64,000 nt of DNA from contig CAVQFQ010000005.1 in assembly GCA_963711835.1 (NCBI GenBank), forward strand, positions 320,001-384,000, written 5' to 3'. Made by a program: the position numbers and the translations under genes. Of this stretch, positions 1-64,000 are shown piece by piece. How positions within the stretch are numbered: the stretch's first letter is position 1; each line of letters begins with the position of its first letter. The notes below the pieces were generated by a model. The model saw only the letters and a program-made list of their open reading frames with translations, ran no database searches and was not told the origin of the DNA. This stretch comes from an uncultured delta proteobacterium. GTDB taxonomy: Bacteria > Desulfobacterota > RBG-13-43-22.

Positions 1-833
1 TCTTCCCGGGAAAGGCCCGCCCGTTTCAAAAGGCGGAGTTCCTGAAAAAAGGCCCTTCCATGGGCAACCCCTTTGGACCCGCTATCCGTTCCCAGCTCGA
101 TCTTCACCCCTATGGATCGGGCCAGCCTGATGGACTGGAGATGTTTTTCCACAATCTCTTCAATCCGTTTTTCCTCTTCCGAAGAAAGGCCGGAACGCAA
201 CTGATCAAGGGCAAAGACAGTGGGCACCCAGGCAACGCCCTGCCGGGCCATTAATTGGATGGTATCAGGACGGATAAAAAAACCGTGTTCAATGGAGGCC
301 GCTCCCCCTATCACGGCCGTTCTGATGGCCCCCTCCGAATTGGCATGGCAGCGTATTTTTAGGTTGCATTTCCGGGCCGTTTCTGCGATGGCCCTCCACT
401 CCTCCGAGGAGAAACCGCCTTCGGTAACCGGGTTTTCCCTCCGGACGGAAACCATTCCGGAGTTGATGATTTTGAGAAAATCGACCCCGGATTGAGCCAG
501 CTCCTTGATGCTCTCCTCGATTTCTTCTACTCCGGAAACCCCTTTCCCTAAAAAACCGCCGTAGGTCCCTTTTTTATAAAGGGCCCAACCGGCAGTCCGC
601 CAGCCCACAGGGGACTCAGAAACGCCGGCCAATCCTTTTTTAGCCGACAGACCCAAGCCGCTTTTATGCCCCATATCCTCAAAATAATAAATTCCGGAAG
701 AAAGATAAAGCGCCCTTAGAACGGATACCCCTTCCAGGTCCATAGGACGACCTTCGGTCATAAGATGAACATGGGCATCTTTAAAAGGGGGGATTTTGAT
801 GAGGTCGGTTTGCTCTTCCAGATCATGGCCCAA
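1..833 (-). CDS. Amidohydrolase-family metallohydrolase (runs off left edge)
   Basis: Manual minus-strand translation: DAHVH metal motif, later CHAN, SIEHG and GTDSG motifs; not in ORF track; start codon uncertain. Confidence 0.75.
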   Translation of the reverse strand, partial: MGHDLEEQTDLIKIPPFKDAHVHLMTEGRPMDLEGVSVLRALYLSSGIYYFEDMGHKSGLGLSAKKGLAGVSESPVGWRTAGWALYKKGTYGGFLGKGVSGVEEIEESIKELAQSGVDFLKIINSGMVSVRRENPVTEGGFSSEEWRAIAETARKCNLKIRCHANSEGAIRTAVIGGAASIEHGFFIRPDTIQLMARQGVAWVPTVFALDQLRSGLSSEEEKRIEEIVEKHLQSIRLARSIGVKIELGTDSGSKGVAHGRAFFQELRLLKRAGLSRE

Positions 834-865
834 TGGCGTCGATCACGAGGTGTAAATGAGTGCCT

Positions 866-1498
866 TTATCTGACCAAATTGTTTTGCAGGGCATAGCGGA
901 TTATTTCCGCATTATTTCCCATCTTCATTTTTTCCAGGATGCGGGAGCGGTAGGTGCTGATGGTCTTGATGCTCAGGTTGAGATCATCCCCTATATCCTT
1001 CAGCCTTTTTCCCGAGGCGAGCATACATAAGACCTGGTATTCCCGGTCCGAAAGGTTCTCATGGGGAGGTTTTTCGGCGTTGATTTCCAGGTCGATGGCC
1101 AATTTTTCTGCCAGGGTGGCGCTGATATATTTCCGGCCCTGGGCCACCTTGCGAATGGCGGATATCAATTCTTCCGGAACGCTTTCTTTGGTCAAATAAC
1201 CGGCGGCCCCTAATTTTAAAACCCGCACCGCATATTGATCTTCAGGGTAAATGCTTAGAATCAAAACAGCCGGCTTGGGCTTTTTGCTTTTCAATTCCCT
1301 TAAAATATCGAGGCCGTTCCTCTCCGGCATGGAAATATCCAGCAAAATGACATCATAATCATTTTTCATCACCTTTTTCATTACTTCCTGACCGGAAGCG
1401 GCCTCGTCGGCCACCACCAGGTCGCGGGTTTCCGCCAGAATCTGTTTAATGCCTTGGCGAACTACCGGATGATCGTCTGCAATAAGTATTTTAATCAT
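866..1498 (-). CDS. NarL/FixJ (UvrY-like) response regulator, REC + LuxR HTH
   Basis: IKILIADDH, LLDISMP, LSDREYQVL...LSIKTISTYR; AGGAG before ATG at 1498. Confidence 0.93.
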   Translation of the reverse strand: MIKILIADDHPVVRQGIKQILAETRDLVVADEAASGQEVMKKVMKNDYDVILLDISMPERNGLDILRELKSKKPKPAVLILSIYPEDQYAVRVLKLGAAGYLTKESVPEELISAIRKVAQGRKYISATLAEKLAIDLEINAEKPPHENLSDREYQVLCMLASGKRLKDIGDDLNLSIKTISTYRSRILEKMKMGNNAEIIRYALQNNLVR

Positions 1499-1856
1499 AG
1501 CGCTACTCCTTTTAGTTTTTTTCGACCCGGAGGAGTCTTTCATCAAAAGTGTCTGCCTGCCCTTAGGCCTTACGATTTTTAAACAGATATAATCCTATTA
1601 AAACCCGGTTAATCTGTCAAGTTTTTTCCTTCAGGAAAGGATTTCCCTCTATTTTATATAACCTATTAATTTATTGCACTATTATTTTAATAATCCGACA
1701 ATAAATGTGGGAATAAGGTAAGTAAATTTGAGAGAATGGTTTAAAAATGTAGGAACAAAAAACGGGTAAATTATGGGGGATCAAGACAACCCGGTCCGGT
1801 TCCCGCCCCCAATCTCCGGAAACGGGAACCGAAAGCCAGGTTTATTTTTTGGGATA

Positions 1857-2156
1857 GTCCCAAGGTTACGTGATTCTCAAACCGAAGGGGTTACTTCAAA
1901 GGGCTTCAGGGGTCTTGATTTCAAGGATTGTCCGCCAAAACGCCGGCAGCCTGAACCCGGGCAGGAAGTTTATAACGGGGTTTAGAAACAGGCCTACACC
2001 AAAGCGATTTACCGTCTTGGGTGAATGCCCGGCTCCCAACCAACTTAGAAATTTGGGCCGGGTTGGGGCAACGGATTACCGTTCGGACAACCTTGAAATC
2101 AAGACCCCCGAAGCCCTCAACGAATGGATTGCTCAGAAATCACGTAACCTTGGGAC
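1857..2156. mobile_element. Non-coding nested inverted-repeat element (MITE/REPIN-like or structured RNA), copy 1
   Basis: Perfect 19-bp IR 1857-1875/2138-2156; near-perfect ~33-bp IR 1901-1934/2084-2116; core shared with 14137-14329. Confidence 0.7.
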
Positions 2157-2161
2157 AACCT

Positions 2162-2950
2162 CTATTTTTTATCCTGGCTGATGGTCCCGGTAATATTTTT
2201 TTTGGCCATATTTTCAACGAGCAGGGTTACGGCAGCAGCGATTACATCTCGGGTGGCTTCCTCTAAAGGGGTATTTTTAAACGAATTAAACCAGCCCCCG
2301 GCGGCGCCTCCCCCAAACCAGCCGAAGCCGCCGATACCGAAATTCCAACGGCCGGATTTGCCTTCCACGGCCTTGCTGACCACGATCCGGGCATCTTTTA
2401 CTCGAATCGCCCGCAAGTCGAGCCCGATATGCGCTTCGCTCTTGCCCCCTTTAACGCCGACCCCGCCGATGAAAGGCAAAGGGATGACGATTCCCCCGCC
2501 GCCCCCGCCTTTACCGGCGGCATTCATTTCCAGGGCCGTAATCGAACCGGTGATCACATAATCGGCCCCCTCGATCAGATCCTTGGGGTTTTTCCCGTGC
2601 AGTTTGATTTCATCTTTGACCTCCTCCAGGGCGGCTCTTTCCAGTACATCGAAACATCCGGTTTCCACCAGGGCCGTCAGGAGCATATCGGCCATACCCT
2701 CCCCTAAGGCCTGGGGGCTTAACTGAATGGTTTGATACCCTGTAAAAACCAGGCTGTTGCTGTGGCAGGCCGCCGCCTTGCATTTGAATCCCTTGGCGAC
2801 CACCGCGCCGATCGGATTGTCGCATTTGGGCAGGACCATTTTCCGCTCTTTGACATCTTTCCCATAGGTTCCATCTTCCTGGGCTAAAACCCAAGTCCCT
2901 GACCAGATTAGAGCCAATAGGATAAAGAAGCCTTTAGTAATCCATTTCAT
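2162..2950 (-). CDS. CsgG/HfaB-family secreted protein
   Basis: Signal peptide; GMADMLLTALVETGCFDVLER, GADYVITGSIT, DLRAIRV. Confidence 0.8.
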   Translation of the reverse strand: MKWITKGFFILLALIWSGTWVLAQEDGTYGKDVKERKMVLPKCDNPIGAVVAKGFKCKAAACHSNSLVFTGYQTIQLSPQALGEGMADMLLTALVETGCFDVLERAALEEVKDEIKLHGKNPKDLIEGADYVITGSITALEMNAAGKGGGGGGIVIPLPFIGGVGVKGGKSEAHIGLDLRAIRVKDARIVVSKAVEGKSGRWNFGIGGFGWFGGGAAGGWFNSFKNTPLEEATRDVIAAAVTLLVENMAKKNITGTISQDKK

Positions 2951-3332
2951 TCCTGCACCTCCTCAGTCTATTTGATCCTTCTTTTACTGATTTTTTCAGG
3001 TTAGGGCAAGGTCTTTTTGACCAGGCTTTCCCTTGTCCGGCCTCCTCATGATAATCAAGGACTCCATAAGATACAATCAGGCGGCCTTCCACTACTATCC
3101 CCTTGGTAACATTTAATTATGATTAAACTGGACGATCCGAGTCCGCTTTTTCCGGATCAAGGAAAAGGGATCAAAACTGTCCGAAAAAACTTGACTTATA
3201 TTTTTAAATTGTGGTAAAGATTTACCCGAATTGGAATCCTTATCTTATGGAACTTATTGATTTTATGATATAATTTTCCTATCAAAGATTTCCCGGGAAC
3301 CGCTTCGCCAATACTTATAAAGGAGACCGTTT

Positions 3333-4484
3333 ATGTCCGTAACCCCATTTATGGAAGTTAACCAGGCCATCGCAGCCATGGGTGGAGATACTTTAAATAA
3401 TTGCATGCAGTGCGGCCTCTGCGCCGGTCTTTGTCCCTGGGGCAGGGTCGTGGAGGGATCACCCTTTGTGGTTCGTAAATTGATCCGCATGGGGCAACTG
3501 GGGCTGGAAGGCTTTGAGTCCGATGAGATCCTCTATGCCTGCACCACCTGCAACCTCTGCGTTAAAAACTGCCCCCGCCAGGTAAAAATCATCGATGTTA
3601 TCCGAGCCATGCGCAGTATGATTGCCGAAACCGGGGCTATTCCTCAGAATTTGAGGCCCATCCTGGGCAGTGTTCACAGCCAAGGCAACCCCTGGGCCGA
3701 AGACCGGTCCAAGCGGATCAATTGGACCCAGGGACTGGAGGTGCCCACCTTCGGCCCTGATACCGAGTATTTTCTTTTTATCTGTTGTACCTCGGCCTTT
3801 GATCAGAGGAGTCAAAAAATTGCCCAGGCAATCGTGGAGCTTCTCCGGGCCGCCGGGGTGAGTTTCGGTATCATCGGGAATGAGGAATCCTGCTGCGGGG
3901 AATCGGTCAGGAAAATTGGGGATGAAGCCCTGTTCACTAAATTGGCCGGACAGAATATTGCTTTGTTCAAAGAGAAAGGGGTAAAGAAGATCATTACCAC
4001 TTCTCCCCACTGTTTCACGACCTTTTCCAAAGAATACCCGGAATTGGGAGGCCAATTCGAAGTCCAGCATTATTCTCAATTCTTAAGTAAACTGGTTCAG
4101 GAAGGAAAATTGACCCCTAAAAACGCCTTGGACAAGAAGGTCGTCTACCACGACCCCTGTTACCTCGGCCGTCACAACGAGGTGTACGGGGATCCCCGGG
4201 ATCTCTTGAAGGCCATCCCCGGATTGGAGTTGATGGAGTTCTCGCAGAACAAGGCTTTCAGCCTCTGCTGCGGTGGAGGCGGCGGCCGTCTCTGGATGGA
4301 AACCAAACCGGAACAGCGATTTTCCGACAAAAAAATGATCGAAGCCGCGGATCGGGGAGCCCAGGTCCTGGCTACCGCCTGCCCTTACTGCATTACCCTT
4401 TTCGAAGACAGCCGCAAAGGGACCGGCAAGGAGGAACAGATCGAAGTGAAGGATCTAACGGAGTTATTGCAGGCATCTTTATAA
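3333..4484 (+). CDS. HdrD/GlpC-like Fe-S oxidoreductase with CCG domains
   Basis: CMQCGLCAGLCP, CTTCNLCVKNCP, ESCCG, YHDPCYLGR, CCGGGGG, ACPYC. Confidence 0.9.
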   Translation: MSVTPFMEVNQAIAAMGGDTLNNCMQCGLCAGLCPWGRVVEGSPFVVRKLIRMGQLGLEGFESDEILYACTTCNLCVKNCPRQVKIIDVIRAMRSMIAETGAIPQNLRPILGSVHSQGNPWAEDRSKRINWTQGLEVPTFGPDTEYFLFICCTSAFDQRSQKIAQAIVELLRAAGVSFGIIGNEESCCGESVRKIGDEALFTKLAGQNIALFKEKGVKKIITTSPHCFTTFSKEYPELGGQFEVQHYSQFLSKLVQEGKLTPKNALDKKVVYHDPCYLGRHNEVYGDPRDLLKAIPGLELMEFSQNKAFSLCCGGGGGRLWMETKPEQRFSDKKMIEAADRGAQVLATACPYCITLFEDSRKGTGKEEQIEVKDLTELLQASL

Positions 4485-4501
4485 TCCTTTTAAACAGGGT
4501 G

Positions 4502-4543
4502 GCCCCGGGAAGGAGGAACCTCTTTCCTGGGGCTTTTTCTTTT
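4502..4543 (+). terminator. Rho-independent terminator
   Basis: gccccgggaa...tttcctggggc hairpin followed by T-run directly after stop. Confidence 0.7.
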
Positions 4544-4559
4544 TGGGCTGCCTTGTCCC

Positions 4560-4964
4560 TCAGGGGCAGACGGTACGAACTTCCTCCTGAAACAATTTCC
4601 CGTCCTGAAAAACCTGCATCCGTATTGACTGACAGTCCGTTTTTGAATCCGGGAGCACGGGAAAGGCCTCGATCCGCTGCCTCCCGTCGACCGTCTGGTA
4701 GGCGACCGGTTTCCCCTGCCGGGCCGCCTCTCGGCCGGTCCGCAGTATCATTTCGGCCGTCTTTATCGTGAAGTGCTCAGACAGGGCCCCGCCGATCAGC
4801 CCTCCGCGCCAGGTCTGATCGTTATCAAACCGGAGACTCGACAGGGAAGCGGTCCCCTGCCCGGCCGCTCCGTTAAGATGCGGCTGCTCCGTCCCGCAGG
4901 CCCCCAAGAGGCTAATGGAAAGGAAGGAGGCCGCAACTAAAGTGACCCAAACGCTTCCGGTCAT
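4560..4964 (-). CDS. Glycine-zipper-like lipoprotein
   Basis: LGAC lipobox, WRGGLIGGAL. Confidence 0.6.
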   Translation of the reverse strand: MTGSVWVTLVAASFLSISLLGACGTEQPHLNGAAGQGTASLSSLRFDNDQTWRGGLIGGALSEHFTIKTAEMILRTGREAARQGKPVAYQTVDGRQRIEAFPVLPDSKTDCQSIRMQVFQDGKLFQEEVRTVCP

Positions 4965-4973
4965 TCCGCCCGT

Positions 4974-5654
4974 CTATTCCTGGCCCTTGGGCGGTTTCAT
5001 TTTTTTCATCTCTTTGATCATCTGATCCATGTTTCCAGGTTTGCCCATGCCCATTAATTCCTGCATGCTGCCGGCCTTCTTGTAGTCCCTGGGGACTTCG
5101 AACATGGAAGCCTGGGCCGCACCGACCTTGATATTTTTCATCTCGGTGACGATTTTGCCGCTTCCTCCCATCTTTTTCATTTCCGGCACATCCATCTCAT
5201 TACGGATCGGCAATCCCCCCAGGTCCTGGGCCTCCCAGACAACGGCTTTATATTTTTCTGCTGGCCGATCCTTAAAATAGACGACGGCGTCATATTTAAT
5301 ACAGGGGTGGCCGTCTATGGTCTCCGACCCGAGTTTCTTTTTCTCCACCACCACATTAGGGTCCATCGTATTCGGGGTCTTATCCGGCTGCATGGGTTGT
5401 TCGAAATAAGATTTACTCCCGGGTGAGAGCATAATGGTCTTTTTCTGATCTAATAAATTGATGGTTACCAGGTTCTGCATCATCTGGGTTTCAATCCGGG
5501 TTTTCTGGCTCATCTTGGCCATGGGCATGGACATGCCTCCCATGACCATGGTGGCCGTAAAATTATCCGGCGGGGCCGCCCAAAGGGTCGCAGCCATAAA
5601 TAGAAAGGCCATGATAGGTGTCAGCGTCAAACCAACGGTTCTTTTTTTTCTCAT
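4974..5654 (-). CDS. Secreted DUF4412-like protein
   Basis: Signal peptide; LGSETIDGHPCIKY, FEVPRDYKK. Confidence 0.65.
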   Translation of the reverse strand: MRKKRTVGLTLTPIMAFLFMAATLWAAPPDNFTATMVMGGMSMPMAKMSQKTRIETQMMQNLVTINLLDQKKTIMLSPGSKSYFEQPMQPDKTPNTMDPNVVVEKKKLGSETIDGHPCIKYDAVVYFKDRPAEKYKAVVWEAQDLGGLPIRNEMDVPEMKKMGGSGKIVTEMKNIKVGAAQASMFEVPRDYKKAGSMQELMGMGKPGNMDQMIKEMKKMKPPKGQE

Positions 5655-5729
5655 CTTTCCTCCTTAATTTTTACTGTTTTTACTCCACTTGCTTATCCGA
5701 TACGCCTCCTGATCAGAAAGGGGAACCTC

Positions 5730-6335
5730 CTAAGGCCGGTCCTCTATCCGAAAAGTTTCGGCTTTCGTCTCTATCCCTTTCCAGATCTCTTCTTTGCCTT
5801 CTCTGGTCCTGGCCGAAAAAAAAACCGGATTCAGGGCAGGCCGGCCCAAGGTCTCGATGATCTCCGCCCAGGCCGTTTTTCTTGCCTCACGGCCAACGGT
5901 ATCCACCTTGGTCATCACAACCAACGGACCTTGATCCAAAAAATGGGCCTGGTCAAAAAAGGCCTTATCTTCGGCATTGGGCCGGCGTCGAATATCCAGC
6001 AACAAGACGACCAGAACCAAGGCTTTCCTGTTTTCCAAGTAGGTGATGGTCGCCTGGTGATACTTCCGGATCACCTCCTTCGAGGCCTTGGAGAACCCAT
6101 ATCCCGGAAGGTCGACCAGGACCAGCGTTTGATTGACCAAAAAGAAATTCAAGGTCTGGGTCTGACCGGGCCGGCGGCTGGTTCGGACCAGATCTTTCCG
6201 ACTCAGCAGGGTATTGATAAGGGAAGATTTCCCGACATTGGAGCGGCCGGCAAAGGCCACCTCGGGATAGGTAAAATCCGGAAAATCCGGGAGCCGCAAG
6301 GCGCTCTTTATGAACTCGGCTGAACGGATAATCAC
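5730..6335 (-). CDS. yihA: Ribosome biogenesis GTPase YihA/YsxC/EngB
   Basis: AFAGRSNVGKSSLIN, DLPGYG, TKVD. Confidence 0.95.
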   Translation of the reverse strand: MIIRSAEFIKSALRLPDFPDFTYPEVAFAGRSNVGKSSLINTLLSRKDLVRTSRRPGQTQTLNFFLVNQTLVLVDLPGYGFSKASKEVIRKYHQATITYLENRKALVLVVLLLDIRRRPNAEDKAFFDQAHFLDQGPLVVMTKVDTVGREARKTAWAEIIETLGRPALNPVFFSARTREGKEEIWKGIETKAETFRIEDRP

Positions 6336-7516
6336 AAAATCTCCCGGAAAATACCTTTTCCCAGGTATTCCTTCAAACGGTCCATCCCTTGATTGATTCG
6401 TTCCAGGGAGTTGGCATAGGCCAATCGGAGATACCCTTCTCCACCGGCCCCGAAATCAATGCCCGGCGTGACTCCAATCCGGGCCTTTTTTAACAGATCA
6501 AAGGCCAGCTTATAGGAATCAGGATGAAACTTTTTGGCATTGGCCAAGACATAAAAAGCTCCGGTCGGTTCCACGGCCAAACCGAAGCCCAGTTCCTTCA
6601 GTCGCCGGACCATAAGTACCCGGCGCTCATTATAAACGGCTCTCATCCGTTTGACATCCTCTTGGGCCTGGGTCAGGGCGGCAATGCCCGCCCATTGGGC
6701 CACGGAACCGGCGGAAATAAAAAAATTCTGATGGATTTTCTGCAGAGGGCGTATAAATTCCCAGGGGGCGATCAAGTAACCCAGACGCCAACCGGTCATG
6801 GCGTACAATTTGGAAAAGCCGTTTAAAACAAAGGCCCGGTCCGTGAACTCCAGGATGGAATGTTCCTTTCCTTCGTAAACCAGACCGTGGTAAATCTCAT
6901 CGGAGATGATATACGGCGACAACCGGGCCAGTTGTTCCATACGATCCGGGGACAACAAGGTGCCGGTGGGATTGGAAGGGGAATTGATAAAGATGGCTTT
7001 GGTCCTGGGACCGATCTCCTTCTGAATCTCCTCCGGTCGATACTGAAACCCGTCTTCTTCGTCAACCCGAACCAAAACCGGTTCCCCCTGGGCAAAGCGG
7101 ATAAAATTGGGATAACAGGCATAATGGGGGTCTGATATGATGACCTCCTCCGCAGGCTCCAGCAGGGCCGAAAAGATCATGAACATGGCCGGCGAAGTCC
7201 CGGAGGTAACTATAACCTGCTCCGGAGATACCTTTACCCGGTACTGTTCAAAATAATAGGCGCCGATCGCCTCGCGCAACTCCCAAAGACCCCGGCTGTC
7301 GGTATAGTGGGTCTTTCCATCCCGAATGGCCCGTATGGCCGCCTCTTTGACGCAGTCCGGAGTATCGAAATCGGGTTCCCCTACCTCAAAATGGATAATA
7401 TCCTCCCCGGCCCTTTCCATGGCCTGGGCTGTCTCCATGACATCCATGGCAATAAAGGGGCTTATTTCCCGGGCCCGTTTAGAGACGTGGGAGGTCTGAT
7501 CGTTTTCTTCCTTCAT
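6332..7516 (-). CDS. PLP-dependent aminotransferase class I/II
   Basis: GEPDF, NSPSNPTG, SDEIY, GFSKLYAMTGWRLG. Confidence 0.93.
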   Translation of the reverse strand: MKEENDQTSHVSKRAREISPFIAMDVMETAQAMERAGEDIIHFEVGEPDFDTPDCVKEAAIRAIRDGKTHYTDSRGLWELREAIGAYYFEQYRVKVSPEQVIVTSGTSPAMFMIFSALLEPAEEVIISDPHYACYPNFIRFAQGEPVLVRVDEEDGFQYRPEEIQKEIGPRTKAIFINSPSNPTGTLLSPDRMEQLARLSPYIISDEIYHGLVYEGKEHSILEFTDRAFVLNGFSKLYAMTGWRLGYLIAPWEFIRPLQKIHQNFFISAGSVAQWAGIAALTQAQEDVKRMRAVYNERRVLMVRRLKELGFGLAVEPTGAFYVLANAKKFHPDSYKLAFDLLKKARIGVTPGIDFGAGGEGYLRLAYANSLERINQGMDRLKEYLGKGIFREIL

Positions 7517-8328
7517 CTAAGTTCCCTTAATTTTCTTTCAGCCTTTCGGCCCAGTTCACTCTCCGGGGCTTGACGGACTACCTCTTGGTAAGCCAAACGG
7601 GCCAGGGACTTCTGATCGAGGAGAACCAGTACCTCACCTAAATCATAATGGGCCTGGGGAAATTGCGGGGCGTATTCAATGGCTTTTTTAAAGGCCGCCG
7701 CCGCTTCTTCATAATGCCGGGTCTCTTTCCAGGATAACCCTAAGGCATGAAAGGCCAGGCTGTAATTAGGGACCAGCCGGATGGCTTCATAATAATTTTT
7801 TCGGGCTTTCTCATAATCCCGTAGGGCCGAATAGGCTTGGCCCAGGTTATAATAAGCGAATTGAGGGGTGAGATAGAGCGGGTCTTCCAGGGTCTTATTG
7901 AACTCGACCAGGGCCTCCTGAAGACGCCCGGTCCTCAAAAGGGCTATGCCTAAATTGTTGCGGACCTCCGTGAAGTTGGGGTCCAAGCGGAGGGCCGATT
8001 GGAACTCCTGTAGGGCCTGGGGAGTCATATCTTTTTCCAGGTAAACAATACCCAGCAGATTCCGGATGGCCGGGTTGTCGGGATCCAGTTCTCTGGCTTT
8101 GATCACTTCCCCCAGGGCCTGGGCCGGCCGTCCTTCCCGGAGCAGGGTATCCCCCAAGCGCATGTGGGTCAGGGCGTCTTCACGGTGCTGCGGCCCGGTC
8201 TGACAGGACGGCAGGACGGCAGCGATCAGTAAAAGTCCCCATAGGAGGATGGTTATCCCGGCCCGGATGCCGGATACCGGATTGCGGATATAAGAGAGGT
8301 CTTTTTTAATAAGAGATTGGTGTACCAT
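7513..8328 (-). CDS. TPR lipoprotein (Tgl/PilF-like)
   Basis: LPSC lipobox, several TPRs, DPLYLTPQFAYYNLG. Confidence 0.75.
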   Translation of the reverse strand: MVHQSLIKKDLSYIRNPVSGIRAGITILLWGLLLIAAVLPSCQTGPQHREDALTHMRLGDTLLREGRPAQALGEVIKARELDPDNPAIRNLLGIVYLEKDMTPQALQEFQSALRLDPNFTEVRNNLGIALLRTGRLQEALVEFNKTLEDPLYLTPQFAYYNLGQAYSALRDYEKARKNYYEAIRLVPNYSLAFHALGLSWKETRHYEEAAAAFKKAIEYAPQFPQAHYDLGEVLVLLDQKSLARLAYQEVVRQAPESELGRKAERKLRELR

Positions 8329-8333
8329 ACCCT

Positions 8334-8419
8334 TTGCGCCTTACGCCTGTACCGTATGCCTTTCTCGCCTTACGCCTTACGTTTTTATGATTTGCTTTGA
8401 GCTATCAGCTATGAGCTTT
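8334..8419. repeat. Short degenerate heptamer tandem repeats (GCCTTAC; GCTATCA/GCTATGA)
   Basis: gcgccttacgcc...cgccttacgccttacg and gagctatcagctatgagct; related tracts at 11050-11160. Confidence 0.6.
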
Positions 8420-9292
8420 CTAAATGACTTTATTTAGCGGATACTCAATAATCCCCTCGGCGCCTTTGGTCATCAAGCGGGGGATCAATTCCCGAACCTG
8501 GGATTCTTCGACTACGGTCTCCACCGATAACCAGTTGCTGTTGTAGAGATGGGCGATGGTCGGAGCATTTAGGCTGGGCAGCATCTCAACCACGCCCTTC
8601 AACTTTTCATTGGAGACGTTCATTTTCAGTCCCACCATTTTCTCGGCCCGCAGGGCACCTTGAAGGAGCAGCACCACCTGCTTGATTTTTTCTTTTTTCC
8701 AGGGATCCTTCCAGGACTCCCGGTTGGAAATGACCTGGGTATTGGACTGCATCAGTTCATGGATGATCTTAAGCCCATGGGCCCGGATAGTGCTTCCGGT
8801 TTCGGTTACTTCCACCACAGCGTCGGCCAGGCCTGAGATAATCTTGCCTTCCGTAGCCCCCCAGGAGAATTCAACCTGAACCGGTATCTCCCTCTCCATA
8901 AAATAACGGCGGGTAAAATTGACCAGTTCAGTGGCGATTTTTTTCCCTTGCAGGTCTTCCAGCTTTTTATACTTGGCGTCGCTGGCCACGGCCAGCACCC
9001 AGCGGGCCGGCCGATGGCTGACCTTAGAGTAAAAAAGATCGGCCACCACTTTAACCTTGGAATTATTCTCCAGGATCCAGTCCTTCCCGGTAATCCCCAC
9101 ATCAATGGTTCCATTTTCCACATAACGGGACATCTCCTGGGCCCGGCAGATGGAGCAGTGGATCTCGGCATCGTCAATCTCCGGAAAATAATTCCGGCTG
9201 TTGACATTGATCTTCCAGCCCGACTTTTTAAATAAATTAATAGTCGCTTCCTGCAGACTCCCCTTGGGAATGCCCAACTTTAAGACGTTCAC
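8420..9292 (-). CDS. hisG: ATP phosphoribosyltransferase, long form
   Basis: [32 protein letters not shown]-terminal regulatory domain. Confidence 0.96.
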
Positions 9293-9669
9293 TTTTTATA
9301 AACCTCCTTGGGATCAAAAACCCTCTCCCCGACGACTTCAAGCGTCTCCGTTTTTCCAACCTTCCGGAAAAAACAGCTCCGGTATCCGGTGTGGCAGGCT
9401 CCTCCTTTTTGCTCCACTTTAAGAAGAATGGTGTCGGCATCACAATCAATCCAAATTTCCTTGACCTCCTGAACATGGCCGGAGGTCTCCCCTTTAAACC
9501 ACAATTCATCCCGGGACCGGCTCCAGTAATGGGCCTTTCGGGTAGCCAGGGTCTTTTCCCAGGCCTCTTGATTCATATAGGCCATCATGAGGACCTGGCC
9601 TGTTTCCCAATCCTGGGCGATGGCCGGCAGAAGTCCCCCGCCTTTTTCAAAATGTAATTTAATTCCCAT
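9289..9669 (-). CDS. hisI: Phosphoribosyl-AMP cyclohydrolase
   Basis: [28 protein letters not shown]. Confidence 0.96.
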
Positions 9670-9963
9670 AAGATGAATACCAGTTGATCCTTAATACCTT
9701 AACCTATTTTTTAATTTATAAGGGGAAGCCAAAAAGATTTCAACCTAATTATATCAGCCTCCCCAAAGACTTGGAGATGACCATCGAGGACGCTGGGGAG
9801 CATCTTCTGCCATTACAACCTATTGATTTCAGCTTGTTTCGCCCAACATTGGTGCGGCTTCTTGGAATAAGCGTGAATAAATTTGCGCCGATAAGCCGGA
9901 AGGTAAAACCCCTTCGGCCCTGTCTTCATCAGGATCCTTTTTCCGTGTTGAGAAACCAGAGGT

Positions 9964-11028
9964 TCAGTCGGCTGGAGACCGCCGCGTCTGCGGCAAGGTC
10001 CAGTCGGCGTGGAGTTGGCCGCAGGCCGCTGAAATATCGGCGCCCTTGCTGCGCCGGATAATGACCGTGTAATGATTCCGGATCAGGATGTCCTGAAACT
10101 GAAGAAGACTCTTTTCCTCCGGGGGCCGAAAGGCGATTCCGGGATGAGGGTTAAAGGGAATCAGGTTGATCTTGGCCTTAACCCCCAGGAGGAGTTTGGC
10201 CAGGGCCCGGGCCTCCCGGAGAGAATCGTTTACCCCTTGGATCAGGATGTACTCAAAAGTGATCCTTTTGCTGTGGGGCAGAGGAAAATTGCTGCAGGCC
10301 TCCATCAAATCCCTCAGGGGATAGCGGCGGTTGATCGGCATCAGTTGATTACGGGTCGAATCATCGGCCGCATTCAAGGACACCGCCAGGTTTACAGGAA
10401 TGAGTTGGCCGAGGGTTTTCATTTCAGGCACCAGGCCGGCAGTCGATAAGGTGACATGGCGATGGGAGAACTGCATCCCCTGGGGAGAGAGAAGAATTTT
10501 CAAAGCCTTGACCGTGTTCTCAAAATTATGCAACGGCTCCCCCATGCCCATAAAGACGATATTGGTCAGCGGCTGGGCCTGGTCCTTTAAAAAGGCCTGG
10601 GCTGCCAGGACCTGGTTGATGATCTCAGAGGCCTTAAGATTTCTTTTAAGTCCCCTGGTGCCGGTGCAGCAGAACCTGCATTTCTGGGCACAGCCCACCT
10701 GGGATGAAATACACAGGGTATGATGACCCCTTTCCGGTATCAGGACGCTTTCAATATGTTCCCCGTCCTCCAGCCGGAAAAGAAACTTTCGCGTCCCGTC
10801 GGACGACTGCTCTATTTTTTCAGTCACCAGGCAGCTTAAATAAGCCAGCTCTTCAAATTGAGTCCGCCATTTTTTTGATAAATTCGACATCTGGTCGAAG
10901 GAGTGAATCCCGGGGTCGAAAAGCCAACTGAAGACCTGTTCGCTTCGATAAGGCTGCAGACCCAATCCAACCACCCATCGGCTCAATTCATCAAAAGTCA
11001 AATTTCTCAGGTCAATCTTCCGATCCAT
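9964..11028 (-). CDS. rlmN: Radical SAM 23S rRNA/tRNA m2A methyltransferase
   Basis: CISSQVGCAQKCRFC, MGMGEP, DISAACGQL. Confidence 0.96.
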   Translation of the reverse strand: MDRKIDLRNLTFDELSRWVVGLGLQPYRSEQVFSWLFDPGIHSFDQMSNLSKKWRTQFEELAYLSCLVTEKIEQSSDGTRKFLFRLEDGEHIESVLIPERGHHTLCISSQVGCAQKCRFCCTGTRGLKRNLKASEIINQVLAAQAFLKDQAQPLTNIVFMGMGEPLHNFENTVKALKILLSPQGMQFSHRHVTLSTAGLVPEMKTLGQLIPVNLAVSLNAADDSTRNQLMPINRRYPLRDLMEACSNFPLPHSKRITFEYILIQGVNDSLREARALAKLLLGVKAKINLIPFNPHPGIAFRPPEEKSLLQFQDILIRNHYTVIIRRSKGADISAACGQLHADWTLPQTRRSPAD

Positions 11029-11101
11029 TTTTTACCTGACCTTGGCCTAAGAGCTGTGAGCTTTCATCTATGAGCCCCTTCAGGTATCAGCTCTTTCAGC
11101 T

Positions 11102-12416
11102 TTAAACTATTGCCTTGGCCTTCTTGCCTATGAGCTGTGAGCTTTCAGCTATAAGCTTTTCTGCCGCGCTCTCCCCGGCCACCCAGCCGGTCGAAAAGGC
11201 CGCCTGAAGGTTATAACCTCCGGTTTTCCCCTGGATATCAAGGACCTCTCCGCAAAGATATAATCCCTGAAGTATCCTGGATTCAAGGGTCCTGGGGTCG
11301 ACCTCCTTAAGAGATACCCCACCGGCCGTGACGATGGCCTCTTCCAGGGGACGCAGCCCTTTTATGGCCAGACGAAAATCGGTCAACAAGGCCCTGATTC
11401 GTGCCCGTTCTTCCCCGGTAATTTGATGGCCTTTTTTATCAGCCGGTATCTGCAAAATCCTGATGAATACCGGGATCAGGGAATTGGGCAGAAGGGTTTT
11501 TAAAAGGCCCTGGAACCCTTTGCGATGATGGGCCGTTAATTCCCTTTGCAGTCTTTGGTCCAACTGATCCGCTGATAAGGCCGGCTTGAAATTGATCCCT
11601 ATCTCGACCCGGCCTTGTCTTAAACACTCCCCGACTCTTCCGCTCAAGGTCAGAATTATCGGCCCGGAAATCCCAAAATGGGTAAAGATCATCTCTCCGA
11701 ATTCCGATTGATCTTTTTGCCCCTTTGGATACAGGGTGGCCTTGACATTTTTCAAAGACAGACCCTGGAGTTCCCTGATCCAGTCTTCCTCGACCACGAG
11801 AGGGATCAGGAAAGGACGGATCGGGACCAGGGAATGCCCGGCCTTTTGAGCCAAGACGATAGCCGTCTCCGCTGGAACCGGTCTTTGTATAGGAGGCCCC
11901 GCCGGTGGCCAGGATAACGGCCCGGCCTTTAAATTCACCCTGTCGGGAGCGCACCCCCTCTATTTTGCCCCGGGAGAAAAGAAGGTCCTGAATCGGATTG
12001 TCCCTGATTAAATGCACTCCCTTTTCCCTTATGTAGTCTGAAAGGGCCCTAACCACATCCCGGGCCTGGTTCGATTGAGGGAAAACCCGATTCCCCCTCT
12101 CGACCGACACCGGTACCCCTCTTTCTTCAAAAAAATCCATCAGGTCCCGGTTAAAGAAACGGGCCAGAGAATTCCTTAAAAACCGCCCGTCCGGGTAGTA
12201 GCTTTCGATAAAGGTGGGGATGTCTCCCAGATTGGTCAGATTGCATCTTCCTTTTCCCGTAAGGCCCAGTTTCAGACCCACCTTCGGCATCTTCTCGACG
12301 AGGAGGACCCTGGCCCCTTTTTCCGCCGCCCGGCCGGCCGCCATCAAACCGGAAGCCCCGGCCCCGGCTACGATGATGTCAAACAATGAACTCATCTTAT
12401 TCTGATTATAGGTCAA
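11102..12416 (-). CDS. HI0933/BaiN/YhiN flavoprotein, split by frameshift near 11853
   Basis: GAGASGLMAA, TGKGRCNLTN in 5' ORF; FTHFGISGP, VTAGGV, GGYNLQAAFSTG in 3' ORF; join restores DGYRLAQKAGH. Confidence 0.9.
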
Positions 12417-12421
12417 AAAAA

Positions 12422-14068
12422 TCAGGCCCCCTGAAGGGCTGTTCGGACTATGGTTTGGGCCTGCTCCACCAGGGTTTCCAGGTGTTCCAGGCTCCGGAAG
12501 CTCTCGGCATAAAGTTTGTAGATATTTTCAGTCCCCGAGGGGCGAGCCGCAAACCAGCCGTTCGCAGCCGCCACCTTTAATCCGCCGATGCCGGCATTAT
12601 TGCCGGGGGCCCGGGTCAGCTTGCTTAGAATCACTTCACCGGCCAGTTCCCTGGCCGTTACCACCTCGGGGGTCAATTTTTTAAAGGCCTTTTTTTGTTC
12701 GGGCGTGGCCGGGGCGTCAATTCGAATGGTGTAAGGTGTCCCTAAATCCTTTGTGAGTTCCTGATAATAAAGGCCGGGATCCTTCCCGGTCCGGGCCCTG
12801 ATTTCGGCCGCCAGCAGGCCGAGGATGATGCCGTCTTTATCCGTGGTCCAGGCGCTGCCGTCCAGCCTGAGAAAACTTGCCCCGGCACTCTCCTCGCCAC
12901 CGAAACAGATGGAGCCTTCCAGCAATCCCTGGGCAAACCATTTAAAGCCCACCGGGACTTCCAGGAGTTTCCGGCCCAACCTGGCCGCTACCCGATCGAT
13001 CAGGCTGCTGCTTACCAGGGTTTTCCCCACAGCCGAGGAAAGCGGCCAGTCCGGCCGATGGGTCAGCAGGTAATGGATGGCCACGGCCAGATAATGGTTG
13101 GGGTTCATCAGTCCTGCGGAAGGGGTGACGATGCCGTGCCGATCGGCATCGGTATCATTACCGAAGGCCAGGTCGAAGCGGTTCTTTAATTTAAGCAGAC
13201 CGGCCATGGCATAAGGACTGGAGCAGTCCATACGGATCTGGCCGTCATGATCCAGGGTCATGAAGCGAAAGGTGGGATCCACCGTTGCGTTGACGACCGT
13301 CAGATCGATTCCATAAAAATCCCGGATCGGTTCCCAATAATGAACCGAGGCCCCGCCCAACGGATCCACTCCGACCTTAATAGCGGTGGAGCGAATGATT
13401 TCCATATCAACAACAGCGGCCAGGTCTTTGATATAGGGCCCCAGGAAGTCCTCTTGAAAGGTGGTCTCCGCTTTCAAGGCCGAATCATAGGACATCCGCC
13501 TGACTTCCCGATTATCTTCCCGAAGCAGGGTATTGGCCCGATCCTGGATCCAATCCGTCACCTCCGTATCGGCCGGGCCTCCGTTGGGGGGATTGTATTT
13601 GAAACCGCCGTCAGCCGGAGGGTTATGAGACGGAGTAATGATAATCCCATCGGCCCAGTGATCCTTCCTCCCCCGGTTATAGGACAGGATGGCCCGTGAA
13701 ATCGACGGGGTCGGGGTAAATTCCCGGCCCTCTTGAAGGCCGGTTTTCACCTCATTGGCGGCCAGTACTTCCAGGGCCGTCCTTTCCGCCAGAGGAGATA
13801 CGGCGTGGGTATCTTTCCCCAGAAACAAAGGCCCGCTGATCCCCTGGATCCGCCGGTAATCACAGATGGCCTGGGTTATGGCCAGGATATGGGCTTCGTT
13901 AAAAGTGCCCTCCAGGGGACTTCCTCGATGGCCGCTGGTACCGAAGCTAATCCGCTGGTTGGGATCATCAAGGTCCGGCCCCTGTTCATAATAGGCCTTT
14001 TCCAGTTGAGCCGGATCAATCAGAAATTCCTCGGGAGCGGGTTTTCCCGCCAGGGGATGGATGCTCAT
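12422..14068 (-). CDS. pgm: Phosphoglucomutase
   Basis: FGTSGHRG, TPSHNP, DTDADRHG, GEESAG, ARPSGTE. Confidence 0.96.
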   Translation of the reverse strand: MSIHPLAGKPAPEEFLIDPAQLEKAYYEQGPDLDDPNQRISFGTSGHRGSPLEGTFNEAHILAITQAICDYRRIQGISGPLFLGKDTHAVSPLAERTALEVLAANEVKTGLQEGREFTPTPSISRAILSYNRGRKDHWADGIIITPSHNPPADGGFKYNPPNGGPADTEVTDWIQDRANTLLREDNREVRRMSYDSALKAETTFQEDFLGPYIKDLAAVVDMEIIRSTAIKVGVDPLGGASVHYWEPIRDFYGIDLTVVNATVDPTFRFMTLDHDGQIRMDCSSPYAMAGLLKLKNRFDLAFGNDTDADRHGIVTPSAGLMNPNHYLAVAIHYLLTHRPDWPLSSAVGKTLVSSSLIDRVAARLGRKLLEVPVGFKWFAQGLLEGSICFGGEESAGASFLRLDGSAWTTDKDGIILGLLAAEIRARTGKDPGLYYQELTKDLGTPYTIRIDAPATPEQKKAFKKLTPEVVTARELAGEVILSKLTRAPGNNAGIGGLKVAAANGWFAARPSGTENIYKLYAESFRSLEHLETLVEQAQTIVRTALQGA

Positions 14069-14136
14069 CTATACTCCCATGCGATATATTCTATCACTCT
14101 TAATTCTGGGAATTTATCCCTTACTTCCCAATATTA

Positions 14137-14329
14137 GGTGTAGGGTGGTCTTATTTTTTAAGTTGTCCACCCCAAAGCCATAAGTCCCGCCTGGCGGGAC
14201 AGGCCTACACCCAAGCTGGAAATGGGCTGGGGTGAAAGCCCTGCTCTAAAATGATCTTTGCTGTCCGGGCCGGATTGAGGGCTCTTAGTCACCCTTTGGA
14301 CAACTTAAAAAATAAGACCACCCTACACC
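14137..14329. mobile_element. 193-bp element with perfect 33-bp terminal inverted repeats, copy 2
   Basis: 14137-14169 is the exact reverse complement of 14297-14329; no ORF inside; no target-site duplication seen. Confidence 0.75.
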
Positions 14330-14369
14330 GTTTCTTCAGGACTTTAGAAAAAATTTCAAAGATATTTGG

Positions 14370-15194
14370 TTAGATTTTAGTGTTTCCCCGGTCTAAAAAC
14401 CCGGCGGCTTTCTCGTCCACCAGCCATAAAACCTTCCCTTTTTTCGGCCGGACCAACTGGGCCGGCAGGGGGTCACCCTCAAAATCGCCTTGAAGGACTT
14501 TTTGCAGGGTCTCGGCCTTATCTTCCCCCTGAACCAGAAACATGATCCGGGCGGCGTTGTTGATGACCGGGAGGGTCAGGGTGATGCGACAGGACCGTAA
14601 TGGGCCTACCCAATTGGCGGCCACCAGCCTTTCCTTTTCATAAAAGGCTTCCGACCCCGGGAACAGGGAGGCCGTGTGACCATCCCGGCCCATCCCGAGC
14701 AGGACCAGGTCAAAAGAGGGGAATGCCCCGGCCGGCAAATGAAAAAAATCTTTTATCTCCTGTTCATAGTCCCTGGCGGCGGCGATAGGGTCGGGATTTT
14801 CTCCCCGAATGCGATGGAGGTTGGTCAAAGGAACCGGAATTTTTGACAGCCAGGCCTGGTAGGCCAGCCGATAATTGCTTTCAGGATGATCCGGAGGAAC
14901 AGGCCGCTCATCCCCCCAGAAAAAAAACATCTTATCCCAGGGGATGCCAGGCCGGCTAAGGGGTTTGCTTCCCAGCAGGGAATAGAGACTCCCTGGTGTT
15001 GATCCCCCCGAAAGGGCCGCCGTAAAGGTCTTTTTCGAATCCAGGACCTCTCCGGCCAGGGAAATAAATTGTTTCGCGGCCGTACGGCTGAGTTCCTCCG
15101 GATCGGCCAGGATTTGTATCTCCGTATTTTCAGGAAGTCTATCTATGGTGACGGTCCTCCGGTCCCCAGTCAGGCAATAATGCGCCCCTGCCAC
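14370..15194 (-). CDS. pgl: 6-phosphogluconolactonase
   Basis: ALSGGSTP, WGDERPV, LLGMGRDGHTASLFP; start may lie further downstream. Confidence 0.95.
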   Translation of the reverse strand: MAGAHYCLTGDRRTVTIDRLPENTEIQILADPEELSRTAAKQFISLAGEVLDSKKTFTAALSGGSTPGSLYSLLGSKPLSRPGIPWDKMFFFWGDERPVPPDHPESNYRLAYQAWLSKIPVPLTNLHRIRGENPDPIAAARDYEQEIKDFFHLPAGAFPSFDLVLLGMGRDGHTASLFPGSEAFYEKERLVAANWVGPLRSCRITLTLPVINNAARIMFLVQGEDKAETLQKVLQGDFEGDPLPAQLVRPKKGKVLWLVDEKAAGFLDRGNTKI

Positions 15195-15209
15195 CTCTTT
15201 TGAACGATA

Positions 15210-15959
15210 CTATTTTTTTTTCTTCAACTGTCCGGCAACGGCCTCCGTGGCCCGCTTCACCGCCTCCGGGTCTCCTAGGTAATAACTCCGAATGGGCTTC
15301 AAATCTTCTTCCAATTCGTAAACCAGAGGGATTCCGGTTGGGATATTCAGACCGACGATCCGGTCGTCCGGGATCTTGTCCAGATATTTGACCAAGGCCC
15401 GCAGGCTGTTTCCATGGGCGGCGATTAATATCCGCTTCCCCTGCCGCACCGCCGGAGTAATGGTTTCATGCCAGTATGGCAAGAAACGTTCCACAGTGTC
15501 CTTCAGACATTCGCTGAGGGGAATTTCTTCGGGCCGGAGATCGGCATAACGGGGGTCATTGCCCGAGTAGCGCGGATCCCTGGTCGTCAGCTCCGGGGGC
15601 CGGATATCGTAACTGCGGCGCCAGATCTTGACCTGCTCCATCCCGTGCTTTTCGGCGGTCTCGGCTTTATTAAGCCCTTGAAGGGCCCCGTAATGGCGCT
15701 CATTCAGCCGCCAGTTGTGAATGATCGGAATCCACATCAGGTCCATCTCCTCCAGGACAATCCAGAGGGTTTTGATGGCCCGTTTAAGCACCGAGGTGAA
15801 AGCCAGGTCAAAAATAAACCCTTCCCCGGCCAGAACACGGCCGCCCTCAACGGCCTCCTCTACCCCCTTTTCACTGAGGCCCACATCGGTCCAGCCGGTA
15901 AAACGATTCTCTTTATTCCAGGTGCTCTCACCATGGCGGAGCAGGACTATTTTTTTCAT
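15210..15959 (-). CDS. gpmA: 2,3-BPG-dependent phosphoglycerate mutase
   Basis: [21 protein letters not shown]. Confidence 0.97.
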
Positions 15960-16118
15960 GGCTCTGCCTCCTTTTTTGATAAGGATTTTTTCAGTTTAAA
16001 GGATACCCCAGTCCCAGTCAATACCAAAGGGGGGAAAAGAGCGCTGGAAATTTAAGCTGGATTGGTTATAATAACCAACCAATCATTATCATTGATTATC
16101 TGGAGAGGTTAAAAGGAC

Positions 16119-17623
16119 ATGGATAGACGCCGCAGCGGCATTCTCCTGCATATCACCTCCCTCCCCTCCCCTTTCGGCATCGGAGACCTGGGGCCTGAAG
16201 CGTATCACTTTATTGATTTTTTGAATCGGACCGGCCAGAGCTACTGGCAGTTGCTGCCCCTGACCCCCACCGATCCCGGCAGCGGGAATTCCCCCTACAG
16301 CAGTATCTCTTCTTTCGCCGGGAATACCCTGATGATCAGCCCCCGACTCCTGATGGAAGCCGGCTACTTGACCCGGGAGGAGATTTCCGAACCGCCCTTT
16401 TTCCCTTTGGATCGGTGCGATTTTTCCTCAGTCTCCTCTTACAAATCCGGATTACTCTGCCGAGCCTATGATCGTTTTAAAGCAAACCGCTCGGGGAGAC
16501 AGGCCTTCGAAGAATTCTGCCATGGCCATCGCCATTGGCTGGACGATTACGCCCTGTTTGTCTGCCTGAAAAATCACTACCACGGGAGGGCCTGGGGAGA
16601 ATGGGACCCCGGTTACCGGGACAGGGAACCCTCCATGATAGCGGCCTTCGGAAACTCCTTTCCGGAAGCCCTGGAAAGGGAAAAATTCTTCCAATACCTT
16701 TTCTTCAGCCAATGGTCCGCCTTAAAAACTTATGCCCACGGAAAAAACCTGCGCTTTATCGGAGACCTGCCCATCTACGTCAATTACGACAGTGCGGACG
16801 TCTGGACCCACCCCGATCTTTTCAGCCTCGATCAAGACAAAAGACCGTTGAGCCTGGCCGGGGTTCCGCCCGACTATTTCAGCCGGACCGGCCAACTGTG
16901 GGGGAATCCTACCTATTGTTGGGAACGCCTTCAGGAAACCGGTTTTCAGTGGTGGTTGACCCGAATCGCCCACCATCTTGAACTCCAGGATATCCTGCGG
17001 ATTGACCACTTCAGGGGTTTGGTCGCCTTATTGGGAAGTGTCGAACACGGAAACCACAGCCCTGCACGGACGAATGGAAAGAAGTCCCGACCATCCCATT
17101 TTTTACTGCCCTTCTTGATAAATTCCCGGCCAGCTCGATTATCGCCGAAGACTTAGGCTATATTACGCCGGAGGTCAAAGAGGTCATGAACCGTTTCGGT
17201 TTCCCGGGGATGCGCATCCTTCTTTTTGCCTTTGGGGAAGACAACCCCGATCACCTTTATTTACCCCACAACTATATCCCCAACTGTGTCGCCTATACCG
17301 GGACCCACGACAATAATACCGTTCGGGGCTGGTTCGAGAACGAAACCGGCCCCCAGGAGCGACAGCGATTATTTCGGTATCTGGGAAGAGAAGTCTCCGG
17401 TCAGGAATTACCCCGGGAACTCATTCGCCTGGTCATGATCTCTCCGGCCGATACCGTTGTTGTCCCCCTGCAGGATCTCTTAGGCTTGGGAAGGGAGGCC
17501 CGGATGAATATTCCATCCACGGCCAGGGACAATTGGGAATGGCGCTTTCTGCCGAATCAGTTGACGCCCTATCACGGGGATTGGCTTGGGGAGATTACTG
17601 CGACCTATGGCCGGGCGCGTTAG
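16119..17623 (+). CDS. malQ: 4-alpha-glucanotransferase (GH77), frameshifted at ~17030-17140
   Basis: SGILLHITSLP, AGVPPDYFS, RIDHFRG; IIAEDLG and YTGTHDNNT in the downstream frame. Confidence 0.92.
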
Positions 17624-17628
17624 TAGGG

Positions 17629-17765
17629 AAAATCCGAAACAATCTCTAAATTCAAATGATCAAAACTCCAATCAGAACGGGCCGGTGATTTGGATGGCCA
17701 GTTTTGAGACTTTGAAATTCGGTCATTTGAATTTGTTTCGGATTTCGAGTTCGGATTTCGAATTT
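17629..17765. repeat. AT-rich inverted repeat with TTTCGGA-type heptamer tail between convergent genes
   Basis: aatccgaaacaa / ttgtttcggatt and aaattcaaatga / tcatttgaattt pair; tail ggatttcgagttcggatttcgaattt. Confidence 0.6.
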
Positions 17766-17798
17766 AATCCCCTCTTGGCTGGGTTAGGGATAGGGGGA

Positions 17799-18585
17799 TT
17801 ACTGTCTGGGGGTTCGGATATTTCTCGGAATTTCCATTTCGTAATTGGTTCGGAAAGGATTGATGTCGATCCCCCCGCGGCGGGTGTAGCGGGCATAGAC
17901 GGTCAGTTTTTCAGGCCGGCAACGGCGGCTGAGGTCCAGGAAGATCCTTTCCACGCAGGTCTCGTGAAAGGCTTGGTGCTGTCTGAACGAAATGAGATAT
18001 TTCAGAAGTCCGGTCCGTTCCATCACCGGGCCCCGATAGCGGATCTGGATACCGGCCCAGTCCGGTTGGCCGGTGATCGGACAGTTGGTCTTGAATAGAT
18101 CGGAGGTCAGGGTTTCCTCTACGATCTCCTTCTTCACCGCCAGGAATCCCGGGTCCACCCGATAGCGGGAAACTTTCACCTCCAGATGATCCAGGGTTTC
18201 TCCTTGAAGGGTCTCGATCCGTTCCCCTCCAAAAATCTCCGGCAACTTGAGGACCACTTGAACCGGGCTTCCTGAAACCCGGGTCCAGATCTTCGGTTAT
18301 CCGCGACTGCAACCCGGCGGTACTTTCAAACAGGGTCTGGTTCAAGGAATTCAGATAGAGCTTTAGAGATTTGGACTCGATAAGATGGGGGGAATCTGCC
18401 GGGAAAAAAAAGTCGGCCAAAGCGATTTTGGGTTTGCCCTGCTGGTTCAGCCAGGATAATTCATAGGCGGTCCAGATATCCCAGCCCCAAAAGGGCAAAG
18501 GATCAGTCAGACCCATTTCAGCCCGCTGGGGTCGGCGAGGAATGGGACAGAGCAACTCGGGATCAATGCGGTCTTTATAAGCCAC
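17799..18585 (-). CDS. queF: 7-cyano-7-deazaguanine reductase QueF (long form), frameshifted ~18260-18290
   Basis: DIWTAYELSWLN, IESKSLKLYLNS; KTNCPITGQPDW, FHETCVE, ARYTRRGGIDINP. Confidence 0.93.
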
Positions 18586-18670
18586 TTCTTTTTATTCCGC
18601 CTTGACGGCTTTGATTATGTGTCAGCCGGGCGCCTAATCCCGGGTTTGGAATCATTCCTGGGGTTGAAAT

Positions 18671-18699
18671 AGTATAAGAAAGTCGGAGAAGGGATTCAA
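18671..18699 (-). promoter_or_regulatory. sigma70-type promoter for queF
   Basis: TTGAAT-17bp-TATACT on minus strand. Confidence 0.6.
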
Positions 18700-18817
18700 T
18701 AAATAAAAAAGGCAGGGTTTCTCAGGCGGCCCTGCCCCGGCAGGATAAATTCTTGACCGGTCCTTGTTCAAGTCATTATACTCAGCCGAGAAAACATCGA
18801 AACATCGGGGTGAAGAA

Positions 18818-18937
18818 ATGAAAAGATTATTGGTTTTGCTTCTGATCGTTGTTGCCCTGGCAGGCTGTGCCTTAATCAGTGAGGATGTTAGAACCGTGCC
18901 GATTGATAAGGACTCGGGCTTGATCTCTCCGAAATAA
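18818..18937 (+). CDS. 39-aa small lipoprotein
   Basis: MKRLLVLLLIVVALAGC...; TTGACC..TATACT upstream (18753-18782); hairpin + T-run at ~18995-19030. Confidence 0.6.
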   Translation: MKRLLVLLLIVVALAGCALISEDVRTVPIDKDSGLISPK

Positions 18938-19120
18938 ACCCAAAGGACCCTCGAATTTAACCTTAACCAGGGGAGGATTGGATGAAAATCATAAGGCCCT
19001 TACTCTTTACTTAGGAGCAGGGTCTTTTTCATTAGGTTCCATGTGACGGCTGAGGAGACAGAGGGACGATTTGTCTACCGCATAGGCGACCATTCGTTGG
19101 ATATTCCTGCATTTTTTCTA

Positions 19121-19149
19121 TTGCGAAGTAATGGACTTTTTGATATATT
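19121..19149 (+). promoter_or_regulatory. sigma70-type promoter upstream of kaiC
   Basis: TTGCGA-17bp-TATATT with extended -10 TG. Confidence 0.5.
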
Positions 19150-19254
19150 AATACAATCGCAATAAATAAAATGACCTCATCCCCCTCACCTTCCCCCCTT
19201 GAAGGGCAGGGGTGGGTGGGGGGTATTACTTCAGATTAGTAAAGGTGCTGGGAG

Positions 19255-21336
19255 ATGACGATGGTTAAGGCAAAACATGATGTTGATGTTCTTGAAAAAT
19301 GCCCGACGGGCATCAAGGGTCTCGATGAGATCACGAAGGGAGGGCTTCCGAAAGGCAGGCCAACCCTGATCTGCGGCAGTGCGGGTTCCGGCAAAACACT
19401 TTTCGCCATGGAGTTTCTCATGCGGGGCGCCATGGATTACGGAGAACCCGGGGTCTTCATGACCTTCGAGGAGACGCCGGAGGATCTCGCGAAGAACTTC
19501 ATCTCCCTTGGTTTTGATCTCCATGACATGATGTCGCGTGGTCTCATCGCAACGGACCACGTCTACATCGAGCGAAGCGAGATTGAGGAGACGGGTGAGT
19601 ACGACCTGGAAGGATTGTTCATCCGCCTGGGGAATGCCATTGATTCCATCGGAGCGAAGCGGGTTGTCTTGGATACCATAGAAGCACTTTTCTCCGGGCT
19701 GTCTAATGCCGCTATCATTCGGGCAGAGCTTCGCCGGCTTTTTCACTGGTTGAAAGACCGCGGTGTGACGGCCATCGTTACGGGGGAAAGCGGCGACAAG
19801 ACCCTGACACGCTACGGGCTCGAAGAATACGTCGCCGATTGCGTGATCCTCCTCGACTTCCGCATCGAGGAGCAAATTTCCACCCGCCGCCTGCGTATTG
19901 TCAAGTACCGCGGCTCATCTCACGGCGCCGACGAGTATCCCTTCCTGATCGACGAGAGAGGCCTCTCTATCCTGCCCATCACTTCCCTGGGGCTCGACTA
20001 CCCCGTTTCCACGGAGCGCATCTCCACGGGCGTCCCCAAGTTGGATGCCATGCTTGATGGGAAGGGGTTCTACCGGGGCAGCACCATCCTCGTCTCCGGT
20101 ACAGCGGGCACAGGCAAAACAAGTTTGTCGGCTACCTTTGCCGACGCCGCCTGCCGGCGAGGTGAGCGCTGCCTGTATTTTGCCTTCGAGGAATCGCCCA
20201 GCCAGATCATCCGGAACATGGGCTCCATCGGCATGGATCTCGCCCGGTGGGTGAAGAAGGGGCTTCTCAAGTTTCATTCAGCCCGGCCTTCGCTTTACGG
20301 CCTGGAGATGCATCTTGTCACCTTCCACAAGGTGATCGAGGAGTTCAATCCCCAGGTTTTCATTGTAGACCCGATCAGCAACCTGAGCGCCGCGGGAACA
20401 GCATCAGAGGTCAAATCCATATTAACGCGCCTGATCGACTATTTGAAGATGAAAAAGATCTCTACTTTCCTTACGGACCTCACCCATTTTGGAGGCAGCC
20501 TTGAACACACGAGCGAAGAGATATCTTCTCTGATCGATACGTGGCTTCTCCTCCGGGATATCGAACTCAATGGGGAACGCAACCGGGGCCTCTACATTTT
20601 GAAGTCCCGCGGCATGGCCCACTCCAACCAGATTCAAGAGTTCCTGCTCACGAACCAGGGCATTGACCTTATCGACATCTATACCGGTTCCGGCGAGGTA
20701 TTAACCGGCAGTGCCCGGGCAGCCCAGGAAGCCGGGGAAAAGGCCTCTGAGCTGGCACGCCGGCGTGAGGCGGATCGCAGGCTCCGCGAGCAGGAGCGCA
20801 AGAGGAAGGCCCTGGAAGCAAAGATCGCAGCCCTCCGTGCCGAGTTCGATGTGGAATCTGAAGAGGTGCATTTGATGGCGGAAGAAGAGCGAAAAAGACA
20901 AGCTGTCCTGGCAGAAGACCGTTTAGAAATGGCGCATCTTCGCAAGGGGAAACCTTCAGCGTCCGGCGAAGCGCTCGAAAAAGAAGAGGGAAAGGAGAGT
21001 AAGATGAAAGCTGTCTCACCAGGAAAGGGGAAGAAAGCAAAGACCGATGCGACAGAAGAAATCTGGAATCTCCGGTTATATGTAGCCGGTCAGACCCAGA
21101 AATCGATTACGGCCTTTGCTAATTTAAAGAAGATCTGCGAAGAGCACCTCGCGGGGAAATACCGCATTGAAGTGATAGACCTTTTAAAGAATCCCCAGCT
21201 TGCCAAAGGGGACCAGATTATTGCCATACCGACACTGGTAAGGAAGCTTCCTGAACCGCTTAAAAAGATTATCGGAGATCTGGCTAACACAGAGCGCGTG
21301 CTGGTGGGACTCGACATTCGTTCTGTCTCCGGATGA
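19255..21336 (+). CDS. kaiC: KaiC (double RecA-like domain) in one frame with a C-terminal KaiB (internal RBS + ATG at 21004)
   Basis: GSAGSGKT and GTAGTGKT P-loops, [28 protein letters not shown]; then [11 protein letters not shown]...[22 protein letters not shown]. Confidence 0.93.
21004..21336 (+). CDS. kaiB: KaiB #1 (probably translated separately)
   Basis: AGGAG at 20993-20997, ATG at 21004; full KaiB signature. Confidence 0.85.
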
Positions 21337-21362
21337 TAAAATCAATTTTGGAGTAACAGCCG

Positions 21363-21707
21363 ATGGAGAGGAAAAGAGGGAAAACGAGCACTGAGGAATT
21401 CGAAAAAGCGGCAGCGAAGCGAGACCGGGCAAAGTACGTTCTTCGGCTGTATGTTACCGGGATGACCCCAAAGTCAACCCAGGCAATCGCCAATGTCCAG
21501 AAACTCTGTGAAAAACACCTGGCAGGCCGCTACGAACTCAAGGTGATAGACATCTACCAGCAGCCCAAGCTGGCCAAGGGAGAGCAGATTATTGCCACCC
21601 CAACGCTCATCAAGAAACTCCCCCTGCCGCTCCGGAAGCTCATCGGCGACATGTCGGATACGGAAAGGTTTCTTGTCGGCATCGATCTGAAACCCAAGAA
21701 TTCATGA
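21363..21707 (+). CDS. kaiB: KaiB #2
   Basis: [37 protein letters not shown]. Confidence 0.93.
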
Positions 21708-21717
21708 GTACGAATCA

Positions 21718-23698
21718 ATGAACAAATCGGATAGAACACGCCAGCAACTTTTGGATGAGTTGCAGGAACTCACATCGCGGATGATGGAAGCTGAGGAAAC
21801 TCTGCGCGCTATCCGAGGCGGTGAGGTGGATGGTCTGGTTGTCTCAACGGCGGAAGGAGATCGGGTCTTTACACTATCGGGCGCCGATCATCCTTACCGG
21901 GTCATGGTCGAAACCATGAACGAAGGGGCCGTCACCCTGGCCTCCGACGGCACGATCCTTTTCTGTAACCAACGTTTTGCAGATATCGTCAAAGGGTCTC
22001 TGGAAAAAGTAATAGGATCTTCAATCTACCAATACATTTCATCAACAGACCTTCAATTATTTGAGGCATTGCTTGAGCAGGGTTTAAAGGGGAACAGTAA
22101 GGGGGAACTGGCCTTACAGGCCGGAGGTGAAAATTCTGTACCTGTCTTACTTTCCGTAAGTCCCCTTCAGCGCACGGATATGCCCGGTGCGGTGTGCGCC
22201 GTAATGGTGGACATCACCGAGCGCAAGAAGATGGAGGAGGCGCTAAAGATTTCTGAAACTCGCTACCGCCGTCTCTTTGAAGCAGCCCAAGATGGAATAT
22301 TAATCCTCGATGCCGAGACAGGACAAATAGTGGATGTTAACCCATTCTTGTTAGAAATGTTGGGTTATTCACATGAGGAGCTCTTAGGGAAGAAACTCTG
22401 GGAAATTGGCACCTTTAGAGATATTGAAGCATCGAAAGCCACCTCTTCGGAATTGAAGAGCAAAGGATATGTTCGCTACCATGATTTACCGCTTGAGACG
22501 AAAGACGGACGGCCAATTGCCGTGGAATTTGTCAGTAATGTCTATCTGGTCAATCATCATAAAGTGATTCAGTGTAACATCCGCGACACCACTGAACGGA
22601 AACTTATAGCAGAGGCTTTAAAAAAATCTCACAACGAACTGGAACGACAAGCTGTCGAACTTCGGACGGCTCTTTCTGAAATCAAAACAATGAAAGACCA
22701 ACTCGAGGCCGAGAATATTTACTTCCGTCAAGAGAACAAAATGAAACATCAATTTGAGCATATTCTCGGGCAAAGTGATGGTCTCAAGTATGTTCTCTAT
22801 CGAGCGGAGCAGGTCGCTCCTCCGAACACAACGGTCCTCATCCTCGGTGAGACCGGTACGGGAAAGGAACTGATCGCTGCCGCCATCCACAACATGAGCC
22901 CCCGCAAGGATCGGCCGTTGATCACCGTCAACTGTGCCGCCCTGCCGGGCAATTTAATTGAGAGCGAATTGTTCGGCCGGGAGAAGGGGGCATTTACCGG
23001 GGCCGATACCCGGCAGATAGGCCGTTTCGAGGTCGCCCATGGTTCCACCCTTTGCCTGGACGAGATCGGAGAGCTGCCGCTGGAGGTGCAGGCCAAGCTA
23101 CTCCGGGTGATCCAGCATAACGAGTTTGAGCGCCTGGGCTCGTCCCATACCGTCAAAGTCGATGTACGGATCGTGGCAACGACCAATCGAAACCTTGAGG
23201 AAGAGGTCCGCAAGGGCCGGTTTCGGCAGGACCTTTACTATCGGCTCAACGTCTTCCCCATCACGGTTCCTCCTTTACGGCAGCGGAAAGAAGACATCCC
23301 GCTGATGGTCCAGGCCTTCATAGAACGGTATTCCAGGAAATTGGGCAAACAGATCACGTCGATCCAGAAGGAGACGATGAAGGCGCTGCAGGATTACCCG
23401 TGGCCCGGGAACGTCCGGGAGCTGGAAAGCATCATTGAACGGGCCGTGATCTTGTGCCCCGGGCCGGTCTTGCAGTTGGCAGATAAACTGGAAGTTTCAT
23501 CCCCCCCACTCTCATCCGCCGTGAGAACCCTGGAAGAGACGGAGCGAAACCAAATTCTTAAGATCCTTTCAGAAACCCGATGGCGCATCGAGGGAAAGGA
23601 TGGGGCCGCAGCGATCCTGGGCCTCCACCCGAGTACCTTGAGGGCCAGAATGCATAAGCTCGGGATACTCCCGGCCGAAGACCCGAAAGTCAGATTAA
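21718..23698 (+). CDS. PAS-PAS sigma54 enhancer-binding protein (AAA+, Fis-type HTH); probable true stop at 23698
   Basis: [55 protein letters not shown]; track ORF reads on to 23886 via a probable extra C at ~23670. Confidence 0.93.
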
Positions 23699-23710
23699 TT
23701 GTCCGGCACC

Positions 23711-23870
23711 CCTCAAAGGTCTCCTCAATATATGGAGGACCCACCAAATATGGAGGTCCAACTCATCGTTTCAACCTTCTTTGCTATTCTCTCCTATTAA
23801 TACAACTCCACGATATCAGGACTGATTCCAAACTTCTGCTTTTTTCGGATTTTTGGCAACCCCTTTGCAT
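23711..23870 (+). promoter_or_regulatory. sigma54 promoter module 1
   Basis: UAS CCTCAATATATGGAGG 23723-38 and CCACCAAATATGGAGG 23741-56; TTGGCAACCCCTTTGCA with GG 23855-6, GC 23867-8. Confidence 0.88.
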
Positions 23871-23882
23871 TAACTATTTTCT

Positions 23883-25301
23883 ATGATCCTGGTCGTCATA
23901 AGCATGAAGATTATCAAGCCGTTTTTATTGTTCTGGCTGTCGCTTTCCATTTTGAGCCTTAGCGGGTGTGCGTCCTTGCCGAATGTTTCTGAAAAAATTC
24001 AGGAAGCGCCCCTTAGCCAGAAATCTCCTCAAATCCTTTCGGCCAAAGGACTGTTGTCTCCCAAACAGAGCAAAGCCCTCATGGAACGACTGAAGCGATC
24101 CGTCGACCCGACGGATATGCTGCAACGTTATATCGCCGTAATAGAATCGGTGAGTGAAAGCCCCTTGACCAAAGGGAACAAAGTCACTTTGCTCGTTGAT
24201 GGTCCAGCCACTTATGCCGCCATGTTCAAAGCGGTAGAGAATGCCCGCGACCATATCAATCTCGAAACGTTTACCATGGAAGATATTGTAGATGAAACGG
24301 GGATGAAACTTGCCGATCTATTGTTACAAAAACAGGCGGCCGGTGTTCAGGTGAATATCCTTTATGACAGCCTAGGCAGTTACACTACTCCCGCCTCCTT
24401 TTTTCAACGCCTGCGCGACGGTGGGATTCAGGTGACCGAATTTAACCCGATAAATCCACTTAAGGCTCGCGGAAAATGGCGCTTGGCCAAATCGGATCAC
24501 CGCAAGATTTTGATCGTCGACGGCAAGGTCGCCTTTACCGGGGGCGTCAACATCAGCCAGGTTTATTCGAGCGGGCTTTCTGGAAGGCGGGAACAGGACC
24601 AGACCCAAATCCCATGGCGGGATACCGACGTTCGAATTGAGGGCCCGGCTGTGGCTGAGTTCCAAAAACTTTTTCTGGAAACGTGGCAGAGACAGATGGG
24701 TGCGAAGATCTCCGAACGGAATTACTTCCCCGATTTAATAAAAAATGAGGGAAATACTCTGGTGGGGGTGGTCGGCAGCAGTCCAGGAGAGGCCAACAGG
24801 ATTACTTTTATTCTGTATGTGTCCGCCATCACCTTTGCAGAAAATTCGCTTCATATGACCAATGCCTATTTTGTCCCCGACCACCAGACAGTAGATGCCC
24901 TCACGGAGGCTGCTAAGCGCGGGGTCGATGTGAAGATCATTCTTCCCGGAACCACCGATTCTTCGCTGGCCCAATATGCAGGACAATATTTTTATTCCGA
25001 GCTTTTGAAATCGGGGGTAAAGCTATACCGGCGTCACAATGTCCTCCTACATGCAAAAACTCTGGTCATTGACGACATCTGGGCGACAGTCGGCTCTACT
25101 AATATGGATTTCTGGAGCTTTTCAAGCAATGACGAAGTGAACGCGGTTATTCTGAGCCGCGAGTTTGCTATGGAAATGGAGAAGATGTTTGCCGCGGATC
25201 TTGCGGAGTCGGGCGAGATTCGACGGGAAGAATGGGAAAAAAGACCTCTGCTTTCCAAGATTCGGGAGTGGGCAGCCTATTTATTCTCACACTGGCTATA
25301 G
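23883..25301 (+). CDS. cls: Cardiolipin synthase / PLD-family protein with lipoprotein signal
   Basis: Two HKD motifs ([16 protein letters not shown]); LSGC lipobox; alternative start 23904. Confidence 0.88.
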
Positions 25302-25404
25302 AAAATCCCTCTTGCTGCAGGGGCGAGTTGCGGATTTCTTGCCCTACCCTGAAGGTAATATTTAATCTATGGGGATTTCAAAAGGTGCCGAGAGGAGAAA
25401 TCTC

Positions 25405-25983
25405 ATGAGCCTAAAGATAATCTTTTCGATTAGTCTCATAGAAGCCATTTCCTTGTTATTGATTTTTGGGTCCCTAGGTGAATCAGCAGAGTCTGACCGA
25501 CCGATAAGTTGGGCCACGCCGATCCAAATGCAAGGGGTTAGTAGTTTATATAAGATTACAGATTATCTCTATAGAAGTGATCAGCCAACCGAAGAAGGAA
25601 TGAAGAATTTTGAAAAAATGGGAATAAAGACCGTAATAAACCTGCGGACTTTCCATTCTGATTTGGATAAAATCAAAAAGACAGGATTGCTCCATGAAGA
25701 ATTAAGCGTAAAACCGTGGCATATTGAAGATGAAGACGTAATTAGAGTTCTGCAAATAATCAAAAAAAGAGAGAATGGTCCATTTTTAATGCACTGCTGG
25801 CGCGGAGCGGATAGACTCGGTCTTATGGTTGCGATGTTTAGAATTGTAGAACAAGGATGGACGAAAGATGAGGCGATTCAAGAAATGGTGAAAGGTGGGT
25901 ATGGATTTCATGCGACCTGGCGTAACATCATTGATTATGTACAGAATGTAGACGTGGAAAAAATACGAAAAGAAGTGGAATAA
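25405..25983 (+). CDS. Secreted tyrosine/dual-specificity phosphatase-family protein
   Basis: YRSDQP, KTVINLR, HCWRGADR (CX5R); AGGAG RBS. Confidence 0.82.
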   Translation: MSLKIIFSISLIEAISLLLIFGSLGESAESDRPISWATPIQMQGVSSLYKITDYLYRSDQPTEEGMKNFEKMGIKTVINLRTFHSDLDKIKKTGLLHEELSVKPWHIEDEDVIRVLQIIKKRENGPFLMHCWRGADRLGLMVAMFRIVEQGWTKDEAIQEMVKGGYGFHATWRNIIDYVQNVDVEKIRKEVE

Positions 25984-26074
25984 GAATCACTTACACATCC
26001 TGCGGAGATGCTATCGCAAGCACTCCGGCAGGTTTTTGCTCTTAGAATATTTATCTCGGAACAGGAGGGAAGCG

Positions 26075-26901
26075 GTGACTAATATCGGAATGCCCGCCTT
26101 CTGCTTAACCGTCAGGTCGTTTACGAGGGCGACGACGATCGGCCTGCTGGTTCTCGTGACCATGTTGTTAGGCCCTCCCCCGCTTCCGGCGGCTCCGGTC
26201 CCGGTGCGCTTCGTCGAGGGCGCCATACACGGTTTTCTCATGCTGCGCACAGTCGACGGCGCCCTCATTGCCTCGGGCGATCTCCTCCAAGTCGGCCGGG
26301 GGGAGGGGTCGAGAGCCGTACAGTGTTCCACTTCAAGGATGGGTCGTTATTCGACGAGACGGTGGTATTCACCCAGCAGCACGTATTTACCATGCAAAGC
26401 TACCACCTGGTACAGCGCGGGCCCGTATTCGCCGAGGACACCGAGATCTCGTTGGAACGGACCGGGAAATACCGCGTGAAAACCAGGGGCCGCAAGGACG
26501 GGCGGGAGAAGGGGCTTGAGGGCACACTCGAACTGCCCCCGGACGTTTACAACGGCATGGTTCTTACCGTCGTGAAGAATCTACCCAAGGAGGCCAGCGA
26601 GACCGTCCACATCGTGGCCTTTACACCCATGCCCCGGATCATCCAGCTGAAGCTGGCACCGAAAGGCGAGCACAAGGTGATGATAGGCGAACTCGCGAAG
26701 ACCGCGATCCAATATGTATTCAAGCCCCAGCTCGGGGTCTGGCTCAAGCTCTTCGCCACGCTGCTCGGGCGCGTGCCGCCGGACTACCACGCCTGGATCA
26801 TCGCTGACGAGGTGCCAGCGTTTGCGAGGTTCGAGGGACCGCTCTACACGACGGGGCCGGTCTGGCGGATCGAGCTGACGAGCCCCCGTTGGCCAGACTA
26901 A
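26075..26901 (+). CDS. Conserved-looking secreted hypothetical protein, frameshifted ~26300-26325
   Basis: Signal peptide + VRFVEGAIHGFL in frame 1 continues as FHFKDGSLFDETVVF...FEGPLY in frame 2. Confidence 0.6.
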
Positions 26902-26983
26902 AGGGGAGGGTGTTTTATCCTGGCCCCCTGAGTGGAAGGGAGTCTTAATAGATATTTAAAAATGAGGAAAGGAGAAAAATGGT

Positions 26984-27136
26984 ATGGGAATCATACTGAC
27001 CGTCATCTTAGTCATCGTGCTCATCGGCGCCCTGCCCACCTGGGGCCACAGTAAGTCCTGGGGACCCTATCCCAGCGGCGGAGTCGGATTGATCCTTCTG
27101 ATAGTGATCATCCTGTTACTACTGGGGCGGATTTGA
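26984..27136 (+). CDS. DUF3309-family small membrane protein, copy 1 (50 aa)
   Basis: LIGALPTWGHSKSWGPYPSGG; AGGAG RBS. Confidence 0.85.
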   Translation: MGIILTVILVIVLIGALPTWGHSKSWGPYPSGGVGLILLIVIILLLLGRI

Positions 27137-27320
27137 GGTAGCTTTGAGGCACATGAATTAGTCCTCATCACCAACGACAGGCCGCATTTTTGGAAGGTCT
27201 GAAGCAAACCCTGGCGAGGGACAGGGAATATCGTCTTCTGTGACGAGGCAAGCGCGAGCCAGCAGGTGCGCAACCGGATCTGGAAGAACGAATACGACTG
27301 ATTCGCTAAAGGAGATGCAA

Positions 27321-27521
27321 ATGATAAAACTGGGTAAGAGTGTCATGGCGGCATTAGTAATGGGTGCTCTGATTGCAGGGCTATTATGCTGCCAGAAAAA
27401 AGAGGGCCCCGTGGAGCGCGCCGGCAAGCAAATCGATAAGGCGGTAGAAAAAGCCGGGCAGCAGATCGAAAAGGCTGGTGAGAAAATCGAAGATACGGCA
27501 AAAGACGCCAATAAAAAATAG
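27321..27521 (+). CDS. Small lipoprotein with amphipathic helical repeats
   Basis: CQKKEGPVERAGKQIDKAVEKAGQQIEKAGEKIED; AAGGAG RBS. Confidence 0.75.
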   Translation: MIKLGKSVMAALVMGALIAGLLCCQKKEGPVERAGKQIDKAVEKAGQQIEKAGEKIEDTAKDANKK

Positions 27522-27787
27522 CCTTTACGAAGCGCGCCGATTTAACCTGCCGATGGCGTCCCTATCGGCCAAACCCGCTTCGTGCCTGCGTGGCTAAGCG
27601 TTTTGCTGTGGCCCGCCGTAGCGGATTTTGGCGGGCATGGTCGTAGTCGAGCATTGGTGCAAAAAGGGAATAGCGTATGTTGCGGTGTCCTATCGGTTGG
27701 AGCGGTGCTGGCTTTGTTCCAGCGTTTTCGTTGCATCCGACCGTTACGGCGCAGGCTGAGCTGTAACATTATAGGAGGTAGCCGTGT

Positions 27788-28129
27788 ATGTACGAACATC
27801 GAACGCGCCCTATCCTCAGTAGAGCCGATTTTGCAAAGCGCATCGCCCGCCATGTTATGCTGGCCCTTATTGTCCTCGTCTTGGCCTTGGGCATTGGAGT
27901 CGTCGGTTACCACTACCTGGGAGAGCTGGAATGGCTGGATGCACTGCTCAATGCTTCGATGATTCTGGGCGGAATGGGACCTGTGGATCCTCTGCATAAA
28001 CCGGTGGCGAAACTGTTCGCCTCCTGTTACGCCTTATTTTCAGGGCTAGTTTTCATCGGCGTGGCCTCCTTGTTGGTGGCGCCATTCGCCCACCGTTTAT
28101 TGCACCGCTTCCACTTGGATGAACGATAA
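27788..28129 (+). CDS. Small 2-TM ion-channel-like membrane protein
   Basis: GYHYL..WLDALLNASMILGGMGP..KLFASCYALFSG; lacks the TVGYG K+ filter. Confidence 0.7.
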   Translation: MYEHRTRPILSRADFAKRIARHVMLALIVLVLALGIGVVGYHYLGELEWLDALLNASMILGGMGPVDPLHKPVAKLFASCYALFSGLVFIGVASLLVAPFAHRLLHRFHLDER

Positions 28130-28253
28130 AAGAAACACTGCCTTGTCCAGGGGGAGGGGTCACCAAAGGGAGTTCTTATCATTCTGTTGGCCATGTCCTT
28201 TATCTTTGGCAAAGAATGAGTAATTTTTGAAATGAAGGTGAGAGGTGTATTTT

Positions 28254-29729
28254 ATGAATGCGAAGGATAAACAGCACCGGGGTATTCTACAGAGAATCGC
28301 CCGGAGGGTGATGCTTGAGAGGGGTTTACTCCCCGACTTTTCTGTTGAAGCACTCTCCGAACTGGCCGGGATTCAGGGGCCGGCGACAATGGATGGTGAG
28401 CAGGTTCGTGACCGGAGGGACCTTCTTTGGGCTTCCATTGACAACGATGACTCCCGTGATTTGGATCAACTTACCGTTGCCGAGGCGCTGCCTGACGACC
28501 AAGTAAAGATCTTTGTTGCCGTGGCTGACGTGGACTCGATCGTTAAGAATGGCTCGGCCATTGACGATCACGCCCGCCACAATACGACCTCTGTCTATAC
28601 GGCTCCCACGCTATTTCCGATGCTTCCTGAAAAGCTTTCGACCGATCTTACCTCCTTAAACTTCAATGAGGATCGACTATCCATTGTCGTCGAAATGGTG
28701 ATCGGCAATGACGGGTCCCTCCAGGATTCGGATATCTACCGGGCGCTTGTCCGCAATCAGGCCAAGCTCGCCTATAACAGCGTTGCCGCCTGGCTGGAAG
28801 GGAAAGGAATTGTGCTTGAGGCTATCGCTGCCGTAAAGGGACTTGATGAGAATCTACGCCTGCAGGACAGGGTAGCACAAAGGTTGAAGAACTTCCGGCA
28901 GGTTCACGGGGCACTCAGCTTTGAAACCATTGAAGCGAGGCCGATATTTGATGGCGATGAAATCCGGGCCCTCGAAGTGGAAAAAAAGAACCGCGCCAAG
29001 GACCTTATTGAGGATTTTATGATAGCGGCCAACGGCGTTACTGCCCGGTATCTCTCATCAAAAAAATTCCCTTCCCTACGGCGGGTGGTCCGCAATCCAA
29101 AACGATGGGAACGGATCGTCGAGATAGCCGAGGAACACGGGTTCAAACTTCCTTCTAATCCGGATTCAAGCGACCTGGAGGAATTCCTGATGAAGGAGAA
29201 AGCAGCCGATCCGCTGAGATTCCCCGACCTCTCCCTCTCCATTATCAAACTGATGGGAGCCGGGGAATACGTGGCAGAACTTCCAGGAGACACGGCTCCC
29301 CCGGGACACTTTGGTCTCGCAGTCAGGGACTATACCCATTCCACCGCCCCTAACCGCCGATACCCGGATCTCATCACGCAGCGGCTGCTGAAGGCTGCCA
29401 TGGCTCAACATCCCGTACCCTATGAGAAAGATGACCTGGAGGCTCTGGGCAAACATTGCACCGAGGGAGAGGATGCCGCCAGGAAGGTTGAACGGCTGGT
29501 CGAAAAATCCGCAGCCGCGATACTGCTCGAGTCAAGAATCGGGGAACGGTTCGATGCCCTGGTCACTGGTGCAGCCGCCAAAGGCACGTGGGTCCGTCTT
29601 CTGCATCCTCCTATTGAAGGAAAACTGGCGCAGGGTTTCGAAGGGATTGACGTGGGTCAAAGGGTTCGCGTCCAACTGATTCACACAGACGTGGAGCGGG
29701 GATTCATCGACTTCAAGAGAATTAAATGA
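28254..29729 (+). CDS. RNB-domain exoribonuclease (RNase II/R family)
   Basis: SIDNDDSRDLDQ, IEDFMIAAN, YTHSTAPNRRYPDL, S1-like C-terminus. Confidence 0.9.
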   Translation: MNAKDKQHRGILQRIARRVMLERGLLPDFSVEALSELAGIQGPATMDGEQVRDRRDLLWASIDNDDSRDLDQLTVAEALPDDQVKIFVAVADVDSIVKNGSAIDDHARHNTTSVYTAPTLFPMLPEKLSTDLTSLNFNEDRLSIVVEMVIGNDGSLQDSDIYRALVRNQAKLAYNSVAAWLEGKGIVLEAIAAVKGLDENLRLQDRVAQRLKNFRQVHGALSFETIEARPIFDGDEIRALEVEKKNRAKDLIEDFMIAANGVTARYLSSKKFPSLRRVVRNPKRWERIVEIAEEHGFKLPSNPDSSDLEEFLMKEKAADPLRFPDLSLSIIKLMGAGEYVAELPGDTAPPGHFGLAVRDYTHSTAPNRRYPDLITQRLLKAAMAQHPVPYEKDDLEALGKHCTEGEDAARKVERLVEKSAAAILLESRIGERFDALVTGAAAKGTWVRLLHPPIEGKLAQGFEGIDVGQRVRVQLIHTDVERGFIDFKRIK

Positions 29730-29978
29730 TTCATTCGTTGAGTCTCAGGGCTTATGAACCCTTAATTTTGTTAGGCCAAATAGTTTATCAAGGCCTTCTC
29801 CCTGTCTTCCTGAACTAAACCCCGAACACTTTTTCCTAAAAATGTCTATTTCTACTGGAAATCATAGGACAGTCATTGGTGAAACAAAATGGTGTTTTTG
29901 TTCGCCCCACATCTCGGCTCACTCCTATCCCATCGGGAAGGTGCCCGGTTTCAGGTGTCTGTTAAGATGTCCGGCTAT

Positions 29979-30139
29979 CCTCAAAGTTTCCCTCAATATA
30001 ATGAGGCTCCGCCAAATATGGAGGTCCAACCCATCGTTTCAACCCTCTTTCCTGTTCTCTTCTGTTAATCAAACCCTCTGATATCAGGCTTGATTTCCGA
30101 CTTTTTCTTTTTCCCAGGCTGTTGGTAAGCTACTTGCAT
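29979..30139 (+). promoter_or_regulatory. sigma54 promoter module 2
   Basis: CCTCAATATAATGAGG 29991-30006, CCGCCAAATATGGAGG 30009-24; TTGGTAAGCTACTTGCA with GG 30124-5, GC 30136-7. Confidence 0.85.
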
Positions 30140-30286
30140 TCTGAAAAACTTTAAGTTTATCCGGCTCTTTGCCCTTGAAAATAATTATCCGGAACAGAAT
30201 AAGGACTCAGGGAAATAACAATGTATGGGTTACTTTTTTAAACTTTGCAATCGTATGATTGCACATCTAAAAGCAGGAGGAGAGAA

Positions 30287-30853
30287 ATGAAAAAGGTTAT
30301 TTTGTTGTCAGTGTTAGTGGTTTTTGGATTAGCCTTGTTTTCGGGTTGCGCCTCTATGCAAACATGGCCAGATAATGAAAGGAGTGCAGAGAACAAGATG
30401 GTTGTAATCCAGGAGAAAATTGGGGATGGGCTGAAAACCGGTGCGCTTACCCCCGATCAGTCCCAGATGTTTCTGACGACACTGAAGGGTATTCGAACAG
30501 ACTATACGGAACTGAGAGACAAAGTGGTCTCCCGGGATGAATGGGACAGGCTTCTTGGAAGACTTGATGCGCTTGAAGATGAGATCAACAGAGCGCTTGC
30601 CCGGACCGCAAGAATTGAAGAACCAAGGAGGAATGGGGACAGGATTGTCGCACTCCAAAGGAGAATTGATGATGGAAGAATCAACGGACGTTTACCCCTG
30701 ACAGAGGGGCGAGAATTTCAATCCAGACTGGACTCCATTCGGCGTGAATATTTGCGGATGACGGAAGGAGGCAGATACACCGCGCACGAGGAGAGAGCAG
30801 ACATCTCACGCAGGCTCGATTCATTGGAAACGGATCTAAATCGGTATCGGTAG
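30287..30853 (+). CDS. Helical lipoprotein with two internal repeats
   Basis: FSGC lipobox; IQEKIGDGLKTGALT / LQRRIDDGRINGRLP repeat. Confidence 0.7.
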   Translation: MKKVILLSVLVVFGLALFSGCASMQTWPDNERSAENKMVVIQEKIGDGLKTGALTPDQSQMFLTTLKGIRTDYTELRDKVVSRDEWDRLLGRLDALEDEINRALARTARIEEPRRNGDRIVALQRRIDDGRINGRLPLTEGREFQSRLDSIRREYLRMTEGGRYTAHEERADISRRLDSLETDLNRYR

Positions 30854-30935
30854 ACGCAATTTAATGAGATGGTGGTGTCAAAACCCTAAGAGATTCTACC
30901 GGCTTGCCGGGAAATCTATTTGAAAGGAGAATCAC

Positions 30936-31082
30936 ATGTTGTGGACAATTGCTGTAATACTGATAGTTTTGTGGCTGCTGGGGTTGGTGACCAGTTATAC
31001 GATGGGAGGGTTCATTCACATCGCGCTGGTGATTGCCATTATCGTTGTGATAGTCGGCTTCGTTCAGAGGCAACGAGGGTAG
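30936..31082 (+). CDS. lmo0937-family small membrane protein, copy 1 (48 aa)
   Basis: MLWTIAVILIVLWLLGLVTSYTMGGFIHIALVIA; AAGGAG RBS. Confidence 0.85.
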   Translation: MLWTIAVILIVLWLLGLVTSYTMGGFIHIALVIAIIVVIVGFVQRQRG

Positions 31083-31146
31083 TGAAGCACAGTCCTCAAT
31101 TTTTTCTGCAACGTTTAGATGAAGTAAACCCTTTGAAAGGAGAAAA

Positions 31147-31476
31147 ATGAACATGAGCAAATTAGAAATTAAAGGGGCCTTGGGCTTGGTTTTATTGGTG
31201 GCGGTGCTGATGATCGGCTGTGGTTCAACCTCTTCCGGTGGAGGATTTGCCAACGTGGATGTTCAGTACTCGATATCCGGGGATCGCATCACTCATAACG
31301 CTAACGAATCCCAGGATTATACTCTCCCGGGGGTGGGGACCGATTTCCGGAAACTGACCTGGTTTTGCGCAAACTATAAAGACCATCAGAGAAGTCGCGT
31401 TGAGCTGACCTTTAAAAAATCAAATAATACCTGGGTGTTGGATAAAGAGGATTTCAGCGGCGGTAGTTGCGCATAG
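31147..31476 (+). CDS. Hypothetical lipoprotein
   Basis: MIGC lipobox, AAGGAG RBS. Confidence 0.65.
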   Translation: MNMSKLEIKGALGLVLLVAVLMIGCGSTSSGGGFANVDVQYSISGDRITHNANESQDYTLPGVGTDFRKLTWFCANYKDHQRSRVELTFKKSNNTWVLDKEDFSGGSCA

Positions 31477-31531
31477 CCGTTATTCCTTTCCTTAACGATA
31501 ACCCTGACCGCCTCTCTCTTAAAATGAACCT

Positions 31532-31999
31532 TCAGCTTTGGTAACGAAGTGGACGGGAGGGGGCGACAAAGAAGCACGCAAAAATCAGCCGCGAGTGTAA
31601 TGAGTCGGCTGTATTGCCTTGGGAATCATTTGTCCTTTTCATCCTATTCGCTGTCACGGGCTGACTCATTGTCTTCTCTTTGTCTACTCTTAAGCCAAGC
31701 ACTCGCGGCATCGATATGGTAAACCATTTCAATGACAGCCCGGCAATTCTTGCCGTAGTCTCATGAAACGATTGGATGGCCGCGTGCTCTGCAAGGTCTA
31801 TAACGGCGGGGTAACCTCTGACACGAAAAAAGGCTTCTGTAGGCCCAAAACGTCCCTTTAGGGCACGGACATCAACTACTACTACCACAGCCCCGAGGTT
31901 TATTGCGTTTACGATATCGATCACTTCATTCTGCAGCTTTTGAACAGTGTTCGCCGTTACTTCGCCTGTGATGACAGTTTCAATGATTCCTTCATTCAC
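31532..31999 (-). pseudogene. Probable degraded STAS/SpoIIAA-like small gene, the only antisense gene in the block
   Basis: GIIETVITGEVT, VVVDVRALKG, FHETTARIAGLSLKWFT, then apparent read-through into non-coding DNA. Confidence 0.45.
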
Positions 32000-32025
32000 A
32001 AACGCCCGCTAAGTTGTTCGGTACC

Positions 32026-32185
32026 CCTCAAAGATTCCCACAATATATGGAGGTTCCACCAGATATTGAGGTCAAAAAATAGTTTCAACCTTCTTTACTA
32101 ATCTCTCCTGTTCATCTAACTATACGATATCAAGTTTGATTCCAGACTTTTTCTTTTCCACAGGTTGTTGGTAAACTACTTGCAT
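32026..32185 (+). promoter_or_regulatory. sigma54 promoter module 3
   Basis: CCACAATATATGGAGG 32038-53, CCACCAGATATTGAGG 32056-71; TTGGTAAACTACTTGCA with GG 32170-1, GC 32182-3. Confidence 0.85.
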
Positions 32186-32358
32186 AAGGCATTTGGTATG
32201 CTTTAAAAAAATATACATATTTAGGAGGTCTTAATGAAAAGAGGAATCACAGATGGTTAAACTCGAGAACGAAAAGGGAATAGGGAATGTGGTAGTTATA
32301 AATAAAATTATCCAAAACCCCGGCAACTTGCCATTAATCACCAATAAGGAGACAGATC

Positions 32359-32859
32359 ATGAAACGAATTGCCCATCAGTTCACTAATCCCACTTCACTC
32401 GTTATTGCGGCGGTGGCCTTCTTCGTCACTATCGTTTTCGCCAGTGCAACTCTTTCCTACGCCGTTTCGGCCAACCCAGCCCAGAAAACCTTTACCAGGA
32501 CCTCTAAAGTCGACCGCACCGAGGCTCGCATCATAGACCTTCATGCCAGGCTCAAAATCACACCAGCCCAGGAAGACCTATGGAATAAGGTCACCCAGGT
32601 GATGCGGGACAATGCCAAGACAATAGACACCCTCAACCAGGCCAGGTTCGAAAAAGCAAAGGCCATGACCGCTGTCGAAGATCTCAAATCCTATAGCGAA
32701 ATCGCCCAAGCCCATGCGGATGGGCTCAAAAATTTCATTCCAGCCTTCGAGGCGCTCTATGCCGCCATGTCGGACGACCAGAAGAAGGATGCGGATACCC
32801 TGTTTCGCCATGGAAGTGGAAGCCATAGGCACTCAAAGACAAAGAGCAGAAGCAGATGA
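32359..32859 (+). CDS. Spy/CpxP (LTXXQ) periplasmic chaperone family
   Basis: Signal peptide; LKITPAQEDLW, LYAAMSDDQKKDAD. Confidence 0.8.
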   Translation: MKRIAHQFTNPTSLVIAAVAFFVTIVFASATLSYAVSANPAQKTFTRTSKVDRTEARIIDLHARLKITPAQEDLWNKVTQVMRDNAKTIDTLNQARFEKAKAMTAVEDLKSYSEIAQAHADGLKNFIPAFEALYAAMSDDQKKDADTLFRHGSGSHRHSKTKSRSR

Positions 32860-32939
32860 TCGTGAGTACAACAACGTCAATTCAAGACAGGAAACCTTTA
32901 CCTGTGAAAAGGAATCGTTCCAAGAAAGGAAGGGTACTT

Positions 32940-33230
32940 ATGAGAACTTCAATCGTCGGTAAGATCGTGATGGCGCTCATCTTCGCCTCGGTGATCGGCG
33001 GCATCTCCGCGGGGCCGGCGCTCGGCAAAAATGGCAATAGGGGCCAAGGGCCACAGCAACGTGGCTGGCAGGACAATCGAGGCTGGCACGATAATCGAGG
33101 CTGGCACGATAATCGCAGCTGGCAATGGGATCGTGGACGGCGTGTGTACCGGCCCCATGGCTACTACCAGCCTGTCCCGGTTCCGTCGCCCGGCATCACC
33201 ATCTTTTTCCCGCCGTTCGTCATTCGATAG
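32940..33230 (+). CDS. Secreted low-complexity protein with RGW(H/Q)DN hexapeptide repeats
   Basis: Signal peptide, 18-bp tandem repeats ~33060-33120, C-terminal PSPGITIFFP. Confidence 0.65.
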   Translation: MRTSIVGKIVMALIFASVIGGISAGPALGKNGNRGQGPQQRGWQDNRGWHDNRGWHDNRSWQWDRGRRVYRPHGYYQPVPVPSPGITIFFPPFVIR

Positions 33231-33351
33231 GGGAATCCTCAACGTCGATCGCCGATTGCTCACGGGCGCCTTACTCCGAGACGTCGTGAGCAATCGAGAT
33301 AGATTAGGATAAACTTAAGGCGCTTAAATAAAAAAGTATGGGGATTGAGAA

Positions 33352-33501
33352 ATGAAAAAGATCATTATGTTAGGGATTATCTTAGGGATGGCATTAGCAT
33401 CTCTTGGGGGCTGTTTTATACCCTATTATGAGGACGACGGAGGATACCGTGGACATGGTAGGGACAGAGACGGCAGATATGAGCATGAGCATAGAAGATA
33501 A
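33352..33501 (+). CDS. 49-aa His/Arg/Gly-rich small lipoprotein
   Basis: LGGC lipobox; hairpin acccttacc/ggtaagggt + T-run follows. Confidence 0.65.
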   Translation: MKKIIMLGIILGMALASLGGCFIPYYEDDGGYRGHGRDRDGRYEHEHRR

Positions 33502-33651
33502 ATTGGACCCTTACCGGAGGAGGTAAGGGTTTTGGAAAGGAGGTGGTCGGCGGGTCCGGAAAAGATTTAGCCGAAGCTTACGATACCTTCAGTTAGAAAA
33601 AATTTCGCAACCAACTATTTAACCAGTAAATTACAGATAGGAGCAACCGCT

Positions 33652-33966
33652 ATGAAAAAGAGAAATATTGTTATCCGCTATTTTGTTCTTCTAATGCTGA
33701 TCGCCACCTTTGCAGCCTGTGCCTCGACACGCACACAAGAAAGTACAGGTCAATACGTTGACGATTCGGTTATCACGACCAAGGTAAAATCGCTGCTGGC
33801 CAATGATGATTTTCTCAAGTCATTCCAGATTGGTGTCGAAACTTTCAAGGGCGTTGTTCAACTGAGCGGTTTTGTTAATACTCAAAAGGCCGTCGATAAA
33901 GCAGTTCAAATCGCCGGTAGCGTCAACGGGGTCAAATCCGTAAAGAATGACCTGATCGTGAAATAG
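33652..33966 (+). CDS. Single-BON lipoprotein (OsmY-like)
   Basis: FAAC; GQYVDDSVITTKVK, VETFKGVVQLSGFV, GVKSVKNDL. Confidence 0.9.
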   Translation: MKKRNIVIRYFVLLMLIATFAACASTRTQESTGQYVDDSVITTKVKSLLANDDFLKSFQIGVETFKGVVQLSGFVNTQKAVDKAVQIAGSVNGVKSVKNDLIVK

Positions 33967-34042
33967 GCGACCCGTTACCCTTTGCCGGTTATGGACAAAA
34001 AAGATTCTGCTTTTCCTCAAAAAAGAGGAGAGGAGGGAAGTC

Positions 34043-34195
34043 ATGGGAATCATCCTGGTCGTCATCTTAGTCATCGTGCTCATCGGCGCCCTGCCCACCT
34101 GGGGCCACAGTAAGTCCTGGGGGCCTTATCCCAGCGGCGGAATCGGATTGATCCTCCTGATATTAATCATCCTGTTGCTACTGGGGCGAATCTGA
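34043..34195 (+). CDS. DUF3309-family protein, copy 2
   Basis: Near-identical to 26984-27136. Confidence 0.85.
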   Translation: MGIILVVILVIVLIGALPTWGHSKSWGPYPSGGIGLILLILIILLLLGRI

Positions 34196-34384
34196 GGGGG
34201 TTTTTATGGCACATGAATAAGTCCTCAGCACCAACGACATAGAAAAGAGCATAGATTTCGAGTCGTCTTGAATCCCTAGAAAGGAACATGAACAGGGTTT
34301 GGTAAAACGCATAGAGCTCTAATCGTAGTCTATGAATTGGGGAAATCTCGACTCATATAGAGCTTAGAAAGGAGGCCAGATGCC

Positions 34385-34519
34385 ATGCAACTCAGTATAT
34401 CGCCACAGCCGCTGGTTGCTCTAATCGCGGGAATCTTGATTCTCTTTGTCCCGAGACTATTGAATTATATCGTTGCCATCTATCTAATTATATTTGGCAT
34501 TCTCGGGTTGGTCCGCTGA
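34385..34519 (+). CDS. DUF3096-family small membrane protein (44 aa)
   Basis: PLVALIAGILILFVPRLLNYIVAIYLI; AGGAGG RBS. Confidence 0.82.
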   Translation: MQLSISPQPLVALIAGILILFVPRLLNYIVAIYLIIFGILGLVR

Positions 34520-34743
34520 TTGGCTAGCGAATCTTCTATTGATGGGGTGCGCAAGGTAAATAATCTCCTTAATGATCAAAAAATAATTAGGGCATGGCCT
34601 GGGAAATCAACCACAAGGCTTGTAAGAAATTTTCCACCAAAGACAAGGTTCCCTCCAAAGGCATGAAATGAAAGTAAAAAGGAAACTTAATAAATGAGTG
34701 CTAAATTGATCGCTATAATCGTCTCAAACAAAGGAGAGAAACG

Positions 34744-37077
34744 ATGAAGAGGACGATGAAGAGATGGATGGGGTTGGTGGTGTGTTTGTTTCTTGCAGCG
34801 GTGGTGATGGTTCAGTCGTCCTCGGCTGCAGACGCACCGGCCATGGTGGTAGGCCGCATATTTCATATCGAAGGGGACCTGCTCCGCTATGTTCCTGAGG
34901 AGAAAGACTGGGTGGCCGTGGTCAGGGACGCACCCTTCGGCACAGAGGATACATTCTTTTCAGGAAGCCGAGGGATGGCGGAGCTGATCGCACCCAACGG
35001 GACCTGGATCAGGGTTGGGAACAGCACACAGATCCAGTTTATTGTTCTCGATACGGACCTGTCCGAAACGGACGTGGCTGCGGGCGTAGCCCGGTTCTAT
35101 AATAAAGGCTCCGATACGGTCATTAAAGCCACAAGTCCCTTCGGGTACGTCCTGGCTTATCCCGGCACAGTCTTCGACTTTTACGTGGGTGAAAACTCCG
35201 TCGAAGTGGTCGCGGTGCGGGGGAAGGTGAGTTTCGTCCACGCGGCAACTGAGGCCAAATACGACGTGGCGGCCGGATCCCCATCGATCCTCGCTGACCA
35301 GCAGCAAGTGTCCTCAGGCGAGGGAACCGTCGATCCTGACTGGAACCGGTGGAACACGGGCCGTGAAGGCTTTTGGGCGGCGAAGGCCAGGGTAAGGGGA
35401 CGCTCGGTCGAATATCTTCCGCCCAGCCTCCGAGACGATGCGTATGCTTTTGAAGAGAACGGAAGGTGGGAGAGGGTCCCCTATGAGGGTACGGAGCGCT
35501 GGTTCTGGCGGCCTACCACCGTAGCCGCGGGATGGTCGCCTTTCACCGTGGGCCGCTGGACCGACTGGTACGGGGACCAGACCTGGATTCCGGAAGAACC
35601 TTTCGGTTACGTCACCCACCATTACGGCAATTGGGTTTACGCCCGGAATAACTGGTATTGGGCCCCGCCTGTGCTGAGTGTGCGCATCGGTCTTCCCCTC
35701 CTCGACGTGGGCTTCTTCTGGTATCCCGGAAGAGTTTCATGGATTCACACGGGAGCTTATGTGGGCTGGGTGCCTCTGGCGCCGCGCGAGACGTACTACA
35801 GCCACCGTCACTGGGGAGGCCCTCATGCGGTGGTCGTGAACAACATCAACATCACCCAGATCAACATCAACGTTCGGAATTATGCCTATGTAAACCAGGC
35901 CATCGTGGTCTCCCAGAACGATTTCTACCGTGTGAACAATTACAGGAATGTACGGGTAACCAACGTAAACTCTGCCACCATCATCAATGACTACCGTGCG
36001 ACGCCGGTCGTCAATAACACGGTGATCAAAAATTACACGACGGACAAGCAGCGGTACAACTACACCAACGTAAAAGTGAACGAGAAACCTCACAATACCG
36101 TGATTAATCGAATCCAGCAGAACCAGGCAATCATCCGCGAGGGGAAGAAAGAAAAAGCTTCGGTGCTCCAGGAACGAGTGAAGAGCATCCCGGAAGGGAG
36201 GGTCAACCGCGAGGCCCGGATCGAAGCGCCCAAGGCCACGAACTTTATCGTACCAGCCAGTGAGGTGAACCGGCCAAAATCCGAAATAAAGCTTCAGCAA
36301 AAGGAGATTAAAAGTGCCGGAAGGGGGGTCCCGCCAGCTCAGCCTGGACAGCCTGCTGCACGGCCAGAGCGCGTGGCTCCGGCCAGGCCGAGCCAGCAGC
36401 AGGATAAACCCGGTCAACCCGCAGGACCAGAGCGAGTGAGCCCTGCAAAACCTGCTCAGCCCGGGCCGCCTACTGCACGTCCTGAGCGCGCGGCACCGCC
36501 AAAGCCGGACCAGCAGGAGAAACCCGGTCAACCCGCAGGACCAGAGCGAGTGAGTCCTGCAAAACCAGCTCAGCCCGGGCCGCCTACTGCACGTCCTGAG
36601 CGCGCGGCACCGCCAAAGCCGGACCAGCAGGAGAAACCCGGTCAACCCGCAGGACCAGAACGAGTGAGTCCTGCAAAACCTGCTCAGCCTCGGCAGCCTG
36701 CTGCGCAACCAGAGCGCGTGGCGCCGGCCAGGCCGAGCCAGCAGCAGGAGAAACCCGGTCAACCCGCAGGACCAGAGCGAGTGAGTCCTGCAAAACCAGC
36801 TCAGCCCGGACCGCCTGCTGCACGGCCAGAGCGCGCGGCACCGCCAAAGCCGGATCAACAGGAGAAACCCGGTCAACCCGCAGGACCAGAACGAGTGAGT
36901 CCTGCAAAACCTGCTCAGCCCGGACCGCCTGCTGCACGGCCAGAGCGCGCCGCACCGCCAAAACCGGACCAGCAGGAGAAGCCCGGTCAACCGGCAGGAC
37001 CTGAACGGACGAAAAAGCAGAAGCTTCCCGAGGAAGAGCCTCAGGATAAGCCCGGACAGCAGGAAAAGCAGCGATAA
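34744..37077 (+). CDS. Secreted FecR-like + DUF6600-like protein with Pro/Gln/Ala repeat tail
   Basis: Signal peptide; GWSPFTVGRW, EPFGYVTHHYGNW, VGWVPLAPRE; repeat tail. Confidence 0.72.
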   Translation: MKRTMKRWMGLVVCLFLAAVVMVQSSSAADAPAMVVGRIFHIEGDLLRYVPEEKDWVAVVRDAPFGTEDTFFSGSRGMAELIAPNGTWIRVGNSTQIQFIVLDTDLSETDVAAGVARFYNKGSDTVIKATSPFGYVLAYPGTVFDFYVGENSVEVVAVRGKVSFVHAATEAKYDVAAGSPSILADQQQVSSGEGTVDPDWNRWNTGREGFWAAKARVRGRSVEYLPPSLRDDAYAFEENGRWERVPYEGTERWFWRPTTVAAGWSPFTVGRWTDWYGDQTWIPEEPFGYVTHHYGNWVYARNNWYWAPPVLSVRIGLPLLDVGFFWYPGRVSWIHTGAYVGWVPLAPRETYYSHRHWGGPHAVVVNNINITQININVRNYAYVNQAIVVSQNDFYRVNNYRNVRVTNVNSATIINDYRATPVVNNTVIKNYTTDKQRYNYTNVKVNEKPHNTVINRIQQNQAIIREGKKEKASVLQERVKSIPEGRVNREARIEAPKATNFIVPASEVNRPKSEIKLQQKEIKSAGRGVPPAQPGQPAARPERVAPARPSQQQDKPGQPAGPERVSPAKPAQPGPPTARPERAAPPKPDQQEKPGQPAGPERVSPAKPAQPGPPTARPERAAPPKPDQQEKPGQPAGPERVSPAKPAQPRQPAAQPERVAPARPSQQQEKPGQPAGPERVSPAKPAQPGPPAARPERAAPPKPDQQEKPGQPAGPERVSPAKPAQPGPPAARPERAAPPKPDQQEKPGQPAGPERTKKQKLPEEEPQDKPGQQEKQR
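36334..37008 (+). repeat. Coding tandem repeat, six units of 114/117 bp in order A-B-B-A-B-B
   Basis: cccggtcaacc anchors at 36409, 36523, 36637, 36754, 36868, 36982. Confidence 0.92.
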
Positions 37078-37116
37078 TTCATCAAATCGTGAAATACATA
37101 TTCCTTACGGGAAAAT

Positions 37117-37145
37117 GCGGAAGGCCGACCGGTGCGGCCTTCCGT
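37117..37145. terminator. GC-rich hairpin after gene (terminator or stabiliser)
   Basis: gcggaaggccg...cggccttccgt. Confidence 0.5.
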
Positions 37146-37257
37146 ATCACATCCCGCTGGCCCTAAAAAAACATTCGGACACATCAGGACACATCTGACA
37201 CATCCCATTTATCTTGCACGTCTTCCCTGCCATTTAAAGAAAGCTTAGGAGGCCCCA

Positions 37258-38352
37258 ATGGATAACAATGTGAAACGCACGGTCAAGGTGCCCGCACTAT
37301 TGATCCTGGCCAGCTTTGTCATTGTGGTGGCGGGGATGAAGGCGGCCAACTCCATCCTGGTTCCTTTTTTTCTGGCGGTGTTCATCGCGGTTATTTGCGC
37401 TCCGCCATTGTTCTGGCTGCAACGCAAGGGCGTGCCGAAGGTCATTGCGCTTGTTTTCATTCTGGTGGCCATCCTGATTGTAGGATTGCTCTTTGGAGCA
37501 TTGATAGGTCCTTCGCTGAATGATTTCCTGTGCTCCCTTCCCGGCTATCAAGAGCGATTATCAACCCATATTGCTGCTTTAATGGGCTGGCTGCGCGAAA
37601 AGGGCCTTAACATTCCAGCAGAAGAGGTGTCCGGTGCTTTACATCCAGGGTGGGTGATGATCTTGGCCGGGGGTATATTCGCAGCCCTGAGCAGTGTCCT
37701 CACACATACGTTTCTGATCCTGCTTGCGGTCGTGTTCATCCTTCTGGAGGCGGCAGATTTGCCAAAGAAATTGCGGGTTGTGTTAAAAAACCCGGAGAGG
37801 TCGCTTTCTACCATTGAGAAATTCAGCCAGAGCGCCAAGCGCTATTTGGTTATTAAAACCCTGACCAGCGCCGCCGTGGGCCTGGTGATCTGGCTTTGGC
37901 TCTTAATCCTCGGGGTCGATTATCCGGTGCTCTGGGGGACACTCTCGTTTCTGCTGAACTATGTGCCTAATATAGGCGCAATCATTGCTGCCCTGCCTGT
38001 CGTCCTTCTCGCTCTCGTCCAGTTAGGGGTGGGGTCTGCCCTTCTGACCGTCCTTGGCTTTGTCGTGGTGCATATTGTTGTGGGTAATATCATAGAACCA
38101 AAACTGATGGGCAAAGGCCTGAGTTTATCGACGCTGGTTGTCTTCCTTTCATTGGTCTTCTGGGGATGGGTTCTGGGCCCGATTGGTATGATCCTCTCGG
38201 TGCCCATGACCAGCCTGGTCACAATCGCACTGGAAAGTTATGAAGAGACACGAGGGCTCGCCTTCTTGCTGGGATCCGACACCGAGATTGAGTGGATCGA
38301 AGGGATGGAGACGGCGGATGCGATGAGGCGCGAAAAAAAGAAGGATATATGA
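37258..38352 (+). CDS. AI-2E family transporter
   Basis: LLNYVPNIG, GNIIEPKLMG, LSLVFWGWVLGPIGMILSVP. Confidence 0.92.
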   Translation: MDNNVKRTVKVPALLILASFVIVVAGMKAANSILVPFFLAVFIAVICAPPLFWLQRKGVPKVIALVFILVAILIVGLLFGALIGPSLNDFLCSLPGYQERLSTHIAALMGWLREKGLNIPAEEVSGALHPGWVMILAGGIFAALSSVLTHTFLILLAVVFILLEAADLPKKLRVVLKNPERSLSTIEKFSQSAKRYLVIKTLTSAAVGLVIWLWLLILGVDYPVLWGTLSFLLNYVPNIGAIIAALPVVLLALVQLGVGSALLTVLGFVVVHIVVGNIIEPKLMGKGLSLSTLVVFLSLVFWGWVLGPIGMILSVPMTSLVTIALESYEETRGLAFLLGSDTEIEWIEGMETADAMRREKKKDI

Positions 38353-38440
38353 ACATCAAACTCCCCGGTGTTCCATTCTTTAAGATGAAATCAGAGATCG
38401 CCTCTTGGGAGCCCTCGACGCAACGAGAGGGACTCATCCG

Positions 38441-39292
38441 ATGAGATTCAAGCGGCTCAAAAAGTTTCTCAAGAACTTCGGTCTCCTCTGGCAGGCTCTA
38501 AAAAAATTCAATGATGACAATGGCTTTTTCTTATCTTCGGGGATTACCTTTAATATCCTCATCAACGTGATTCCTTTTATCATGCTGCTATTGGCCTTGG
38601 TTGGAACTTATCTCTACAACGACCAGGAAGTGCTCAATCATATTCGCGCCTATCTCAAAGATGTGGCTCCGGCCTTGGATCCAAAGATAATGGGAAACCT
38701 TATGGACCTCATCCAGAGCCGTCAGATTGTGGGAATCCTGGGATTTGTAAGTTTGCTCTGGTTCTCCACCTGGGTCTTCAGCTCCCTGCGGATCGCTCTC
38801 AATATCGTGTTCCGGGTGGAGAAGAGCCGGGGAATGTTATGGGGAATCGGCATTGACCTTTTGATGATTCTCCTGGTGGGAATCCTCCTCCTGGTGAGCA
38901 TGATTCTTACCTCCGTCGTCACCTTCCTACCGGGTTACCAGGGACAGATTCTCGTTGCGATAGGACCGACGATTCAGTGGATCCTGAAATACCTGCTCCC
39001 TTTTTCCCTCACCTATTGCATGTTTGTTTTGATTTACAGGATCATACCTAATAAGAAGGTCCACCTCACATCCGCCCTTCAGGCGGCCCTCTTTGCGAGC
39101 CTGCTCTGGGAACTGGCCAAGCATCTTTTCGGCTGGTATATCGTCCATCTCGCCAGGTACTCTATTTTTTATGGCTCATTAAGTACCTTGGTCATGTTCA
39201 TTTTGTGGGTGTATTATTCTTCAACGATTCTCATTGTGGGTGGGGAGTTTGCTTATTTCCTGGAAGAAGATCGTCAAAGATCAATGGCCTGA
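38441..39292 (+). CDS. YihY/BrkB-family membrane protein
   Basis: LYRIIPN-like segment, WELAKHLF, YGSL..ILWVYYS..GGEF. Confidence 0.88.
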   Translation: MRFKRLKKFLKNFGLLWQALKKFNDDNGFFLSSGITFNILINVIPFIMLLLALVGTYLYNDQEVLNHIRAYLKDVAPALDPKIMGNLMDLIQSRQIVGILGFVSLLWFSTWVFSSLRIALNIVFRVEKSRGMLWGIGIDLLMILLVGILLLVSMILTSVVTFLPGYQGQILVAIGPTIQWILKYLLPFSLTYCMFVLIYRIIPNKKVHLTSALQAALFASLLWELAKHLFGWYIVHLARYSIFYGSLSTLVMFILWVYYSSTILIVGGEFAYFLEEDRQRSMA

Positions 39293-39348
39293 CAAGGTCA
39301 AAAAAAGAAAGGGTGACTTCGCGTGTGTCGGATTAAGTTGTTCGGTTA

Positions 39349-39510
39349 CCCTCAAAGATCTCCTCAATATATGGAGGTTCCACCAAATAGTGAGGCCAAG
39401 AAATAGTTTCAACCTTCTTCGCGATTCCCTACTTTTAATCTAATTTATTGATATTAATAGATGATTCCAAACTTCCGCTCTTTCGCAAGCTGCTGGTAGG
39501 TTACTTGCAG
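39349..39510 (+). promoter_or_regulatory. sigma54 promoter module 4
   Basis: CCTCAATATATGGAGG 39362-77, CCACCAAATAGTGAGG 39380-95; exact IHF consensus on minus strand 39441-53; CTGGTAGGTTACTTGCA with GG 39495-6, GC 39507-8. Confidence 0.87.
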
Positions 39511-39557
39511 TTATTATTTTCATGATTCTGGTCGCCTTTGGAAAGGGGGGATAAAAC

Positions 39558-39824
39558 ATGGCAGGATATGATTGGGGCAAAGGACTGGTCAAGGGATTGT
39601 TTTGGGGTGGCTTAATTGGTGTAGTTATTGGCATCCTCTATGCCACGAAAAGGGACAAGGGGACCTGGGAGGCCATCGGTAAGTCTGCGGATGAGTTGGT
39701 TGATAAAACCAAGGAGCAGATTGGGCAGGCGCAGAGGAAAATGGAGGAAGTGGCGGACCGTGGGAAGGATTCATACGCAGGGGACAAGGAAAGTCTAAAG
39801 GAAGCCGGGGCCCCTCAGGTATAG
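39558..39824 (+). CDS. YtxH-like general stress protein
   Basis: GLFWGGLIGVVIGILYA followed by charged helix. Confidence 0.72.
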   Translation: MAGYDWGKGLVKGLFWGGLIGVVIGILYATKRDKGTWEAIGKSADELVDKTKEQIGQAQRKMEEVADRGKDSYAGDKESLKEAGAPQV

Positions 39825-39894
39825 GGGGCCTTCTGATAAGAGTCGGAAAGACAACGATCAAAGGCAACAAAATAATACATAAGGAGAAAGTATA

Positions 39895-40650
39895 ATGAAA
39901 GCAATGTATTCTGTAGCCTTGATGGTGGCCGTGGTCGCTCTGTTGGCGATCAGTGCGCCTCTTTACGCGTCCAGGATGGATGACCGCATTGAATCGTCGG
40001 CCAGGAAGTCGTATATTTTCCAGACCTACCTGACGGGTGACGATATTAAAATCGAGTCCAAGGATGGCGTCGTCACCCTGACGGGGATGATCGCTGCAGA
40101 ATTCCACAAATCATTGGCCCAGGAAACCGTAGCGGGACTGCCCGGGGTCAAAAGCGTGGACAACAGGCTGGAAGTCAAAGGTGCGCCCCCCACCGCAAAC
40201 TCGGATGCCTGGCTCAGTGAGAAAGTAAAAACTACGCTCTTATTCCATCGGAGCGTGAAGACCGGCGAGACTGAGGTTCACGTCCAAGAAGGCATCGTGA
40301 CCCTGCGAGGCAATGCCGTCAGCCAGGCAAAAAAGGATCTGACGACCGAATACGCCAAGGATGTCGAAGGGGTCAAAGATGTAAAAAATGAGATGACGGT
40401 GTCAAGGCCCTCGAAAAAGACACAAAGCGTGGGCAAAAAGATAGATGACGCTTCCACCACTGCCCAGGTCAAGATGACATTGCTGTTTCATCGCTCGACC
40501 AGTGCCCTCAACACCAAGGTCGTAACGAAGAACGGCCTGGTCACGTTGTATGGCAAGGCCAGTAGCACAGCCGAAAAGGAGGTGGTCACCAAAATCGTCA
40601 ACGACGTAAACGGCGTGAGGCGCGTAACTAACCGGATGACTATCGAGTAG
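39895..40650 (+). CDS. Triple-BON periplasmic protein (OsmY-like)
   Basis: Three G(V/I/L)VTLxG...GVxxVxNx(L/M) units. Confidence 0.9.
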   Translation: MKAMYSVALMVAVVALLAISAPLYASRMDDRIESSARKSYIFQTYLTGDDIKIESKDGVVTLTGMIAAEFHKSLAQETVAGLPGVKSVDNRLEVKGAPPTANSDAWLSEKVKTTLLFHRSVKTGETEVHVQEGIVTLRGNAVSQAKKDLTTEYAKDVEGVKDVKNEMTVSRPSKKTQSVGKKIDDASTTAQVKMTLLFHRSTSALNTKVVTKNGLVTLYGKASSTAEKEVVTKIVNDVNGVRRVTNRMTIE

Positions 40651-40748
40651 CCCGAGTCCAAGACCAATGAGACTGCTCGATTACTGCCGGCTTGTGTAGA
40701 GATCCATCAGCCGGCAGCCAATCTAAAACAAACGGAAAGAAGTATCCT

Positions 40749-40900
40749 ATGGTTATATTCTGGACGATTACGGTGATCATGACCATGCAAAGGGAGATAG
40801 GGTTGGTGAGCAGTAACACGATGGGATGGTTAACTCTTATCCTGATGGTAATCACTTTTATCGTGGTGTTGGTCAGCTTCATTCAGAGGCGGAGAGCCGC
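40749..40900 (+). pseudogene. Degenerate lmo0937-family copy
   Basis: IFWTITVI...GLVSSNTMG..LILMVITFIVVLVSFIQRRR; eroded and without the expected stop. Confidence 0.6.
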
Positions 40901-41014
40901 TTGGCCTGCGGGAGTTAGTTGGAGGTTATGGCGGATTAAACTGATGACGAGATCAAGAGTGAGCGAAATGGAGTACCAGACAGTCAAACCGAAATCCGAG
41001 GGGAGGAAACTATT

Positions 41015-41194
41015 ATGAAATCCAGCACCAAGGACCAGGCTCAAGGTAAGTTTCACGAAGTGAAGGGTAAGGTCAAGGAGAAAGTCGGCAAACTCACCTC
41101 AAATCCCAAGCTGGAAGCCGAAGGCAAAAGCGAAAAGCGGGTCGGGAAAGTTCAACGAGTGATCGGTAACGTCAAGAACATCCTGGGGAAGTAG
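41015..41194 (+). CDS. csbD: CsbD-family stress protein (59 aa)
   Basis: DQAQGKFHEVKGKVKEKVGKLT.NPKLEAEGK.EK..GKVQ; GGAGG RBS. Confidence 0.88.
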   Translation: MKSSTKDQAQGKFHEVKGKVKEKVGKLTSNPKLEAEGKSEKRVGKVQRVIGNVKNILGK

Positions 41195-41333
41195 GTGAAG
41201 TCAAGACTGCCCTCCGCAACGCGGCCTTAAAGTTCAAATGAGTAGGGCCGTTGAATGGTTCATCCGCAGTACCTAAGCAGGAGCGGACCTTTTTGGCCTG
41301 CCTCCGGAAACAAGAGAGGAGGTGTATTAGATC

Positions 41334-41525
41334 ATGCCTTTAACTCAAGTCATTGTGGTTCTGATCGTGGTTGGTGTTATTCTCTGGCTCATCAACCGAT
41401 TCATCCCAATGGCGGGCTCCATTAAGTCGATTTTGAATGCCGTCGTGGTCATTGCCGTTGTCTTGTGGCTCCTGAGCGTTTTTGGGGTTTTAAGTTCCCT
41501 CTCCAGGATCCGCGTGGGGAGGTAA
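41334..41525 (+). CDS. Thivi_2564-like small membrane protein
   Basis: LIVVGVILWLINRFIPMAGSIKSILNAVVVIAVVLWLL. Confidence 0.75.
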   Translation: MPLTQVIVVLIVVGVILWLINRFIPMAGSIKSILNAVVVIAVVLWLLSVFGVLSSLSRIRVGR

Positions 41526-41644
41526 CACCCTTGGTTCAGCGCGGATGGGGCCAAGTCGCCATGGTTCCATAGGAAGCCATCCGCGCACGGGGAACGTATA
41601 ATTTTTCATGAACTTCTTAGAAAGCAGATCAGAAAGGAACCATC

Positions 41645-41923
41645 ATGCCGACGACCTTAAAATCCAAGAGTATAGAACAATTACTGGCGGAGGCCGATGA
41701 GCTTATCCATAAAATAAATTCCGATGTCTTGGAAGACCTGGAAGAGGAACATCGCCTCCAGTTTGAAAAACATGCCCAAAGACTGCAGGAACTCAAGTCT
41801 GAAGTTCAGGCCAAGACCGAGAATAAAGGAACAATGGAATCATTTTCATCGGCCGAGGGAATGCACGAGGCAGTCCTGGATATTATCAAGGCCATGAAGG
41901 AATTGACCGCCTTTCTGACCTGA
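41645..41923 (+). CDS. Helical hypothetical protein
   Basis: AAGGA RBS, 92-aa helical ORF. Confidence 0.6.
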   Translation: MPTTLKSKSIEQLLAEADELIHKINSDVLEDLEEEHRLQFEKHAQRLQELKSEVQAKTENKGTMESFSSAEGMHEAVLDIIKAMKELTAFLT

Positions 41924-42034
41924 TTTGCGTCAAGGGCCTTGAAAAAAAACCGGCCGCTCAATCCATCGAGGCAACAGACCGATGGAACCCTTTGGCCGGC
42001 GGAAGAAGGACCCTTTGGAAAGAAAGGAAACGGT

Positions 42035-42210
42035 ATGATTTCAAAAATTCTTGTTCCTACTGATGGATCAAAAGCAGCTCAAAAGGCGGCACGGGATGCG
42101 GTTGACCTGACAAGACGGTTAAAAGCTTCGGTAATTCCTTGCGCGTTATCGATGAGGGCTCATTTATAAGCCAGAGCATTCCCGCAGGGGAGACACGGCA
42201 AGACAGGTGA
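42035..42210 (+). pseudogene. Truncated universal stress protein
   Basis: MISKILVPTDGSKAAQKA then frameshift and loss of the C-terminal half. Confidence 0.7.
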
Positions 42211-42263
42211 GGGAAATCTAAGGGACCCAAATAAATTCGGAGAGAAATAAAAGGAGGCTGTCT

Positions 42264-44162
42264 ATGGCCATAGGAGAAGAAAACGGCCTTATTGAGAAAA
42301 TAAAAAAAGTTTATCCTGAGAAATTGGCCTCCGAAGAAAAAATCTTCAGTCACATTCATCGAGGGGACCGTATTTTTATCAGTACCGCCTGTGGGGAACC
42401 CCAATACCTGGTCCGGGCCCTGATCCAATTTGTGGAATCAAACCCCAAGGCCTTCTTTGATGCGGAAATCCTGCATGTCTGGACCCTGGGAGTCGCTCCC
42501 TATACGGAAAAAAAATTTAAAGATAATTTCCGCCACAATTCCTTCTTCGTCGGAAATAATTCGCGAGAGGCGGTCAATCAAGGTCTGGCAGACTATACCC
42601 CCATCTTTCTTTCCCGGGTTCCGGATTTGTTCTACCGGGGTTTAGTACCCATCAATGTGGCCCTGATCCAAACTTCCCCGCCGGATATCCATGGCTATAT
42701 GAGCCTGGGGATCAGCGTGGATATCACCAAGGCGGCCGTGGAGAAGGCTTCCCTGGTCATCGCCCAGGTCAACCAATATATGCCCCGGGCCCACGGGGAC
42801 GGATTTATTCATATCAAAGATATCGATTTTATCCTCTGCCAGGATGAACCTTTATTGGAATACGAAGCGATCGCCCCCGATGAAGTGGCCTGCCAGATCG
42901 GAAAATATGTGGCCCGCATTGTCCAAGACGGGGATACTATTCAGGTGGGGTATGGGAGTCTGCCCAATGCCATTCTAAGTAACTTCAATGGAAAAAAACA
43001 TCTCGGGGTGCACACCGAATTACTGACCGATGGCCTGGTGGACTTGATCAAGAAGGGGGTGATCGACAACAGCCGCAAGACCCTGAACCGGGGCAAATCC
43101 GTGGCCACTTTCTGCATGGGACACCGGGAGACTTACGAATTCCTCCAAGACAACCCCAGTATTGAATTTCGGACGATTGATTATACCAATAATCCCCTAA
43201 CCATCTCCCGGCAAGAAAACATGACCGCCATAAACAGCGCCCTGGAGATAGATCTGACCGGGCAGGTGACCGCCGAATCCCTGGGCAAAACCTTTTACAG
43301 CGGGATAGGCGGGCAAGCGGATTTCATGCGGGGGGCTGTTTTGGCCCCGGGCGGCAAAAGCATTCTGGCCATCCAGTCCACGGCCGAATGGGGCAAGGTT
43401 TCCCGCATCGTTCCCTTCTTGCGGGAAGGGGCCGGCGTTACCCTCATCCGAGGAGACATTCATTACGTGGTGACGGAATACGGTATCACCTACCTTCATG
43501 GAAAGAACATCCGGGAACGGGCCATGGCCTTGATTTCCATCGCCCACCCTGATTTTCGCCCCTGGTTGATCGAGAAAGCCAAAGAGGCCAACCTCATCTA
43601 CCGGGACCAGGCCTTCATCCCGGGGCAAAGAGGAGAATATCCGGAGCATCTGGAAATATTCCGGACCACGGCCAAAGGGTTGCCGTTGTTTCTGCGCCCG
43701 GTAAAAATCAGCGACGAACCTTTGTTAAAAGATTTTTTCTACTCCCTTTCCGACCAAACCCTGGAGCGCCGATTCATTTCTTTGCGCCAGGACATGCCTC
43801 ATGAACGGTTGCAGGAATTTGTGGTCATCGACCATACCAGAGAAATGCTCATCCTGGCTTGCCTTAAAGAAGGAGAATGGGTAAAAATCATCGGAATGGG
43901 ACAGTATTTTATCGACGAGAACATTCATTACGCCGAAGTCGCCTTGGTGACCCGGGATGATTATCAGGGCCAGGGGATCGGCAGGGAGCTCCTGTCCTAT
44001 TTGACCTATCTGGCCAAGCGGGAAGGTCTTTTAGGTTTTACCGCCGAGGTCCTGGTGGAAAACAGACCGATGCTCCATTTATTCGAGACGATGGGCTTTG
44101 ATATCCAGAGGCAAAATGACCGAGGCGTGTATGAAATGAAACTGACTTTCAGGGTAACCTGA
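42264..44162 (+). CDS. Acetyl-CoA hydrolase/CoA-transferase fused to C-terminal GNAT domain
   Basis: LGVHTE, EIDLTGQV, SGIGGQADF, VVTEYG; DDYQGQGIG, VENRPM. Confidence 0.88.
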   Translation: MAIGEENGLIEKIKKVYPEKLASEEKIFSHIHRGDRIFISTACGEPQYLVRALIQFVESNPKAFFDAEILHVWTLGVAPYTEKKFKDNFRHNSFFVGNNSREAVNQGLADYTPIFLSRVPDLFYRGLVPINVALIQTSPPDIHGYMSLGISVDITKAAVEKASLVIAQVNQYMPRAHGDGFIHIKDIDFILCQDEPLLEYEAIAPDEVACQIGKYVARIVQDGDTIQVGYGSLPNAILSNFNGKKHLGVHTELLTDGLVDLIKKGVIDNSRKTLNRGKSVATFCMGHRETYEFLQDNPSIEFRTIDYTNNPLTISRQENMTAINSALEIDLTGQVTAESLGKTFYSGIGGQADFMRGAVLAPGGKSILAIQSTAEWGKVSRIVPFLREGAGVTLIRGDIHYVVTEYGITYLHGKNIRERAMALISIAHPDFRPWLIEKAKEANLIYRDQAFIPGQRGEYPEHLEIFRTTAKGLPLFLRPVKISDEPLLKDFFYSLSDQTLERRFISLRQDMPHERLQEFVVIDHTREMLILACLKEGEWVKIIGMGQYFIDENIHYAEVALVTRDDYQGQGIGRELLSYLTYLAKREGLLGFTAEVLVENRPMLHLFETMGFDIQRQNDRGVYEMKLTFRVT

Positions 44163-44314
44163 TAAACGATCAGATAGGGATCCTGGTGAAAAAGACCCCC
44201 AAACAAAGTAGCCAATTCTCCTTTTCATTGAGCTACGCAGCTTCACCGTTTATTGAAGGTCGAATTCAGGCCTTTCGATGTTTTTAAAATAGTAGAAGTT
44301 ATGAAAGGAAAATT

Positions 44315-46246
44315 ATGCCCTCCAATGGAATAAAAGAATTAATAGAAAATTTAAAAGACAAATTTCGTTCTGTCTTTAGTCCTCAGGACCCCCAGAAAAA
44401 GAAGAATGCCTTGCCCCCCAAGGCTCATTTCAGCATCTGGTATTTCCTGATCGCCTTCCTATTATTTACCTTTGGGCAACAATACTTTCTTTCTCGAAAA
44501 GTGGAGACGATTTCCTACGGCCAATTTAAACAATACTTGGCTGACGGCCTGGTGAGTAAATTGACCATCGGCCCGGAAAATATCAGCGGAACACTAAAAG
44601 GAAAAGAAAAAATGCCGGGCCAGGAGTTCACCACGATTCGGGTTAACGATCCCGACCTGGTCAAGGACCTGGATACCCACCAAGTCAATTACTCCGGATA
44701 CAATGAGAGTAAATTCCTGAGCGGTCTTCTTTCCTGGATCATTCCAATCGGCATTTTTTTCCTGATCTGGCGGTTCGCCATGAAAAAGATGGGGCCGGGC
44801 ATGGGGGTCATGTCCTTCAGCAAAAGCAAGGCCAAGCTATTTGCCGAGAATGAGACCAAGGTGACTTTCGCCGATGTAGCCGGGATTGACGAGGCCAAGG
44901 AAGAACTTCAGGAAGTCGTGGAGTTTTTAAAGAGCCCCGGGAAGTTCCAGAGGCTGGGAGGGAAAATTCCGAAAGGAGTACTCCTGCTCGGCGTACCTGG
45001 AACGGGCAAGACCCTTCTGGCCAGGGCTGTGGCCGGAGAGGCTCAAGTACCTTTCTTCAGCATCAGCGGGTCTGAGTTTGTGGAGATGTTCGTCGGTGTG
45101 GGAGCGGCAAGGGTGCGCGATCTTTTTTCGCAGGCCACTACCCAAGCCCCCTGCATCATCTTCATCGATGAATTGGACGCCTTGGGGAAGGCCCGGGGAA
45201 TGAATGTCATGGGCGGACACGACGAACAAGAGCAGACGCTCAATCAGCTCCTGGTGGAGATGGATGGATTCGAAACCAATAAAGGGGTCATCATCATGGC
45301 CGCCACCAACCGGCCGGAAATCCTGGATCCGGCCTTGTTGCGTCCGGGGCGGTTTGACCGGCAGGTCCTGGTGGATCGCCCGGATATCAACGGCCGGGAA
45401 GCCATCCTGAAGATCCATTCCAAAAATGTCTTGTTAGGCCCCGATGTCGATCTCCGTTTGATCGCCGGCCGCACCCCGGGTTTTGTGGGAGCCGACCTGG
45501 CCAACCTCATCAATGAAGCCGCCCTGCTGGCCGCCCGAAAAAACAAAGAATTGGTCGAGATGTCGGATTTCGACGAGGCCATCGACCGGGTGGTTGGAGG
45601 TCTGCAGAAAAAAAACCGGGTGATGAACGCCCAGGAGAAGGAAATTGTTGCCTTTCATGAGTCCGGACACGCGATAGTGGCCGAATCGGTCGAGCATGCC
45701 GACCCGGTGGCCAAAATTTCCATTATTCCTCGCGGGATCTCGGCTCTCGGCTATACCCAACAGCAACCCACCGAGGACCGCTACTTGATGACGCGCCCGG
45801 AGCTGCTGGACCGACTGGCTGTTCTTTTAGGAGGCCGGGTGGCGGAGGAGCTGGTTTTCGGAGAAATCTCCACGGGGGCCCAAAACGACCTGCAGCGGGC
45901 TACAGATATTGCCCGTTCCATGGTCGCCGAATATGGCATGAGTGATCGCCTGGGACTGGTGACCTATGAGCGCCCCCGTCAGCCCATGTTCCTCCCGGGA
46001 AATTTTACTTCCCAAAAAACCTACAGCGAGGAGAAAGCAGCCCAAATTGATGAAGAGGTCGCCCGGGTCGTCGAGAAGGCCCATCAAAGGGTGCAAGGAA
46101 TCCTCTCCGGGCAACGGAAGGTCCTCGATGATTTGGCCCATCTCCTTTCGCAGAAGGAAATTGTTCTGGGGCCGGAGCTCAGAGAGATGTTGTCCAAATC
46201 TCCATCCAAACCCTTGACTCTTCCATCGGAGACCAAGGGGTCGTAA
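44315..46246 (+). CDS. ftsH: ATP-dependent zinc metalloprotease FtsH paralog
   Basis: [40 protein letters not shown]. Confidence 0.96.
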
Positions 46247-46262
46247 TAAAAAGTTCGATCCT

Positions 46263-46421
46263 CCTCCGCAGTTCCCTCCATATCTGGAGGTTCCTCCAAA
46301 TATGGAGGCCCACCCGTAATTTCCAACATCCCCACCTTTCCCGTCTATCAATTTAACCTTCTGTTATTAATAGATGTTTCCAGATCAGGCGAATTCCCGG
46401 TTGTTGGCAACCTCTTTGCAG
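46263..46421 (+). promoter_or_regulatory. sigma54 promoter module 5 (most symmetric UAS)
   Basis: CCTCCATATCTGGAGG 46275-90, CCTCCAAATATGGAGG 46293-308; TTGGCAACCTCTTTGCA with GG 46406-7, GC 46418-9. Confidence 0.88.
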
Positions 46422-46432
46422 TTGCTAATTTT

Positions 46433-46822
46433 ATGATCCTGGTCACCATACGAATGAAGATTTCTGCTGCCAAGCGCCGAGAGCTGTCACAGACCATTGC
46501 TTCACTGATCGGTTCCATGAAAACGGAGCCGGGATGTCGGCGCTTCGACTTTTGCCAGAATGTGGAGAATGAAAATGAGCTCTATCTTCTTGAGGAATGG
46601 GAAAACCAGGAAAATCTTAAAAACCACCTGATGTCGGAGCGTTTTAGGGTACTGCGCGGGGCCATGAACCTTCTTCAGGAGCCCTATGAGCTGCAATTTC
46701 ACACCCTTTTCCACCCGTCGAGGATGGAGGCTTTAATTAAATGGATTGATGAACCTACCCAGGAAGGACCGAAAAGAAGAGGATGTTTGGACGAAGGGCC
46801 TTATTGGCTAATTAAACACTAA
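46433..46822 (+). CDS. ABM / putative quinol monooxygenase-family protein
   Basis: EPGCRRFD..EEWENQENLKNHLMSERF. Confidence 0.8.
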   Translation: MILVTIRMKISAAKRRELSQTIASLIGSMKTEPGCRRFDFCQNVENENELYLLEEWENQENLKNHLMSERFRVLRGAMNLLQEPYELQFHTLFHPSRMEALIKWIDEPTQEGPKRRGCLDEGPYWLIKH

Positions 46823-46844
46823 CCAAAAGAAAGAGAGGCAGCTT

Positions 46845-47375
46845 ATGCGTTTTATCAAGATCTTCCTGTTTTTAACCTTGAGTCTGGCCGTTGGTTTTTT
46901 GGGTTGTACGAAAGATCAAAAGTCGGAGGCTCCCAAACAGGAGCAGGTTACAAAAAGTCTGGTTCCCCCGAAGGCCGAGGTTAAGGGCCAGAATTTTCTT
47001 TTGGAGCTTAGCGATCTTCAAGTCGTTATGATGATGGACAAAGCTTCGAAGGAGATCACCGATACACCAAACCTTAAAGGCCGCATCAAAATAACCAATC
47101 AATCGAATGACAATCTGGAAATCCAAGGGATCACCTTGGAATACCTGGATCAAGCGGGTCAGCCCATCCCTTTTACCTCCGGAGAGAAAATATCGAAGGC
47201 GACCATAATGTTGCAGGCGATCAAGCCCGGAGAGATTACCGAAGGTTCCATCGATGCCACCATCCCCAGGAAGGCGGTCAAGGAAAAGGCCTTGGGAAAA
47301 ATTGAAGTCAACCTGGTCTACGTCCCGACGCTGCTTAAACGAGAGAGGTTGTCATTCTCTCAAAAGGTTGAATAG
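46845..47375 (+). CDS. Hypothetical lipoprotein
   Basis: FLGC lipobox, GAGG RBS. Confidence 0.65.
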   Translation: MRFIKIFLFLTLSLAVGFLGCTKDQKSEAPKQEQVTKSLVPPKAEVKGQNFLLELSDLQVVMMMDKASKEITDTPNLKGRIKITNQSNDNLEIQGITLEYLDQAGQPIPFTSGEKISKATIMLQAIKPGEITEGSIDATIPRKAVKEKALGKIEVNLVYVPTLLKRERLSFSQKVE

Positions 47376-47403
47376 CCGTACGGACTAAATGAAATAGGCA
47401 GGC

Positions 47404-47450
47404 GCTCGCTGACCCCCTGGTACCGCCTGGGCGGGACGGGGTCAGCGAGC
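47404..47450. terminator. 13-bp-stem hairpin
   Basis: gctcgctgacccc / ggggtcagcgagc. Confidence 0.5.
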
Positions 47451-47674
47451 CAATCAAAAAGTGAAAAAATGAAAGCGCTTCCGGTCTTTGTTCAGACGGC
47501 CCTTGCCCCTTCCCCTGGCTATAACGTACTCGATTTATGGATTCCATTTCCGAAAAGTATTCTAATTAAATTCCGTGCTGGACCTGATCAAGGGAGAAAA
47601 GTGGTAGTCTTGGCGCCCGGTGTGATTGATCCGGAAAATAATCAACATTTCTTTACAACAGAAGGGGTTTTCGT

Positions 47675-48091
47675 ATGAGTGGGACAATGCCGGAAACGGA
47701 AACAGCGGGTGATGTTGAGAAAATCACCAAGAAAAAACTAATGGAAGACCTTAAGACCGTTGTGAACGATGCGGAAGAACTGCTGAAAAAGGCAGCTTCC
47801 GACCAGACCAGGGAATGGATTGCAACGGCGCAGGCTACGGCGAAGAAATCGTTAAAATCCGCCAATGACTGGCTCGCAGAGGAAGAAGGTGCGATGACGG
47901 CCAAGGCCAGGGCTACGGCCAAGGCCACTGAAGACTACGTACGGGCCAATACCTGGATGGTCATGGGAATGGCTGCCCTGGCGGGCTTAGTCATCGGCAT
48001 TTTGGCTGGTCGACGTGGGCTGCCCGTCATAGAGGAGGGGAAAAGGCTGGTCACTCCAGGTGGGGGATCCAGGACGATGGACAAAGGCTGA
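47675..48091 (+). CDS. DUF883/ElaB/YqjD family protein
   Basis: KLMEDLKTVVNDAEELLK, TEDYVRANTW..G.A...GLVIGIL.GRR. Confidence 0.85.
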   Translation: MSGTMPETETAGDVEKITKKKLMEDLKTVVNDAEELLKKAASDQTREWIATAQATAKKSLKSANDWLAEEEGAMTAKARATAKATEDYVRANTWMVMGMAALAGLVIGILAGRRGLPVIEEGKRLVTPGGGSRTMDKG

Positions 48092-48132
48092 AGGATCAAT
48101 AGGAGAACAAAACCAAAAAAGGAGGGATAACC

Positions 48133-48777
48133 ATGCAACACAAAACATTTTTTTTAATTATCTTTATATGTTCTCTCATTATCACCTGGGCTTTTTCTCC
48201 AGGACCAAAAGCCCAAACTCCTCAAACTCCGTCGGTTAAAGCAGAGGAACCTGAATCTTCATTTCAAAAAGCCGATGAGTTCTTTCTGAAGAAAGACCTA
48301 AAGGCAGCCGCAACTGAAATTCGAAAAGGTGCCGGATTTCTAAAAATGAAAGTAAAAGAGGCCACAAAGGATGGAAAAGAAGGCTTAAAGGCGTCTGTTC
48401 AAGAATTAGAAAAATTAGCCAGGGACGTTGAAAAAGGGGCGGTGACCTCCGAGGAGAAGCTCAAAGACACCTTTGCGAGATCGTATCAGGCCTTAGCCAA
48501 TCACCATTATCTGAAGGCCTCTGAATCCTGGGCGAAGAAAAAGACCAAAGAGACCGGCCAAGCCCTTACCGCTGCAGCGCAGTATCTGGAGCAAACGGCC
48601 AGGTGGTCTGGTCGCAAACTGGAAACAGGTACGGCTGAAGTCGTAAATTACGTGCGTATAGTCGGCGGTAAACTCATAAAAGGTACAGACTATGGCGTTG
48701 AAGAGGTAGGCAAAGGTATCAAAGAAATTGGCCGTGAGCTTTCAAAGCTCGGTAAAAAGACGGAGCCCCAAAAATAA
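48133..48777 (+). CDS. Secreted helical hypothetical protein
   Basis: Signal peptide, Lys/Ala-rich helices, GGAGG RBS. Confidence 0.65.
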   Translation: MQHKTFFLIIFICSLIITWAFSPGPKAQTPQTPSVKAEEPESSFQKADEFFLKKDLKAAATEIRKGAGFLKMKVKEATKDGKEGLKASVQELEKLARDVEKGAVTSEEKLKDTFARSYQALANHHYLKASESWAKKKTKETGQALTAAAQYLEQTARWSGRKLETGTAEVVNYVRIVGGKLIKGTDYGVEEVGKGIKEIGRELSKLGKKTEPQK

Positions 48778-48861
48778 ATAGTTGGTGCGGTTTTTTCTTT
48801 AAGCTTTTAAACAACGGCTTGATACAAAACGGGCCATTTAGTTGCCGGAAAGGAGGCATCA

Positions 48862-49011
48862 ATGCTTTGGACCATATTTGTGATTCTCTTAATTTTGTGG
48901 CTGTTGGGATTTATTGGTGGCTATGCGGCTGGTGGACTCATTCATATCCTGCTGGTCATCGCCGTCGTCGTAATATTGATCCAAGTTTTTCAGGGTCGAA
49001 GACGATTGTAG
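48862..49011 (+). CDS. lmo0937-family protein, further intact copy (49 aa)
   Basis: MLWTIFVILLILWLLG...GGLIHILLVIAVVV...QGRR; AGGAGG RBS. Confidence 0.85.
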   Translation: MLWTIFVILLILWLLGFIGGYAAGGLIHILLVIAVVVILIQVFQGRRRL

Positions 49012-49223
49012 CCATAAAAAATGACCTGATCGTGAAATAGGCGGCCGCTATCCTTATTTTGAGATTTATAAATCGAAGACGCTCCATTTAATCCCCATAG
49101 GTTATAAAGCGTGGCTTCGTTCAACCCGATGGTATACGGAATTCCATTAAGTTCTAATCCGTATACCATATCGTTTTCTGATTATTTTCTTTAACTTTAA
49201 TAGTTGGAAAGAAAGGAGAAGCC

Positions 49224-50972
49224 ATGCAACGCGCAAGAAAAACAGTCAAGGCGATTCTTGCGGTGCTCCATGCGGGCATAGTAATCGCTGTTAGTAGCTG
49301 GGCCTTTGCCCAAGGAGGCGGCATCTCAGGTTCCGTAAAGGATCTCTTAAACAACCAGGGAATTCAAGGGGTAATCATCACGGTAAAAGATGTAAGTACC
49401 GGTACGTTGGCAGGAACAGGGACTACTGATGCGTTGGGTAACTATTCAGTGGGTATTCCAGCCCCGGGGAATTACACCCTCGAGGCCTCAAAACCTGGAT
49501 ATAACAATATGTCGGCACCGGATGTGGTGGAGCTTTCCGATAAGACCCCGAACCGGACCGTAAATATCAATATGGGCGGAAAAGCGTGGTTGAAGTACAA
49601 GCCCGGGGTGCCGACATCGGCCCTGTCTTGGGAGACGGGGGCCGGCAAGAGCTATCTCATCCCAGCCCTCGAAATCCCGGGCTTCATCCTTCTCCTCAAC
49701 GGGTATGCCCGGCTCGCCTACCCCAACGAGATGTCTGGAGGGAAAAAAACCTACGACACGAACCTGTCAACCTTCTGGGACCACGTCGTCCACGGGCCCT
49801 GGGGGGTCGACCAGGACGCCTTCGCCGTGAACCAATTCGACCATCCGTATCAGGGATCCATGTACTATGGATTCGCGCGATCGGCCGGCCTCAATTACTG
49901 GGAGTCGCTCCTCTATACCAACGCGGGCAGCTTTCTCTGGGAAACATACGGGGAGAACACACCGCCCTCCATCAATGACCAGTTCGGCAGCGGCATTGCC
50001 GGGAGCTTCTTCGGGGAGGCGTTGTTCCGGATGGCCAGTTTGGTGCTTGAGGGCGATGGCGGCAAACCCGGGTTCTGGCGCGAACTGGGCGCGGCGATGA
50101 TTTCGCCACCCACGGGTTTCAATCGCCTTGCCTTCGGCAACCGGTTCAAGCCCGTATTTTCGAGCCATGATCCGGCCATCTTCTGGCGCCTGCGGCTCGG
50201 CGGAAGTTTGAATTCGGACCTGAACGACCAGGGCGGCTCGAGCACCATCAACCGGAGCGAGGTGACTGCGGACTACTCCATGGCCTACGGGCTCCCTGGG
50301 AAGCCCGGTTATAGCTATACGCGTCCTTTCGACTACTTCCATTTTGAATTCACCAGCGTCAGCACCGCAGATAACCCTTTCGATAACGTCATGATCCGCG
50401 GCCTCCTCCTCGGAAAGGACTACGAGGCAGGCAACGCCTATCGCGGGGTATGGGGCCTCTACGGCGGCTATGACTACATATCGCCGCACATCTTCCGCGT
50501 TTCAAGCACCTCCGTCTCTCTCGGTACTACCTTTCAATGGTGGCTCTCGCGAGCGGTAGCGCTCCAGGGCTCGCTCCTCGGTGGTCTTGGTTACGCTGCG
50601 GCCGGTAATGTCACCCAATTGGGTGAACGCGACTACCACTACGGCGTCGCCCCGCAGGGGCTCCTCGCGCTCCGCCTCATCCTTGGCGACAGGGCCATGT
50701 TTGACTTAACAGAACGCGCGTATTATGTAACCGGCTTTGGCGGCAGCGAACCGGGGGGAAGGGAGATCGTCAACCGCCTGAACATGGGATTCACCTTTCG
50801 CATTTTCGGCCGTCACGCCCTCGGGATCCAATACATCGCCTCCATCCGAAATGCGCACTATCCCGACCGGGCCGACAGTCACCAGACGGTGGGAACCGTC
50901 AGCCTCGTTTACACTTTACTTGGCAACACCCGGTTCGGCGCTGTCGAGTGGCGCGGCGCTGACAGCCGCTGA
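49224..50972 (+). CDS. Carboxypeptidase-regulatory-like domain + DUF3943-like outer-membrane protein
   Basis: GTTDALGNY..GNYTLEASKPGY; DQDAFAVNQFDHPYQGSMYYGFARS, PSIND. Confidence 0.72.
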   Translation: MQRARKTVKAILAVLHAGIVIAVSSWAFAQGGGISGSVKDLLNNQGIQGVIITVKDVSTGTLAGTGTTDALGNYSVGIPAPGNYTLEASKPGYNNMSAPDVVELSDKTPNRTVNINMGGKAWLKYKPGVPTSALSWETGAGKSYLIPALEIPGFILLLNGYARLAYPNEMSGGKKTYDTNLSTFWDHVVHGPWGVDQDAFAVNQFDHPYQGSMYYGFARSAGLNYWESLLYTNAGSFLWETYGENTPPSINDQFGSGIAGSFFGEALFRMASLVLEGDGGKPGFWRELGAAMISPPTGFNRLAFGNRFKPVFSSHDPAIFWRLRLGGSLNSDLNDQGGSSTINRSEVTADYSMAYGLPGKPGYSYTRPFDYFHFEFTSVSTADNPFDNVMIRGLLLGKDYEAGNAYRGVWGLYGGYDYISPHIFRVSSTSVSLGTTFQWWLSRAVALQGSLLGGLGYAAAGNVTQLGERDYHYGVAPQGLLALRLILGDRAMFDLTERAYYVTGFGGSEPGGREIVNRLNMGFTFRIFGRHALGIQYIASIRNAHYPDRADSHQTVGTVSLVYTLLGNTRFGAVEWRGADSR

Positions 50973-51239
50973 GCTGGGAAAGGAGAGGCTCCAGGTATTA
51001 AATTTAAACACTGCCGTGAAGAAAACATGAAACGTTGTCATCTCCGGTCTAACGTCCTGCTATTCGGAATGCTGGCCTGCCGTTTCACACGACATGGGGT
51101 CGACAGGACAGGGGACCGGTGGACGCATGTCCTCTTTAAATCCTGAGAAGTGTAGGGAAGGGAAGGAGTGATCAACCAGTCTTTTAAAGCCGGGTGCGGC
51201 TGGGCTTGATGCCTTAAATCGAAAACAAAAGGTATACCA

Positions 51240-51797
51240 ATGGATCAGAAAGTAAGTGAAATATCAGAAAAACTCTTTCGTAGGAAATATGAGCAGCTTA
51301 GTGAACGAGAAAAAAAAGTTGCTCGTCATCTTGCTGAAGGAACCCATATTTCGAGAAATACGGCTGAAGAATTTGATGATCAATTGACTTTTGGTCAGAG
51401 ATTAGCGGATCAGGTAGCTACTTTTGGAGGTTCCTGGACTTTCATCTCAATCTTTGGTGCTGTACTGTTTTTTTGGATTATGCTAAACTTTTTTCTTGTT
51501 ATCAAATTTGATAGTTCTTTCGATCCCTATCCTTATATTTTATTAAACCTGGTCTTATCTATGCTGGCTGCCATTCAAGCTCCGATAATCTTGATGTCTC
51601 AAAACCGACAGGCCTCTAAAGATCGCCTGAGTGCGGAACATGATTACGAAGTCAACCTAAAGGCGGAGCTTGAAATAATGGCCCTGCATGAGAAAGTGGA
51701 CTTGCTGAGAGAGAAACAATGGACTGAGCTTATTTCTATTCAACAGGAAGAGCTAAAACTATTGGGTCAATTAGTTGAAGGTCTAAATAAAGAGTAA
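51240..51797 (+). CDS. DUF1003 membrane protein
   Basis: FGGSWTFI, FDPYPYILLNLVLS, QAPIILMSQNRQ. Confidence 0.9.
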   Translation: MDQKVSEISEKLFRRKYEQLSEREKKVARHLAEGTHISRNTAEEFDDQLTFGQRLADQVATFGGSWTFISIFGAVLFFWIMLNFFLVIKFDSSFDPYPYILLNLVLSMLAAIQAPIILMSQNRQASKDRLSAEHDYEVNLKAELEIMALHEKVDLLREKQWTELISIQQEELKLLGQLVEGLNKE

Positions 51798-51845
51798 TGA
51801 ACCGCAGGTTAGCCCGGCCCACCATTTATGAAGGGAATATTCATC

Positions 51846-54122
51846 ATGGAAAAAGGATCGCCCCATTCGACCATCAACCGCATTGGGTTCATCGGCAACT
51901 ACCTGCCGCGCAAGTGCGGCATCGCCACGTTTACCACCGACTTATGTGAGGCCATCGCCGCCGAATACGAGGGCACGACCTGTATTGCCCTGCCCGTTAA
52001 TGACCTCGAGGCCGGTTACGCCTACCCGGCCCGCGTTCGCTTTGAACTGACCGAGAAGGATATTGACTCCTACCGCCGCGCCGCCGACTTCCTGAATATC
52101 AACAGCGTGGACCTCGTCTGCCTGCAACACGAATACGGCATCTTTGGCGGGCGGGCCGGCAGTCACATCCTGGCTCTCCTTCGTGAATTGCGCATGCCCG
52201 TCGTGACGACCTTCCACACCATTCTGCAGGACCCCGACCTTGATCAGCAACGGGTGTTGGAAGAAGTTGCGGCCCTGTCCGATCGGTTGGTGGTTATGAG
52301 TCAGCGCGGCAGGGAATTCTTACAAAAAATCTATGGGGTCCGGCCGGAGAAGATTGATTTCATCCCCCACGGCATCCCTGATGTGCCCTTTATGGACCCC
52401 AGTTTCCACAAAGACCTTTTTGGCGTTGAGGGCAAAACCGTCTTACTCAGTTTTGGTTTGCTCTCAGCGAACAAAGGGATCGAAACGGTTATTGCCGCTC
52501 TGCCCGCCATTTTGGCCCGCCATCCGAACGTGGTCTACATCATCCTTGGCGCCACCCATCCCCACGTCTTGCGGAACGAAGGCGAAATGTATCGGCTGTC
52601 CCTGCAATGGCTGGCTCAGGAGAAAGGTGTGGAAGGTCAGGTGATCTTCTACAACCGCTTTGTCAGTTTGGAGGAACTGGTCGAATTCATCGGCGCGGCG
52701 GACATTTATATCACCCCTTATCTCAACGAGGCCCAGATCACCTCGGGTACCCTGGCCTACACCCTGGGAGCGGGCAAGGCCGTGATTTCGACACCCTACT
52801 GGTATGCGGAAGAGATGCTAGGCGGAAAACGGGGAGCCTTAGTGCCCTTTCGCGATCCGGCGGCCTTGGCTGAGCAAGTGATCAACTTGTTGGACAACGA
52901 GTCCAAACGCCACGCCATGCGCAAACGGGCTTATCTGTTCGGGCGGGCGATGATCTGGCCTATTGTGGCGCGAAGCTACATGGAGAGTTTTAAACGAGCC
53001 CGGGACGAACGTCGTCATTTCACCCCGTCGGGCTTTGCGGTCAAACCGCTCGATAAACGTCCGGGCGAACTTCCCCCTCTCAAACTCGATCATTTATACC
53101 TCATGACGGACGACACCGGCATGTTGCAACACGCCACTTTCACAATACCCAACTATCGGGAGGGTTATAGCATCGACGACAACGCCCGGGCCCTGATCGT
53201 CAGCACTCTTTTGGAGGAACTGGGCAGCGGCGAGGCCTTCAAACTGGCTTCCCATTATCTCGCTTTCATCGGGTATGCCTTTAATACAGAGACCGGGCGA
53301 TTTCGCAATTTTATGGATTACCAGCGTAATTGGTTGGAAAAAAACGGTTCCGACGACAGCCATGGCCGCACCTTGTGGGCCTTGGGCACCGTCTTGGGCC
53401 GCTCAAACACGCCGGCCCTCCAGAGTATGGCCGGCTGGGTGTTCGAGCAGGCCTTGCCGGCCATTCTCAAGACCACCAGCCCCCGGGCCTGGGCCTTCGC
53501 CCTCATCGGTATCCATGAGTATCTAAGGCGTTTTGAAGGTGACCGCAGGGCCAACCAGGTTCGGGATGAATTGGCCGGGCGATTGCTCACCTTATATAAC
53601 AACAGCCGTTCGGATAAATGGTGCTGGTATGAGGCCGGTTTGACCTATTGCAACGCTGCGCTGCCACAGGCCCTGCTTATGTGCGGCCAATGGATCCCGG
53701 ATAAGGCCATGACCGAGGCCGGACTGGAGTCGCTCCATTGGCTGGCCGACTTGCAGCGGGCTGACGCGGCTGGGGGTCATTTTGTACCCATCGGCTCCAA
53801 TGGCTTTTATCAACGCGGTGGTGAACGGGCCCGGTTCGATCAACAGCCGGTCGAGGCCCAAACCATGGCCTCCGCCTGTCTCGAAGCTTACCGGAGTACC
53901 GGAGACGAACGCTGGCGCAAGGAGGCCCGCCGCGCCTTCGACTGGTTCCTCGGGCGCAACGACTTGAACCTGCCCGTTTACGACCCGACGACGGGAGGTT
54001 GCCGGGACGGCCTCCATCCCGACCGCCCAAATGAAAATCAAGGCGCGGAGTCGACGCTCGCCTTTCTTCAGACCTTATTGGAACTGCGCCTGGCTGAGAA
54101 CGCCCTTCAGCCGACCGCTTAA
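51846..54122 (+). CDS. GT4 glycosyltransferase fused to C-terminal glycosidase-like helical domain
   Basis: YLPRKCGIATF, QHEYGIFGG, QITSGTL; GYSIDDNARAL, FDQQPVE, NQGAES. Confidence 0.85.
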   Translation: MEKGSPHSTINRIGFIGNYLPRKCGIATFTTDLCEAIAAEYEGTTCIALPVNDLEAGYAYPARVRFELTEKDIDSYRRAADFLNINSVDLVCLQHEYGIFGGRAGSHILALLRELRMPVVTTFHTILQDPDLDQQRVLEEVAALSDRLVVMSQRGREFLQKIYGVRPEKIDFIPHGIPDVPFMDPSFHKDLFGVEGKTVLLSFGLLSANKGIETVIAALPAILARHPNVVYIILGATHPHVLRNEGEMYRLSLQWLAQEKGVEGQVIFYNRFVSLEELVEFIGAADIYITPYLNEAQITSGTLAYTLGAGKAVISTPYWYAEEMLGGKRGALVPFRDPAALAEQVINLLDNESKRHAMRKRAYLFGRAMIWPIVARSYMESFKRARDERRHFTPSGFAVKPLDKRPGELPPLKLDHLYLMTDDTGMLQHATFTIPNYREGYSIDDNARALIVSTLLEELGSGEAFKLASHYLAFIGYAFNTETGRFRNFMDYQRNWLEKNGSDDSHGRTLWALGTVLGRSNTPALQSMAGWVFEQALPAILKTTSPRAWAFALIGIHEYLRRFEGDRRANQVRDELAGRLLTLYNNSRSDKWCWYEAGLTYCNAALPQALLMCGQWIPDKAMTEAGLESLHWLADLQRADAAGGHFVPIGSNGFYQRGGERARFDQQPVEAQTMASACLEAYRSTGDERWRKEARRAFDWFLGRNDLNLPVYDPTTGGCRDGLHPDRPNENQGAESTLAFLQTLLELRLAENALQPTA

Positions 54123-54137
54123 CCTAAAGGACTATCT

Positions 54138-55163
54138 ATGCGCATTGCGATGCTGTCACCGATTGCCTGGCGCACGCCACCGCGACATTACGGCCCCTGG
54201 GAAAGCGTGGTCTCCCTTTTGACCGAGGGGCTGGTCTCGCGCGGTCATGATGTTACCCTCTTTGCAACCGGTGATTCGGAAACAAGCGGCAAGCTGCATG
54301 CCGTCTGCGCCCGGGGCTATGAAGAAGACCCTTCCATTCTGCCAAAAGTATGGGAGTGCCTGCATATTTCGGAACTCTTTGAGCATGCGGACGATTTTGA
54401 TATTATTCATAATCATTTTGACTTTTTGCCCTTGACCTATACCGGCCTTGTCACCACCCCGTTCGTGGCCACCATTCACGGCTTTTCATCGCCCGGGATT
54501 TTACCTGTTTACAAAAAATATAACCACAAAGTATTTTATGTTTCCATCAGCGATGCCGACCGGTCTCCGGATCTTGACTATATCAAAACCATCCATCACG
54601 GCCTTGATATGAAGCAGTTTGATTTTCAGCCTGAACCGGAAGATTATCTCCTCTTTTTCGGCCGCATTCACCCCGACAAGGGTGCCAGAGAGGCCCTTGA
54701 AATTGCCAGGGCCTGCAATAAAAAGCTGATCATGGCCGGAATCATTCAGGATGAGGCCTACTATCACCAAGACGTCGAACCGCACCTGGACGAACAAACT
54801 GCGGTCTATGTCGGTAGCGTCGGGCCGATTCAGCGAAACCGGCTGCTTAAGAAGGCCTATGCGCTTCTCCATCCCATAAATTTCAATGAGCCTTTCGGAC
54901 TTTCTGTTATAGAGTCCATGGCCTGCGGCACCCCCATAATCGCCTTTGACCGGGGGAGCATGCCTGAACTGATCGAAGACGGCAAAACCGGTTTTCTTGT
55001 TAACACTATCGATGAGGCCATAGACGCTGTGGCTCATATAAAAGAGATAGATCGAGCCTGCTGTCGCCGCCATGTTGAACAGCACTTCACCGTCGATCGT
55101 ATGGTTGAAGAATATATTCAGGTCTATGAAACCATTCTTAAAAAGAGAGGAACCCCGAAATAG
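54138..55163 (+). CDS. GT4 glycosyltransferase
   Basis: PPRHYG, GRIHPDKG, EPFGLSVIESMACGTP. Confidence 0.9.
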   Translation: MRIAMLSPIAWRTPPRHYGPWESVVSLLTEGLVSRGHDVTLFATGDSETSGKLHAVCARGYEEDPSILPKVWECLHISELFEHADDFDIIHNHFDFLPLTYTGLVTTPFVATIHGFSSPGILPVYKKYNHKVFYVSISDADRSPDLDYIKTIHHGLDMKQFDFQPEPEDYLLFFGRIHPDKGAREALEIARACNKKLIMAGIIQDEAYYHQDVEPHLDEQTAVYVGSVGPIQRNRLLKKAYALLHPINFNEPFGLSVIESMACGTPIIAFDRGSMPELIEDGKTGFLVNTIDEAIDAVAHIKEIDRACCRRHVEQHFTVDRMVEEYIQVYETILKKRGTPK

Positions 55164-55166
55164 ACG

Positions 55167-56108
55167 ATGACACCACAGGCTCCCCTTATAAAACGTTATA
55201 AAAAAAACCCCATTCTCACCAAAGATGATGTCCCCTACCCTGTGGCCACGGTCCATAATGCCGGTATCGTCAAGCAAAACGGCCGCTACATTATGCTTTT
55301 CAGGTCGCATTTGCACAACGGGCGCTCTATCATCGGCCGGGCCGACAGTGCGGATGGGTTTTCCTTTACGGTCCACCCGGAACCCTTTCTCACCCCGGCC
55401 AAGGACACCATTTTTGCGGCCTATGAGGAGTACGGAGTTGAGGACCTGCGCATTAACCCTATGGAGGGCGAATATCTTCTTACCTACAGCGCCTACTCCC
55501 GCCACGGGGTGCGCATCGTGCTTGCCCGAACAAAAGACTTTAAAAGCATCGAGCGCGTCGCGCTGATCACCCAGGCCGACCTTCGCAATGTGGTTATTTT
55601 CCCCGAGAAATTCCAAGGACGCTATGCGCGTCTGGACCGGCCGCATTCCGAAATTTCACCCTGGTCCATCTGGATTTCTTATTCCCCGGACCTGGTGCAC
55701 TGGGGCGATTCACGGGTGATTATGAAGCCGGTCCCCTATCACTGGGATGAAATGAAAATCGGGCCCGGAGCACCGCCCTTTAAAACCGACCAAGGCTGGC
55801 TGCATATTTACCATGGCGTCTTTAAGACTATGGCTGGTGCGGTGTATCGCCTTGGCGCGGCTCTGCATGATCTTAATGATCCGGGGAAAATCATCGGCGT
55901 TTCCGATCAGTGGATACTGCAGCCCGAGGATCCCTGGGAAGTGAGCGGTTACGTACCCAATGTTGTTTTTACCTGCGGCGCTGTTCCGGAGGACGACGGG
56001 TCGATAAAAATTTACTGGGGCGGCGCTGATACCGTCATGTGCGCCGGCACGGCAGTGATTGATGACCTGGTCCAGTTATGTCTCACCAAGACCAGGGCGG
56101 CCCTGTAA
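55167..56108 (+). CDS. GH130 beta-mannoside phosphorylase/glycosidase
   Basis: NPIL, YGVEDLRI, RLDRP, KIGPG, GYVPNVVF, YWGGAD. Confidence 0.88.
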   Translation: MTPQAPLIKRYKKNPILTKDDVPYPVATVHNAGIVKQNGRYIMLFRSHLHNGRSIIGRADSADGFSFTVHPEPFLTPAKDTIFAAYEEYGVEDLRINPMEGEYLLTYSAYSRHGVRIVLARTKDFKSIERVALITQADLRNVVIFPEKFQGRYARLDRPHSEISPWSIWISYSPDLVHWGDSRVIMKPVPYHWDEMKIGPGAPPFKTDQGWLHIYHGVFKTMAGAVYRLGAALHDLNDPGKIIGVSDQWILQPEDPWEVSGYVPNVVFTCGAVPEDDGSIKIYWGGADTVMCAGTAVIDDLVQLCLTKTRAAL

Positions 56109-56161
56109 CCAAGGCGAATAATAAATCTAAAACTAACCAAACCTATTTGAAATTTTGGGAT

Positions 56162-56218
56162 GGTCATAGGGGGTCTTGTTTTTGGGGATTGTCCAAAAAA
56201 ACAAGACCCTCTATGACC
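56162..56218. repeat. ~22-bp-stem inverted repeat; arm related to the elements at 1.9 and 14.1 kb
   Basis: ggtcatagggggtcttgttttt / aaaaacaagaccctctatgacc. Confidence 0.6.
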
Positions 56219-56293
56219 CTGGTATAAAATGTTAGAGATGAATTCTCAGATGATCTAATGTAAGAATCTAACCCTATCAAGGAGTCCTGTCTA

Positions 56294-57772
56294 ATGATCC
56301 AAAAACAATTATCCCAGTTAATAGTCAAACGAAAAAGGAATAAAATCTTAAGGGACCCTTCACGCGTCATTACCCGGCTTCATTTGCCGGACGGTGAGTA
56401 TCGCATAGCTAAGATCATTCAACGCATAGTGGATTTGCCTAACACAACAGCCAAAGACATTCTCGCCCAAATATTGATTGATTTTTCCGAACGACACAAA
56501 AACATCAAAGGTATTTTTGCGCGTCACCTGAATGAGGTCAATGACTATATTCCTCGGGAAGCCGTGCTCAGCGAGACCAAAATGGCTCTCATCGGGGCCT
56601 ATTTTACTATGGAGTACTCCATTGAATCGGCGGCCCTTTTTAACCCTTCTATTGTCCCGCATCCTGATCAAAACCATCTTGACCAGGGCAGCTTGCGCTT
56701 TATCATGAGCCTGCGGGCGACCGGCGAAGGTCATGTTTCCTCGATTGTATTTCGCAGCGGTATTCTTGACTCGGACAACAGGGTTCTCTTCAACCCGACC
56801 AGCGATTACGTCGAAACGCCAGAGGTCCATTTGGATTCGGTTTACGACCGGCATCTCTTTGATCTGAAGCTTCTCGAAATGGGAGCCAGCAATGAGGTAA
56901 CCGCTCATCTTCTTAACCAGTTGCCGGAAAATTTCACCTATAACGAACTAAAAAATAAAATTGAATCGCTTCGCACGACCCCGGTTTTCCCTATTATGGT
57001 CCAAAATAAGATCTTCGAGGTTATGTACTGGCTTATCAATTCTAATTATGAAATAAACTTCCACCCCAATCATCGAATTTCCGAACGGGTTATCTTTCCC
57101 GTTTCCAAAAACGAAAGCAACGGTATTGAAGATGCCCGCTTCGTGAAATTTATCGATGACAATGGTGAGGTTACCTACTACGCAACCTATACGGCTTATA
57201 ATGAGTTGACCATTCTGCCACAGCTGATTACCACCAAGGAATTTCTTAAATTTAATATAGTAACCCTCAATGGCAAGGCAGTACAAAACAAAGGCATGGC
57301 TCTTTTCCCACGTAAAATTGACGGCCAATACGTCATGCTTTCCCGTCAGGACGGTGAAAACAATCACATCATGTTCTCAGACAATATCCATTTCTGGCAG
57401 GAGTCTAAAATCATCCAGGAACCGACACGTCCCTGGGAATTTATTCAGATCGGCAACTGCGGCTCACCCTTGGAGACCGATGAAGGATGGCTGGTACTCA
57501 CCCACGGGGTCGGGCCCATGCGTCAATATTGCATTGGCGCCATACTCCTTGATCTTGAAAATCCGGCAAAAATCACCGCCCGTCTGGAAGAACCGTTACT
57601 GTCACCGCACGAGGAAGAGCGCGAGGGGTATGTCCCCAATGTCGTTTATAGCTGCGGTGCGATTATCCACAACAACGAGTTGGTCATTCCCTATGCCATG
57701 GCTGATGTCATGTCTGGCATAGCAACCGTTGGAGTAAGGGATTTAATCAATTCCATGCAACCGGTAGTTTAA
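56294..57772 (+). CDS. GH130-family protein, long form
   Basis: ESAALFNPS, GIEDARF, NKGMALFPR, QIGNCGSP, GYVPNVVYSCG. Confidence 0.88.
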   Translation: MIQKQLSQLIVKRKRNKILRDPSRVITRLHLPDGEYRIAKIIQRIVDLPNTTAKDILAQILIDFSERHKNIKGIFARHLNEVNDYIPREAVLSETKMALIGAYFTMEYSIESAALFNPSIVPHPDQNHLDQGSLRFIMSLRATGEGHVSSIVFRSGILDSDNRVLFNPTSDYVETPEVHLDSVYDRHLFDLKLLEMGASNEVTAHLLNQLPENFTYNELKNKIESLRTTPVFPIMVQNKIFEVMYWLINSNYEINFHPNHRISERVIFPVSKNESNGIEDARFVKFIDDNGEVTYYATYTAYNELTILPQLITTKEFLKFNIVTLNGKAVQNKGMALFPRKIDGQYVMLSRQDGENNHIMFSDNIHFWQESKIIQEPTRPWEFIQIGNCGSPLETDEGWLVLTHGVGPMRQYCIGAILLDLENPAKITARLEEPLLSPHEEEREGYVPNVVYSCGAIIHNNELVIPYAMADVMSGIATVGVRDLINSMQPVV

Positions 57773-57983
57773 TGATCTTGGGATGGGTTCAAGAAGCCTG
57801 CGGGCCAACCTCGAACGTTTTCCAAACAAAATCGTGGGGCATTGAAAATCCGCGTACTCCCTAATACGATCATGAAGCAGAGCCTCCTCTTTATCATTAA
57901 GTGGCCAGATGCCCCTACAGCCCTCGAAGTGAGTGGAATTTCCCTGAACGCCAGGGCCCCGCTCGATCCGTCGCGAGTATAAT

Positions 57984-59363
57984 ATGACCAATCCATCAAT
58001 TTTCAAAGCCTACGATATCCGCGGCGTTTACGGTGTTGATTTGGATGACACAACCGCTTACAAGATCGGCTATTCTTACGCCCAAATGAGAAAAAAAGAA
58101 TGGCCACTAGATCGGCCGCTGCAAATAGCGGTTGCTGCGGATATGCGCCTTTCTTCGCCGACGCTCAAGGATAAATTAATTCAAGGTCTGATCCATGGCG
58201 GTGTGGATGTTGTGGATATCGGACTGGCCTCCACTCCGACTTTTTATTTCGCGGTAGCTAATTACAATTACGACGGCGGAGTCTTGGTTTCGGCCTCGCA
58301 CAATCCCAAGGAATATAACGGCTTCAAGCTGGTGCGCCAAAAGGCCTTGCCGATGAGCGGCGAAGGCGGTCTATATGAGTTAAGGGAGATGGTGGCCAAA
58401 CTGGAATTAGCAAACATCAAGCCGCCGGCAACGGCCAATTCTTTGTCAGCTAACGGGGATGTACTGGCGGATCAGGTAGCGCATGATCTTAAATTTGCCG
58501 ACTCAAAAGAAATAAATAAATTTAAAATTGTGATCGATCCGGCCAATGCCATGGGCGCGCTTTATTTTGACGAGCTATTCAAAAATATTCCGCAATTGAA
58601 AATTATCCGCATGAATTGGGAATTGGACGGCTCTTTTCCAGCGCACGAGGCGGATCCGTTCAAAGAAGAAAACCTGCGCGGCTTATGCGCGCGGGTCAAA
58701 CAAGAGAATGCCGATTTAGGCATAACTACCGACGGCGACGGCGACCGCATATTTTTTGTAGACAATAACGGAGAGCCGGTGGAGCCGGGAATAACGCGGG
58801 CGATCCTTTGCAAAATATTTTTGCGCGAAAACCCAGGCGCGAAAATCTGCTATGACATCCGGCCGGGAAAGATTACCTATGATACTATTATTGAGAATGG
58901 CGGCCAGCCGATAGTCACGCGGGTCGGGCATTCGCTTATTAAGGAAAAAACCATTGAAGAAGGCGCGGTATTTGCCGGCGAATCATCCGGACATTTCTTT
59001 CTGAACATGGGGGAAGAGGGCTGTTATGAAGTGCCTTTAATTGTCACTTTAAAAATTCTGGCCGAGCTGTCGCTAAGCGGACTAAATTTCAGCGAAACTA
59101 TCAAGCCGTATAAAAGATATTTTCATTCCGGCGAAATAAACTCACGCGTCGAGAATGCGGCCGAAAAAATTAAAGAGATAAAAGAAAAATATAAAGACGG
59201 ACAACAAAACGATCTAGACGGCATTACCATTGAGTATCCGGAATTCTGGTTCAATGTCCGCGGCTCCAACACCGAACCGCTTCTCCGCCTAAATCTGGAG
59301 GCCAAGACCAAAGAGCTAATGGAAGAAAAACGAGATGAAGTGCTGGGTATAATAAGAAAATGA
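57984..59363 (+). CDS. manB: Phosphomannomutase/phosphoglucomutase
   Basis: FKAYDIRG, SASHNP, DGDGDR, GESSGH, RGSNTEP. Confidence 0.88.
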   Translation: MTNPSIFKAYDIRGVYGVDLDDTTAYKIGYSYAQMRKKEWPLDRPLQIAVAADMRLSSPTLKDKLIQGLIHGGVDVVDIGLASTPTFYFAVANYNYDGGVLVSASHNPKEYNGFKLVRQKALPMSGEGGLYELREMVAKLELANIKPPATANSLSANGDVLADQVAHDLKFADSKEINKFKIVIDPANAMGALYFDELFKNIPQLKIIRMNWELDGSFPAHEADPFKEENLRGLCARVKQENADLGITTDGDGDRIFFVDNNGEPVEPGITRAILCKIFLRENPGAKICYDIRPGKITYDTIIENGGQPIVTRVGHSLIKEKTIEEGAVFAGESSGHFFLNMGEEGCYEVPLIVTLKILAELSLSGLNFSETIKPYKRYFHSGEINSRVENAAEKIKEIKEKYKDGQQNDLDGITIEYPEFWFNVRGSNTEPLLRLNLEAKTKELMEEKRDEVLGIIRK

Positions 59364-59438
59364 AATGACCATTCCCCTGAGGATCCTCCGTTAAGACGAA
59401 TTTTCTACAAATGCCTGATAAGGAGTAAGAAGGTTTTT

Positions 59439-60500
59439 ATGCCCCATTCCATCATTACCCGAACCGGAAGCTATATCCCGGCCCAACAGGTGGCCAATGA
59501 ACATTTTTTGACCCATGCCTTCTACGGGCCCGACGGGGAAAAAATAGAAAGGCCGAACTCGGAGATTGTCGCCAGGCTTCAGGAAATTACCTGTATTCAG
59601 GAACGGCGCTATGTGACTGATGACCTCAACACCTCGGATATCGCCTTTTTATCGGCCGAAAAGGCCTTGGAAGGGGTGGATCGGGAGACCCTGGATTATA
59701 TAATCGTCGGCCACAATTTCGGCGACGTGAGTCCGGACAATTTTCAATCCGACCTGGTTCCCTCCATCGCCGCCCGGGTAAAGCACAAATTGAGGATAAA
59801 AAACCCCTATACGGTGGCCTTTGACGTGCCCTTCGGCTGTCCGGGCTGGCTCCAGGCCCTGATCATGGCCGACTATTATATCAAATCCGGAGATGCCCAA
59901 AAAATTCTGGTCATCGGGGCGGAGACTCTTTCCCGGGTTTCCGATCCGCACGATATGGACAGCATGATCTATTCCGATGGCGCCGGTGCAGCTCTGTTGG
60001 AAGCAACCGACAGAAAAGCAGGCATTCTTTCTCACGTAACCCGGTCGGACACGTATCAGGAAGCCTTCCTGTTGCGCATGGCCAGATCCTATCACCCAAA
60101 CTCCAATGGAAACAGGCTGTTCCTCAAAATGAACGGCCATGAGGTTTATAAATACGCTCTGAAGCATGTGCCGGAGGTGGTCAAACGCTGCCTGGAAGGC
60201 GGAGGATTTACCCTGGCGGACGTGGCCAAGCTCCTTATCCACCAGGCCAATCAAAAAATGGATGAGGCCATTTTGAAACGCCTGTTCAAACTCTATGGCC
60301 TCCAGGATATTCCGGAGGATATCATGCCCATGACCATTTCCTGGCTGGGCAATAGTTCAGTGGCCACGCTGCCGACGCTGCTGGATCTGATCTTGCGGGG
60401 CAAGGTGGAAAACCAGTGTCTTCAATCCGGGGACCTGGTCGTTTTTGCCTCGGTCGGAGGCGGGATGAATATCAACGCTATGGCCTACCGGATGCCTTAA
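59439..60500 (+). CDS. fabH: Ketoacyl-ACP synthase III family protein
   Basis: FGCPGW, SDGAGA, MNGHEVY, HQAN, GNSS. Confidence 0.85.
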   Translation: MPHSIITRTGSYIPAQQVANEHFLTHAFYGPDGEKIERPNSEIVARLQEITCIQERRYVTDDLNTSDIAFLSAEKALEGVDRETLDYIIVGHNFGDVSPDNFQSDLVPSIAARVKHKLRIKNPYTVAFDVPFGCPGWLQALIMADYYIKSGDAQKILVIGAETLSRVSDPHDMDSMIYSDGAGAALLEATDRKAGILSHVTRSDTYQEAFLLRMARSYHPNSNGNRLFLKMNGHEVYKYALKHVPEVVKRCLEGGGFTLADVAKLLIHQANQKMDEAILKRLFKLYGLQDIPEDIMPMTISWLGNSSVATLPTLLDLILRGKVENQCLQSGDLVVFASVGGGMNINAMAYRMP

Positions 60501-60525
60501 CCCGCATCTTTAGGTGGTTTATATA

Positions 60526-62782
60526 ATGACTGAAGCTCATCTGTTGAAAATTGCCCGGGAACTGGGTCTGCCCCCCAAGCAGGTCCAGGCCGCGGCCGAC
60601 CTGCTTAACGGCGGAGCCACGGTTCCCTTTATCGCCCGCTACCGGAAAGAAGCTACCGGTTCTTTGGATGAAGTAGCCGTTGCCGCCGTCAGGGACCGGA
60701 TGGGGCAACTCCTGGAACTGGACCAGCGCCGGGAGGCCATTCTCAAATCCCTGGAGGAGCGGGGACAGCTCAGCGAGTCCTTAAAGGAAAAGATCCTGGC
60801 CGCCGAAACCCTGGTTGTTTTGGAAGATATCTATTTACCTTTCCGGCCTAAACGCCGAACCCGGGCTACTATCGCTAAAGAAAAGGGACTGGAACCGCTG
60901 GCCCGGAGCCTTTTCGACCAAGAGGAGATGGATCCCATCTCCGAGGCCTCGACCTTCATCGACCCCGAAAAAGGAGTGGAATCCGCGGAAGACGCTTTGG
61001 CCGGCGCCCGGGACATCATCGCTGAATGGATCAGCGAGGATGAAACCGCCCGGACCCGGACGCGTGAATATTTCGCCTCGAAAGCGGTTTTCAGGTCTAA
61101 ACTCATCCCGGGGAAGGAGGATGAGGGGATCAAGTACCGGGATTATTTTGACTGGGAAGAACCCGCCTCCAGCGCACCCTCCCACCGGATTCTGGCCATA
61201 CGGCGGGGCGAAAAAGAAAATTTTTTGATTTTTCGGGTCACCCCGCCGGAAGAGGGGGCTCTGGAAATCCTCGACGGTCTTTTCGTCCAAGGGGAAGGAC
61301 CGGCCTCCCACCAGGTTCAACTGGCCGTGCACGACGGGTACAAACGGCTTCTTTCTTCTTCCCTGGAGACCGAAATCCGCCTGGAAATGAAGAAAAGGGC
61401 CGACGCGGAGGCCATCCGGGTCTTTGCCGAGAACCTCCGCCAACTCCTGTTGGCCCCGCCCCTGGGTCAAAAAAAGGTCCTGGCCATCGATCCCGGTTTC
61501 CGGACCGGGTGCAAGGTGGTCTGCCTCGATCCCCAGGGGAAACTGGTCCATTACGAAACCATTTTTCTGCTGTCCGAAAAAGGCGCCGCCGAAGCCGGTG
61601 CCCAAATTCGGGCGATGTGTAATCGCTTCCAAATCGAGGCCTTGGCCATCGGCAACGGCACCGCCGGACGGGAAACCGAGACCTTCATCCGTAGCCTTGA
61701 TCTTTCTTCGAATAGGACGGTGGTCATGGTTAATGAGAGCGGCGCCTCAATCTACTCGGCCTCCGAGGTCGCCCGAGAGGAATTCCCGGATCAAGATCTA
61801 ACCGTCCGGGGGGCCGTTTCTATCGGTCGGAGGCTGATGGATCCCCTGGCCGAACTGGTCAAGATCGACCCTAAGTCGATCGGGGTCGGCCAATACCAGC
61901 ACGATGTGGACCAAGGGGGATTGAAACGCAGCCTGGATGACGTGGTGGTGAGCTGCGTCAACCGGGTGGGCGTGGAGGTCAATACGGCCAGCAAACAACT
62001 GTTGACCTACGTCTCCGGGTTGGGACCTCAACTGGCTCGGGGGATCGTGGAGTACCGGAACGAGCACGGTCCCTTTCCTTCCCGGGAAACACTGAAGCAA
62101 GGTCCCCCGTTTAGGACCCAAGGCCTTTGAGCAGGCCGCCGGCTTCCTGCGCATCCGCGGCGGAGCGAACCCCCTGGACGCCAGCGCCGTCCATCCGGAG
62201 AGTTATCCCCTGGTCGATGCCATGGCCCGGGACCTCGGCTGTTCGGTGACGGACCTGATCCGTGACGAACCGCTCCGCAAGCGGATCGACCCCCACCGCT
62301 ACCTCTCGGAAAAGGCGGGCCTGCCTACGCTCCAGGATATCCTGGCCGAACTCGCCAAACCGGGGCGTGATCCCCGGAAACAGTTCGAAGCCTTTCATTT
62401 TACCGAGGGGGTAGAAAAGATCGAGGATGTCCGGCCCGGGATGAAGCTCCCCGGCCTGGTGACCAACATTACCGCCTTCGGGGCCTTTGTGGATATCGGC
62501 GTCCATCAGGACGGGCTGGTCCATATCAGCGAACTGGCCGACCGTTTTGTAAAAACCCCGGCCGAGGTGGTCAAGGTCCATCAACCGGTAATGGTCAGGG
62601 TGCTGGAAGTGGATTTGGTCCGGAAGCGGATTTCCCTTTCCCTGAAGAACGGTTCACCCCCCGCGGACGAGGGTCCGAAGAAGACAGCCCAAAAGAGAGG
62701 AGAGCGTCGGGCGGAAAAGGAGGTCAAATCCCCCGGCCGCTTTTTCAATAACCCCTTCGCCGACGCCTTCAAAAAAAAATAA
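60526..62782 (+). CDS. tex: Tex RNA-binding transcription accessory protein, frameshifted ~62100
   Basis: TVPFIARYRKE, IDPGFRTGCK, IGVGQYQHD; C-terminal S1 FGAFVDIGVHQDGLVHISEL. Confidence 0.93.
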
Positions 62783-63006
62783 TCGTATCCAGTTTCAGGA
62801 AAAATCAGGTCGCCGGCCTCGTCCAATCAAAAATTATTTTTCCGGCCACATATTCCTTGCCAGCCTAGCGGGTGATCCGGCTTAATTTTAATGAAATTTT
62901 TTCCAGACGCTGAAAAATAAAAGGGGTCTAAAAAGAGGTCGGGTCTGCCTTTGACTCTGACGAACAACTCCAATTAAATGGTCCCATCCAGGCCCTATTT
63001 TCCGCC

Positions 63007-63035
63007 TTGATTCTGTCTTCTTCTCGTTTTATACT
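63007..63035 (+). promoter_or_regulatory. sigma70-type promoter
   Basis: TTGATT-17bp-TATACT, ~50 bp before ATG 63084. Confidence 0.6.
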
Positions 63036-63083
63036 CTTCCCATCAAAAAGCAGGTTCTTATCAAAGATTTAATGTAAAAGGTT

Positions 63084-63686
63084 ATGCGTTATACAATTTT
63101 TAATACACCAGTCTTAAAATCATTTTTGCTTGGCCTATCCCTGTTTCTTTTAAAAATACTCGGCTGGAAGAAAAGGGGGCCGTTACCCAAACTGACCAAA
63201 TATGTCATTGTTGTTGCACCCCATACCTCTAGCTGGGACTTATTCTATGGAATTATCCTGGCCTTCGCGTTGAAAATTGAAGCTCGCTTTATAGCAAAAA
63301 AAGAATTGTTCCGCTGGCCTTTCTCCCCACTTATGAAGTGGTTGGGAGGCGTCCCGGTCGACAGGGCATTATCAATCCATACCGTGGATCAAATGATATC
63401 TGCTTTCAATGAAAGCAAGAAATTTATTCTGGCCCTGACTCCTGAGGGCACCCGTAATAAAACAGGTTACTGGAAATCAGGGTTTTATCATATTGCGGTA
63501 AGTGCCCATGTTCCCATTCAGCTTGCGTTTCTCGATTATGCGAGCAAAACCGGCGGAGCAGGACCGCTAATAAATCCCACTGGCGATCTGGATCAAGACA
63601 TGCGGACAATTCGTGATTTTTATCTGACTGTTAAGGGCAAACATCCCGACAAAACAAGCCCCGCTAATATTTATTCTAAAACATGA
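63084..63686 (+). CDS. Lysophospholipid acyltransferase (PlsC family)
   Basis: APHTSSWD, GGVPVDR, PEGTR, WKSGFY. Confidence 0.9.
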   Translation: MRYTIFNTPVLKSFLLGLSLFLLKILGWKKRGPLPKLTKYVIVVAPHTSSWDLFYGIILAFALKIEARFIAKKELFRWPFSPLMKWLGGVPVDRALSIHTVDQMISAFNESKKFILALTPEGTRNKTGYWKSGFYHIAVSAHVPIQLAFLDYASKTGGAGPLINPTGDLDQDMRTIRDFYLTVKGKHPDKTSPANIYSKT

Positions 63687-64000
63687 AAAAACCAATTCAC
63701 CATCAGGCTGTCGGTATTTTGAATCAAGGTCGCCTAAGCCAGGCTTTTGCCGGCGAGCTGCTATTCAGGTCTTTTGCGGTCACCGAATCCATCCCAGAAA
63801 AAAAGAGGCTATGGAAAACCTAGCCCGCTATATCATCCGGGCCTCTTTCTCTCAAGAACAAATGACCTATCCCGGGGACTTTGTCAAAAAAAAATTAGGA
63901 TGCCCTCAGTCCCTTACAATCTTTGGAGATACTCTCCGAGTCGCCTCATCTGACGGTAGGGCGGCCTATTGAGTTCATTCCGTAATCGCCAAGGCAAACA

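Follow-up and report, generated by a model that had tools for sequence, protein, structure and literature searches.

The kaiC-kaiB-activator locus

The window, as we call the whole stretch of 64,000 nt analysed here, covers positions 320,001-384,000 of contig CAVQFQ010000005.1 (GCA_963711835.1) from an uncultured delta proteobacterium (GTDB lineage Bacteria; Desulfobacterota; RBG-13-43-22), whose genome is 89% complete, a value which limits each absence from it given below. On the plus strand it carries kaiC, two kaiB genes and, directly behind them, the gene of a PAS-PAS-AAA+-HTH activator with a GAFTGA motif, the genes and domains being present in the order which the sequence-only reading had given. 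There follow about 40 kb of stress-type genes, headed by five copies of the activator's predicted target promoter (Table 1). Scans for sigma-70 promoters and terminators stayed at shuffle level and leave the operon ends undefined. RNA sequencing runs yielded contigs of relatives only, which carry no information about regulation. The window also contains several frameshifts and gene remnants.

Table 1. Features of the locus (positions in the window).
Feature	Position	Strand	Description
kaiC	19255..21002	+	KaiC2/R. sphaeroides type; two ATPase domains, S424-S425 phosphosites, coiled-coil tail
kaiB, first	21004..21336	+	starts with ATG; profile match and comparison with relatives
kaiB, second	21363..21707	+	separate conserved subtype, N-terminal helix-like extension
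Sigma-54 activator, FhlA-like	21718..23886	+	Kai-linked segment, two PAS, AAA+ (GAFTGA 22987-23004), HTH
Kai-linked N-terminal segment of activator	21757..21890	+	AIRxGEVD core 21808-21831
Cassette 1	23723..23869	+	boxes 23723-23738, 23741-23756; -24/-12 site 23854-23869 (-24 GG at 23855)
Run 1	23883..29729	+	cardiolipin synthase, tyrosine-phosphatase-like protein, frameshifted unknown gene, DUF3309, small lipoprotein, membrane protein, RNase II/R
Cassette 2	29991..30138	+	boxes 29991-30006, 30009-30024; -24/-12 site 30123-30138 (GG at 30124)
Run 2	30245..31476	+	lipoprotein, lmo0937-family protein (30936-31082), lipoprotein
Cassette 3	32038..32184	+	boxes 32038-32053, 32056-32071; -24/-12 site 32169-32184 (GG at 32170)
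Run 3	32359..39292	+	Spy/LTXXQ, BON, DUF3309, DUF6600 with proline-rich repeats, AI-2E transporter, YihY
Cassette 4	39362..39509	+	boxes 39362-39377, 39380-39395; -24/-12 site 39494-39509 (GG at 39495)
Run 4	39558..46246	+	YtxH, triple BON, CsbD, Thivi_2564 family, Usp fragment, acetyl-CoA hydrolase-GNAT, FtsH
Cassette 5	46275..46420	+	boxes 46275-46290, 46293-46308; -24/-12 site 46405-46420 (GG at 46406)
Run 5	46433..59363	+	ABM, lipoprotein, ElaB-like, DUF3943, DUF1003, two GT4, two GH130, phosphomannomutase

KaiC has the double ATPase domain, the two serine phosphosites and the C-terminal coiled-coil tail of the KaiC2/R. sphaeroides type, and its best PDB match is the KaiC of R. sphaeroides (8DBA, E 4e-195). 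KaiA, which a KaiABC clock requires, was not found in the source genome (89% complete). As assembled, kaiC and the first kaiB share a single frame of 693 aa (ORF 19255-21336), an in-frame fusion due to a 2-nt shortfall near 20961, where three of four aligned relatives have two more bases and the fourth one more; contigs of related organisms likewise carry insertions at this junction. A natural KaiC-KaiB fusion as the state of the family is ruled out by these extra bases and by the separate kaiC and kaiB genes of three relatives (G010, G013 and G020).

The activator frame has 722 aa versus 659 in relatives and runs through cassette 1, extended by one extra base near 23672, while relatives stop at the position matching 23696-23698. 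Taken at face value, the frameshifts in kaiC and the activator of this copy count against a regulon run by Kai proteins. Judged by alignment, both the fusion and the overrun are probably frameshifts from assembly errors. The AAA+ domain (PF00158, E 1e-71) contains Walker A, GAFTGA, Walker B, the arginine finger and sensor II, and the other features of an enhancer-binding protein were also found: a C-terminal HTH, predicted sites about 100-150 bp above -24/-12 and rpoN in the genome. The source genome encodes about 20 sigma-54 activators, only one of them with this HTH subfamily, and three HU/IHF-family proteins.

Promoter cassettes

The five cassettes of 180 nt are 62-77% alike, spacers included, and each is composed of two 16-bp palindromes (consensus CCTCAATATATTGAGG) and a sigma-54 -24/-12 site. 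The paired boxes lie 18 bp apart, with centres 106.5-108.5 and 124.5-126.5 bp upstream of -24, and boxes and -24/-12 elements are far better conserved than the spacers. The sigma-54 pattern matched five times in the window against 0.19 expected and the box pattern 15 times against 3.1 (0/100 shuffles for each), a generous test because both patterns were derived from the cassettes themselves. A box matrix trained on other genomes only gave 71 matches genome-wide, which is about the random level (10-26 per Mb), and of these only the 10 boxes of the island have a sigma-54 site downstream. No further regulon member, sought as a box plus sigma-54 site, was found elsewhere in the genome. All five homologous promoters with paired palindromes proposed earlier were located, and the genome has no others of this kind.

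Across genomes, the cassette lies behind 53 of the 65 activators whose HTH is at least 70% alike and behind none of the six below that value, four of which show different paired repeats as judged by eye. Among 82 cassettes of other genomes, 68 of the 79 with a good sigma-54 site have a box-to--24 distance of 108.5-109.5 bp, equal spacing being favoured by a search profile which includes the spacer; two are one helical turn shorter (98.5 bp). In G006 (93% complete) the cassette is present and no close HTH was seen, and G001 and G009 have the HTH with no cassette detected by BLAST. Because cassette 1 starts within the activator's 3' end, part of the link could be plain linkage. The comparison, in which the cassette tracks the HTH subfamily and rpoN is present, supports the assignment of the cassettes as putative sigma-54 enhancer-promoters of this activator.

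Gene runs and sigma factors

The runs behind the cassettes are co-oriented and up to 13 kb long. Searches of Pfam/NCBIfam confirmed the stress and envelope families named from sequence, i.e. cls, RNB, lmo0937, LTXXQ/Spy, BON (two), DUF3309 (two), AI-2E and YihY, and further YtxH, CsbD, the Usp fragment, FtsH, ABM, ElaB-like DUF883, GT4 (two) and GH130 (two). The distal genes of run 5 are only co-oriented with cassette 5, and their control by it is at most predicted. BON/OsmY, CsbD, YtxH and ElaB-type families are typical targets of the RpoS, SigB and EcfG general stress responses, and all four occur behind the cassettes. Stress-marker genes follow the cassette in 11/15 Kai loci and 16/28 non-Kai loci and lie upstream too in 6/31, in a comparison of related loci with markers chosen from this window.

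RpoS, SigB and EcfG responses use a dedicated sigma-70-type stress sigma factor, no clear case of which was found here: the six sigma-70 matches of the source genome are one RpoD-sized protein, RpoH and four ECF factors, among which one could still lie, with neither RpoS nor SigB (genome 89% complete); rpoN is present. RpoS was above the cut-off in 0 of 21 genomes, RpoS-sized near-matches occurring only in two other families. The view of the targets as general-stress-type families gains comparative support.

The Kai-linked segment of the activator

The N-terminal segment of the activator has no match in Pfam, a PDB sequence search with this region matched the PAS part alone, and a protein atlas search gave unnamed clusters only. 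It is nevertheless tied to kaiB, which is present at 31/31 loci with the segment and 0/49 without it (in 32 of the 49 the sequence upstream of a high-identity activator extends for 1.5 kb or more). In a sample of the phylum kaiB lies beside 26 of 27 strong segment matches, the sole miss being at a contig edge, and beside none of three degenerate matches, which have no kai neighbours. Of 70 metagenome loci reaching 450 nt or more upstream, 68 have both, as do all five plasmid records examined out of 13 matches. The segment is also found, at 39% identity, at the N-terminus of the HWE kinase adjoining kaiBC on plasmid pB of R. sphaeroides 2.4.1. Kinase, phosphatase, LuxR-type and sigma-54 outputs are exchanged behind the segment, which stays beside kaiB; 45 complete metagenome proteins comprise 42 kinases, one SpoIIE phosphatase, one sigma-54 activator and one with PAS only. 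The co-occurrence supports a specific tie between activator and kaiB through this predicted input segment. Complex prediction with both KaiBs and activator residues 2-173 scored 0.02, in a run where the controls did not fold either, and is neutral as to binding.

Kai is one swappable input, since 5/7 cassette-bearing relatives show no KaiB. KaiB was found in 2/12 genomes of the same family (completeness 76-100%) and 2/7 of those carrying the cassette, and the same cassette serves sister activators whose inputs are other PAS or receiver domains. In a quick tree of activators (61 rows, one of them, L058, labelled Kai by hand for its broken frame, and rows cut at contig starts left out) there were 16 Kai/non-Kai label changes against 18.3 after shuffling, with 71/500 shuffles as low and only two changes forced by strong branches, an outcome compatible both with a single Kai-activator clade and with several. 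The proposal of KaiC/KaiB as input through the adjacent activator is supported as to a segment-kaiB tie and is not supported as to Kai gating as the defining feature. The HTH subfamily goes with the cassette and the segment with kaiB, and many relatives have this activator subfamily, the cassette and the targets with no Kai, which makes Kai an optional input.

Discussion

The locus is of the kaiC-kaiB-PAS/kinase operon type and differs by its direct, predicted sigma-54 output. It shares a KaiA-less KaiC2 with two serine phosphosites and a coiled-coil tail with the operon and KaiBC hourglass known from Rhodopseudomonas palustris and Rhodobacter (Cereibacter) sphaeroides (PMC4794148; 10.1101/2022.11.28.518275; PDB 8DBA). 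The third gene of the R. sphaeroides operon begins with the same segment plus PAS, whereas here there are two kaiB genes, a sigma-54 AAA+ domain and HTH replace the histidine kinase, predicted binding sites and targets adjoin, and the host is a non-phototrophic anaerobe. GAFTGA activators with sites at least 100 bp above -24/-12 are known from FhlA-like and Desulfovibrio vulgaris regulons, and one of the D. vulgaris activators, DVU3305, appears there in the general-stress category (PMC4641369). No Kai link was found in that study, where 'kai' occurs only in an author name; here a single cassette is repeated five times before BON/CsbD/YtxH/ElaB-type genes. KaiC homologues have been tied to stress resistance in Pseudomonas and Methylorubrum (10.1101/2022.01.26.477890, PMC8069551) and, as cited in PMC5520375, in Legionella. 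The Kai routes described pass through kinases or LabA, unlike the candidate route by a sigma-54 activator at this locus. Literature searches yielded no description of a kaiC-kaiB-sigma-54-activator operon with direct sigma-54 output, and PMC10359499 contained nothing pertinent.

We read the island as a sigma-54 general-stress-type regulon under one activator, with KaiC/KaiB predicted to set its activity via the N-terminal segment, and give this reading a little better than an even chance (about 0.55). The sequence evidence makes it likely that a general stress programme is under direct control of the Kai proteins. Co-occurrence suggests that the HTH would bind the palindrome and that the activator would oligomerise on the two boxes, loop to the sigma-54 polymerase and open the promoters. 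More speculatively, KaiC2 might sense the ATP/ADP ratio, as its R. sphaeroides counterpart does, and KaiB, either fold-switched or in complex with KaiC, might engage the segment and first PAS and alter AAA+ activity; the likely trigger would then be a shortage of energy and not the time of day.

PAS proteins near Kai genes have precedents: KidA of Synechococcus elongatus is a multi-PAS protein binding fold-switched KaiB, and PAS genes adjoining kaiBC outside cyanobacteria have been remarked (PMC9478674). KidA differs in its GGDEF/EAL output and acts on the period of a KaiABC clock (PMC9478674). Through its PAS contact KidA adjusts the oscillator and acts on the input side, a counterpoint to a Kai output. 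The regulon could be real and Kai not its gate, with the activator answering its own PAS ligand and the segment feeding back on KaiB or acting as scaffold. The PAS domains of KidA stabilise fold-switched KaiB and shift the period without the output domains (PMC9478674), and most non-Kai sister activators have PAS inputs only with the same cassette after them; a segment kept beside kaiB while outputs swap fits a receiver of the Kai signal better than a modulator, however, and degenerate copies without kai neighbours also count against this explanation, which we hold to be rather unlikely.

A true daily hourglass switching the island by time of day, or by tidal or diel energy cycles, would suit the retained phosphosites and tail of KaiC and the R. 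sphaeroides system, which times 24 h from ATP/ADP swings (10.1101/2022.11.28.518275). It is nevertheless improbable: the relatives are anaerobic Thermodesulfobacteriota from sediments and wetlands in which no light input is apparent, KaiA was not found, and many kin run the same regulon without Kai. Equally improbable is that duplication and recombination within a mobile, gene-collecting island produced most of the cassettes as a side effect, this copy being in decay. The likeness of the cassettes extends to the spacers, many of them include the 3' end of the activator gene together with the opening codons of ABM, gene order varies among relatives, and the window has its frameshifts and remnants; yet boxes and -24/-12 sites are the better kept parts, with helical phasing, 71 of the 120 best activator relatives are exactly 659 aa long, and housekeeping genes beyond the island and unrelated to it (malQ, queF, tex) are frameshifted too, as assembly error predicts.

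A wider and tentative idea, which we consider possible rather than probable, is that the AIRxGEVD segment is a universal KaiC2-KaiB output socket, and that such systems sense energy charge and feed it into general stress responses. In Alphaproteobacteria they would do so by HWE/HisKA_2 kinases, elsewhere by a SpoIIE phosphatase, and in RpoS-less Thermodesulfobacteriota directly by a sigma-54 activator, which, if true, would run a general stress response of a fourth and so far undescribed type. For the output of KaiA-less KaiBC systems the locus gives a testable lead: the predicted one-step chain of KaiC, KaiB, one activator, one DNA site and one promoter could be rebuilt from purified parts, and since the segment is common to the kinase beside the structurally solved KaiBC of R. 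sphaeroides, the same question can be addressed in a model organism. Kai aside, the island points to a stress regulon run by sigma-54, with a predicted binding site, in anaerobic sediment bacteria in which no RpoS was found.

The Kai-linked activator locus

The kaiC, kaiB, kaiB and activator genes follow one another in the window, and both the gene order and the motifs of the sequence-only reading (kaiC-kaiB-kaiB upstream of a PAS-PAS GAFTGA activator) were borne out. The activator combines two PAS domains with a sigma-54 AAA+ domain and an HTH. Its AAA+ domain shows the Walker A, GAFTGA, Walker B, arginine-finger and sensor II motifs, and FhlA is the top NCBIfam model for the protein, under the cut-off. 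The nearest match of the window KaiC is the KaiC of R. sphaeroides (8DBA), with two serines and the tail aligning, and no KaiA was found in the window's genome.

In this assembly kaiC and the first kaiB share a single reading frame of 693 aa, and the activator frame reads through the first promoter cassette to reach 722 aa, its HTH being intact. In the genomes of relatives kaiC and kaiB are separate genes (G010, G013, G020) and the activator has 659 aa (G010, G020), a length found exactly in 71 of the 120 best homologues. Near 20961 the window is two bases short of three of four aligned relatives and one base short of the fourth, and near 23672 it has one extra base relative to all four. Assembly error is the likelier cause of these frame changes, since the unrelated genes malQ, queF and tex are likewise split or frameshifted. 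All five broken genes tabulated below fit indel errors made during assembly.

Positions of the main locus and of further features (window positions unless a locus is named)
Position	Feature	Remark
19255-23886	kaiC, kaiB, kaiB, activator	in that order
11439-12416	flavoprotein gene	split or frameshifted, by eye
16119-17623	malQ	split or frameshifted
17911-18585	queF	split or frameshifted
26036-26901	gene of unknown kind	split or frameshifted
60514-62782	tex	split or frameshifted
23883; 39522 region; 46433	ATG of ABM gene or remnant	2-4 nt past predicted start site
36334-37092	five proline-rich repeats, 114-117 nt	end of DUF6600 gene
40749-40931; 48862-49010	two further lmo0937-like small membrane genes	one degenerate and under the cut-off, the other by eye only
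56294-59363	second GH130 and phosphomannomutase	GC 46-49%, neighbouring glycosyltransferases 53-58%
1822-2191; 14137-14329; 56162-56218	long intergenic inverted repeats	one perfect over 33 nt
L220 (metagenome locus), 3875-5257	Kai-linked segment fused to SpoIIE phosphatase domain

Promoter cassettes and their probable activator

Five cassettes head the stress-type gene runs of the island. In each, two 16-bp palindromic boxes with a spacing of 18 bp precede a GG-N10-GC sigma-54 site, the box centres lying ~107 and ~125 bp above the -24. That these are homologous -24/-12 promoters with paired palindromes, as had been proposed, is upheld by their alignment (62-77% identity over ~180 nt) and by pattern counts in the window above all 100 shuffles. 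No further copy turned up when a profile built from the five was run over the 3.9-Mb genome, and of the hits to a matrix of the box built from other genomes, only the ten island boxes have a sigma-54 site downstream. The island holds 5 of the genome's 33 strict sigma-54 consensus sites. The box consensus over 82 cassettes is a perfect palindrome, CCTCAATATATTGAGG. Of 79 cassettes, 68 have the box 108.5-109.5 bp from the -24 and two have it one helical turn closer (98.5); the cassettes were picked by a spacer-containing profile, which favours equal spacing.

Many cassettes contain the activator's 3' end and the opening codons of an ABM gene, and they probably spread by duplication. Three of the window's five cassettes, and 22 of 73 from other genomes, place the ATG of this gene or its remnant just 2-4 nt past the predicted start of transcription, a candidate for leaderless mRNA. 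The window cls gene opens with ABM codons.

Among the best 80 of at least 372 loci, drawn from species genomes and counted only where 350 nt of DNA lay behind the activator end, a cassette directly followed 53 of 65 activators with an HTH at least 70% identical and none of the six with a less similar one; by eye, several of the former without a cassette call show weaker boxes. The pairing of activator and cassette is strongly supported. The window's genome has rpoN and ~20 sigma-54 activators, one with an HTH of this type, and this HTH is predicted to bind the boxes with a probability of about 0.9. In L093, L124, L125 and L126, whose activators are FhlA-like (HTH identity 56-62%), other paired repeats were seen by eye right after the activator stop, possibly those activators' own binding sites. 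In L110, L122 and L127 no cassette directly follows the Kai-linked activator, and each of these loci carries, farther downstream, another activator with an HTH of this type.

The segment and kaiB

The N-terminal segment (residues ~14-56, core AIRxGEVD) gave no Pfam and no PDB match. It is present in 31 of the best 80 of at least 372 relatives' loci, all 31 with kaiB, and neither kaiB nor kaiC occurs in the 49 segment-less ones. In a phylum sample of 401 genomes (31 segment matches, 30 loci retrieved) kaiB lay upstream of 26 of 27 strong matches and of none of the three degenerate ones; the one strong match lacking it sits at a contig edge. Of 80 metagenome loci picked with a distant query, 70 had 450 nt or more of upstream sequence; kaiB was found in 68 of these, and kaiC at one of the two misses. 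The outputs of 45 complete metagenome segment proteins were 42 histidine kinases (HWE and HisKA_2 types included), one sigma-54 activator, one PAS only and one SpoIIE phosphatase, the type feeding SigB cascades. The activator domain is present in 109 of the 120 closest homologues, the remainder listing kinase or LuxR-type domains. All five plasmid records opened, of 13 hits, carry kaiC-kaiB-(kaiB)-segment protein; in the R. sphaeroides 2.4.1 record the segment protein is an HWE kinase. The segment-kaiB link holds across phyla and output types, the loci being related and not independent.

A likely stress programme

All target families named earlier were confirmed in the window; BON/OsmY, CsbD, YtxH and ElaB are typical RpoS, SigB or EcfG targets. 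Stress-marker genes lie behind the cassette in 11 of 15 loci with kaiB beside the activator (Kai loci) and 16 of 28 without, compared with 6 of 31 upstream sides. A stress role is moderately supported as a prediction, and cassette control of distal genes in long runs is putative. Six sigma-70 hits were obtained in the window's genome: one protein of RpoD size, RpoH and four ECF factors. The RpoS cut-off was passed in none of 21 genomes, and near-hits of RpoS size were confined to two other families. Because neither search gave an RpoS, the regulon may plausibly replace it. Within the window, GC content suggests that the second GH130 and the phosphomannomutase were acquired separately, and the intergenic inverted repeats are possibly miniature mobile elements.

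Kai as one proposed input

Of 12 same-family genomes, seven have the cassette, eight a close HTH and two KaiB; 33 non-Kai sister activators scanned have PAS inputs (31), a receiver domain (one) or no match (one), and the Kai label is scattered on a quick tree with weak support. From these counts and the stress markers, it is therefore HTH and cassette that define the regulon, Kai being one plug-in input. Across genomes the HTH goes with the cassette and the segment with kaiB; cassette and markers are also present in non-Kai loci. The proposed gating by KaiC/KaiB is suggested by segment-kaiB co-occurrence only, and Kai does not define the regulon.

Most likely, KaiC2 would read ATP/ADP, as shown for R. 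sphaeroides (10.1101/2022.11.28.518275), KaiB would then bind KaiC2, and the complex or fold-switched KaiB would touch the segment and first PAS, altering AAA+ activity. A PAS domain binding fold-switched KaiB is described for KidA (PMC9478674); there the contact acts towards the oscillator, and the main rival is that the effect may run in that direction here also, rather than to AAA+ output.

A kaiC-kaiB-PAS/kinase operon is already in print (PMC4794148), as is Kai-linked stress fitness in Pseudomonas (10.1101/2022.01.26.477890), Methylorubrum (PMC8069551) and Legionella (as cited in PMC5520375). The alphaproteobacterial stress response is described as driven by HWE/HisKA_2 kinases, and one sigma-54 regulator is reported under general stress in D. 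vulgaris (PMC4641369). A search of mainly open-access literature, judged mostly from titles and abstract openings, gave no description of a Kai-linked sigma-54 activator, the segment or the box; RegPrecise-type tables could contain the motif. The arrangement of Kai genes, activator and cassettes is real, conserved and well defined, and in the window's genome, because it has one activator of this type, Kai is the only candidate input.
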